A stretch of 30,412 nucleotides of DNA from Bacteroidales bacterium (lineage in GTDB: Bacteria; Bacteroidota; Bacteroidia; Bacteroidales; FEN-979), in assembly GCA_016926765.1 (NCBI GenBank), contig JAFGNY010000234.1, positions 1 to 30,412 on the forward strand, in the 5' to 3' direction. How positions within the stretch are numbered: position 1 is the first letter of the stretch; the number at the start of each line of letters is the position of its first letter. Below, piece by piece: positions 1 to 30,412 of this stretch. The position numbers and the translations under genes were made by a program. Below the pieces are notes generated by a model, which was not told the origin of the DNA, ran no database searches, and saw only the letters and a list, made by a program, of their open reading frames with translations.

Positions 1-476
1 AGCGCTTCGGGACGTGGCGGACAGCCGGGAACATAAACGTCCACCGGAATGATATGATCGACCCCGCGAATTACATGATAGGTGTTGTAAAAGAATGGCC
101 CTCCGGAAACGGCGCAGGCGCCCATGGCAATCACATATTTGGGTTCTGACATCTGATCATAGAGGCGCTTCAGCACAGGGGCCATTTTATTGACAATGGT
201 TCCGGCCACTACGATCACATCCGCCTGGCGGGGCGAAGCACGGTAGACCTCGATGCCAAACCGGGCAAAATCATGCCGGGAAGCTCCGGTTGCCATCATT
301 TCTATTCCGCAGCAACTGGTAGCGAAAGTCAACGGCCAGATGGAGTTGGATCGTCCCCAGTCGATGATATCATCCATCGTGGCGAGCATCACGTTCCCTC
401 CGGTTTTCTCGAACAACTCAAGTGTTTCGTTGTCCTGAAAATCGGAATACTTCATGTTCTTAATTTTTACTCCCAT
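1..476 (-). CDS. nuoB: NADH-quinone oxidoreductase subunit B (3' end runs off the window)
   Basis: Not in the ORF track. Manual minus-strand translation from ATG at 476 gives [10 protein letters not shown]...[22 protein letters not shown]...SPRQAD...MGACA...[13 protein letters not shown], carrying the NuoB CC, GAC and GCPP Fe-S motifs. Overlaps the nuoA stop by 10 bp. Confidence 0.96.
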
Positions 477-817
477 TTCAATGCTCCTTTCTTCCAGGCA
501 TACAGCAGACCCAAACCTAAGACAAAGAAAAAGATGATAATCTCAATAAACCCGGTCATTCCTGCCGTTTTCATCACCACGGCCCATGGATAAATAAAGA
601 CCGTTTCCACATCAAAGATCAGGAAGATGATGGCAAACAGGTAGTACCCCACGTTGAACTGAAGCCAGGTGAGCCCCTCGGTGGGGATCCCGCATTCGTA
701 TGCTTCTGCTTTCTGCGGATTGGTTGAGGTGGGAGGGATGTAGCTGGAAAATAGCAGGGCTATCCCTACAAGAAAGGCTCCCACGATGAAGAAGAGGATC
801 AGACTTTCAGCGCTCAT
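467..817 (-). CDS. nuoA: NADH-quinone oxidoreductase subunit A
   Basis: 116 aa, three hydrophobic segments, YECG loop, FLIFDVE motif, C-terminal KGALKWE; directly upstream of nuoB. Confidence 0.96.
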
Positions 818-842
818 ATCGTTAATCGATTAACAAACAGCG

Positions 843-850
843 CAAATATA
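843..850 (-). promoter_or_regulatory. Bacteroidota sigma-70 -7 box upstream of nuoA
   Basis: Minus strand reads TATATTTG, matching TAnnTTTG, 26 bp upstream of the nuoA ATG. Confidence 0.65.
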
Positions 851-963
851 TAAATATCTTTTTTACAGGGGTGGACATATATTAACGTACTTAGATATTC
901 TAATATTAAGTCGCTGATTTCATGGATATTAAGCGGGCCTGTATGACAAATATCAGAGGAGAA

Positions 964-979
964 ATTGATTTATATCAAT
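964..979. promoter_or_regulatory. FNR/CRP-family-like palindromic operator
   Basis: ATTGAT-TTAT-ATCAAT; the core is a perfect TTGAT-N4-ATCAA in the divergent nuoA/DUF3109 intergenic region. Confidence 0.5.
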
Positions 980-1062
980 GCGGGAACCGGAGCGAAGCGG
1001 AACTCGGCGAAGCCAATGCGGGAACCGGAGCGAAGCGGAGCTCGGCGGAGCCAATGCGGGAA
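976..1062. repeat. 38-bp GC-rich tandem repeat (2 copies + 11-bp partial), REP-like
   Basis: CAATGCGGGAACCGGAGCGAAGCGGA(A/G)CTCGGCG(A/G)AGC at 976-1013 and 1014-1051 (2 mismatches), then CAATGCGGGAA at 1052-1062. Confidence 0.9.
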
Positions 1063-1151
1063 TTTTAAAAAGATTGAATGGTGTTTGACAGATTTCAGAT
1101 TTCTTTCATTTTCATTTTTTCCACTTAATCACCTTTAACCCCAAAAGGTAA

Positions 1152-1159
1152 TACCTTTG
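1152..1159 (+). promoter_or_regulatory. Bacteroidota -7 box upstream of the DUF3109 gene
   Basis: TACCTTTG matches TAnnTTTG. Confidence 0.6.
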
Positions 1160-1167
1160 CAAAAAAA

Positions 1168-1196
1168 TCATTCTTGCATTCCTTCATTCCTGCATT
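1168..1196. repeat. Degenerate 8-bp tandem array in the DUF3109 5' leader
   Basis: TCATTCTT GCATTCCT TCATTCCT GCATT. Confidence 0.6.
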
Positions 1197-1204
1197 AACA
1201 ACCC

Positions 1205-1765
1205 ATGATCTCCCTCCCTCCAGCCCTGATCTCAGACGACCTGAAAGAGCTCTTTTTCTGTTGTGACATGGAACAATGCAAAGGGGCTTGCTGTGTTGAA
1301 GGGGATGCCGGTGCTCCCCTGGAAGAGGAGGAAATCTCGTTACTGGACGACTACCTGGATGAGATCAAACCCTTTATGACTCCCGCTGGCATTGAAGAGA
1401 TCGAGCGGATCGGGATCTTTGACTACGATGCGGAAGGCAGATTTGTGACCCCTTTGATAGAAGGGATGGAGTGCGCCTATATTTTTTTCGAGGAGGGTTT
1501 GGCCCGGTGCGCCATTGAAAAAGCGTATCAGGAGAATAAAATCCCCTTCCCGAAACCGCTTTCCTGCCATCTGTATCCGGTACGGATCTCCTCCATCGGA
1601 AACGAGGAGGCGGTCAATTACCACAAGTGGTACATCTGTCAGCCTGCGGTTGAGAATGGTCATCGAAACAAGATCCGCCTCTATCAGTTTCTCAAAGAGG
1701 CCCTCATCCGGAAATATGGGGAGGTGTGGTACGGCGAGTTGATCAGGCTGCTGGGCCGGCCGTAG
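1205..1765 (+). CDS. DUF3109 family Cys-rich protein
   Basis: FCCD..CKGACCVEGDAGAPL, ECAY, CAIEKAY, KPLSCHLYPVR and WYICQPA motifs typical of this Bacteroidota family. Confidence 0.88.
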   Translation: MISLPPALISDDLKELFFCCDMEQCKGACCVEGDAGAPLEEEEISLLDDYLDEIKPFMTPAGIEEIERIGIFDYDAEGRFVTPLIEGMECAYIFFEEGLARCAIEKAYQENKIPFPKPLSCHLYPVRISSIGNEEAVNYHKWYICQPAVENGHRNKIRLYQFLKEALIRKYGEVWYGELIRLLGRP

Positions 1766-2276
1766 CCGCCGGTGCGGCTCCTTTGGCTTTTGCTGCCGAA
1801 GCAAGTTCTTTGTCGATATGGAACAGGCCTCCTTTTTCGGTGCCGGCCAGATTGATTTGGTCCAGGATACTCCTGACCGTACTCTCCTCCTCGATCTGTT
1901 CATTGATGTACCACTGGAGGTAATTGCCTGTGGTGAAATCTTTCTCCTTGACACAGATAGCATAAAGTTCATTAATGGAGGCCGAGATAAACTCCTCGTG
2001 ATGAAGGACCTGTTGAAAGACATCCAGCAGGGATTTATATTTTGCAGCCGGTGCATCCAGCTTGTCTACCACCACATTGCCTCCGCGATCGTTAAGGTAA
2101 TGAACCAGTTTGAGCATATGCATCCTCTCCTCTTCTGTTTGGGCATAGAGGAAATCAGAAGCGCCGGGATATCCGTTACGTTCACACCAGGATGCCATCG
2201 CGAGATAGATCCGTGATGAGTGCTCCTCTTTCTTGATTTGTTCGTTCAGTGCTTTTTCAACGTTTTTTGTGACCAT
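1743..2276 (-). CDS. ftnA: Non-heme ferritin
   Basis: LNEQIKKE..S..YLAMASW, EERMHM, HEEFIS..I and LQWYINEQIEEE ferroxidase motifs. Confidence 0.93.
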   Translation of the reverse strand: MVTKNVEKALNEQIKKEEHSSRIYLAMASWCERNGYPGASDFLYAQTEEERMHMLKLVHYLNDRGGNVVVDKLDAPAAKYKSLLDVFQQVLHHEEFISASINELYAICVKEKDFTTGNYLQWYINEQIEEESTVRSILDQINLAGTEKGGLFHIDKELASAAKAKGAAPAATAGPAA

Positions 2277-2316
2277 TGTTCAATGTGTTTGATGTTGTGC
2301 AAAGATCGGAAAATTT

Positions 2317-3207
2317 TTAGCCTTTCAGCGCTTCCGCTCCCGAAACGATTTCGATGATCTCGCGTGTAATCTGATTCTGGCGAGCCTTATTGTAAGAGAT
2401 CCTGAGATCCTTAAGCAATTGCCGGGCATTTTCGGTTGCCTGATGCATGGCGGTCATTCTGGCTCCCATTTCAGCCGCAAATGAATCCAGGATCGCTTTA
2501 AAGAGCTGGATCCGTAATGTTTTAGGAATCAGTTCGTGAAAAATAGTTTCTTTGTCGGGCTCAAACAGGTAGTCGGCTTCTATCTTCTTTAAAGGATGTT
2601 CCGTTTCAGAATTCTCCGGAACTAACGGGAGGTACTGTTCAATCATCTGGCGTTGCACAGCAGCATTTTTAAACTGATTGTAAATCAATTCGATCCGGTC
2701 ATATTTCTTCCCGGCAAACAGTTGCATCAGTTGAATGGCTTTTGGTGCAACCTCTTCGAAGGTCAGGGTATCATAGATCGCATCCCATGATTCTATTACC
2801 CGGTAATTCCGCTTCCGGAAAAAGTCGGTTGCTTTTTTACCGATCGTGATCAGGTCAACCGCATGCTCCCGGTTCTGAGCCGCATAGGTAGAATGTATCC
2901 GTTCAACGGTCAGTTTGATGATGTTGGTATTAAATGCGCCGCAAAGTCCCCGGTTGGAGGTGAGGACTACCAGTAAAATTCTGTTTGCCTCCCTGGCCTC
3001 CATGAACCTGTTTTCGTTCGAATCTTCCGGGCCAGCGCTCAGATTTTGCATGATCTCCCGAAGCTTGGCAGCATATGGCCGTAATTTCAGGATGGCATTT
3101 TGTGCTCTCCTGAGCTTCGATGCCGCCACCATCTTCATGGCACTGGTGATCTGTTCGGTTGATTTTACCGATGCAATCCTGATCCTAACCTCTTTTAATC
3201 CAGCCAT
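2317..3207 (-). CDS. atpG: ATP synthase F1 gamma subunit
   Basis: IASVKSTEQITSAMKMVAASK, SNRGLCGAFN, ARMTAM..AT.NA, KARQ..IT.EI.EIVSGA. Confidence 0.98.
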   Translation of the reverse strand: MAGLKEVRIRIASVKSTEQITSAMKMVAASKLRRAQNAILKLRPYAAKLREIMQNLSAGPEDSNENRFMEAREANRILLVVLTSNRGLCGAFNTNIIKLTVERIHSTYAAQNREHAVDLITIGKKATDFFRKRNYRVIESWDAIYDTLTFEEVAPKAIQLMQLFAGKKYDRIELIYNQFKNAAVQRQMIEQYLPLVPENSETEHPLKKIEADYLFEPDKETIFHELIPKTLRIQLFKAILDSFAAEMGARMTAMHQATENARQLLKDLRISYNKARQNQITREIIEIVSGAEALKG

Positions 3208-3246
3208 TTGTTTCTATTTCAGATTTGCGATGTGGATGTACGCCTG

Positions 3247-3269
3247 GACGAGTCATGCCTCGTCTCTAC
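3247..3269 (-). repeat. GTAG-type REP-like palindrome
   Basis: Minus strand GTAGAGACGAGGCATGACTCGTC; stem GACGAG/CTCGTC; same family as 6321-6348 and 15170-15189. Confidence 0.75.
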
Positions 3270-3278
3270 ATTGTCCTC

Positions 3279-3306
3279 TTACGTCTCACGTCTCACGTCT
3301 TACCTC
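3279..3306 (-). repeat. 7-bp tandem array overlapping the atpA stop
   Basis: Minus strand GAGGTAA GACGTGA GACGTGA GACGTAA. Confidence 0.85.
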
Positions 3307-4889
3307 TTCTCCTCGTATTTTCTCGAAATGTCTGCAGCTGCTTTCTCCATGGCTTTTTCATCCTCTTCAAGCAATTTCCCATCCCGGAGATGATCAAGTA
3401 CTGCTTTGTGATGGGTTTCCATATAAAGAAGGTATTCCTCTTCAAAATCCATCACACTTCGTACCGGCACACTCTTCAGCAGGCCCCTGGTACCGCAAAA
3501 AATGATAGCGACCTGCTTCTCCACTGGCATGGGCGCGTACTGTGCCTGTTTCAGGATCTGTACATTGCGGGCTCCTTTTTCTAGTACCGCTTTGGTTGAT
3601 GCGTCCAGATCGGAACCAAATTTGGAAAAAGCTTCCAGTTCCCGGTATTCGGCCTGCGCGAGTTTCAAGGTTCCGGCCACCTTTTTCATCGATTTGATCT
3701 GGGCGTTGCCTCCGACACGGGATACGGAGATCCCCACATTGATTGCCGGACGAATGCCCGAGTTGAAGAGCCCTGTCTCCAGGAAGATCTGGCCATCAGT
3801 AATCGAAATGACATTGGTCGGAATATAGGCGGTAACGTCACCGGCCTGGGTTTCTATGATCGGGAGAGCCGTGAGAGAACCACCTCCTTTCACCATGTGA
3901 CGGATCGATTCCGGCATATCGTTCATTTTTTTTGCTACAGCATCGGAAGAGATGATTCTGGCCGCCCGTTCAAGCAAGCGGGAGTGAAGGTAAAAGACAT
4001 CTCCCGGATAAGCCTCCCGCCCGGGAGGACGGCGAAGCAGCAGGGATACCTCGCGATAGGCCACAGCCTGTTTTGACAGATCATCATAAATCACCAGAGC
4101 CGGTCGGCCGGTATCCCTGAAAAACTCACCGATAGCTGCCCCGGTAAAGGGAGCATAAAACTGCATGGCTGCGGGATCGGATGCGGTAGCAGTGACAATA
4201 ACGGTATAGGCCATCGCCCCTTTTTCCTCAAGGGTCTTCAGAATAGTTGCCACCGTGGAGCCCTTTTGTCCGATAGCCACGTAGATGCAGTAGACCGGTT
4301 CTCCCTGTTGATAAAACTCCAACTGGTTGATGATCGTGTCAACGGCAATTGCCGTTTTTCCGGTTTGTCTGTCGCCAATAATCAGCTCACGCTGGCCCCT
4401 TCCGATCGGGATCATCGCATCAATAGCCTTGATCCCGGTTTGTAGCGGTTGGTTGACTGGTTGACGGTAAATAACACCCGGGGCTTTCCGTTCCAGCGGC
4501 ATCTCATAGCGTTCGCCTTCGATCTTTCCCTTCCCGTCAATCGGTTCCCCAAGGGTGTTGACAACCCTCCCAAGAAGTCCATCCCCTACCTCGACAGAGG
4601 CAATCCTCCGGGTTCTCTTAACAATATCACCCTCTTTGATATCATAGGCTTCTCCAAGCAGAACAACACCTACGTTATCCTCTTCCAGGTTGAGTACGAT
4701 GGCCCGGATGCCATTTTTCTCAAACTCCACCAGTTCGCCCGATTCGGCATTGGTCAGACCATAGATCCGGGCAATCCCGTCTCCTACCTGCAGAACGGTC
4801 CCGATCTCTTCAAGTTCGGCGACATTATGATACCCCGCCAATTCATGCCGTAAAATCGCAGAGACTTCGGCTGGTTTTATTTCTGTCAT
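3300..4889 (-). CDS. atpA: ATP synthase F1 alpha subunit
   Basis: [10 protein letters not shown], Walker [40 protein letters not shown]. Start moved from the track's 4970 to ATG 4889 (MTEIKPAEV), which removes an 80-bp overlap with atpH. Confidence 0.98.
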
Positions 4890-4890
4890 A

Positions 4891-5451
4891 TTAAAATCCT
4901 TTTTTATACAAGTTGATTCGTGCAGATCCTCTGCGCATCCGTTCGATCTGATACTGGATACTGGCGTCATACTGCATATCTTCCCAGTTCAGGATAAATC
5001 CTCCGATGATCTCCGGATTGATCTTCTGAATCAGTTCAATTTTCCAGTTCGTATACTTTGTCATGATGGAAATCGCCTGGTTTCTGATGGCTTCGGTAAC
5101 CGGGATGGCAGAAGTAAGAACTACAGGGAGGATCTGTTTATACTCTTTGTATTGTCTGATAATTTTCTCCGCGATTTCAGGGATATAAGCTTCCCTGTTT
5201 TTACGAACAAGGATCAGGAGAAACTTCATGGTCATTTCATGAAGCTGTTTTTTGAAAATCTCGTTCAGGATCTTCTCTTTTTTCTCAATACTGATGACGG
5301 GGCTCTTTAAAATAAGTACAAAGAGCTTATTCTCCCTGCAAACGGAAGAGAGTTCAATGGCATCAGCATAAATGGCATCCTCCTGTCTCTTTTCGACAGC
5401 AAGTTCAAAAAGCGCTTTGGCATACCGTTCCGCTATCAGGGATATCCTCAT
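4891..5451 (-). CDS. atpH: ATP synthase F1 delta subunit
   Basis: [29 protein letters not shown]; lies between atpF and atpA. Confidence 0.95.
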
Positions 5452-5459
5452 CTGGAAGG

Positions 5460-5954
5460 CTAATTAAAATGGATCTTATCCATTTGCTGCTGGATAAATT
5501 TCTCCTGCTGACCTGCATCAGCCAGTTCATGTTCCAGGATTTTGGTTGCAATCTCAAGGGATAGTTCAGCAAGTTGATTCTTCAGATCCGTCATGGCCGC
5601 CATCTTCTCATTTTCAATGCTCTCCTTGGCGCTGGCGATGATCCTGGAAGCCTCTTCCTTGGCTTGATCTTTCGACTCTTCAATGATAGCATCCCGGACT
5701 TTCCGGGCATCACTCAGGATGGCATCGCGTTCATCTTTCGCCTGATGAAGTAACTCTTCATTGCTGAACTGAAGCTGCTTCATCTCTTCCTTCGCCCTGT
5801 CGGCAGCATGCAATGCATCATAGATAGATGTTTCCCGGTCTTTCAGGGCTTTCAGGATTGGGTTCCAGGCAAACTTCCGAAGGATCAGTAACAGGATCAG
5901 AAATGGTAACGTCATCCAAAAAATCAACCCTAATCCGGGGGTAATCAGTTCCAT
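5460..5954 (-). CDS. atpF: ATP synthase F0 b subunit
   Basis: N-terminal TM helix (PGLGLIFWMTL), KFAWNPILKALKDRE, long coiled coil. Confidence 0.96.
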   Translation of the reverse strand: MELITPGLGLIFWMTLPFLILLLILRKFAWNPILKALKDRETSIYDALHAADRAKEEMKQLQFSNEELLHQAKDERDAILSDARKVRDAIIEESKDQAKEEASRIIASAKESIENEKMAAMTDLKNQLAELSLEIATKILEHELADAGQQEKFIQQQMDKIHFN

Positions 5955-5980
5955 AGTTCGGTTAATTTAATTCGTACAAA

Positions 5981-6019
5981 GTTCTTAATGGCTCAACCAA
6001 CCGTTAAGCCATTAAGAAC
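5981..6019. terminator. Strong intergenic hairpin between atpE and atpF (RNA-stability or attenuation element)
   Basis: Perfect 13-bp inverted repeat GTTCTTAATGGCT (5981-5993) / AGCCATTAAGAAC (6007-6019). No long U-tract, so the function is uncertain. Confidence 0.55.
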
Positions 6020-6029
6020 CAGCTGTTTC

Positions 6030-6397
<368 letters not shown>

Positions 6398-6409
6398 TTA
6401 TTTTCATTT

Positions 6410-6465
6410 ATTCGTATCTCGTCATTCGTATATTCAATCGTCATTCGTAAATCGAATTATTCGTA
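6410..6465. repeat. Degenerate ATTCGTA heptamer cluster just downstream of atpB
   Basis: ATTCGTA at 6410, 6424, 6443 and 6459, with related TCGTC/ATCG pieces between. Confidence 0.65.
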
Positions 6466-6472
6466 AATTCCT

Positions 6473-7594
6473 TTAGTGTTTTTCCGTTTCAATGGTTGCC
6501 AACCCGAAATAGAGAGCTGACAATAAAGTAAATACATAGGCCTGGATGAAGGCAACAAGGATCTCCAGCAGATCCATAAAGACGATGAATGCGACGGAAA
6601 CCACCGAAACCCCATATCCCAATGCCACACTGATCGACCCAAAGATAAATACCAGACTGACGAAGCCCAGTACGATGATGTGCCCGGCTGCCATGTTGGC
6701 AAAAAGCCGCACCATCAGAACAAACGGCTTGGTGATGATCCCTACGATCTCCACAACCGGCATCAGGGGAATAGGAAGCTTCAGCCACCAGGGAACCCCG
6801 GGGGTGTTGATGATATCAACCCAATAATGCCTGTTTCCGTTAATGGTGGTCAACACAAAAGTAAATATGGCCAGAACCATCGTGATCGCAATATTTCCGG
6901 TGACATTGGCGCCTCCTGGAAATATCGGGATAATGCCCATCAGGTTGTTAAGAAAGATAAAAAAGAAAATGGTCAGCAGGAAAGGCATGAATTTTTCATA
7001 TGATTTCTCCCCGATGGAACTTTTTGCAATGTCGTCGCGAATAAAGATAATCAGGGGTTCCAGCAGGGACTGCATTCCTTTTGGCGCTGATTTTGGATTC
7101 CGTTTGTAGCGGTTGGCAATAGAGATGAATATCCAAAGAAGTAAAATACTACTGATCAGGATGGCCATCACGGTCTTGGTAATGGAAAAATCATAGAGAG
7201 GTTTATCAGATTTCGCTTCCGGATGAATCTTCCCTTTCTCCAGTACAAATCCATTATAGGTATGTTCAGCATTATGAAATCTGGAAGACCAGAAAGTGTG
7301 TATTTTTCCGTCATACAACACAATGATGGGTAACGGGATGGTGACATGGGTATGCCCCAGTGTGGCAATATGCCATTCATGGTTATCAACCACATGTTCC
7401 ATGATCATTTTACCGGCGTCGAATTCGTGTTCAATGATTAAATCTTCATCGTATTGAAAAGTTGAATCTACTCCTGCTTCTTGTGCCGCATGAAATGGTC
7501 CTGAAGCATGTGCCGGAAAATCCGGAAATACCAGAAGAACCAGAAACAGGAAAAAAAGAAAAGTGAGAACCCTGACGTCCTGTGTTCGAACCAT
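6473..7594 (-). CDS. atpB: ATP synthase F0 a subunit (long Bacteroidota type)
   Basis: FLLTIFFFI...N..G, NVTGNI, KPFVLMVRLFANM.AGH, EILVAFIQAYVF.LLS.LYF. Start uncertain: track gives 7660; ATG 7594 (MVRTQD) precedes a hydrophobic leader and is preferred. Confidence 0.96.
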   Translation of the reverse strand: MVRTQDVRVLTFLFFLFLVLLVFPDFPAHASGPFHAAQEAGVDSTFQYDEDLIIEHEFDAGKMIMEHVVDNHEWHIATLGHTHVTIPLPIIVLYDGKIHTFWSSRFHNAEHTYNGFVLEKGKIHPEAKSDKPLYDFSITKTVMAILISSILLLWIFISIANRYKRNPKSAPKGMQSLLEPLIIFIRDDIAKSSIGEKSYEKFMPFLLTIFFFIFLNNLMGIIPIFPGGANVTGNIAITMVLAIFTFVLTTINGNRHYWVDIINTPGVPWWLKLPIPLMPVVEIVGIITKPFVLMVRLFANMAAGHIIVLGFVSLVFIFGSISVALGYGVSVVSVAFIVFMDLLEILVAFIQAYVFTLLSALYFGLATIETEKH

Positions 7595-7639
7595 ATAGAC
7601 TATTTCATGCTGATTTTCGGGCTGCAAGTTTACGAAAAA

Positions 7640-7670
7640 TTCATGAAATACTGAAATCAAATTTCATGAA
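7640..7670. promoter_or_regulatory. 10-bp perfect inverted repeat upstream of atpB
   Basis: TTCATGAAAT (7640-7649) and ATTTCATGAA (7661-7670) with an 11-nt spacer; role unknown. Confidence 0.4.
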
Positions 7671-7700
7671 CATATGAAAATATGTTCAGCTGACAGGGTT

Positions 7701-8057
7701 TTATGGTTGGGGGGTATTGACCCAAAGGATCACATATTGCTCAATTCCCGCCCATACCTGCACTGCACCATAGTCTTCCCAATGTTCGGTATCATACCAG
7801 TAGTAGATCGGAGGAAGGTTCAGAAAAAGGACTTCCCCGTCCTCATCGGTCCACTGGTTGGTGATGTAGTTTCCTGCTTTCAGGTTTTCATAGCTGGTAG
7901 CAAGATAAACCTGCTCCCCAACCAGGAGATTTCCGTTCGAGTCCATGACCCTGATCACCAGAAGGCCAACCGTTGCCTCTTCCGAGCTGCAAGATGGCAG
8001 CATCACACTCGTGGCGAAAAAGAGAAAGCCGGATAGGATAATAAACAACTTTTTCAT
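7701..8057 (-). CDS. Hypothetical lipoprotein, possibly prealbumin/carboxypeptidase-regulatory-like beta domain
   Basis: MKK + hydrophobic core + lipobox LPS-C23 followed by acidic SSEE; V.D.NG....G..V and TDEDG.V.F..L patterns. Confidence 0.75.
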   Translation of the reverse strand: MKKLFIILSGFLFFATSVMLPSCSSEEATVGLLVIRVMDSNGNLLVGEQVYLATSYENLKAGNYITNQWTDEDGEVLFLNLPPIYYWYDTEHWEDYGAVQVWAGIEQYVILWVNTPQP

Positions 8058-8082
8058 GCGGAAGGGTCTTTAAAATCTGCAA

Positions 8083-8090
8083 CAAAGATA
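8083..8090 (-). promoter_or_regulatory. Bacteroidota -7 box for the lipoprotein (and probably atp) transcript
   Basis: Minus strand TATCTTTG, 26 bp upstream of the ATG at 8057. Confidence 0.65.
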
Positions 8091-8197
8091 GCAAAAAACA
8101 GCCATTCGTAAAATAAATCCTGTGATTATCAGTTTGTAACATTTGAGTGTGGCAGACGTCTAAGTTTTTCAGTCCTTGCGGATTTATTAAAATTCCG

Positions 8198-8205
8198 TAC
8201 ATTTG
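8198..8205 (+). promoter_or_regulatory. Bacteroidota -7 box upstream of the tolC-like gene
   Basis: TACATTTG, with TTG at 8175-8177 at -33-like spacing. Confidence 0.6.
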
Positions 8206-8225
8206 AACCTTTAAATGAACATGTC

Positions 8226-9683
8226 ATGTTTCGATTAACCACACTCCCGATGGGCAAACTGTATTTAGCCATCAGCTTTTCACTCCTGTTAGCTTCCTCT
8301 TCTTTTTCTCAGAAAATCTGGACTCTGGAAGATTGTGTTGAGTATGCTCTTGAAAACAATCTCGACATACAGAAACAGATCCAGTCGGTAGAATCGAACC
8401 GGGTCACACTTTTACAAAGCGGCCTGAGTATGTTGCCCAACCTCAATTTCAATGCTTCCAATATCTGGAACACGGGGCAAACCATTGACCAGTATACCAA
8501 TACATTTGCCACTACCACGGTACGGTCCAACAACTTCAGTGTCTCCAGTAATGTGACTCTTTTCAACGGATTACAAAAATTCAATTCCCTGAAGCGAAAT
8601 CAAATTGAATTAATGGCCAGCCGTTACGACCTTGATGTCATTAAAAACGATATTTCTCTGGCGGTTGCAGGTTATTATCTGGATATTCTCTTCAACAAAG
8701 AGATCCTTGATGTCACCGAAAGCCAGTTAACCATCACTACCGAGCAGGTTGAACGGGTAAGGAAGATGGTGGAAGCAGGTGCTGCTGCCCAGGGAGATCT
8801 GTTGAATATCCAGGCCCAGGCCTCCACCGAAGAACTGAATACCGTCGAGGCCAGAAACAGGCTGAATATCTCTTACCTTTCCCTTCAGCAACTCATTGAC
8901 CTCACCATTTCCAGTGATTTTGACATCGAAAAACCACGACTGAAAGAGGTAGCCCCTCCGAAAGAGATGATTACTGCGGAGACGATCTATGGGCATGCCT
9001 TGACAACCCGCCCGGAAATAAAAAGCGCTGAACTGAGGATTGAGAGCGCAAATAAATCCCTTGCGATAGCCCGCGGGGGGCAATCACCCAGCCTGACCTT
9101 TGGCGGCTCCTATGCCACCGGCTATTCAGGCGCAGCCAAAACGATTGATCCCAACATTCCTCCCGTCATCACTACCTATCCGATAGGGATTACCCAACTC
9201 ACACATGATACTGTTCTGGGGTATCAATCGACCTATTCCTATAAAACAAAGTCTTTTTCTGATCAGTGGAACGACAACGATAATCTCTCTCTTGGATTCA
9301 ACCTCTATATTCCCATCTTTAATGGCTGGCAGGTACGCTCCTCGATTACCCAGGCGAAAATCCAGCGAAATATTGCGGAGCTGGACCTGGAACAGAGGAA
9401 AAGGACACTGCAGAAGACTATTGAGCAGGCTTACGCCGATGCCGTTGCCGCTCTCCAGAAATACACTTCTGCCCACCAGAAAGTGCAGGCCCAGGAAGAG
9501 TCTTTCAAATACACTGAACAGAAATTTGATGTTGGAATGGTCACATCCTACGATTACAACAACAGCAAAAAAGATCTGACAAGTGCACAGTCTGAGTTAT
9601 TACAGGCTAAATACGATTTTATATTTAAAACCACGATACTTGACTTTTACATGGGAAATCCAATCCGTATCAGTCAGAATTAA
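8226..9683 (+). CDS. TolC family outer-membrane efflux protein
   Basis: Signal peptide, WTLEDCVEYALENN, RPEIKSAE, LYIPIFNG, AKYDFIFK..ILDFY.G. Confidence 0.92.
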   Translation: MFRLTTLPMGKLYLAISFSLLLASSSFSQKIWTLEDCVEYALENNLDIQKQIQSVESNRVTLLQSGLSMLPNLNFNASNIWNTGQTIDQYTNTFATTTVRSNNFSVSSNVTLFNGLQKFNSLKRNQIELMASRYDLDVIKNDISLAVAGYYLDILFNKEILDVTESQLTITTEQVERVRKMVEAGAAAQGDLLNIQAQASTEELNTVEARNRLNISYLSLQQLIDLTISSDFDIEKPRLKEVAPPKEMITAETIYGHALTTRPEIKSAELRIESANKSLAIARGGQSPSLTFGGSYATGYSGAAKTIDPNIPPVITTYPIGITQLTHDTVLGYQSTYSYKTKSFSDQWNDNDNLSLGFNLYIPIFNGWQVRSSITQAKIQRNIAELDLEQRKRTLQKTIEQAYADAVAALQKYTSAHQKVQAQEESFKYTEQKFDVGMVTSYDYNNSKKDLTSAQSELLQAKYDFIFKTTILDFYMGNPIRISQN

Positions 9684-9694
9684 ACTTTAACTCC

Positions 9695-11071
9695 ATGGCT
9701 TCTAAAAAATCAAAGAAAAAACTCTGGATTATTATTGCCTCCGTGGCTGTTCTTGCCATTATCATTATCCTGGCCACGATCAAAGGCGGGAAAAATGATG
9801 GGATCAAAGTCTCTGTTGAACTCGTTGCGAAGAGAACGATTGTTCAGACTGTCTCTTCCAACGGAAAGATCCAGCCTGAAACAGATGTGAAGATATCTCC
9901 CTATATCTCCGGTGAAGTGGTTGAACTCTATGTAAAAGAGGGTGACGAAGTCAAGAAGGGGGAACTCCTGGCAAAGATCGACCCGGAGATCTATATTTCA
10001 CAATACGACCAGAGTGTTGCTTCGGTAAATACCCAGAAAGCCAATGAATCGAATTCTGTTGCCCGGCTGGCCCAAATGGAGGCACAGTTTGAAAATGCCC
10101 GGCTGAATTTCGAGCGGCAACAGAAGTTATTTGATCAAAACGTGATCTCTAAAGCAGATTTTGACCAGGCGAAAGCAAATTTTGAGGTGGCAAAGGCGCA
10201 GGTCACCTCCGCCAACCAGGATGTGAAAGCTTCGGCGTTTATGGTTAAAAGTTCGGAAGCTGCACTGAAACGGGCCACGGATGACCTGACCCGGACAGCC
10301 ATCTTCGCACCGAACGACGGAACGGTATCCAAGCTGAATGTCCTGAAAGGGGAGCGCGTTACCGGAGCCTCACAGTTTTCAAGTGGTACTGAAATCATGC
10401 GGCTGGCTAACCTTAACGAGATGGAAGCCCAGGTAGAGGTGAATGAAAACGATATCATCCGGGTAAACCTCGGCGATACTGCATTGATTGAAATAGATGC
10501 CTACCTCAACCGCAAATTCAAAGGAATCGTTACTGAAATCGCTACATCTGCCAATACTACCGGTGTCAGTGTCGACCAGGTAACCAACTTCAATGTCAAG
10601 ATTCACCTGCTGAAAGAGTCGTATGAAGATTTGCTTGACCCTGAAAAACCCTTTTTCAGTCCGTTCCGCCCCGGGATGTCCTGTACAGTGGAAATCCAAA
10701 CGGAAACAGCCTATCATGTGCTAACGGTGCCTATCCAGGCTGTAACTACCCGGGTATCACAGGATACGCTGGATAAACTGAATGCACAAAATGTGGAGAC
10801 GGAGCAACACGATGACCGTGAAATTGAGCGTGTGACAACAAAAAAGACTGAAGAGATCCAGGAATGCGTGTTCATTTTTGACGATGGGATTGCCGGAAAA
10901 CGCGATGTCAAAACAGGGATCCAGGACAACACCTATATTGAGATCAAAGAGGGCCTTTCCGACAGCCTGGAGGTGATCACTGCCCCTTATTCGGTCGTAT
11001 CAAAAACCCTTAAAGATGGCGACAAAGTGAAAAAAGTTGACCGGAAGGATCTTTTTAGCGCAAGCAAATAA
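9695..11071 (+). CDS. Efflux periplasmic adaptor (MFP, HlyD/MacA-like)
   Basis: N-terminal TM anchor, GKIQPE..V.ISP.ISGEV..L.VKEGD.VKKG lipoyl half-motif, I.AP.DGTV, FRPGMS. Confidence 0.92.
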   Translation: MASKKSKKKLWIIIASVAVLAIIIILATIKGGKNDGIKVSVELVAKRTIVQTVSSNGKIQPETDVKISPYISGEVVELYVKEGDEVKKGELLAKIDPEIYISQYDQSVASVNTQKANESNSVARLAQMEAQFENARLNFERQQKLFDQNVISKADFDQAKANFEVAKAQVTSANQDVKASAFMVKSSEAALKRATDDLTRTAIFAPNDGTVSKLNVLKGERVTGASQFSSGTEIMRLANLNEMEAQVEVNENDIIRVNLGDTALIEIDAYLNRKFKGIVTEIATSANTTGVSVDQVTNFNVKIHLLKESYEDLLDPEKPFFSPFRPGMSCTVEIQTETAYHVLTVPIQAVTTRVSQDTLDKLNAQNVETEQHDDREIERVTTKKTEEIQECVFIFDDGIAGKRDVKTGIQDNTYIEIKEGLSDSLEVITAPYSVVSKTLKDGDKVKKVDRKDLFSASK

Positions 11072-11835
11072 TGTCACTTATCCTGGCTCTTGAAACAGCC
11101 ACTCCCGTTTGTTCTGTTGCTCTCGCCCGTGATGGAGAGGTTCTCTCCCTTTCTGAGTCGGCCATCCCAAACGGACACGCAGGGATGATAACACTACTGA
11201 TTGAGAAACTCTTTTCGGAATCCTCGTTGCACTATACCGATCTCGACGCCATTGCGGTGAGTATGGGACCGGGGTCTTATACTGGATTGCGTATTGGCGT
11301 GGCAACGGCAAAAGGTCTTTGCTATGCGCTGGACAAACCCCTGATTGCTATTCCGACGTTGGAAGCGATGACAGCCGGAATGAAACACTACCCCTCCCCC
11401 AGCCCCTCCCCAGTTGCTTCGCATTCGCTCGCAAGGGAGGGGTGTGACGGCCAACTGCCAACTGCCAACTGCCGACTGCTCTTCTGCCCGATGATCGATG
11501 CCCGGAGGATGGAGGTGTTTTGCGCGGTGTTTGATTCGGATCTCAAGGAGATTCGTTCAACCGATGCGGTGATTGTGGATGAGCATTCGTTTGAAGAGTT
11601 GCTGGATCAGCATCCGGTTCTTTTTGCCGGAAACGGATCCGGAAAATGCAAAGAGAAGTTATCCGGGAATCCGAATGCACTGTTTTTGGATCATTTTCAA
11701 CCTTCCGCAAAATTCCTGATCGAACTTGCAGAACAGAAGTTTCGTGAAAACAGGTTTGAAAACCTGGCCTACTTTGAACCCTTCTACCTGAAAGATTTCA
11801 TCGCCGGCAAACCAAAGGTCAAAGGTCTGAAGTAA
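11071..11835 (+). CDS. tsaB: tRNA t6A37 threonylcarbamoyltransferase complex subunit TsaB, with a repeat-derived insertion
   Basis: LALETATPVCSVAL, AVSMGPGSYTGLRIG, PMIDARRMEV, YFEPFYLK; start overlaps the MFP stop (TAATG). Confidence 0.95.
   Translation: MSLILALETATPVCSVALARDGEVLSLSESAIPNGHAGMITLLIEKLFSESSLHYTDLDAIAVSMGPGSYTGLRIGVATAKGLCYALDKPLIAIPTLEAMTAGMKHYPSPSPSPVASHSLAREGCDGQLPTANCRLLFCPMIDARRMEVFCAVFDSDLKEIRSTDAVIVDEHSFEELLDQHPVLFAGNGSGKCKEKLSGNPNALFLDHFQPSAKFLIELAEQKFRENRFENLAYFEPFYLKDFIAGKPKVKGLK
11391..11479 (+). repeat. In-frame hairpin + GCCAACT heptamer insertion in tsaB
   Basis: CCCCTCCC (11403-11410) pairs with GGGAGGGG (11435-11442); GCCAACT x3 + GCCGACT at 11450-11477. Confidence 0.88.
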
Positions 11836-11852
11836 AAGATAACAAAAACGAC

Positions 11853-11879
11853 CACTGCACCACAGCACTATGGCACTAT
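11853..11879. repeat. Degenerate 8-bp array between convergent tsaB and Omp28 genes
   Basis: CACTGCAC CACAGCAC TATGGCAC TAT. Confidence 0.45.
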
Positions 11880-11900
11880 ATCAACCTATCACCACAACGT

Positions 11901-13361
11901 TTATCTCAACAGTACGCAGCGTCTCGTCACGGTTGCATCCGGAGAGACGAGTCTGTAAAAATAGACCCCATCCGGCATCCGGACTCCGCCATCATTGAGG
12001 CCATTCCAGTAAACGCAGTGAGTGCCTTTTACCTGTACGCCATTCACCAGAGTTTTTACCTTCCCGCCGCTGAAGTTGAATACCTCGATCAGCACTGTTG
12101 AAGGTTTTGTGACAAGATAATCAATCCGCGTGGTGGAGCTGAACGGATTGGGATAGTTCATGGAGAGAGTACTTTTATCGGCCGGTTTTTGTTCTCCGAT
12201 TTCGGTATAAAGTCCTTCATTCACAGCAATCACAACATAATGGGTATCCACCTGGCTGACTATCATCAACTGATCATAGAGATAGACTGTCTCTCCTTCT
12301 ACAGGAAGCGGCAGGACTACATTCAGATCGACTGACTCTCCGGGATTAAGTGTATAGGGAAAGTCGGTAAAGGGCCAGGGATCAACCGACCAGGGGAAAG
12401 GAGAGGTGGTCAGTGATTCCTCTTGAACATAGATCAAATCCAGGCTGGCATCGGTTGGATTTCCAATCGATACGAGTTGGCCATCAATACATTGCTGGGG
12501 ATTGTCATATACCAGCGTGTCGGACGACAGTTCCACATCGGGCGTGATGTAGGTCGTATCCCCGGCATGACAGCCAATCCCGGTAATAACTTCCGTGGAA
12601 CTGTTATCCAGTACAAAAGCAAGTAACTCGCAATTCTCGATAATGTAGTCGGTGCCGGAATAGTCGTAGGTGAAAATTCTCCGGTAGAAGGTTCCGGCCG
12701 TGGCATCTGTGAGGATTGGGTCGCCCCATTGTCCCACAAAAGCCTCCCGGAAGGTATGTTTATGTGTGTATGGATAGGTTGCGCCTGCCTGATGTGAAAC
12801 AAGGTCATTCTCGGCCAGCGTGACCATCAGGTTGTGTTCGCCCGGGAAGTCCTCCGTATAGTAGATATCTACCACCACTGTGAGGATGCTGTTGGCTTCA
12901 TCGTAGCTTGTAGCCATCCCCACATTCATGGGAGAGGGTTCTGCCAGGATGGTGCTGGTATGGGCAGGCCAGCTCGTCCGGCTCATCAACCGCTCAGGGG
13001 GAGTCCAAACACGACGCTGGATAAAGGCGCTTGGCATAAACCTGCTGGTTCCGCAATAAGGGGTCATATACAGACTGTCTGGAAAGTGTCGGCGAAAATC
13101 CGGATCTCCGGCAGTAGGGGTAGTATAACTCGAATTATAAGGATGATAAGCCACACAGAAGGCTCTTCCCGGATGATCGGCAAGAATCTGCGCCATCACC
13201 TGGTGTCCGGCCGGACAGTTAGGGCAGTTTACTCCTGTGAACTCTTCCAGGATAGCATTCTTATCCAGAGGTTCTATCGGCACATAATGCTGTGCTAACA
13301 TCAGGCAGGGAATCAATAATCCAGCGATCCCCAGGCTTACAGATCGGCAAAATGTTTTCAT
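11901..13361 (-). CDS. Omp28-related thioredoxin-like protein with T9SS type A / FlgD-Ig C-terminal domain
   Basis: ILEEFTG..CPNCP CxxC motif; C-terminal NYPNPF.S.T.I.Y...GVYFYRL. Start moved from 13436 to ATG 13361, which opens a signal peptide (MKTFCRSVSLGIAGLLIPCLMLAQ). Confidence 0.85.
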   Translation of the reverse strand: MKTFCRSVSLGIAGLLIPCLMLAQHYVPIEPLDKNAILEEFTGVNCPNCPAGHQVMAQILADHPGRAFCVAYHPYNSSYTTPTAGDPDFRRHFPDSLYMTPYCGTSRFMPSAFIQRRVWTPPERLMSRTSWPAHTSTILAEPSPMNVGMATSYDEANSILTVVVDIYYTEDFPGEHNLMVTLAENDLVSHQAGATYPYTHKHTFREAFVGQWGDPILTDATAGTFYRRIFTYDYSGTDYIIENCELLAFVLDNSSTEVITGIGCHAGDTTYITPDVELSSDTLVYDNPQQCIDGQLVSIGNPTDASLDLIYVQEESLTTSPFPWSVDPWPFTDFPYTLNPGESVDLNVVLPLPVEGETVYLYDQLMIVSQVDTHYVVIAVNEGLYTEIGEQKPADKSTLSMNYPNPFSSTTRIDYLVTKPSTVLIEVFNFSGGKVKTLVNGVQVKGTHCVYWNGLNDGGVRMPDGVYFYRLVSPDATVTRRCVLLR

Positions 13362-13494
13362 GCTTGTACTATTTTGTTGCTGATTGATTGGAGAGATAAA
13401 AATACATATTCTTTTTATATTCTCGATTGTTTTCATGAAGAGACTCTTTTTCGGGATGATTTTTCTAATTTAGCCAGGCAATTATTCCCTGAAT

Positions 13495-14676
13495 ATGGCT
13501 GAAACAAATCACTATAAGGCTCCTGACCACTATCTGGTTGATGATCTGCTCACGGATGAGCACAAGATCGTGAGAAATGCCGTTCGAGATTGGGTTAACC
13601 GGCATGTGAAACCTATCATTGAAGTACAATATGAAAAAGCTCAATTCCCCATACATCTGATCCGTGAAATGGGGCAGATCGGCGCCTTTGGTCCATTTAT
13701 TCCCGAAGGGTACGGCGGCCCGGGTCTCGACTATATCTCCTATGGGCTGATCATGCAGGAACTTGAGCGGGGCGATTCCGGGATCCGTTCCATGGCATCG
13801 GTCCAGTCGTCGCTGGTTATGTATCCGATTTTTTCATACGGATCTGAAGAACAAAAGAGGAAATACCTGCCCTCCCTGGCGACAGGAGAGCTGATTGGTT
13901 GTTTCGGGCTCACCGAACCCGACCACGGGTCCGATCCCGGAAGCATGAAAACCCATGTAAAAGAGATGGACGATCATTTCCTTTTAAATGGCTCCAAGAT
14001 GTGGATCACCAATTCCAGCATTGCCGATGTGGCGGTGGTTTGGGCAAAAGATGAGGCCGGCGTGATCAGGGGGTTCATCGTGGAAAAGGGCTGGGAAGGA
14101 TTCACTGCGCCCGAGATCCATGGTAAGTGGTCGCTGCGGGCTTCCGTGACCGGTGAACTCGTATTTGACAACGTGAAAGTTCCGAAAGATCATATCCTGC
14201 CTAACGTGGAAGGGTTGAGAGGCCCTCTGAGCTGCCTCAACTCTGCCCGCTTCGGTATCGCCTGGGGTGCAATCGGAGCAGCTATGGATTGCTATGATGC
14301 AGCTGTAAGGTATTCTCTCGAACGGATTCAGTTCGACAAACCAATCGGAGGATTCCAGCTTCAGCAGAAGAAACTGGCGGAGGCTTTGACTGAGATCACC
14401 AAAGCCCAGTTGCTTGCCTGGCGAATGGGAGTCCTTCGCAACGAAGGCCGTGTCACAGCAGCACAGATATCGATGGCCAAACGGAACAATGTCGCTATGG
14501 CCCTCACTATCGCCAGGGAGTTGCGCCAGGTTCTCGGTGCCATGGGAATTACCAATGATTTCCCGATGATGCGCCATATGATGAACCTCGAATCGGTAAT
14601 CACGTATGAAGGAACTCACGACATTCACCTGCTGATTACGGGAGCGGAGATAACCGGGATTCAGGCTTATAAATAG
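13495..14676 (+). CDS. gcdH: Acyl-CoA dehydrogenase, glutaryl-CoA dehydrogenase-like
   Basis: GCFGLTEPDHGSDPGSM, LNGSKMWITNS, RYSLERIQFDKPI, ESVITYEGTHDIH (GCDH-type catalytic Glu). Substrate assignment is less certain than the family. Confidence 0.85.
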   Translation: MAETNHYKAPDHYLVDDLLTDEHKIVRNAVRDWVNRHVKPIIEVQYEKAQFPIHLIREMGQIGAFGPFIPEGYGGPGLDYISYGLIMQELERGDSGIRSMASVQSSLVMYPIFSYGSEEQKRKYLPSLATGELIGCFGLTEPDHGSDPGSMKTHVKEMDDHFLLNGSKMWITNSSIADVAVVWAKDEAGVIRGFIVEKGWEGFTAPEIHGKWSLRASVTGELVFDNVKVPKDHILPNVEGLRGPLSCLNSARFGIAWGAIGAAMDCYDAAVRYSLERIQFDKPIGGFQLQQKKLAEALTEITKAQLLAWRMGVLRNEGRVTAAQISMAKRNNVAMALTIARELRQVLGAMGITNDFPMMRHMMNLESVITYEGTHDIHLLITGAEITGIQAYK

Positions 14677-14702
14677 CGAAATAGCGAAATAGCGAAATAG
14701 TG
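14671..14702 (+). repeat. AAATAGCG 8-bp tandem array overlapping the ACAD stop
   Basis: AAATAGCG x3 + AAATAGTG; the first TAG (14674-14676) is the gene's stop. Confidence 0.9.
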
Positions 14703-14744
14703 ACTTGGTTTACTGGCAATCCATAGCAATCATTGACAAAGTAT

Positions 14745-14752
14745 TACCTTTG
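14745..14752 (+). promoter_or_regulatory. Bacteroidota -7 box upstream of ispG
   Basis: TACCTTTG; it overlaps the track's GTG start at 14752, favouring ATG 14773. Confidence 0.6.
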
Positions 14753-14772
14753 TGCCTGTCGAGAATTTTCTG

Positions 14773-16071
14773 ATGTCTGAACACCCCTTCCGACGTTTTC
14801 CCACACGTGTGGTCCCCATTGGCAACTTGCCCATGGGAGGCTCTTATCCTATCCGGGTACAGTCGATGACCAACACCGACACACAGGATACTGAGGGAAC
14901 TGTAGCACAGGCAATCCGGATGATTGAAGCCGGATGTGAATATGTCCGGATCTCCGTACCGGGAATGAAAGATGTGGAAACCCTTCGGAAAATCAAGAAG
15001 GAGATCCGGGATGCCGGATTCACTGCCCCGTTGATTGCCGACGTCCATTTCAAACCGAAAATCGCTGAAATCGCTGCCACGATCGTGGAAAAGGTGAGGA
15101 TCAACCCTGGAAACTACGTTTCAGGGTCAAGGGTCAAGGTTCAAGGGTCAAGGATGAAGGGTCCTGCAGGGACGAGGCATGCCTTGTCCGAGGGCCAAGG
15201 GTCAAGGATGAGCGAAACGAAATCCGGCATCCGGCATCCGGAATCCGGCATCCAGCATCCGGCATCCGGCATCCGGAATCCGGCATCTGACCAGCATTAT
15301 TTCGACGAAATCTCCACCCGACTGACTCCTTTGCTTAAAATCTGTAAGGATCATGGGACAGCAATCCGCATCGGCGTAAACCACGGCTCGCTTTCCGAAC
15401 GAATCATGGATCGGTTTGGAGATACACCGGAGGGGATGGTAGAGTCGGCACTGGAGTTCGCCCGAATCTGTGAAGAGCACGGTTTCCGAAACCTGGTATT
15501 GTCGCTCAAATCCTCCAACACCCGCGTGATGATCCTTGCCAACCGTTTGCTTGTGGAACGAATGAAAGAAGAAAGCATGGATTATCCCTTGCACCTGGGT
15601 GTTACCGAAGCAGGCGCAGGGGAAGACGGGCGGTTGAAATCTGCCGTGGGGATCGGCAGCCTGCTGGCCGACGGGATCGGTGATACAATCCGGGTTTCGA
15701 TCACTGAAGACCCGGAACACGAGATCCCGGTTGCTTACGGAATCCTCCAGGCCACAGGTGTCAGGATCACTCGCACCGAATACATCTCCTGCCCCTCCTG
15801 TGCCCGGACTCTTTTCGATATCCAGAAATCGGTTCAAACGATCAAGGAACGAACCGGACATCTTACCGGATTAAAAATCGCCGTCATGGGTTGTATCGTG
15901 AATGGTCCGGGTGAAATGGCTGATGCACATTATGGATATGTGGGCGCCGGAAAAGGAAAAGTCAACCTTTACAAAGGGCAGACTTTGGTCAAGAAAAATG
16001 TGGATGAATCGGTTGCCGTGGAAGCCTTGATTCACCTGATCAAAGAAAACGGGGAGTGGATAGAACTTTAA
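14773..16071 (+). CDS. ispG: (E)-4-hydroxy-3-methylbut-2-enyl-diphosphate synthase (flavodoxin), with a repeat-derived insertion
   Basis: PIRVQSMTNT, PLIADVHF, RINPGN, RIGVNHGSL, PLHLGVTEAG, GDTIRVS, CPSC...MGCIVNGPGE [4Fe-4S] ligands. Confidence 0.96.
   Translation: MSEHPFRRFPTRVVPIGNLPMGGSYPIRVQSMTNTDTQDTEGTVAQAIRMIEAGCEYVRISVPGMKDVETLRKIKKEIRDAGFTAPLIADVHFKPKIAEIAATIVEKVRINPGNYVSGSRVKVQGSRMKGPAGTRHALSEGQGSRMSETKSGIRHPESGIQHPASGIRNPASDQHYFDEISTRLTPLLKICKDHGTAIRIGVNHGSLSERIMDRFGDTPEGMVESALEFARICEEHGFRNLVLSLKSSNTRVMILANRLLVERMKEESMDYPLHLGVTEAGAGEDGRLKSAVGIGSLLADGIGDTIRVSITEDPEHEIPVAYGILQATGVRITRTEYISCPSCARTLFDIQKSVQTIKERTGHLTGLKIAVMGCIVNGPGEMADAHYGYVGAGKGKVNLYKGQTLVKKNVDESVAVEALIHLIKENGEWIEL
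15121..15290 (+). repeat. In-frame composite insertion in ispG: AGGGTCA array, REP palindrome, (C/A)ATCCGG array
   Basis: 6 AGGGTCA-like units at 15123-15164; GGACGAGGCATGCCTTGTCC at 15170-15189; 3 more units at 15191-15211; 10 (C/A)ATCCGG-like units at 15221-15290. Confidence 0.93.
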
Positions 16072-18428
16072 GGTACAACTACTTTGCAGCATTCCCTTAA
16101 AATCCCTGACTGAAAACAAAGAAGGTAAATTCCCGGAAGCAGGTTGCTGATCCCGGGTGTCATACACCTATCCCATGAGATTTCATGAACTCCGCCAGAA
16201 AGAGGGAAAGAACCGGCTCCCTTTGTGATCTCTTTACCGGAGGATGAAAAGAGCATCCCACGATAAATTCCCGCCTTTATAGCAGTAAGAAATATCCGGC
16301 TGGTGGTGGTCAAGGGGTTGGGATATACGGCGAGATGAAACGCCCCACCATTCATAGGATTCATGTCCCTGATTCCTATTGAGGTCAGATTCACTCCCTG
16401 CATCCATTGAACCTGTGACAACTCTCCGTGACGGTCAGCCCCCGATCGGTCAAAAGCCGTATCCCCTGCTCCTTCATCAAATTTCCAGTACCCATGCAGT
16501 CCCTGCTGGTCGTCAGGAAGATTCATCTCCATCCACTCTTCAATTTCTGTCTCACTACGGATTGAATTCCAGATCCTGACTTCATCAATGCATCCCTGAA
16601 AGGCATGGTTTCCGGTTTTCATATTGCCGACAACAAACTCCCTTGTACTGTTTGACAGTACCGGGCCCATGGGAGATGTGATCATTTCCAGCGGCTGATC
16701 GACCCCATCCAGGTAAACGTGTGCTTCACTGGCAACCGTGTCGTATGACAGGGCAAGGTGTTGCCACTGATTCATCTTCACCGTTCCGCCCGGGGTAGAA
16801 AAGGTACTGACCACTCCTCCCGCATGTGCCATCATCACAACAAATGATGAATCCACGGGAAGGGTAGCCAAATCCTGGTTCAAATAAAAAGAGATCATGG
16901 TTTTATCTATGATTTTCCCTGCTCCTGAAGAACCAAATCCTGTTGGTTTGACCCAGGCTTCAATAGTAAAATTACCGGTCAGGTTCAGGGAAGAATCATT
17001 CTGACACTTCAGCCGGCTGTCGGAACCATTGAATTCTAGGGAACTTTCTCCGTCAAACACACGGATCTCCTCCTGCCTGATAATCGAATCCGTAATGGAA
17101 TCGCTGGTAACAATCAACTTTACCGGATAGTTACCAACCGTTTCAAAGAAATGTTCAGGATGCTGTTCCTGAGAATCAATGATGCCATCGTTGTTGAAAT
17201 CCCACTGCCAGGTATGGACCGGCGGTTTCGCATAGGTTTGGTCGGTAAACTGAACTTCAAGCGGCTGTTGTCCGGACTGGGGAGCCGATTTAAAGTCCGG
17301 GATCAAAAAGGTGTTGATGCTTTCCCACCATCTCAGTTCGTGGTCTCCAAAACAGGCTCCGAGGATATCGGGATCTCCGTCGAGATCCAGATCCGTCACA
17401 TATACCTGGATCATGTCATAAGCGTCATCGGTCACGATTCTCCCGGAAAAATTTCCTGCACCGTCGTTTTCCCAGAAGTTTACGATCCCTGTCTGCCAGG
17501 CAATGGATAAGATATCGGTGTCGCCATCCTGATCCAGATCGGCAATTTTCGACGCCCGGGCGCCGTTGTAATGATCCCTCAGCAAATGTTCTGTAAAACC
17601 GAAGGCTCCATCATTCTCATACCAGGCAACCAGATCGGTATTGTCGCAGGCTGTAACCACCAGATCCATATCTCCGTCGCTGTCAAAATCGGCCACCTGT
17701 ACCGAGTTGGCTGCAGGCAAACCCGTCACCAGAGGAATTTCGGTAAAATTCTCCGCTCCGTCGTTTTCAAACCAGATGACCTCGCCGGCTTTGGCGGTAG
17801 CCACGATATCCTGATCGCCATCCTGATCCAGGTCGGTGATGGTTGCCCAGTTCGTTTTCGTCCAATCCTCCTTGAGAACGATGACCGTAAAGTTTCCGTC
17901 ACCATTATTTTCTGCCCAGGCGATCCGGTTGTCGCCACAGGAAACCAGGATGAGGTCCTGATCGCTATCGCTGTCGATATCTCCTGAAAAGACAAAATCG
18001 GCGCTGCTCCAGGTGGTGTCGTTGATGATATGTTCAGTGAAGTTGCCCGATCCGTCATTGCTGAACCATGAGAACCGCCCCAGAGTTTTGGCCGTAGCGA
18101 CAATATCCCATGAATCGTTGTTGTCAATCTGAGCGGAAATCACCCCTTTGGCTGCAGTATATCCGGTAACGACAACATGTTCGATGAACTGAAAATCTTC
18201 TGCCTGTTCAAACCAGCTTACCTTGTGACCACTGTTGGCAGTAGCTACCAGGTCAATGTCACCGTCGGCATCAAAATCGGCTGCTGCAATACAGGTTGCT
18301 CCATGGAATTCCTCCAGGATAATATGCTCATCAAATAATGCCTGGGAAAAGAGGCCGGAAGTAATCAGGAGCAAGCCTGAGATCATCAGGCTCATTTTGG
18401 TAATTGTGTTCGTTGTAATGGGTTTCAT
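16068..18428 (-). CDS. Secreted T9SS protein: 7 FG-GAP/VCBS repeats + PKD + LamG-like domain + CTD (putative adhesin/lectin)
   Basis: Seven DxDxDGD-like motifs; PKD pattern (WQWDFNNDG...HPEHFF...YPVKLIV); LamG pattern (FTIEAWVKP, WQHLALSYD, IDEVRIWN, WKFDEG); C-terminal VYPNP...GIYLL. 786 aa from ATG 18428, supported by a signal peptide and an upstream -7 box. Confidence 0.88.
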   Translation of the reverse strand: MKPITTNTITKMSLMISGLLLITSGLFSQALFDEHIILEEFHGATCIAAADFDADGDIDLVATANSGHKVSWFEQAEDFQFIEHVVVTGYTAAKGVISAQIDNNDSWDIVATAKTLGRFSWFSNDGSGNFTEHIINDTTWSSADFVFSGDIDSDSDQDLILVSCGDNRIAWAENNGDGNFTVIVLKEDWTKTNWATITDLDQDGDQDIVATAKAGEVIWFENDGAENFTEIPLVTGLPAANSVQVADFDSDGDMDLVVTACDNTDLVAWYENDGAFGFTEHLLRDHYNGARASKIADLDQDGDTDILSIAWQTGIVNFWENDGAGNFSGRIVTDDAYDMIQVYVTDLDLDGDPDILGACFGDHELRWWESINTFLIPDFKSAPQSGQQPLEVQFTDQTYAKPPVHTWQWDFNNDGIIDSQEQHPEHFFETVGNYPVKLIVTSDSITDSIIRQEEIRVFDGESSLEFNGSDSRLKCQNDSSLNLTGNFTIEAWVKPTGFGSSGAGKIIDKTMISFYLNQDLATLPVDSSFVVMMAHAGGVVSTFSTPGGTVKMNQWQHLALSYDTVASEAHVYLDGVDQPLEMITSPMGPVLSNSTREFVVGNMKTGNHAFQGCIDEVRIWNSIRSETEIEEWMEMNLPDDQQGLHGYWKFDEGAGDTAFDRSGADRHGELSQVQWMQGVNLTSIGIRDMNPMNGGAFHLAVYPNPLTTTSRIFLTAIKAGIYRGMLFSSSGKEITKGAGSFPLSGGVHEISWDRCMTPGISNLLPGIYLLCFQSGILRECCKVVVP

Positions 18429-18444
18429 CAGTTTCCGTTTTTTA

Positions 18445-18452
18445 CAAAAGTA
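18445..18452 (-). promoter_or_regulatory. Bacteroidota -7 box for the FG-GAP/LamG gene
   Basis: Minus strand TACTTTTG, 17 bp upstream of ATG 18428. Confidence 0.6.
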
Positions 18453-18514
18453 GTCCCGGTTTTCGTGAAAAAAGTCCGGACGGAACGGGAAGGACATCTT
18501 TCCCCCACCCCCAA

Positions 18515-18544
18515 GAGGTTGTCTCAAAACATCGAAACAGCCTC
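18515..18544. repeat. Degenerate inverted-repeat element
   Basis: GAGGTTGTCTC-AAAACATC-GAAACAGCCTC (one wobble, one mismatch), followed by TTTTTT on the plus strand. Confidence 0.45.
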
Positions 18545-18606
18545 TTTTTTCTCCCCCTTCCCTTCTTGGGGAAAGCTTTCCAAGCCGATCAAACATCCTG
18601 CATTCC

Positions 18607-18635
18607 CAATCGTCCAATCGACAATCGACAATCAG
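18607..18635. repeat. CAATCGA heptamer array at the AraC gene stop
   Basis: CAATCGT C CAATCGA CAATCGA CAATCAG; the last unit includes the AraC stop (18632-18634). Confidence 0.75.
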
Positions 18636-19801
18636 TTTGAAAACACTGCTCCATGTTCCGGCTGGTATTTCCGCCGGTATTCGACCGGGGTCATGGTAGT
18701 GGCTTTCCGGAAAGCGGTATAAAAGGCCGACTTGGAGTTGAATCCGCAATCGTACGCGATGGCGATTACTTTCAGGTGATTAAACCGGGAGTTATGCAGT
18801 AATTTCATTACCTCTTCGATACGATAGGTATTGATAAAATCATAGAAATTCTGGTGAAACTGCTCATTGATGACCTGGGAGAGTTTGTGGATGGTAGTGC
18901 TTAACCGGGAAGCCAGATCCTGCAGGTTGAGTTCGGGATCGAGGTAGAGCTTATCAGTTTTCATCAATCGTTTTAACTCCTGCAGGATCTTTTCGGTTTC
19001 CTGATCCTGAAGTCCTGATTTCTGGTATTTGAATTCCTTTTCGGGATGTGCGGAGAGGTTCCCTTCAAAACGGATATTGGAGATCGCCTCCAGGGTGTGT
19101 TCTGAAAAAATCCCCTGTTGCCGGTAACCGAAAACCCCCACCCCCATCAGAAACAGGATCAACACCACTACCGATATGATGTTGAGGACCGGCAGAACTG
19201 GCAGAAGTCCATAATCCATCAAATAGAGTAAACCGAGAGAAAAAAGAATATAGAACAGAAAGCCCCCTGACAGATAGAGCAACCAGTTAAGCTCTTTTTG
19301 TTTGCGGGAGGAAAAAAATCCGGGGATCCGTTTACGGTATCTGAGCACTGTCAGGAAAGTGACAACCAGGTAGACCGATACGCAGAATTCCCAGATGAGA
19401 TCAATGATGAGGCGGTAGATGAGGTGGTGGTTGGCAAAGATGAAAAAATTACCGGGTTTGGTATCCAGGAAAAGATAATGGACAAACGGGACCATCACTA
19501 CCGCCAGCGGGATCAGGTGAAACAACAATCTGAGCCGGAAAGGGCGATCCTTCCGGATGATGAATAGAGCATACAGATAAATGGCGGGGCCCAACAGGAC
19601 CCAGTATCCCAGATCGAGGCCTGTCAACCAGTTCGGCGCCGTGGCCAAACCAAAGCAAAACGTACGGTAAATCAGTTCGGCACCAACCAGGATGAAAAAG
19701 AGTCCCAGAAAGAGATCAGAAGGTTTTTTCGGTTGTTTGATCGCAATGAGGATCAGGAAAAGGACAACGAACGCCAGGCCGGTGAGGGGAATAGTTGCCA
19801 T
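18632..19801 (-). CDS. AraC family transcriptional regulator with multi-pass membrane N-terminus
   Basis: About 7 hydrophobic segments, then LYLDPELNLQDLA...LSQVIN...NFYDFIN.YR and IAYDCGFNSKSAFYTAFRK..MTP.EYR. Confidence 0.92.
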   Translation of the reverse strand: MATIPLTGLAFVVLFLILIAIKQPKKPSDLFLGLFFILVGAELIYRTFCFGLATAPNWLTGLDLGYWVLLGPAIYLYALFIIRKDRPFRLRLLFHLIPLAVVMVPFVHYLFLDTKPGNFFIFANHHLIYRLIIDLIWEFCVSVYLVVTFLTVLRYRKRIPGFFSSRKQKELNWLLYLSGGFLFYILFSLGLLYLMDYGLLPVLPVLNIISVVVLILFLMGVGVFGYRQQGIFSEHTLEAISNIRFEGNLSAHPEKEFKYQKSGLQDQETEKILQELKRLMKTDKLYLDPELNLQDLASRLSTTIHKLSQVINEQFHQNFYDFINTYRIEEVMKLLHNSRFNHLKVIAIAYDCGFNSKSAFYTAFRKATTMTPVEYRRKYQPEHGAVFSN

Positions 19802-19803
19802 GG

Positions 19804-20253
19804 CTAATGAACGATCACTTTTTCTGTTGAAATCTGTCCATTCTTTCCGGATAAGCTGAAAATATAAACTCCGGGTTCCCAGTTGGAAGTTGAAAAATCG
19901 GTGGCAATTATCCCCCGGGAAATCTCTTTTTCCAATACAAATCCTCCCCGGAGATCATAAACTCGCACGTACTGATATTCCCGGGAATTCTGATATACCC
20001 CTGAGAAATCAAAGGTGATGTCAGAAGGATCTTCCCAATTAAAAATATGTATTGAAGGTGTTCCGTCTTTAACCCCTGCAAGGAAGATATACCTATCATC
20101 ATAATCCCCCAGTTCTAGTTTGTCCAATAACTGTGCGGAATCTCCGGTAATGCGATAAAGTAAAAGATCACTTTTCATTCCGCTGGAATTCTCTTTACAT
20201 AACAGGATAAACAAGGAATCATTCCCGGTAAGGTTAAAACCCTTCACGTTCAA
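19804..20253 (-). pseudogene. Probable 5'-truncated T9SS-substrate gene (CTD-like C-terminus, no signal peptide); could be a small intact ORF
   Basis: C-terminus VRVYDLRG...NWEPGVYIFSL...STEKVIVH resembles a T9SS type A CTD; TTG start, no signal peptide, in-frame TGA three codons upstream. Confidence 0.55.
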
Positions 20254-20373
20254 GTACTCTCATGCTTGAAGAATCCTGTTTTGTATTGACAAATATATTG
20301 AATCCCTGAATCCGGCTTCCATGCACATCTCATGAAATATACAAAGGGGGAACAAGTGTGGATAAAATGAGAC

Positions 20374-21327
20374 TTATTCTTTACCAACAACCACCCTGAC
20401 CGCCCCTGGAAGGATCTCATAGGTGAATGGCGTGTGCCCGAGTGATTCCCCGTCTGTTTCAAGGAAGATTTTCTGCGTTGAACGGATCCTGATGGTTTTT
20501 CCCTGGAATGTCTTGATAAACGGAAGGTCGATCAGCGTTCCATCGTACAGTTTCCTTGTGTGCCGTATGACCATCCATTTGGGTGCTTTCTTGATCAGGG
20601 TGACATCCAGGAGGCCGTCGTCGGCAATGGCAAACGGAAGTTGCATCATGCCTCCGCCGTTGTATTTACAGATTCCGACATTCATGGAAAAAACTTCTCC
20701 TTTGAATACCGTTTCGCTGTCCACCTCAATTACGGCATCCAGGAAGTTGTATTGAAACAGGCTGGCAAAGATAAACCAGAGATACGTAAGCGGGCCGCCA
20801 TGCCCTTTTTCCTTGAGGAGGTTGGTTTTTTTCGCTACCAAGGCATCATAAGCCATGCCGGCCACATTCATGAAGTAGCGTTCCTCTCTCTCCTGCTTGT
20901 GGTAGTAGGTTACTTTCCCGATATCCTGAATGAAGGTTTTTCTTTCTTTCAGCAGTTGGACGGCCCGATTGAAATCAAACGGGATGTTAAACATCCGGCA
21001 CCAGTCATTCCCCGTACCTACCGGGATCATCCCCAGGGTGATTTCCGAGACCGGGCAACTTTGCTGAAGAAAGACTCCATTGAGAGCCTCGTTCAGGGTT
21101 CCGTCGCCACCTACAACGGCAATTGACCGGTATCCCTTTTCTATCGCTTCCCGGGTCAGATGGATGGCGTGATTTTTATGTTTCGTATACTGATGCTGAT
21201 GATCAATCCCTTCATGCCTGATCATCTCCAGGATCTTCGGCCACTCTTTGGCTCCTTTTTTTACGCCCGCATTGGGATTCACGATCACCATCCACCGGGA
21301 GGGGGGAATGGGTAGAGACTCATCCAT
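20374..21327 (-). CDS. Diacylglycerol kinase family (DagK/YegS-like) lipid kinase
   Basis: IVNPNAG, VVGGDGTLNE, IPVGTGND, YNGGGM, DDGLLDV, ETDGE. Start ambiguous: ATG 21327 (after a TACCTTGC -7-like box and an AT-rich tract) or ATG 21429 as in the track. Confidence 0.9.
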   Translation of the reverse strand: MDESLPIPPSRWMVIVNPNAGVKKGAKEWPKILEMIRHEGIDHQHQYTKHKNHAIHLTREAIEKGYRSIAVVGGDGTLNEALNGVFLQQSCPVSEITLGMIPVGTGNDWCRMFNIPFDFNRAVQLLKERKTFIQDIGKVTYYHKQEREERYFMNVAGMAYDALVAKKTNLLKEKGHGGPLTYLWFIFASLFQYNFLDAVIEVDSETVFKGEVFSMNVGICKYNGGGMMQLPFAIADDGLLDVTLIKKAPKWMVIRHTRKLYDGTLIDLPFIKTFQGKTIRIRSTQKIFLETDGESLGHTPFTYEILPGAVRVVVGKE

Positions 21328-21502
21328 AGCTCGTTCCGATAAAAGATCCTGCAAGGTAATTAATAAATTCAAATCCGTTTCATCGATCTTTCTCAACCAT
21401 TGGTCTATTTCTGTTGATTGTTGCGCCATGAAGCGGCCTGATCTGCTATGATGTCCTCAGTTGCGCAGGAATTTGTTGTATCTTTATCCAAATCTTTCCG
21501 CC

Positions 21503-22120
21503 ATGAAAAAAGTACTGATTCTCTTGGTTTCTATGGCTGTAACGCTCGGTAGTACAGCACAGGAAACATCCCGGCGATCCAGGACATTCAACTACTTCAA
21601 CCGGACAGAAGCCGGGATCTCTTTCGGAGTGGGTAACTTCAAGGCAGATGTTCTGAACGGGGTACAGAAAAGCCTTAAAAACAACGAGATGCCTATCTCA
21701 ATCCAGACCATCAACGGAATCGCATACCACGGCCGGATCGGACTGGGTCTCGGCATTGGGGTTGAATATTGGAAGGACGGACTCTTCTTTCCCCTCTTTG
21801 CTCACTTGCATTATGATCTCCGGCCGAAAGATAAGACCTTTTATGGACAGTTGAGCCTGGGTTCCGGCATCGGAACCCGCTACAGTACTACCTTTTTCCA
21901 GGAGGGGACCGGAGGGCTGATGGTCCAGGTGGGTGTAGGGTATAAGATGAAGGTATTCAAACGGCTGCGATTCTACTATGAGGTCTTTTACAAATATCAG
22001 GGTATCAGCTCGGCTTATGAAGACAAAATTGTTACTTCGGACACAACCATCGTTCGAAACGTTGACTATAAAGTACCTTTGAACTTCCTTGGTTTCAAGA
22101 TCGGGATCAGCTTCTATTAA
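21503..22120 (+). CDS. Hypothetical outer-membrane beta-barrel protein
   Basis: MKK signal peptide from ATG 21503; alternating Gly/aromatic strands; C-terminal strand FLGFKIGISFY. Confidence 0.75.
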   Translation: MKKVLILLVSMAVTLGSTAQETSRRSRTFNYFNRTEAGISFGVGNFKADVLNGVQKSLKNNEMPISIQTINGIAYHGRIGLGLGIGVEYWKDGLFFPLFAHLHYDLRPKDKTFYGQLSLGSGIGTRYSTTFFQEGTGGLMVQVGVGYKMKVFKRLRFYYEVFYKYQGISSAYEDKIVTSDTTIVRNVDYKVPLNFLGFKIGISFY

Positions 22121-23784
22121 AGCGGGTCCTGTTCTCTTCTTCCAAAGAGCAGAAACGAGAAGAAGAAATAGAAGAAACTGACTCCCGCCTGCGATTCGAG
22201 TGTGTCTTCAGTGAGCATGGAGACCATCGCGATGATGAAAAAGGAGAGGAAGAAATAATCCTCAAACCCACGTTTTACCCAGGCAGGGTAAATCAGGGAA
22301 ATCAAAAACCATCCCAGGCCAAAGACCCCGAATCCGATCAGGATGGAGAAATACTGATTATGCGATCGCCACCATTGTTCCGATGACAGCTTAGTCTTCA
22401 TCTTCTCATATTGCTCCATGAAAGCCTGGTTCATATCTCCCGTACCAACTCCGGTAAGCCAGTGTTCCAAGATGATCCCCCTGCTGGCTTTCCAGAATTC
22501 CAGTCGCTGCATCAGGGAAGAACCGGTAGGGTCTCCCGATTCGAGATACGTTTCATATCCCATCAGTAACTCGTAGATCCTTCCTCTTAAACTGAGCCGG
22601 TTCAGGTTGACCACATCGGGGATCCCTCGTTCAATGGCTTCAATATCTTCATTGGTAAGTTTCTCTATTCCCTCCGCATCTTTCCTGTATCCCATGGAAG
22701 AGAGGTAACGGATCAGGGTAAATTTCACCTGTTGCCCTTTCAGGTCAGTTGAGTCAAATGGAATCCTGGAACGCTTGCTCCATCCCTCGCGCAGTTCATC
22801 CCACTGGACATAAATCCAGAGATAATGTCCATTTTCCGTCTGTTTGCTCAGTAAATTATGTGTATAAGGATTCCCGCGGGGCGAAATCTTTTCCAGCTTG
22901 CTGTAATCCACGGTTTCCACTCTGTAATAATCCCGGATGACGGATCTCAGGTAGAGCCCTCCGCTAACCAGCAACACGATGATGGAAAAGATACATCCTG
23001 CCTTCAACCAGATACTCCTGCTACGGAAGGTATAGATTATCAGCAGGATGAAGAGGGTAACCACAAAAACGCCCAGACCGGTGAACGACCGTGAGATCAC
23101 CAGGTAGATGAGGAACCACACAATGATAAGGAAAGCCGCTGATTTAATCCAGAGAGATGTTCTCTTTTTCCGGAACAGGAAATAGCCTGCCACAAAGAGA
23201 GCCATGCTGATCATCAGGCCAAGGATAATATGGGAGATATGTCCAGAGATATCGCGGATATCAATGAACTCGAAGTTGAAAAGCTTCCAGGTGTTGGCCA
23301 GGGTAACAACGACCAGGTTCATGACGAAGATCATCATAAACCGGTAAAAATCACTCCTGCCAAACGCTTTTGAGGTAGCGAAGAAAATCGGGAGGATTAG
23401 CATCGGCGCTTTGGTCCGGAGATCTTTGAACGCATATCCGAAATCGGATGTGAAAAAAAGTCCCAGGATATGCAGCAAGTAAAGAGAGGCGAGAATCATA
23501 GCAGGTTTGTTCCTGAAAAACACCCTGAATCCCTTGCCTATACTCTCAAACCACAGCATCAGCGTGTAGGGAAATCCCAGTGCGATTCTCCTGAACAGGG
23601 ATCCTGTGGTGAAAAAACCGGTGAACTTCGTCAGGTTCACCCGTTCCAAAATCCAGGCGCCCGAAACCGTCCACATACCAATACTCAGGATGTATTTTGA
23701 GAACGGCAGGAAAATGATGATGATCGCGATCCCTGCGATATAGGCCGTCCGGACAAAAATCTGATATCCCCGTTCAAATGTCAT
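22117..23784 (-). CDS. O-antigen ligase / Wzy_C family membrane protein
   Basis: About 12 TM segments, SRSFTG, RLEFW...GVGTGD, SHNQY..IL..FG..G periplasmic motif. Confidence 0.82.
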   Translation of the reverse strand: MTFERGYQIFVRTAYIAGIAIIIIFLPFSKYILSIGMWTVSGAWILERVNLTKFTGFFTTGSLFRRIALGFPYTLMLWFESIGKGFRVFFRNKPAMILASLYLLHILGLFFTSDFGYAFKDLRTKAPMLILPIFFATSKAFGRSDFYRFMMIFVMNLVVVTLANTWKLFNFEFIDIRDISGHISHIILGLMISMALFVAGYFLFRKKRTSLWIKSAAFLIIVWFLIYLVISRSFTGLGVFVVTLFILLIIYTFRSRSIWLKAGCIFSIIVLLVSGGLYLRSVIRDYYRVETVDYSKLEKISPRGNPYTHNLLSKQTENGHYLWIYVQWDELREGWSKRSRIPFDSTDLKGQQVKFTLIRYLSSMGYRKDAEGIEKLTNEDIEAIERGIPDVVNLNRLSLRGRIYELLMGYETYLESGDPTGSSLMQRLEFWKASRGIILEHWLTGVGTGDMNQAFMEQYEKMKTKLSSEQWWRSHNQYFSILIGFGVFGLGWFLISLIYPAWVKRGFEDYFFLSFFIIAMVSMLTEDTLESQAGVSFFYFFFSFLLFGRREQDPL

Positions 23785-23786
23785 AC

Positions 23787-24530
23787 TCAGGCAAATGGAT
23801 TCCTTCTTCCATGGGCTAATTTCGTTCTGAACGTTCGGAAGGAATCGGTCCCTTTGATATCGATCCGTTTAAGTTCATAGTTGTCTTTCACCGGGAGTGG
23901 ATTGATCCTGTTGCCGATACGCACCGCAAACCAGAGTTGCATCTCGGTGAAGAGTTTTTTCATCAGAAGGTTCAGTTCCGGATCTTTTTTAGGATATCCT
24001 CCATAGGGATAGGCCAGTACCCGGCTGATCCGGATATGATGGAACTCCATGGTATTGAAACAGTTTTCAAGGTCCTCCCGCATATCTTCGGGCGCCAGTT
24101 CGGCATAACTCCGGTGCAGGAACCCATGAATCCCGAGTTCAATCAGGCCGTCATCTTCGATCCGTTTTAACTCGTCCGCCGAGAGAATCTTTTCCGAGCC
24201 CTGATCCCAGAGATTTGTTTTCCCCATGAAGGCCACCGGGACAAAGAGTGCAGTTTTCATGCGGAACTTCTTCAGGATAGGCAGGGCATGGGTCCTGAAA
24301 TTTTCATAGGCATCATCAAACGTGATGATGACCGGACGCTTCGGAAGCTCTTTTCCGGTTTCAACCGACTCCCTGAGATCGAGGAACGAAATGGTTTCGT
24401 ACCCTTTTTCTGACAGATAAGCAAGCTCAAGCTCAAGCATATCGGCTGTGACCGTCAGGCCATCGGGCCCGCTGTCCGATACCTTATGGTACATCAGGAT
24501 CGGTAATCCAAATCGGGAAAAGGTACTCAT
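23787..24530 (-). CDS. Polysaccharide deacetylase (NodB/CE4)
   Basis: PILMYHKV, VIITFDDAY, ELGIHG..H, LAYPYG. Confidence 0.9.
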   Translation of the reverse strand: MSTFSRFGLPILMYHKVSDSGPDGLTVTADMLELELAYLSEKGYETISFLDLRESVETGKELPKRPVIITFDDAYENFRTHALPILKKFRMKTALFVPVAFMGKTNLWDQGSEKILSADELKRIEDDGLIELGIHGFLHRSYAELAPEDMREDLENCFNTMEFHHIRISRVLAYPYGGYPKKDPELNLLMKKLFTEMQLWFAVRIGNRINPLPVKDNYELKRIDIKGTDSFRTFRTKLAHGRRNPFA

Positions 24531-25285
24531 CTTTTTTCTTGATCTAATTCAATTGATTTTGCAATTTTCATAGAGGCATAGAAAGCGCCCAGGAGGGACC
24601 ACATAAATCCCGGATAACCGTCCAGAAATCCCGCTTTGCAACAATAAAACTGAAGAAAACTGATCGGGAATTTCAGGATCACCCAGATAGTGGGAAAACG
24701 TTTTCCTTTCAGCACGTAACTCTCTGCCGCCCGGCTGGTATAGTAATTGATCTTTTCAAGATGATGAGTCAGGTCACGGTAGGAGTAATGCAGGATCTCC
24801 CCTTTCAGCCGCCGGATCTTTCCCTGCACTTCGATTCCTTCATGCACCTTCACCTGGGTAAATCCTCCTGATTTCCGGTTGAACAGCCTAAGGTGGTAAT
24901 CGCTTCCGGCGCCGCCATGTTTCAGTTTTCTCCCAAGGTATACCAGTGAAAAACACATTTCAAATCCGGCCTCCTCAGGCTCCGGTTGTCGAAAAAGGTT
25001 TTCGATCTCTTCCTGTAGTTCCGGCGTTACCACTTCGTCGGCATCGATGGAAAAGACCCAGTCGTGAGAGGCCTGATCCACAGCAAACTGTTTCTGCATA
25101 CCATATCCGTCGAACTCCCGCTGAATAACACGGCATCCCAGTTCTTGACAGATTTCGGCAGTGCGGTCGGTCGACAGCGAATCCACCACTACGATTTCGG
25201 CAGCCAGCTCCTGTATCGATGCGATGCAGCGGCGGATGTTTGGCTCTTCGTTGAACGCAATGATAACAACGGAAATCGCGGTCAT
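24527..25285 (-). CDS. Glycosyltransferase family 2 (WaaE/KdtX-like)
   Basis: ISVVIIAFNEE, VVDSLSTDRT, WVFSIDADE, VHE, LHYSY, GFLDGYPG. Confidence 0.9.
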   Translation of the reverse strand: MTAISVVIIAFNEEPNIRRCIASIQELAAEIVVVDSLSTDRTAEICQELGCRVIQREFDGYGMQKQFAVDQASHDWVFSIDADEVVTPELQEEIENLFRQPEPEEAGFEMCFSLVYLGRKLKHGGAGSDYHLRLFNRKSGGFTQVKVHEGIEVQGKIRRLKGEILHYSYRDLTHHLEKINYYTSRAAESYVLKGKRFPTIWVILKFPISFLQFYCCKAGFLDGYPGFMWSLLGAFYASMKIAKSIELDQEKR

Positions 25286-25296
25286 GGTTCTCTCTG

Positions 25297-26088
25297 TTAA
25301 TGTATCGTAAAGGAATCCCAGTCCAGCCCGAAAGGAAACGACTCCCGGAATTTCTTCATCTCTTCAAAATTCAGTGCAACGGTTTTCACGATCTCCTCCC
25401 CCTGCTCTGCCTGAAACAATACCTTCCCCTGTGGATCCACCACCATCGAGTCGCCGGTATGGTCCATTCCGTTTCCATCCTTCCCAACCCTGTTCACACC
25501 GGCAGTGTAAGCCATGTTTTCTATCGCTCTCGCTACCATCAGCGCTTTCCACGCGAAAGAGCGAACAACAGGCCAGTTCGCCAGGTAAACCAGAAGATCA
25601 TATTCGTAGTCCTCTTCTCTGATGCGGTTTTTACTCCATACAGGAAACCGCAGGTCGTAACAGATCATCGGCATCAGCTTCCATCCTTTCAGCGGGATGA
25701 TCGTTCTCTCTTCCCCTTTCTTTATTCGTTGGATCTCGGGACTCAAACGAAAAAGATGCCGTTTATCGTATGTCAGGAAGGTGCCGTCGGGATAGTAAAA
25801 GACCAGCCTGTTCAGATAGGACTCTCCCTCTGTGATCAGCAGGGTGGCGGCAACTGCTGTCTTTTTTGTCTCGGCCATTTCGCGAAGGAACTGCATGGAA
25901 GCTCCTTCCATCGGTTCGGCACAACACTCCGGATTGATGGAAAATCCGTGATTAAAGACTTCCGGAAGAAGGATCAGATCGGTGGGCTCATGGATCCCTT
26001 CTATCAGACTGCGGAAGTGATCCAGGTTCTTCTGACGCTCTTCCCAGAAAAGGGAAGTCTGGATTAATGTGATGTTGAGGTCTTCCAT
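25297..26088 (-). CDS. Nitrilase-superfamily amidohydrolase (YafV/Nit2 omega-amidase-like)
   Basis: Catalytic E (LLPEVF), K (YDKRHLF), C (ICYDLRFP); ARAIEN..Y..GVNRVG. Confidence 0.9.
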   Translation of the reverse strand: MEDLNITLIQTSLFWEERQKNLDHFRSLIEGIHEPTDLILLPEVFNHGFSINPECCAEPMEGASMQFLREMAETKKTAVAATLLITEGESYLNRLVFYYPDGTFLTYDKRHLFRLSPEIQRIKKGEERTIIPLKGWKLMPMICYDLRFPVWSKNRIREEDYEYDLLVYLANWPVVRSFAWKALMVARAIENMAYTAGVNRVGKDGNGMDHTGDSMVVDPQGKVLFQAEQGEEIVKTVALNFEEMKKFRESFPFGLDWDSFTIH

Positions 26089-26148
26089 CCGGATTTGGCT
26101 TTTCCGTGTAAAATTAACAAGAGTATGCTAAATGCCGTCTAAAAATTT

Positions 26149-26156
26149 TAATTTTG
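26149..26156 (+). promoter_or_regulatory. Bacteroidota -7 box upstream of pgk
   Basis: TAATTTTG; overlaps the track's TTG start at 26154, favouring ATG 26181. Confidence 0.6.
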
Positions 26157-26180
26157 CTTCAGTCACAAAAGATCTTCATT

Positions 26181-27371
26181 ATGCGAACCGTCAATGATTT
26201 CAACTTCCAGGATAAGCGGGCATTGATCCGTGTTGATTTTAATGTTCCCCTGGATGCCTCTTTCCAGATCACGGATACCACCCGGATTGACGCGGCGATC
26301 CCTACGATCGAAAAAATCCTGAATGATGGAGGTTCTGTGATCCTGATGTCGCACCTGGGCAGGCCAAAAAGCGGCCCTGAAGAGAAGTTTTCCCTGAAGC
26401 ATCTTCTTCCTTACCTTTCGGAAAAGCTGGGGCGACCGTTGAAGTTTGCTGACGACTGCATCGGCCCCTCCGCCGTTGAGCTATCGGCCACCCTGCAGCC
26501 CGGAGAGGTGTTACTGCTCGAGAACCTCCGGTTTTACAAAGAAGAGGAGAAGGGCGATGAAGGCTTTGCCCGTCAGTTGGCCGACCTTGGGGATGTCTAT
26601 GTCAACGATGCCTTTGGTACCGCTCACCGGGCACATGCCTCCACGGCTGTCATCGCGAAATTCTTTCCCGAAGCCAAACTGTTCGGCTTTGTGATGAGCA
26701 ATGAGATCCTCAACATCGACAAAGTATTAAAGGATACACCCCGTCCCTTTACCGCCATCCTTGGAGGGGCGAAAGTTTCGGGCAAGATCGAGATCATCAA
26801 CCAGCTGATGGACAAAGTCGACAATTTGTTGATCGGCGGCGGAATGATGTTCACTTTCATCAAGGCAATGGGCGGCGAAGTGGGCGCTTCCCTGGTGGAG
26901 GATGACCTGCTGGAGCTGGCAAAGAATACGGTGGAGGGGGCCAAGATGCTTGGGGTGAACCTCTATCTTCCACCGGATGCCATTGTTGCTGATGCATTCT
27001 CCAACGATGCCAATAAGAAGACCTGCAGCGCCTACGACATCCAGATCCCCTGGATGGGGCTTGATATCGGGCCGGCTACCTGCGATAAGTTCCGTCATGT
27101 TATCTCGAAATCAGCCGCCATCCTCTGGAACGGACCCATGGGCGTTTTTGAGATGAACCAGTTCGAAGCGGGGACCCGGTTCATCGCTGAAGCGGTTGCA
27201 GAAGCCACTTCCAACGGGGCGTTTACCCTGATCGGCGGAGGCGACTCGGTGGCAGCGATCAACAAATACGGGCTGGCCGATAAGGTCAGCTATGTCTCAA
27301 CCGGCGGAGGCGCCATGCTGGAATATATCGAAGGTAAAGAGCTGCCAGGCATCAAAGCCATCCTCGGGTGA
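26181..27371 (+). CDS. pgk: Phosphoglycerate kinase
   Basis: [60 protein letters not shown]. Confidence 0.98.
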
Positions 27372-28417
27372 CACGGATCCTTCTCAGCCGGACCGACCGT
27401 ATCGGAGATGTTGTTCTGACCCTCCCGCTAGCCGGTGTGCTGAAAAAATACCTGCCCCAAACCACCCTGCTTTTCCTGGGGAAAACTTACACGCGGCCTG
27501 TGATTGAAGCTTGCAGCTTTGTGGACGAGTTCATCGACTGGGATCTCCTTGCAGAGCTCCCCTACCGGGAACAGGTAGCAGCATTCAGGGCATTTCGCGC
27601 TGATGCGGTCATTCATGTGTTTATGAACCGAACGATCGCTAAGCTGGCCGATGCAGCCGACATTCCGGTGAAGGTCGGTTCTGCCCATCGCCTGTTCAGT
27701 TGGCTCTATTGCAACCAGGTGGTGTGGTTCAGCCGCCGTCATTCCGATCTGCACGAAGCTCAACTCAACCTGAAATTGTTAAAACCCCTTGGGATTGAAG
27801 TGATGCTGGAGAGGGAGAGGATCCCGGAATATTATGGATTGCAGGCAGATGCGCGATACGAGATACGCGATACGAGATACGCGATGCGCGATCCAGCATC
27901 CGATATCCGGAATCCGGAATCCGGAATCCGGGATCAGGAATCCCGGTTCCGTCTGATCCTCCACCCCAAATCCAAAGGCAGCGCCCGGGAGTGGGGGCTG
28001 GAGAACTTTTCCCGGCTGATTGAGCTACTTCCGCAAAATAAATTCAGCATCTATATCACAGGGACGAAAGCGGAAGGGGAACTGATGAAGGAGTTCCTGG
28101 AAAAACACCGGGAGCAGGTCACCGATAGGACCGGGAAGATGGATCTATCTGAACTGATGGAGTTTATCAACTCGTGCGACGGAATGGTGGCAGCCAGCAC
28201 CGGACCTCTCCATCTTGCTGCCGCTTCCGGGAAAGTCGCCATTGGCTTATATGCTCCCATGCGCCCGATCCATCCGGCCCGGTGGGCTCCTTTGGGTAAA
28301 AACGCATCCTATCTCGTGCTCGATAAACCCTGCAACGACTGTCGCAAGAACCTGGACTGTCACTGTATGAAGGAGATCAGGGCAGAGGAAGTCGTTGCCA
28401 TGCTCATGAATGATTGA
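27368..28417 (+). CDS. Glycosyltransferase family 9 (heptosyltransferase-like), with a repeat-derived linker
   Basis: Plus strand from GTG 27368 reads GTG ACA CGG ATC CTT CTC AGC = MTRILLS, overlapping the pgk stop (GTGA); [29 protein letters not shown]. The track's minus label is wrong. Confidence 0.92.
27848..27945 (+). repeat. In-frame array of 14 phase-locked heptamers in the GT9 gene
   Basis: GATGCGC GATACGA GATACGC GATACGA GATACGC GATGCGC GATCCAG CATCCGA TATCCGG AATCCGG AATCCGG AATCCGG GATCAGG AATCCCG. Confidence 0.93.
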
Positions 28418-28482
28418 TTCCCGGCTTCCCTTCCTGATGGTATCTCAACCGTAAATCCTCCTTCATACATCTACATTCTCCA

Positions 28483-28510
28483 TCGTACTTCGTAAATCGT
28501 ATTTCGTACT
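28483..28510. repeat. TCGTA-core heptamer array between convergent GT9 and cvpA genes
   Basis: TCGTACT TCGTAAA TCGTATT TCGTACT. Confidence 0.8.
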
Positions 28511-28597
28511 TCCAGGGTATCATTGTCATCCCAACGAGGGAGGGAAAGTGATGGTTGGTAAATGGAACAAGCAAATAGATACTATCTTTCTGAACCA

Positions 28598-29104
28598 TCA
28601 TTGAAACAGCTCCGGTACTCTGATCTCTGTTCCGGTCCAACGGATGATCGCCGGGAAAACGGCAGCAACAGGTTTGTAGAAGACAGACTCCTCTCTGACT
28701 TTTGTGGTGATCAGATGCCTGTCAGGGTCGGCAAGGTTGATGATATAAAAAATGACACTCAGGATCAGCACGCTTTTCACCAACCCGAGCAAACCGCCTG
28801 CCAGATGGTTTAAAAAACCTATCCCGATTACCGAAACCACTTTTTCGATCAGTTTCCCTACCAGCAGCACAGCGATCAGAACCGCCAGAAAAGTAACGGA
28901 AAAGGAGATCACCGGGAGGTAGGAAGAAGAGATGTCAAAGGCTGATTTCAGGATGCCGGAGGCGAAATGGGAAAAGTAGACCGCCGCATAGATCCCCAGG
29001 ATCAGGGCCACCAGCGTGGCCAGACTGATGATCAGCCCTTTGCGGAATCCAAGGATTACCATCAGCCCGGCAAACACCAGGATCACAATGTCGATGACCT
29101 GCAT
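28598..29104 (-). CDS. cvpA: CvpA family (colicin V production) membrane protein
   Basis: IDIVILV...GFRKGLI, four TM segments, LN.LAGGLLG.VKS..ILS, ES.FY. Confidence 0.88.
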   Translation of the reverse strand: MQVIDIVILVFAGLMVILGFRKGLIISLATLVALILGIYAAVYFSHFASGILKSAFDISSSYLPVISFSVTFLAVLIAVLLVGKLIEKVVSVIGIGFLNHLAGGLLGLVKSVLILSVIFYIINLADPDRHLITTKVREESVFYKPVAAVFPAIIRWTGTEIRVPELFQ

Positions 29105-29859
29105 CAGTAATTCGGCTTTTTAAGGCGGGAGGTAAGTTCTGTCCCGAAGACAAATTCGTTCAATTCGGGATTGGTGGTCTCCAGGATCTCATCTTTTGTC
29201 CCTTTCCACCACAATGCTCCCTTGTAAATAAAATTGACCTGGTCTCCGATACTCAGGACCGAGTTCATGTCGTGGGTATTGACAATGGTGGTGATATCAT
29301 ACTCCTGCGTGATCTCCTCAATCAGGTGGTCGATCACCCCGGCCGTCTGGGGATCGAGGCCGCTGTTGGGTTCATCGCAAAAGAGGTATTCCGGGTTCAT
29401 GGCAATCGCCCGGGCAATTGCCACCCGTTTGCGCATTCCGCCGCTGAGTTCCGATGGCATCAGTAAATTGGAATTCTCCAGGTTGACCCGTTTCAGCACA
29501 AAGTTCACCCGTTCCTTCTTCTCTTCAATCGATTTATCTGTGAACATGCTGAGGGGGAACATCACATTCTCCTCCACATTCATCATGTCGAACAAAGCGC
29601 CCATCTGGAAAAGCATGCCAATCTCCTTCCGGATCTGTTTACGCTGGTCGCTCTTCATGGCGGAAAAATTCCGGTTGTTGTAAAGGACCTTGCCAGAATC
29701 CGGTTCATATAACCCAACCAGGCATTTCATCAGGACGGTCTTTCCCGAACCGCTCTGGCCAATGATCAGATTGCTTTTCCCTTTTTCAAAAAGACAGGAG
29801 ATATCTTTGAGGACACGGTTGTCGCCGAAATATTTGTCGATATGGACCGCTTCGATCAT
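29104..29859 (-). CDS. mlaF: ABC transporter ATP-binding protein, MlaF/Mkl type
   Basis: Walker A GQSGSGKT, signature LSGGM, Walker B FCDEPNSGLDP, THD; adjacent to mlaE. Confidence 0.88.
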   Translation of the reverse strand: MIEAVHIDKYFGDNRVLKDISCLFEKGKSNLIIGQSGSGKTVLMKCLVGLYEPDSGKVLYNNRNFSAMKSDQRKQIRKEIGMLFQMGALFDMMNVEENVMFPLSMFTDKSIEEKKERVNFVLKRVNLENSNLLMPSELSGGMRKRVAIARAIAMNPEYLFCDEPNSGLDPQTAGVIDHLIEEITQEYDITTIVNTHDMNSVLSIGDQVNFIYKGALWWKGTKDEILETTNPELNEFVFGTELTSRLKKPNY

Positions 29860-30412
29860 GTTAGCAGGATTTGGGTCAGGATGAGGTTGAAAAGAATGAT
29901 CAGGATGCTGCTCGAGACAACCGCTTTGGTACTTGCCTGTCCGACCTCAAGCGCCCCCCCCTGAGTCATGTATCCATAAAATCCGGCAACCGTAGAGATG
30001 ATAAAAGCAAAAAAGACCGTCTTGATAAGCGCATAGAAGACGATATAGGGGCGAAAATCATACCGGATGCCGTAAAGGTAATCGGTGGTGGTCACCAGTC
30101 CTGAAGCCTCCATGGCGATCCATCCTCCCAACACCCCCAGCCACATGCTGAAGACGATCAGTACGGGATTGATCAGCAGGCAGGCGACCACTTTGGGGAA
30201 GATCAGGTAGTTGGCCGAGTTGACTCCCATGATCTCCAGGGCATCGATCTGCTCGGTTACCCGCATGGTCCCGATTTCGGAAGCAATCCGTGAGCCTACT
30301 TTCCCGGCCAGAATCAGGCTGATCACGGTAGGCGAGAACTCCAGTATGATCGATTGCGCCGTGGTAAATCCAACCATCGAGAGAGGGATCAGCGGGCTGT
30401 CGATATTGAATG
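29856..30412 (-). CDS. mlaE: MlaE family ABC permease (5' end outside the window)
   Basis: LEFSP...LILAGKVGS.IASEIGTMRVTEQIDALE.MG; the frame stays open to the window edge (FNIDSPLIPLS-MVGF). Confidence 0.92.
   Translation of the reverse strand, partial: FNIDSPLIPLSMVGFTTAQSIILEFSPTVISLILAGKVGSRIASEIGTMRVTEQIDALEIMGVNSANYLIFPKVVACLLINPVLIVFSMWLGVLGGWIAMEASGLVTTTDYLYGIRYDFRPYIVFYALIKTVFFAFIISTVAGFYGYMTQGGALEVGQASTKAVVSSSILIILFNLILTQILLT

Follow-up and report, generated by a model that had tools for sequence, protein, structure and literature searches.

The 30,412-nt stretch of DNA analysed here (the window), from an uncultured sediment Bacteroidales, carries about ten tandem arrays of 7- or 8-nt units, several with a hairpin within 60 bp. 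This raises the question of whether hairpin and array form one element laid down by a repeat-writing enzyme, as a preliminary description proposed, or whether the arrays arose otherwise.

The arrays are real and a trait of the whole genome, bearing out the claim that they exceed chance and extending it beyond the window. Over the 2.82 Mb available (405 contigs, only 70% complete), TRF at a score of at least 40 called 223 arrays of period 7 and 129 of period 8, as compared with one of each in a 5th-order Markov control; the corresponding counts were 32 and 3 for period 9, 2 and 0 for period 6, and 5 and 5 for period 10. There was no genome-wide excess for periods of 6 or less, or of 10 or more, and the surplus consists of 7- and 8-nt units and, to a slight extent, 9-nt ones. 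A census of perfect repeats with at least 2.5 copies gave 182, 89 and 7 arrays for periods 7, 8 and 9, no excess for periods 4 and 5 and a marginal one for period 6. Array density was around 16 times higher in intergenic than in coding DNA, and approximately one quarter of the arrays lie within genuine enzyme genes, in frame and without stops; these coding and intergenic counts are approximate, because genes were called with a crude ORF-scoring scheme (92% coding). Arrays are also clustered: 45 pairs of neighbours are separated by at most 20 nt, where 9.6 would be expected, and arrays of different unit families frequently adjoin one another.

Within the window, TRF called nine of the arrays previously described; CACAGCAC is only a degenerate three-unit run (CACNGCAC ×3, 11853–11876, plus strand, shortly 3′ of the tsaB stop), and the ATTCGTA words at 6400–6465 are irregularly spaced and yielded no TRF array. 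Judging from ORFs and Pfam matches, a heptamer array of GACGTGA/GACGTAA (gene strand; 3277–3308, minus) includes the stop codon of atpA (ORF 3300–4970), the first unit of the perfect octamer array AAATAGCG ×3.8 (14671–14700, plus) is the TAG stop of an acyl-CoA dehydrogenase gene (13495–14676), and a short CAATCGA array (×2.7, 18615–18633) abuts the stop of an AraC-family gene (18632–19801, minus). TCGTACT ×4.3 (28483–28512) lies in the spacer that separates the convergent GT9 and cvpA genes, and the octamer CATTCCTG ×3.5 (1169–1196, plus) lies 9 nt upstream of the start of an ORF (1205–1765).

Genome-wide, arrays hug the 3′ ends of genes, and 109 of 479 begin at or over a stop codon. After stops, their sense strand is G-rich and purine-rich (G>C, 83:33), before starts it is C-rich (C>G, 42:12), and arrays in coding DNA showed no G/C skew. 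The CATTCCTG array is C-rich on the sense strand of its ORF, matching the rule upstream of starts. Orientation relative to the upstream gene was 14:0 for AAAGACG and 20:1 for AAGCGGAC, which lies directly after same-strand stop codons here and in two other genera. In coding DNA the sense bias was 25:10 for ATCCGGC and 13:3 for AAGCGGAC, hydrophilic readings of the units are favoured, and 81% of units are stop-free on both strands, compared with 55% in intergenic DNA and 53% of random 7-mers.

The proposal that arrays build in-frame protein loops held for IspG, TsaB and the GT9 glycosyltransferase, and for further sampled ORFs: 19 of 20 ORFs with internal arrays gave strong Pfam matches, array-bearing genes also include those for PFL, DapF and RadA, and the arrays are placed in linkers and loops of these real enzymes. 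It is true that coding arrays are stop-free in every sense frame, but this adds no information, since a 7-mer array of at least three units is read in all three phases and is thus necessarily stop-free in each. In ispG, AGGGTCA ×5.9 (15123–15163, plus) starts directly 3′ of the conserved NPGNY motif, and ATCCGGC ×9.4 (15222–15287, plus; peptide SGIRHPA) ends at the conserved SDQ(H/Q)Y motif; residues 123–193 replace an 8-residue loop of Aquifex IspG (3NOY). In tsaB, GCCAACT ×4.3 (11450–11479, plus) encodes the peptide QLPTANC, and around 13 heptamer units in a single register lie within the inter-domain linker of GT9 (27848–27943, plus). Among orthologues, the same slots in related species differ in unit and copy number while their length stays a multiple of three: inserts in ispG measure 168, 159, 90, 93 and 180 nt, the tsaB slot holds other 7- or 8-mer arrays in congeners, and the GT9 linker is hypervariable in them, with one Logan contig 42 nt (six units) longer at the array. 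The units of GT9, previously read as a unit switch, drift gradually, unit by unit, from GATACGC through GATGCGC, GATCCAG and CATCCGA to AATCCGG, which fits evolution in situ.

Most of the hairpins in the window are real. Relative to shuffled sequences, folding was stronger at 6312–6356 (z −5.5), 11388–11446 (z −2.7), 18512–18552 (z −2.2) and 3240–3280 (z −2.0); the segment 15160–15200 belongs to a sequence family but folds with a z of only −0.7, and the hairpin suggested at 28524 folds no better than shuffles (z −0.6). They fall into three or more unrelated kinds. The GGCATGCC REP family comprises a degenerate palindrome between atpG and atpA (3249–3270), two tandem copies with AAGGTTCA flanks between atpE and atpB (6307–6400; z −5.5 and −1.1) and a palindrome within the AGGGTCA array of ispG (15158–15196), the last bracketed by a 15-nt direct repeat (15143–15157 and 15197–15211, 54 nt apart). 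The CCCCTCCCC..GGGGAGGGG element in tsaB (11391–11446, plus), which recurs at other loci and is here read in frame, has a loop into which a TTGCTTCGC..GCAA insert is nested, and the stem at 18512–18552 (plus) is terminator-like, with a T-run, and unrelated to the REP family.

An origin in which REP hairpins nicked by a RAYT-type transposase, or an RT or primase-polymerase copying a short template, prime and write the units, hairpin and array being one element, is very improbable. Such an origin draws on the proximity of hairpins to several window arrays and on the non-random usage of units, and REP-like elements do adjoin arrays above chance, mainly in ORFs (5 of 12, with 0.17 expected, as compared with 5 of 15 and 1.6 expected in intergenic DNA). 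Seen from the arrays, however, co-location was at chance: 9 of 342 had a strict-stem hairpin neighbour, against 7.3 ± 2.5 in matched controls, flank folding energies of intergenic arrays did not differ from those of controls, and less than about 5% have a REP-family element nearby. Orthologue DNA also opposes hairpin-primed growth, since the ispG palindrome occurs only in the genome studied and four relatives share the array slot without it; in tsaB, one species has the array alone and only two have the nested insert, a series that begins with the array by itself, continues with array and hairpin together and ends with the nested insert. From these comparisons, hairpins look secondary to arrays. 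Moreover, 74 unit families would need many templates, and the enzymes invoked neither occur in this genome nor follow array load in relatives. Pfam searches for Y1_Tnp (RAYT), RVT_1 and Prim-Pol gave no match in the genome, only 70% complete; Y1_Tnp was missing from 5 of 10 array-rich congeners and present in array-poor G015, G017 and G019, RVT_1 was absent from array-rich G003, G007, G010, G234, G240 and G225 and present in array-poor G013 and G237, and Prim-Pol was absent from all six congeners searched.

We see equally little to commend arrays as cargo of a MITE-like composite element inserting as a unit. Arrays of different families do lie side by side, and a few loci, such as C81 and C243, have around 35 nt in common between arrays. 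Nevertheless, with arrays masked, shared non-array flanks were limited to 44 of 377 clusters, and the shared pieces are short hairpin elements; the flanks of 53 ATCCGGC-family arrays were unrelated, order and orientation of neighbouring arrays vary, and no terminal inverted repeats or fixed or conserved ends were seen around arrays. The scarcity of shared flanks, with the chance-level hairpin co-location of arrays, leaves the composite of hairpin and array unsupported.

Unit usage is non-random. As first described, the same units recur at unlinked sites: among 74 unit families, the ATCCGGC family accounts for 68 of 313 heptamer arrays and AAGCGGAC for 63 of 162 octamer arrays, as compared with top families of 19.7 and 6.6 for random genomic words. 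This recurrence had been taken to suggest a common generator. For ATCCGGC no special one is needed, because by genome frequency its class is 11th of 1172 word classes (ATCCCGG is 5th), making chance seeds common, and word frequency predicts heptamer array units overall (Spearman p = 2e-12). The octamer AAGCGGAC, conversely, has 47–63 arrays and a word class ranking only 2213th of 4178, so that chance seeds are insufficient. It is patchy over scattered species of three genera (pattern matches: G000, 81; G001, 21; G229, 26; G234, 56; G240, 57), and it is absent from congeners of these species and from 200 other genera of the order. AAGCGGAC, oriented directly 3′ of stops, is therefore unaccounted for by a chance-seed model.

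On balance, and with somewhat better than even confidence, we favour a reading of the arrays as long simple-sequence repeats that arose in place, when tandem duplications expanded through a slippage-type process specific to the lineage, and that were kept only where tolerated. A tandem duplication of at least 7 nt would escape whatever corrects smaller loops, and then expand. Two-copy seeds would come mostly from chance, their supply dropping about three- to fourfold per added base, which, combined with the sharp lower limit at 7 nt, would rank arrays 7 > 8 > 9 >> 10 and let frequent words such as ATCCGGC seed many of them. Simulated two-copy seeds numbered 199, 56, 18 and 2 for periods 7 to 10; the array-to-seed ratio varies across periods 7 to 9, which counts against this model. 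Selection would then filter out stops and intolerable peptides in genes and retain G-rich sense strands in 3′ regions, and the REP-like hairpins may be separate small elements accumulating in the same permissive slots. Heptanucleotide dominance of long simple-sequence repeats and the idea of slippage linked to the polymerase footprint are attributed to Mrazek et al. 2007 in the accounts given by PMC4679880 and PMC4692102. What survives of the proposed common generator is a lineage-specific process, restricted to periods 7 and 8, genome-wide and common to 10 of 10 sampled congeners, and not a hairpin-linked enzyme.

The array excess is patchy among related species, and load differs more than 25-fold between some congeners, toggling from 26 per 100 kb in G225 to 0 in G015. 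This, together with the distribution of AAGCGGAC, its count unexplained by word frequency and the similar patchiness of TAACTGA repeats across phyla (PMC4679880), is what a horizontally transmissible, sequence-specific agent writing units such as AAGCGGAC would explain, including the vocabulary common to non-sister species; the agent would be, for example, a nuclease or transposase that makes staggered 7–8-bp cuts and whose own site is restored once these have been filled in and joined again. We consider it unlikely, given the 74 unit families, heptamer units that follow word frequency, gradual drift within arrays and flanks without conserved ends. No candidate gene was found: Y1_Tnp, RT, Prim-Pol, TnpB-type genes, Ku and XisH did not track array load. 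Neither did MutL, RecJ, ExoVII or Pol I 5′ nuclease, and the failure to find any repair or replication gene whose presence or absence follows load counts against the slippage reading. The oriented 3′-end arrays (AAGCGGAC, AAAGACG and others) could instead be selected RNA or DNA elements, such as sites for a single-strand-binding regulator or 3′-UTR stabilisers, with coding copies as by-products. Their orientation, the arrays starting at stops, the post-stop context of AAGCGGAC in two other genera, the G-rich and C-rich sides of genes and the regulatory role proposed for TAACTGA repeats (PMC4679880) all point that way, but units and copy numbers turn over freely at the same site between species and identical units occur inside enzymes, which makes a functional role doubtful. 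Moreover, the G>C rule is compositional and spans many unrelated units, so that a generic filter (for example, avoidance of C-rich Rho-loading tracts) or a transcription-linked expansion bias fits better than a specific binding site. Finally, assembly or binning artefacts could be suspected in a fragmented metagenome bin of 405 contigs, the more so as Logan contigs assembled from the source run are interrupted at arrays; this is almost certainly not the cause, because independent MAGs from other studies have arrays in the same slots of the proteins and keep the reading frame, a Logan contig matches 15055–15251 with 0 differences, and arrays lie in long ORFs of conserved enzymes.

Rickettsia palindromic elements (RPE) are palindromic mobile elements of 100–150 bp and conserved sequence, selfish-looking short DNA that is translated in frame and adds a surface peptide to essential proteins. 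The GGCATGCC and CCCCTCCCC hairpins of ispG and tsaB, with their in-frame read-through, resemble them, unlike the arrays, which are non-palindromic, lack shared flanks and evolve in situ. The GTAG..GGCATGCC..CTAC palindromes are also REP/BIME-like in being short, dispersed, mostly intergenic, with compensatory stem changes, and tandem between atpE and atpB. They differ from REP/BIME and REPIN-RAYT systems in having few copies (13–15 close ones, and 50 bare GGCATGCC cores), some in frame in genes, and from the latter also in that no Y1 transposase was found in the genome studied or most congeners.

The arrays themselves are closest to LSSR, which, in the parts of the survey of Mrazek, Guo & Shah (2007) relayed by PMC4679880 and PMC4692102, have units of 5–11 nt, most commonly heptamers, a sporadic phylogeny and many units per genome, those in coding regions being multiples of three. 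As far as that account goes, they share with ours the short tandem arrays, heptamer dominance, sporadic distribution, many units and an explanation by polymerase slippage, and differ in that here dozens of housekeeping enzymes contain 7- and 8-mers in frame, octamers almost match heptamers in number and the lineage is Bacteroidales. For Nostoc GGGGAYT, Xanthomonas GGGAATC and cyanobacterial STRR, each genome has a single G-rich unit type or a small number of them, potentially able to form G-quadruplexes (Rehm et al. 2015, PMC4692102). They too form heptamer arrays of about four units, mostly intergenic, variable between close relatives and sometimes in inverted pairs, whereas the genome studied has 74 unit families, the majority of which cannot form G4, and a large share of its arrays is read in frame within genes. 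The TAACTGA direct repeats of Beggiatoaceae, Cyanobacteria and Bacteroidetes, which contain stops, are found immediately 5′ of start codons (MacGregor 2015, PMC4679880); like them, AAGCGGAC is one short unit at many loci, patchy in non-sister lineages and fixed in orientation to the neighbouring gene, but it lies just downstream of stop codons, is stop-free and also occurs within genes.

Tandem Repeats Finder (TRF) recovered the short-period arrays, head-to-tail runs of 7- or 8-nt units, that the preliminary description had listed in the window, apart from two weaker items. For the supposed ATTCGTA array at 6400-6465 the words are irregularly spaced and TRF makes no call, and the CACAGCAC run just downstream of the tsaB stop (11853-11876) is present, but degenerate and only three units long. 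Genome-wide, TRF found arrays throughout the host assembly (2.82 Mb in 405 contigs, 70% complete, 3.75% contamination, 47% G+C), with a period-specific excess: at a score of at least 40 there were 2, 223, 129, 32 and 5 arrays of periods 6, 7, 8, 9 and 10, respectively, versus 0, 1, 1, 3 and 5 in a fifth-order Markov simulation of the same genome, that is, 352 real versus 2 simulated arrays for periods 7 and 8 together. At a score of at least 34 we counted 479 arrays of period 7 or 8, mostly of 3-5 copies and with a maximum of 19.6. Perfect tandem repeats of at least 2.5 copies numbered 182, 89 and 7 at periods 7, 8 and 9 (2, 1 and 0 in the simulation), with no excess at periods 4-5 and 10-12 and a marginal one at period 6. 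The arrays are genuine and not assembly artefacts, because arrays occur at the same protein positions, with intact frames, in MAGs of other studies, and an independently assembled Logan contig is identical to window positions 15055-15251.

The gene setting of the window is ordinary, with ORFs and Pfam matches identifying the atp operon (atpG, atpA, atpB), tsaB, an acyl-CoA dehydrogenase, ispG, a GT9 glycosyltransferase and cvpA, together with a large FG-GAP/PKD/LamG protein and an AraC-family regulator. The longest atpA ORF (3300-4970) begins approximately 27 codons upstream of the usual Pfam N-terminal domain start and overlaps the atpH ORF (4891-5451); the real atpA start is probably further downstream. 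Aligned IspG orthologues with 79-83% protein identity belong to MAGs labelled Bacteroidetes, Bacteroidales or Prolixibacteraceae, and a sediment metagenome is the best holder of the window DNA among public runs.

Array density was about 16-fold higher in intergenic than in coding DNA (1.09 vs 0.068 per kb by our own ORF calls), these counts being approximate, as a crude ORF-scoring gene caller assigned 92% of the genome as coding. Intergenic arrays hug the 3' ends of genes (174 vs 80) and shun divergent promoter regions, and 109 of the 479 arrays start at or over a stop codon. Nevertheless, around 80 of the 342 arrays with a score of at least 40 lie inside long ORFs, and 19 of 20 sampled ORFs with internal arrays encode well-known enzymes, including a tricorn-type protease, CinA, a Mur ligase-alanine racemase fusion, an E2 acyltransferase, an FAD oxidase, an ABC ATPase, an Fe-ADH, DapF, a PfkB kinase, RadA, UbiD, a pyruvate formate-lyase (PFL), an aconitase-family protein and a MiaB-like enzyme. 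In IspG, the repeat-coded residues 123-193 replace an 8-residue loop of the Aquifex enzyme, directly after the INPGN motif. In the literature that we searched, in-frame heptamer arrays have not been described for Bacteroidota. Arrays also cluster, with 45 gaps of 20 nt or less between neighbours where 9.6 were expected, and this would allow compensating changes between neighbours, so that the loss of one unit from one array could offset the gain of one in the other.

Alignment of orthologues showed insertion polymorphism, with units and copy numbers varying by species at the protein positions, or slots, occupied by arrays in ispG, GT9 and tsaB. The ispG slot, from NPGNY to SDQxY, is 168 nt long in the window and 159, 90, 93 and 180 nt in four relatives, all multiples of three; four of these genomes contain AGGGTCR plus CATCCGG arrays, and the fifth a GGACGAG array. 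The GT9 inter-domain linker differs in each congener compared, its peptides being encoded by GGACGAG-, GATACGC- or ATCCGGC-type units or by hairpin elements, and is short and plain in three more distant relatives, whose array load was not sampled. In tsaB, one subclade carries four copies of ACTGCCA, another AGGTTCA plus GAAATCG, and a further one ATTACGA-, ATCAGGC- and GAAACYC-type runs; in one species CAGTCCG is combined with the octamer CTCACCAG, a sister genus has still other units, and the two most distant relatives compared contain no array. These slots are sites that tolerate junk and are rewritten repeatedly. Variation may extend to populations: in a Logan contig from the source metagenome the GT9 array (window 27847-27888) is 42 nt longer, or 6 units and 14 codons, a possible in-frame length variant that was seen in one assembled contig at a depth of 2.7, compared with approximately 7 for the main form. 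The assembled Logan contigs of this run break at arrays. The unit switch that had been described in GT9 is a one-by-one drift of units within a single register.

The preliminary description had also read as a signal that coding arrays are free of stops in every sense frame. This is forced, since the units of a 7-mer array pass through all three reading phases. Units free of stops on both strands make up 55% of intergenic arrays and 53% of random 7-mers, versus 81% of coding arrays. Where a unit lacks stops in both directions, genes favour its hydrophilic reading, by 25:10 for ATCCGGC (IRHPASG) and by 13:3 for the octamer AAGCGGAC (KRTSGQAD), a bias in the predicted peptides that supports translation of the coding arrays. 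Untranslated arrays follow other strand rules. Just after stops, the array strand that is sense for the upstream gene is rich in G (83:33) and in purines (86:32), and just upstream of starts the sense strand is C-rich (42:12), with examples in the window at 14671-14700 and 1169-1196; coding arrays showed no strand skew.

Several arrays of the window lie close to hairpins, and the two had been proposed to form one system, in which a REP hairpin primes repeat addition by a RAYT, a reverse transcriptase (RT) or a primase-polymerase. The GGCATGCC-core palindrome occurs four times in the window (3249, 6328, 6375 and 15173) and as 13-15 close copies genome-wide with compensatory stem changes, and these are, like REPs, dispersed, conserved and imperfect palindromes. 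The other window hairpins are one CCCCTCCCC..GGGGAGGGG element in tsaB and a terminator-like stem at 18512; a sixth candidate, at 28524, folds no better than shuffled sequences. Seen from the arrays, co-location with strict stems does not exceed chance (9 of 342 arrays vs 7.3 ± 2.5 at class-matched random sites), and the folding energies of intergenic array flanks cannot be told apart from those of controls; coding arrays are the sole class with more very strong hairpins (15% vs 7%). Seen from the hairpins, 5 of 12 REP-like elements inside ORFs adjoin an array where 0.17 were expected, as do 5 of 15 in intergenic DNA where 1.6 were expected. The simplest reading is that hairpins and arrays both survive solely at the same few tolerant sites. 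Polarity in ispG and tsaB also speaks against priming by hairpins: the ispG REP is present in this genome alone, within an array slot common to four relatives, and in tsaB the array stands alone in one species and is joined by the hairpin in two, and the window and one other have an additional insert nested in the hairpin loop. The ispG REP is bracketed by an exact 15-nt direct repeat, AAGGGTCAAGGATGA, at 15143-15157 and 15197-15211 (54 nt apart), which could be an insertion target duplication or reflect a 54-nt in-frame duplication. Unrelated genes, ispG and tsaB among them, contain small hairpin elements in frame. The nested tsaB insert (11414-11435) is a short element of CATTGCGAGCGAAGCGAAGCAA type, also found in frame in ispG of one relative (locus L003, approximately 3400-3440) and in tsaB of another (locus L067), and seems to be a tiny dispersed element in its own right, palindrome-like and crossing species boundaries.

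The enzymes proposed to write the arrays fared no better. This genome has no Y1_Tnp, RVT_1 or Prim-Pol match, which at 70% completeness proves little alone, and array load in relatives does not correlate with RAYT, RT or primase-polymerase genes. Y1_Tnp (PF01797) was not found in 5 of 10 congeners, with a strong match only in G006, and is present in the array-poor G015, G017 and G019. RVT_1 (PF00078) is absent from the array-rich G001, G003, G007, G010, G225, G234 and G240 and present in the array-poor G013 and G237, a pattern at odds with a telomerase-like, RT-templated addition, for which an RT gene should accompany the arrays; Prim-Pol was absent from all six congeners searched. The observation in the preliminary description was largely right, whereas its mechanism is unsupported. 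A larger mobile element around the arrays was likewise rejected: all-against-all blastn with arrays masked returned only short hairpin families, with 44 of 377 clusters (12%) sharing a flank, and the flanks of 53 ATCCGGC-family arrays are unrelated, which indicates that arrays are not cargo of a larger element. Array unit families were defined by greedy clustering, as single linkage merged all units into one family. Compound arrays showed no fixed order of array families.

The simulated genome contains 199, 56, 18 and 2 two-copy seeds of periods 7, 8, 9 and 10, and real arrays from 7 upwards (223, 129, 32 and 5) fall roughly with this supply, with a cliff below 7. The frequency of a heptamer word is a predictor of its use in arrays, with 41.5% of arrays falling in the top frequency quintile, which agrees with chance seeding. 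The recurrence of units in ispG and GT9 needs no special generator, the ATCCGGC word class being frequent (11th of 1172, with ATCCCGG 5th). We propose that a slipped loop of at least 7 nt would escape correction in these lineages and that smaller loops would not, which is close to the polymerase-footprint idea attributed to Mrazek et al. 2007. MutL (MutL_C) was found in 40 of 40 relatives, and Pol I 5' nuclease, RecJ and ExoVII in array-rich and array-poor genomes alike; Ku and a TnpB-type zinc ribbon were in none of the rich or poor genomes searched. The commonest 8-bp palindromes in the genome by far are ATCCGGAT (386) and TTCCGGAA (306), and arrays explain their abundance only in part, as heptamer classes containing ATCCGG rank with the most frequent words even when arrays are set aside.

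Array load is patchy at the species level. All 10 sampled congeners of the window genome are array-rich, with 5-36 arrays per 100 kb in samples of 9-40 kb. Samples of 73-100 kb gave 26 arrays per 100 kb for G225 versus 0 for G015 in genus g6, and 19, 13 and 10 for G240, G223 and G234 versus 2 and 4 for G013 and G237 in genus g4; these samples are small, and that of G223 was partly guided by earlier matches. Its first 22-kb sample held no array and the larger, partly hit-guided one 13 per 100 kb, indicating that small samples are noisy.

The octamer AAGCGGAC is the unit of 63 arrays, yet its word class is only middling (rank 2213 of 4178). Its three-unit pattern, allowing at most one mismatch, has 81 matches in the window's own genome (G000), 21 in G001 of the same genus, 26 in G229 (genus g2), and 56 and 57 in G234 and G240 (g4), but 0-5 in congeners of the rich species and none in 200 genomes from approximately 167 other genera of the order. 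In G000, and in G234 and G240 (loci L114-L127), these arrays directly follow same-strand stop codons with a 20:1 orientation. Plain slippage does not explain this species distribution and fixed post-stop position, which resemble the TAACTGA puzzle (PMC4679880) and keep two further readings alive. In one, a transmissible factor with sequence specificity turns on array-richness, and units like AAGCGGAC, in scattered species; it might be a nuclease or transposase that leaves iterated fill-in duplications of 7-8 bp, or an as yet unknown enzyme that adds repeats; we consider such a factor improbable. XisH, a lead from PMC4679880, gave no matches, but the control was silent too and the search is hence uninformative. 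In the other, which we also doubt, AAGCGGAC is kept for a function in the 3' region. Were the transmissible factor real, the long-sought source of heptamer repeats in bacteria would be pinned down by the congeneric pairs G225/G015 and G234-G240/G013-G237.

The arrays agree with the definition of long simple sequence repeats (tandem units of 5-11 nt in about three or more copies), including the dominance of heptamers and the genome-wide excess over composition-matched expectation. Of the variation in copy number among strains that ongoing slippage would produce, the one longer GT9 contig (depth 2.7, among assembled contigs only) is a possible case, and units and copies differ between species. 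Cyanobacterial STRRs differ in host, here a Bacteroidales/Prolixibacteraceae-like MAG, and in units, at least from the heptamers that we take to be canonical. Dispersed palindromes are shared with REP/REPIN-RAYT systems, but no RAYT gene was found in this 70%-complete genome, and generation of the arrays at hairpins is unsupported. The tandem arrays are unlike Rickettsia palindromic elements in being non-palindromic and without shared flanks, whereas the small hairpin elements may resemble them as conserved palindromes lying in frame in unrelated genes. Judging from the genes concerned, phase-variable contingency loci would be a poor description, as the hosts are housekeeping genes (IspG, TsaB, PFL, DapF, RadA, aconitase-family) and the orthologous slots are all in frame. 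What is distinctive is the presence of non-triplet units in frame in housekeeping enzymes and the large coding fraction, together with octamers near parity with heptamers, slot turnover, context-dependent strand rules and species-level patchiness.

At stake since 2007 has been why heptamers dominate long bacterial SSRs and why some lineages are rich in them. Three handles emerge here: the sharp lower limit of 7 nt, beyond which numbers fall roughly in step with seed supply; a more than 25-fold difference in load among congeners, which makes it possible to look for the responsible gain or loss of a gene with phylogenetically independent contrasts; and the distribution and post-stop position of AAGCGGAC. 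Arrays are also one of the main reasons why essential proteins vary in length, adding loops to IspG, TsaB, PFL and others, and in practice they hinder assembly and orthologue alignment. Outside the arrays, an intergenic spacer of the window (976-1062) contains 2.3 copies of a 38-nt unit, CAATGCGGGAACCGGAGCGAAGCGGAACTCGGCGAAGC; a related segment, GCTTCGCTTCGCTCCGGTTCG, flanks arrays on contigs C66 and C160, and the unit looks like another small dispersed element.

Follow-up and report, generated by a model that had tools for sequence, protein, structure and literature searches.

The ispG gene of a Bacteroidales bacterium carries a nest of 57 in-frame codons made up of two heptanucleotide arrays and a REP-like palindrome. 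The nest lies at positions 15121-15291 of the window, the 30,412-nt stretch of DNA that was analysed. It is probably a compound heptanucleotide SSR, tolerated in a dispensable loop of the enzyme and kept in frame by selection. The two arrays are far beyond chance. Across the genus, such repeats have tended to lodge in protein loops that tolerate them, and the IspG loop is an example.

Anatomy of the repeat nest

The ispG (gcpE) coding sequence occupies 14773-16071 on the forward strand and encodes 432 amino acids from the ATG at 14773; in the ORF list the longest reading frame starts at the GTG at 14752. The nest, read on the forward strand, is built from AGGGTCA-type units in blocks of six and three, a palindrome of 20 nt and some 9.4 copies of ATCCGGC. 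A preliminary description, made from the sequence alone, had listed these elements, and TRF and a repeat search recovered every one of them. The 57-residue peptide quoted there was present exactly in the ORF translation. The count of 57 codons stood as well, and the end of the nest, put at 15290, had to be moved by one base to 15291.

The left boundary of the nest, TACGTTTCAGGGTC (15115-15128), encodes Y-V-S-G-S and is common to the congeners, as seen in the loop DNA of 10 congeners set out in the 7-nt register. The first block of the left array (15123-15164) consists of the units AGGGTCA, AGGGTCA, AGGTTCA, AGGGTCA, AGGATGA and AGGGTCC. It was detected by TRF as 5.9 copies of AGGGTCA with a period of 7 at 15123-15163 (82% matches, score 61). 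At the same place the congeners have AGGGTCG, GAGGGAC, GAAGGAC and GAAGAAC arrays. The left array is split by the palindrome (15165-15190, inverted repeat I2), of which the core GGACGAGGCATGCCTTGTCC at 15170-15189 has the arms GGACGAGGCAT and ATGCCTTGTCC in the repeat search. The second block (15191-15211, direct-repeat family D2) follows with AGGGCCA, AGGGTCA and AGGATGA and is 90% identical to 15137-15157. A 10-nt spacer, GCGAAACGAA (15212-15221), separates the two arrays.

The right array (15222-15287) contains 9.4 units of ATCCGGC with the variants ATCCGGA and ATCCAGC (TRF score 111, 89% matches) and encodes SGIRHPE/SGIQHPA/SGIRNPA. As a single strand it folds better than 199 of 200 shuffled sequences (z -2.6). 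Homologous CATCCGG/CATCCAG arrays are carried by the congeners in its place. The right boundary of the nest, ATCTGACCAGCA (15285-15296), encodes (A)SDQ(H/Q) and is kept genus-wide; helix alpha4 of the model begins here (residues 170-194 are helical). A search of this genome for (ATCCGGC)3 with at most one mismatch gave 35 matches, compared to 0 for the reversed control.

On folding, the palindrome formed an 8-bp stem and a weak outer stem, and the stability of a 41-nt piece containing it was not significant compared to shuffled sequences (z -0.66). Its relationship to REP elements is argued from resemblance to a dispersed sequence family and not from folding energy. The 20-mer had 16 matches within four mismatches, on both strands. 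Its closest relatives are palindromes of 28 nt that run from GTAG to CTAC and are scattered in the genome; one of them is GTAGAGACGAGGCATGCCTCGTCTCTAC on C242. GTAG hairpins with arms of 10-14 bp were present in 26 near-perfect copies, compared to five in shuffled sequence. The ispG palindrome appears to be a decayed copy of this family: it reads GCAG...GAGG, with GCAG replacing GTAG and the 3' CTAC lost. It is private to this genome and absent from the loops of all congeners. The well-formed hairpins are not linked to the arrays, as only one of the 26 lies within 100 nt of an array, and a composite element of hairpin plus array is rejected as a general rule. REP/BIME elements are mobilised by RAYT (Y1) transposases. 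The Y1 domain (PF01797) was not found in this genome (G000, 70% complete); one strong match was found in congener G006, and those in four other congeners were weak, with E values between 7e-5 and 1e-3 and scores at or close to the cut-off of 23 bits.

The IspG enzyme and its loop

The protein matches the IspG family over nearly the whole profile (Pfam PF04551, GcpE; E 1.1e-124, residues 11-424, profile positions 1-342 of 343). The structure 3NOY (Aquifex IspG) aligns on either side of the insert (E 2.6e-73), with residues 8-115 corresponding to 13-116 of the chain and residues 187-423 to 125-356. The AF2 model (mean pLDDT 76) has a TIM-barrel domain and a C-terminal 4Fe-4S domain, and its best PDB matches were 3NOY (TMt 0.80), followed by 4G9P and 2Y0F. 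C340, C343, C374, E381 and the RINPGN substrate motif (R109-N114) are invariant among 38 orthologues, in agreement with the earlier claim that catalytic motifs and Fe-S ligands are intact. The Cys and Glu residues align with CPTC...GC...E of 3NOY, and by homology C340, C343, C374 and E381 would be the ligands of the Fe-S cluster, three cysteines and one glutamate.

The flanks of the repeat stretch, for which a dN/dS determination had been proposed, gave values of 0.025-0.054 against nine congeners. The genome has a single ispG and also contains IspH, and HMG-CoA reductase, the mevalonate marker, was not found in it and is present in only one of the 10 congeners. Because dN/dS is low, the gene is single-copy, IspH is present and HMG-CoA reductase was not found, IspG is likely to be active, and ispG is apparently a functional, live gene under strong purifying selection. 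IspF was not found in this MAG, which is 70% complete; its absence is read as incompleteness of the MAG and not as loss of the pathway.

In the AF2 model the nest sits in the beta4-alpha4 loop after the RINPGN strand, where the preliminary description had expected a surface loop. Residues 119-167 have pLDDT below 50, whereas the remainder of the model matches 3NOY. Structure prediction, one of the checks suggested at the outset, thus returned the IspG fold with a loop whose array-encoded part is predicted to be disordered. The loop comes straight after residues that bind the substrate and lies on the catalytic side of the barrel; for this reason a kinetic cost or benefit is possible. The distance between NPGN and IRIGVN was confirmed as 83 residues. 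The lengths given earlier for other bacteria held approximately: most other Bacteroidota and family members have 39-44 residues there, Aquifex IspG has about 20 (3NOY alignment) and L063 has 19. In many cases the family's baseline loop (40-44 aa) is a heptamer array too, in decayed form.

The frame arithmetic agreed with the earlier statement that a unit change other than a multiple of three shifts the frame. Gain or loss of one or two units introduces a stop somewhere in residues 126-189; with three units gained or lost, the frame is preserved. Compensation between the two arrays (+1 in one and -1 in the other) was considered and is unlikely, because off-frame stops occur within or just after the arrays.

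The feature could also be an assembly artefact, or ispG could be decaying. The host is an uncultured lake/sediment Bacteroidales bacterium. The source MAG is fragmented (405 contigs, 70% complete) with a depth of about 5-7x, and repeats are prone to assembly errors. However, Logan contigs of run X1 tile 14800-15600 without a mismatch (14800-15084, 15055-15251, 15245-15286 and 15257-15600) and carry the insert. Run X1 is a sediment metagenome and probably the source sample; the Logan contigs are the product of a different assembler, probably from the same sample. Since an exact repeat of 31 nt (15222-15252 and 15257-15287) means that the contigs cannot independently fix the number of units in the right array, that number is argued to be correct from the intact reading frame. 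Searches of metatranscriptome runs X3 and X4 of the same study gave matches to the repeat units alone. Homologous in-frame arrays are found in nine MAGs from different studies, and the intact frame and dN/dS of 0.03-0.05 speak against decay. A decaying copy, which had been named as a reason to abandon the proposal, is contradicted by the single ispG, the purifying selection and the missing mevalonate marker. The probability of artefact or decay is close to negligible, and as far as these data go that reading is refuted.

Evolution of the nest and repeats in the rest of the genome

Nine of the 10 congeners have both arrays, ordered alike and with the same boundaries (TAYNTNNCAGGGTC ... ATCTGAYCAGCA), the left one of AGGGTC/GAGGGAC type and the right one of CATCCGG/CATCCAG type. 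All of these homologous arrays are in frame, and the nine MAGs that carry them come from different studies. The loop DNA measured 207, 198, 255, 219, 189, 156, 129, 132 and 117 nt, and every one of these lengths is divisible by 3. Each congener has its own number and mix of units, and loop length (53-99 aa) and sequence are unlike in each species. The presence of the arrays in 9/10 congeners with common boundaries indicates that they were already present in the ancestor of the genus, and they appear to have evolved since by unit drift, expansion and contraction. The preliminary description had envisaged successive repeat insertions; this was not supported in that form, as both arrays are ancestral and only the palindrome is specific to this genome.

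Congener G002 lacks the array and has 23 residues between the motifs. In the flank tree it is nested among the array bearers (support 91/85 for the genus clade and 99/96 for an inner clade), and it represents a clean natural deletion of the whole stretch, which shows that the loop is dispensable. With it, orthologous loops at this one site range from 19 to 99 residues, which amounts to a natural experiment on the load of non-protein "junk" that an essential Fe-S enzyme can carry beside its active-site strand.

It could be argued that the loop is an adaptive addition: as a disordered tether it might engage a redox partner, or it might serve regulation or solubility or modulate domain closure. 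The extended loop is kept in 9/10 congeners while most of the family has a shorter form, its peptides are hydrophilic, and in-ORF ATCCGGC arrays are predominantly in the sense orientation (20 sense and 5 antisense, although both are free of stops). An adaptive role is nevertheless quite unlikely. Length (53-99 aa) and sequence vary in every species, one nested species (G002) has deleted the loop cleanly, the same peptides are also found in 20 or more unrelated enzymes, the prediction shows no order in this stretch, and the IspG enzymes of Aquifex and Thermus, for which structures are established, work with a short loop.

Within each of two sister species the loop length was constant, over eight and seven full-length sequence variants, respectively. 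No strain variants of the present IspG were found in a collection of 5.8 billion proteins; as its own cluster has one member, strain-level stability was tested in the sister species only. The constant length argues against a fast switch and for slow present-day slippage at the locus, and the instability implied by the preliminary description was not seen. A contingency (phase-variation) switch, in which slippage by one unit toggles ispG in a subpopulation, is very improbable. Heptamer units do shift the frame unless they change in threes, and heptanucleotide contingency loci exist in Haemophilus and Neisseria as a precedent. However, an off state would be lethal, as ispG is single-copy and no isoprenoid pathway other than its own was detected. 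Neither array is perfect (82% and 89% matches), no length variants were present among the eight and seven conspecific full-length sequences, and the contigs of source run X1 show no indel.

The nest is not isolated in the genome. TRF detected 679 arrays, of which 223 have period 7 and 129 period 8. The heptamer and octamer arrays form 336 clusters, about 102 of them inside ORFs compared to 286 expected if placement were random. All 20 host ORFs tested carry Pfam domains, and the hosts include DapF, AroA, PFL, an E2 acyltransferase, tricorn protease, GT9 and TsaB. GT9 and TsaB also have hypervariable nests at fixed sites across the genus. The peptides SGIRHPA, DKRTSGQA and GTRDEGR recur among unrelated proteins, and the array peptides are hydrophilic (Kyte-Doolittle -0.68, compared to -0.13 for the proteome). 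The repeats originate at the DNA level and not at the protein level. This explains odd low-complexity inserts with a periodicity of 7 or 8 residues in proteins annotated from Bacteroidales MAGs.

The most frequent unit in the genome is ATCCGGC (27 TRF arrays and 42 runs of three or more units); CGGACAAG forms 42 arrays. Arrays are adjacent to one another in 126 cases, compared to about 10 expected (13-fold), and an array of GGCAGT type often precedes the ATCCGGC runs. (ATCCGGC)3 was found in 10/10 congeners, patchily in the other genera of the family (9/50 genomes) and in 1 of 120 other families of the order. Among the 42 ATCCGGC runs, no common flank or spacer sequence, no common ends and no target duplications were found.

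The nest would have arisen at or before the origin of the genus, and its DNA would then have been changed by slipped-strand gain and loss of units, by point drift and by replacement from the pool of units common in the genome, with this genome additionally acquiring a dispersed GTAG-type hairpin repeat. Because IspG is the sole copy in the only isoprenoid pathway detected, selection would purge out-of-frame variants; lengths that are not a multiple of 3, stop codons and harmful peptides would all be removed. The surviving variants would yield a disordered, hydrophilic loop at the surface, which does the enzyme little harm and is not needed by it. That slippage is the mechanism is inferred, and so is the loop's neutrality, the latter from its variability and the one natural deletion. 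Non-triplet microsatellites can thus last a genus lifetime in coding sequence if selection polices the frame.

Slippage alone leaves unexplained why a few common units occur at dozens of unlinked sites and why arrays cluster 13-fold. Units could instead be copied between permissive sites, by template switching, by gene conversion between arrays or by a unit-laying enzyme, with the ispG nest being repeatedly overwritten. The 42 ATCCGGC runs and 42 CGGACAAG arrays at unlinked sites, the distribution of (ATCCGGC)3 described above, the excess of adjacent arrays with the GGCAGT-type array in front of ATCCGGC, and the occurrence of an SGIRHPA-type unit at the old TsaB and GT9 nests in some species only are in favour of such copying. 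Against this, the spacers of paired arrays are unconserved, neither common ends nor target duplications were seen, and a candidate enzyme was not found. The recurrence may be due to convergent drift among units that are hydrophilic and free of stops, and the genus-wide boundaries of the ispG arrays fit vertical descent. Copying between sites is unlikely as the explanation for ispG. In a broader form, the genus, and patchily its family, would have an undescribed process at the DNA level that draws on a few common units of 7-8 nt (ATCCGGC, CGGACAAG, GGGACGA and others) and copies them into nests that persist for long, in essential genes among other places. Loops such as beta4-alpha4 of IspG would then be rewritten continually from this pool and not through ordinary substitution and local slippage; this is a tentative proposal with a modest chance of being correct. 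The use of a few units at hundreds of clustered sites could point to a peculiarity of replication or repair in these lineages.

Comparison with known repeat systems

The preferred reading, an SSR tolerated in frame, can be set against several known systems. As in the contingency loci of host-adapted pathogens, a non-triplet repeat lies in a coding sequence and a change of a single unit shifts the frame. The differences are that ispG is essential and single-copy, that its arrays are imperfect and that no strain-level length variation was seen; on/off length variants were not observed, and the target gene is not dispensable. The REP/BIME elements are matched by the genome's family of perfect 28-29-nt palindromes that start with GTAG and end with CTAC, and the ispG palindrome has the central stem GACGAGGCATGCCT(C/T)GTC in common with this family. 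Unlike REP elements, the ispG copy is intragenic, has GCAG for GTAG and no 3' CTAC, and its stem is incomplete.

Rickettsia palindromic elements (RPE; Ogata et al. 2000, as cited in PMC10969869) are about 150 bp long with a conserved sequence and peptide. According to that secondary account, they resemble the present case in being selfish or neutral repeats that are found in frame in unrelated metabolic genes, read through and compatible with the fold. They differ from it in that the ispG nest has no conserved element and consists of variable-number 7-nt units and one 26-nt hairpin. An element of about 100-150 bp that is conserved, together with its encoded peptide, at all copies, as expected of an RPE-like in-frame palindromic MITE, was not observed: the ispG loops of the congeners differ throughout and the ATCCGGC arrays are flanked by no common sequence.

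Dispersed heptamers are known as the cyanobacterial STRR and the GGGNATC repeats of Xanthomonas and Nostoc (PMC4692102), and TAACTGA repeats occur in Beggiatoaceae, cyanobacteria and five Bacteroidetes (PMC4679880). In these systems, as here, a few lineage-specific heptamers occupy many unlinked sites with a patchy phylogenetic distribution and have arrays of other heptamers as neighbours, and the mechanism of spreading is not known. Those repeats are described as mainly intergenic, close to start or stop codons, and a regulatory role or G-quadruplex formation has been discussed for them. TAACTGA contains stop codons, whereas ATCCGGC and AGGGTCA are free of stops on the sense strand here and would be translated.

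A further system is that of the long SSRs (LSSRs) with units of 5-11 nt; in many prokaryotes most of these belong to the heptanucleotide class, more than to any other (Mrazek, Guo and Shah 2007, cited in PMC4679880 and PMC4692102). The ispG arrays are LSSRs of this kind, being tandem head-to-tail units within that size range and far longer than chance. As described in the citing papers, LSSRs share with the present genome the head-to-tail arrays of 7-nt (8-nt) units, a genome-wide excess of period 7, diverse units, depletion in genes relative to random placement and polymerase slippage as the proposed source. The surveys, as cited there, report non-triplet units to be under-represented in coding sequence; here, about 30% of the clusters lie in ORFs, including those of essential enzymes. 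Unlike the LSSRs described in these citing papers, the ispG nest has been kept in frame genus-wide while its units turned over.

The repeat-built loop of IspG

The ispG reading frame (14773-16071, forward strand, 432 codons) was matched by the whole Pfam GcpE/IspG profile (E 1.1e-124). Inspection of the sequence, the tandem repeat finder TRF and a repeat search located a repeat-built stretch at 15121-15291, corresponding to codons 117-173. On the same strand, 15123-15164 is made up of six AGGGTCA-type units. There follow 26 nt that include the palindrome GGACGAGGCATGCCTTGTCC (15170-15189), three further AGGGTCA-type units (15191-15211), a 10-nt spacer and about 9.4 ATCCGGC units (15222-15287). 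All pieces of the in-frame mosaic reported in a preliminary description were thus found, and the 57-residue peptide quoted there was exactly the translation of the reading frame; only its end coordinate (15290) was one base short. The span from NPGN to IRIGVN is 83 residues in the host IspG, compared to about 20 in Aquifex IspG by alignment and 39-44 in most relatives.

The region 14800-15600 was tiled by Logan contigs from one sediment-metagenome run with no mismatches and no indels. This supports the insert but is not independent proof, because the run is probably the source sample and a 31-nt exact internal repeat means that short words cannot verify how many units the right array has. Stronger evidence than the tiling is the presence of homologous arrays, at the same site and always in frame, in nine more congeneric MAGs from different studies.

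The dN/dS of the ispG flanks (333 codons) against nine congeners was 0.025-0.054. Neither RINPGN nor the residues that bind the cluster (C340, C343, C374 and E381) varied across 38 orthologues, and the AF2 model had the IspG fold, matching the Aquifex IspG structure 3NOY with a TMt of 0.80. The assembly has a single ispG and contains IspH; neither HMG-CoA reductase nor IspF was found in the host MAG, which is 70% complete. On the low dN/dS, the invariant ligands, the single ispG, the presence of IspH and the missing HMG-CoA reductase, a decaying copy was rejected and the gene is regarded as live and intact, as first proposed. HMG-CoA reductase was found in one of ten congeners (G007:C110:19070-20215, E 9e-85), where it could be a horizontal acquisition or bin contamination.

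The AF2 model showed no secondary structure over residues 119-167, where pLDDT was under 50, and helix alpha4 begins at residue 170, where the conserved SDQxY boundary lies. Altering either array by one or two units introduced a stop at residues 126-189 and a three-unit change kept the frame, so the frame arithmetic of the preliminary description was right.

History and stability of the loop

Loop DNA was compared in a 7-nt register in ten congeners, which are uncultured Bacteroidales from lakes and sediments, some with records labelled Prolixibacteraceae. They share one architecture: boundary TAYNTNNCAGGGTC, left array, variable middle, right array, boundary ATCTGAYCAGCA. The left unit drifts between AGGGTCA, AGGGTCG, GAGGGAC, GAAGGAC and GAAGAAC, and the right array is built of CATCCGG/CATCCAG units. 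In array-bearing congeners the loop is 53-99 residues long, every DNA length being divisible by 3. A single species, G002, lacks arrays and has a span of 23 residues. As the flank tree nests it between array-bearing lineages (support 91/85 and 99/96), its short loop is a secondary clean deletion, which also shows that the enzyme can do without the loop. Elsewhere in the family, beyond the genus, loops of 40-44 residues can often be recognised as old heptamer arrays: the peptide RVTRHASRVT corresponds to (GTCACGC)n and LDAGYWMLD to reverse-complemented ATCCAGC units, and TRF still finds arrays in several of these ispG loci. Given the common architecture and these old arrays, the ispG arrays are not recent successive insertions; they are a long-standing repeat nest whose interior turns over rapidly.

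Within the nest, the palindrome alone is specific to the host genome. Perfect palindromes of 28-29 nt are dispersed in that genome as a family, GTAG(R)G(R)C...G(Y)C(Y)CTAC, with two or three stem subtypes. Near-perfect GTAG...CTAC palindromes numbered 26, against 5 in shuffled sequence; copies lie at 6321-6348 and 3245-3270 of the window and on contigs C9, C14, C59, C105, C242 and others. Only 1 of 26 well-formed palindromes had an array within 100 nt, so the family is not array-associated. A Y1/RAYT transposase was not found in the 70% complete host MAG and gave a strong match in one congener. The ispG palindrome shares the stem GACGAGGCATGCCTCGTC with several dispersed palindromes, with GCAG replacing GTAG and the 3' end lost. 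Taking these differences as decay, the stem likeness suggests a decayed relative of this REP-like family, inserted into the left array. A 21-nt block, AGGNNCAAGGGTCAAGGATGA, lies on either side of the palindrome. As a possible alternative to the REP-like origin, GGGACGA-type units may have been duplicated locally in inverted orientation.

Full-length variants from several samples, 8 in one sister species and 7 in another, had identical loop lengths within each species and differed only by point substitutions. The arrays are therefore imperfect, currently slow and not a working switch. As a single strand the ATCCGGC array may form CCGG-based hairpins (z -2.6); folding predicted none for the AGGGTCA array. 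Of the original interpretation, the anatomy, the live gene and the frame arithmetic stood; the successive insertions and the implied instability did not.

Arrays elsewhere in the genome and in relatives

Nests at fixed sites with variable content also occur across the genus in GT9 and TsaB. In the window, the GT9 frame (27368-28417, PF01075) contains an in-frame compound array at 27847-27945, GATACGC x6.4 followed by ATCCGGA x5.6, and TsaB (11071-11835, PF00814) an in-frame GCCAACT x4.3 array at 11450-11479. At this GT9 site, orthologues of seven congeners have differing repeat-derived stretches. The TsaB site is hypervariable in 10 of 10 congeners, G006 having VSGIRHQAS, an ATCCGGC-type peptide. 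An octamer array (AAATAGCG x3.8, 14671-14700) overlaps the stop of an acyl-CoA dehydrogenase-like frame (13495-14676) about 70 nt upstream of the ispG start; at the corresponding position, many members of the family carry an array of 7- or 8-nt units. A few distant Bacteroidota likewise have heptamer/octamer arrays on the flanks of ispG (loci L089, L074, L081, L065/L067), with five in 3.8 kb at L089, from a MAG labelled Mucilaginibacter, so array-rich genomes are spread over several separate lineages of Bacteroidota. IspG is about 380-400 aa in the host family, versus a form of about 600 aa with an extra domain elsewhere in the order (L013-L063 and L064-L092 compared; open frames of 494-665 aa in other families). 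It seems that the inserted domain, which is typical of Bacteroidota, was lost from the host family or was never present there.

In 2.82 Mb, TRF found 223 arrays of period 7 and 129 of period 8. By crude ORF-based gene calls, the 336 merged clusters fell in ORFs (about 102), at ORF edges (103) and between genes (131), against random expectations of 286, 33 and 16. All 20 tested host ORFs had Pfam domains, e.g. DapF, AroA, pyruvate formate-lyase, E2 acyltransferase, tricorn protease, GT9 and TsaB, and the encoded peptides are hydrophilic and R/S/P/H/G/Q-rich. Arrays were adjacent in 126 cases (about 10 expected). The commonest unit, ATCCGGC, lacks stops on both strands and lies in ORFs 20 times sense versus 5 antisense. 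(ATCCGGC)3 was present in 10/10 congeners, 9/50 other family genomes and 1/120 other families of the order; its reversed control pattern gave zero matches. Repeatedly (e.g. on C197, C364, C131, C66, C360, C58 and C81) a GGCAGT-type (ACTGCC) heptamer array lies 10-25 nt upstream of an ATCCGGC array, a preferred pairing with spacers that are not conserved.

Comparison with known repeat systems

The explanation that fits best, and is probably correct, is a DNA-level repeat nest tolerated in a dispensable, disordered loop, in which purifying selection would keep the frame. In many prokaryotes, heptanucleotide repeats outnumber every other class of long SSR, with a reported under-representation of non-triplet units in coding sequence (Mrazek 2007, as cited in PMC4679880 and PMC4692102). 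The lineage-specific heptamer families STRR, GGGNATC and TAACTGA are described as mainly intergenic, with no known spreading mechanism (PMC4679880, PMC4692102). Rickettsia RPE are described as in-frame selfish repeats in metabolic genes (PMC10969869). The ispG nest combines features of all three, as a compound heptamer SSR that has been kept in frame within an essential enzyme over the lifetime of the genus.

Follow-up and report, generated by a model that had tools for sequence, protein, structure and literature searches.

The presence of a tandem heptanucleotide repeat inside the coding sequence of a glycosyltransferase gene raises the question of whether the repeat is a device for switching the gene on and off or, instead, a segment of different origin that the encoded protein tolerates. 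The repeat considered here lies at positions 27848-27945 of a 30,412-nucleotide stretch of DNA (hereafter, the window), which belongs to a 2.8-Mb, 405-contig, 70%-complete MAG of an uncultured sediment Bacteroidales bacterium (genome G000). An earlier interpretation made from the letters of the DNA (the sequence-only reading) had put forward the possibility of an ON/OFF switch for LPS glycosylation. The evidence collected below favours a different answer, to which we assign a probability of roughly three in four. Specifically, the array would be a translated heptanucleotide repeat mosaic whose product is the disordered tether joining the two Rossmann-like domains of a GT9 protein, and it would represent a slowly evolving by-product of a habit of the lineage.

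The heptamer array and the protein segment that it encodes

The array extends over 98 bp and is made up of 14 units, with a 7-bp register that is never lost. Starting from 27848, units 1-7 read GATGCGC, GATACGA, GATACGC, GATACGA, GATACGC, GATGCGC and GATCCAG, while units 8-14 read CATCCGA, TATCCGG, AATCCGG, AATCCGG, AATCCGG, GATCAGG and AATCCCG. Within the unit, the A and T of columns 2 and 3 are invariant in 14/14 cases, the C of column 5 is found in 13/14 and the G of column 6 in 12/14. This base-by-base listing bears out the earlier description of a run of heptamers that drifts from one unit to another in unbroken register, and the statistics agree with it. In particular, the lag-7 identity of 27848-27945 is 0.78, as against 0.25 +/- 0.045 in shuffled sequences (z 11.6), and it ranks first among the 4331 98-bp segments of the 30-kb window, with only the array in ispG coming near. 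Given this z value and TRF scores of 62-71, the array is longer than chance would lead one to expect.

TRF splits the array in two, at 27848-27892 with the unit GATACGC and at 27905-27943 with 5.6 copies of the unit ATCCGGA. Sub-array 1 (27848..27892, + strand; period 7, 6.4 copies) is composed of GATGCGC, GATACGA and GATACGC units, is also reported by TRF with a period of 14 (2.8 copies, 96% matches) and encodes 15 residues. Sub-array 2 (27890..27945, + strand) consists of eight units drifting to ATCCGGA, with AATCCGG present three times, shares its register with sub-array 1 and encodes 17 residues. The longest tract of perfect 7-bp periodicity (27905..27931, + strand) measures 27 bp, that is 3.9 units, in keeping with the earlier remark that no more than three adjacent units are identical, and it is the sole part of the array with appreciable potential for single-unit slippage. 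A perfect 14-bp-period tract of 34 bp is located at 27852..27885 (+ strand), and short-read contigs end in it: among the Logan contigs of samples X1 (the probable source) and X2 (its sister), one of 1283 bp terminates at 27885, within the array. Other short Logan contigs that match the array have different flanks and were assigned to loci elsewhere that contain similar units; contigs of this kind are the source of the two 'goes back 42/45' joints, which were discarded as uninformative for the GT9 array.

Two further heptamer arrays are found in the window. An array of 9.4 copies, (ATCCGGC/ATCCGGA)n, lies at 15222..15287 (+ strand), in frame within the ORF that the sequence-only reading named ispG, and the claim that the two arrays share a unit over a distance of 12.6 kb is true at the level of the unit family. 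A short and degenerate array of TCGTACT-like units occupies 28483..28512 (no strand assigned), in the spacer 3′ of the GT9 stop codon. As for secondary structure, the hairpin potential of the array is not significant (fold z -1.7 as DNA and -1.5 as RNA), a search of 27700-28650 returned no inverted repeat, and the window has no Rfam match. On these grounds, an association of the 27848 array with a hairpin, an RNA element or a REP sequence was ruled out, as was a palindromic in-frame insert resembling the Rickettsia palindromic elements.

The start of the array coincides with a codon boundary of the ORF at 27368-28417 (+ strand), which encodes a protein of 349 residues. Its assignment to the GT9 family of glycosyltransferases, already made from the sequence, is upheld by Pfam PF01075 (E 3e-21), with a score of 76.3 bits against a gathering cut-off of 22. 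The NCBIfam equivalogs for heptosyltransferases I, II and III reach 50-57 bits, far short of their cut-offs of 135-185, and a Pfam PBP1_XylR match was discarded, its 19 bits falling short of the cut-off of 27. An activity of the enzyme on LPS is no more than plausible. The gene is preceded by Wzy_C, polysaccharide deacetylase, GT2, CN_hydrolase and pgk genes, and followed by CvpA, ABC ATPase and MlaE genes; the pgk-GT9 pair and the neighbouring genes are syntenic in relatives. The GTG start of the GT9 gene overlaps the pgk stop codon (GTGA) at 27368-27371.

At the protein level, the array encodes residues about 161-193, which lead from the last helix of the N-domain to the first strand of the C-domain, and its in-frame translation immediately before LILHP agrees with that given earlier. 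The entire variable linker, as delimited by the orthologue alignment and by pLDDT, comprises codons 159-195 (27842..27952, + strand), between YYGL and LILHP. An AlphaFold2 model built on an alignment of 36 orthologues has a mean pLDDT of 87 and a pTM of 0.85, and its sole disordered segment, with pLDDT below 50, is at residues 163-190, flanked by a helix (149-155) and a strand (194-199). The best Foldseek matches of the model are 3TOV, WaaF (1PSW) and WaaC (2GT1/2H1H), with E values from 1e-19 to 1e-14 and a TM of about 0.7. The modelled structure thus supports the proposal that the array corresponds to the inter-domain linker of a GT-B enzyme.

The linker across orthologues and the tempo of its change

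In the 52 Bacteroidota loci taken from GTDB, HEAQLN and LIL are typically 159 nt apart, as compared with 210 nt in the window, and the distant orthologues of the phylum have a shorter, non-repetitive linker of about 20 residues with the pattern 'L..E....LID..KFNLIL'. Among closer metagenomic orthologues (55-81% identity) the stretch that follows YYG is hypervariable, ranging from 0 to about 90 residues, and it is often periodic every seven residues. The corresponding peptides can be traced back to triplets of heptamers, as IRHPASG is encoded by (ATCCGGC)3, IQHPASS by (ATCCAGC)3 and DTRYEIR by (GATACGA)3. In the representatives of the species of the genus, the linkers measure 84, 84, 93, 111, 126, 132, 177 and 180 bp, all of them multiples of 3, and each species has its own mosaic of heptamer arrays (units GATACGN, ATCCGGN, GGACGAG/AGGGTCG, CGAAACA, CGAAATA and ATCGCGA), in some cases with REP-like hairpins. 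Because the linkers of distant orthologues are shorter and non-repetitive, and the mosaics of the genus are species-specific, the alignment supports the earlier suggestion that the linker was built from repeats and is not an ancestral sequence. In other words, the comparison shows that a short ancestral linker has been replaced in the genus by species-specific in-frame mosaics, and the GT9 linker is, as judged from these alignments, a hot spot rebuilt in every species of the genus.

The REP-like hairpins of sister species were located in the GT9 linkers of L084:2010-2110 and of L108/L109/L111/L112. They belong to two types, CCCTAAAGGGGAC...GGGGAGGGG and TTGTCATTGCGAGGA...GCAA, which encode PKGDLLPP.. 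and VIARSEATKQ-like peptides, and such hairpins also occur in loops of NadE and DapF.

To estimate the tempo of change, the closest relatives are the most informative. Among 5.8 billion proteins, none is closer than 81% identity, and the nearest relative, L001 (81% amino-acid identity), a locus from another sample, has the same two sub-arrays with the same boundaries and 17 units instead of the 14 found here. The whole difference in length is accounted for by a single in-frame gap of 21 bp. Over the linker, 104/111 aligned bases are identical (94%), whereas the coding flanks are 84% identical in the N-domain and 78% in the C-domain; the 7 substitutions are divided between third codon positions (3) and first or second positions (4). 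Along the 7.2 kb that are syntenic with L001, the 200-bp segment at 27800 is the most conserved of 141, with 95% identity against a mean of 86.6% (sd 4.1). This conserved patch could reflect recombination or a constraint at the DNA level. The patch corresponds to 27788-27998 of the window and to L001:6421-6650, and is centred on the array; at third codon positions, identity amounts to 92% in the linker and 55-70% in the flanks. In the two closest pairs of orthologues, linker identity is 0.94 and 0.90, and that of the flanks 0.78-0.85. At a slightly larger distance, in L002 (76% amino-acid identity), different units stand in place of sub-array 2, and few parts are less conserved than the linker.

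Within eight clusters of orthologues at ≥90% identity, the length of the linker is constant. The largest cluster contains 12 distinct full-length sequences from tens of contigs, all of 377 residues and with an identical linker, and the differences of about 20 residues seen elsewhere in such clusters are due to alternative start calls. The one truncated orthologue, P0131, which starts immediately after the linker, was considered as an OFF allele and rejected: it has the usual number of repeats, and its truncation results from a C-to-A nonsense change combined with the end of a contig. On one metagenomic contig, at L083:140-145 (P0009 cluster), a C-to-A change creates a TAA stop inside the repeat-built GT9 linker; it may represent a null allele or, alternatively, an error of sequencing. 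Taken together, the relatives and clusters compared suggest that the array changes in rare, large and frame-preserving steps and that it would not be hypermutable.

The reliability of the array itself deserves consideration, as in a 405-contig, 70%-complete MAG, whose k-mer contigs break inside the array, a mis-join or a collapsed repeat might be suspected. Nevertheless, the reading frame is intact through the array, the independent assembly of L001 has the orthologous array with matching boundaries, and nine more assemblies of the genus carry in-frame repeat linkers at the GT9 site. The chance that the array is an assembly artefact is, as a consequence, close to nil.

These data bear directly on the proposed switch. 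According to the contingency-locus hypothesis, slippage in the tract would shift the frame, cut off the C-terminal nucleotide-sugar-binding domain and toggle surface glycosylation at high frequency. As far as the consequence alone is concerned, the gain or loss of one or two units would indeed put the C domain out of frame and eliminate it entirely. The class of the gene and the heptamer precedent fit as well: the case of Neisseria pglE, invoked by the sequence-only reading, was traced to a genic CAAACAC tract of 5-34 copies (PMC5953494), located like the present one in a glycosyltransferase ORF, where a change by one unit would likewise shift the frame, and the phase-variable tract of H. influenzae hmw, also with a 7-bp unit, is TGAAAGA(13-38) (PMC2651432). 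Furthermore, the dapF gene of a congener (see below) is frameshifted inside a heptamer array, an indication that changes by unit numbers other than multiples of three, or assembly errors, do happen at such arrays. However, the tracts of pglE and hmw are long, perfect and variable among strains, whereas that of the GT9 gene does not exceed 3.9 perfect units, lies in a mid-gene linker and is stable between relatives. Counting units in the nearest relative, in line with the earlier advice to use related assemblies, gave only the in-frame difference with L001, and no frame-shifting change was seen among the GT9 loci: 52/52 GTDB loci and all full-length loci of the genus are frame-consistent. In addition to the constant linker length in the clusters and to the mere 7 substitutions and one indel that separate the array from that of L001, like arrays are present in housekeeping genes, where an OFF state should be harmful. 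A contingency function of this array is accordingly very improbable, and the ON/OFF switch is the part of the original proposal that the comparison does not support.

Heptamer arrays across the genome and the genus

The array of the GT9 gene is far from isolated. With a TRF score of at least 40, genome G000 returned 223 rows of period 7 and 129 rows of period 8, and heptamers are the commonest TRF period of this genome (462/1501 rows), ATCCGGC (27 rows) and ATCCCGG (11 rows) being the commonest unit classes. After merging, about 206 period-7 arrays were obtained, about 69 of which are deep inside 56 ORFs as defined by a home-made model of ORFs and codon usage. Since 82% of the genome is deep coding sequence and 67% of the arrays fall in the remaining 18%, the arrays are depleted in genes, although many are found there. 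The 125 merged arrays of period 8, with units such as CTTGTCCG and GGTCACTC, are mostly intergenic as well, with 17 deep in ORFs and many at contig ends.

Of the ORFs that do contain heptamer arrays, all those tested against Pfam (20/20) carry domains, often on either side of the array, which thus frequently lies between domains. Among the 20 are DapF, NadE, an aconitase-family protein, a Mur ligase, RadA, a MiaB-like protein, a 2-oxoacid dehydrogenase E2, AnmK and PfkB. For example, the array of NadE is found between CN_hydrolase and NAD_synthase, and that of the E2 acyltransferase between the lipoyl and E3-binding domains. In 46/58 cases the peptide encoded by the sense strand is more hydrophilic than the antisense one (P 5e-5), and 47% of the residues of the peptides encoded by in-ORF arrays are R, G, S or P.

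The switch of unit without loss of phase, first noticed in the GT9 array, proved to be a tendency of the whole genome. Specifically, adjacent arrays of different unit are in register in 20 of the 39 pairs in which this can be decided, against 5.6 expected (P 5e-8), and the maintenance of the register between unlike neighbours indicates that they diverged in place. A search for abutting same-strand ORFs of G000 that might represent frameshifted arrays gave 49 candidates, which were set aside as being mostly co-directional neighbours with arrays in their spacers.

At the level of the genus, all 10 congeneric genomes searched contain the pattern (ATCCGGN)x2.9, with 3-57 matches each and none for the reversed control. 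Outside the genus, it is found in 2/14 other genera of the family, with one match each, and in 0/16 other families. Hot-spot behaviour is likewise shared by unrelated proteins, as the inter-domain linker of NadE contains IRHPASG-like remnants and REP hairpins in 11/11 species, and two loops of DapF behave across the genus like the NadE linker. In congener G007, the reading frame of dapF shifts within a (CAGTGGG)n array (L134:1387-1504), and the incoming frame contains a TAG; the copy represents either genuine slippage by a unit number other than a multiple of three or a misassembly of the repeat. A loss of mismatch repair was considered as the cause of the repeat habit of the genus and ruled out, as MutS and MutL, detected through the MutS_II and MutL_C domains, are present in 10/10 congeners. 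Neither MutS_II nor MutL_C was found in the 70%-complete MAG G000, an absence that is likely to reflect the incompleteness of the assembly.

The orientation bias towards hydrophilic peptides would agree with the idea that a long, hydrophilic and disordered linker is advantageous in itself, for example by giving freedom to GT-B domain closure or by extending reach at the membrane surface, with the arrays serving as raw material to tune its length and composition. Two further observations point the same way, as every member of the genus has a linker of 28-60 residues, compared with about 20 in distant orthologues, and linker conservation exceeds that of the flanks in the two closest pairs. On the other hand, both the sequence and the length of the linker are wholly different between species of the genus, the unrelated proteins NadE and DapF behave alike, and the spread of the L001 substitutions over all codon positions is unlike what a strong constraint on the peptide would leave. 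Selection for a longer tether is, on balance, quite unlikely.

Origin of the translated arrays and comparison with known repeats

The mechanism that best fits a translated mosaic arising as a by-product would operate as follows. Replication slippage of 7-bp units would create and alter the arrays, and new types of unit would arise by point mutation in place, followed by re-amplification; as the new units originate in place, neighbouring arrays would remain in register. Inside genes, selection would retain the versions that preserve the frame, with a net change that is a multiple of 3 bp, such as the 21-bp step with respect to L001. The arrays that survive in genes would then be those that are stop-free in the three phases, encode hydrophilic and disorder-friendly peptides and fall in loops or inter-domain linkers. 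A heptamer array encodes an identical 7-residue peptide in all three phases, so that only the strand, the absence of stops and the net length are subject to this filter. According to this mechanism, the GT9 linker would be a tolerant site, and the array would not be a device of the GT9 gene.

Two aspects of the data are not explained by slippage. The first is that a few unit families, ATCCGGN foremost, recur at dozens of unlinked loci throughout the genus; the second is that no 200-bp segment in the comparison with L001 is more conserved than the array patch, while a neutral linker should diverge faster than that. With these two aspects, a templated or maintained-element model stays possible. 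In one form of it, a templated process, such as gene conversion between copies or a dedicated enzyme, installs or homogenises the arrays, with the linker acting as a recurrent landing pad. The sharing of unit families that are specific to the genus by dozens of unlinked loci, the occupation of identical hot spots by REP-like hairpins and the unusual conservation of the array patch between the window and L001 would all be in line with such a process. Against it, unlike neighbouring arrays are usually in register and connected by stepwise intermediates, as predicted by divergence in place, the 27848 array has no defined ends, target duplications or flanking hairpin, and no candidate enzyme was identified. 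Templated installation at a landing pad is decidedly unlikely. The broader proposition that the heptamer arrays of the genus constitute a maintained class of dispersed elements, templated, held at the DNA level and repeatedly rebuilding the linkers of GT9, NadE, DapF, ispG and others, is unlikely too. If true, it would account for both the genus-specific recurrence of ATCCGGN and the conserved array patch.

Heptamer repeats as a kind are already known, and the present array is one of dozens of translated repeats in the genus. The long simple sequence repeats with units of 5-11 nt surveyed by Mrazek, Guo and Shah (2007), as outlined in PMC4679880 and PMC4692102, have mostly units divisible by three when they are coding. 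The arrays described here resemble them, as far as that outline goes, in extending far beyond chance, in their enrichment outside genes and in slippage as the proposed origin. They appear to differ from the repeats outlined there in that a third of the heptamer arrays is translated in frame as loops of conserved proteins, and in that they are short and degenerate, with several types of unit in one register. A second group of relevant cases comprises the STRR heptamers of cyanobacteria and the GGGNATC repeats of Xanthomonas and Nostoc (PMC4692102), which are described as largely intergenic, and the TAACTGA repeats of Beggiatoaceae, Cyanobacteria and some Bacteroidetes (PMC4679880), which are also described as largely intergenic and contain stops in the forward orientation. 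In common with them, the arrays of this genus comprise few unit families at tens to hundreds of loci, are lineage-specific and undergo turnover of length and sequence at sites shared between close relatives. Unlike them, they are made of ATCCGGN, GATACGN and other units that are stop-free and are read through as protein, and the associations of dispersed heptamer families with G-quadruplexes or start codons are inapplicable to the GT9 array.

The in-frame location recalls instead the Rickettsia palindromic elements (Ogata et al. 2000, 2002; PMC10969869), which are reported in outline to lie in frame in protein-coding genes. In the form in which these elements are summarized, the two cases have in common that metabolic genes unrelated to one another tolerate repetitive DNA in frame, at positions that the fold can accommodate. 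Those elements, according to the same summary, are palindromic, measure about 150 bp and encode a conserved peptide, whereas the GT9 array is tandem and has no significant hairpin potential. A search of the literature for translated heptamer arrays in Bacteroidales found no description.

For annotators and modellers, residues about 161-193 are best treated as a dispensable, lineage-specific tether, and phase-variable surface glycosylation should not be inferred from the GT9 repeat. More generally, the locus illustrates cleanly how 7-bp repeats, when in excess throughout a lineage, write new disordered segments into proteins, and it gives a measure of the tempo: no change in clusters at ≥90% identity, one step of 21 bp at 81% and full replacement between species.

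Two further features of the GT9 protein were observed outside the linker. Near the C terminus, the four cysteines C322, C325, C331 and C333 (CxxC...CxC; residues 322-333, window 28331-28366) are invariant in 36/36 orthologues, a pattern that suggests a metal site; we know of no description of such a site in the solved GT9 enzymes. In addition, a second insertion hot spot follows DWD (alignment columns 63-100, GT9 residues about 62-70), where the sequence of the window has no repeat and P0045, P0071, P0024 and P0054 carry heptamer-encoded repeats of the SSIQHPA type.
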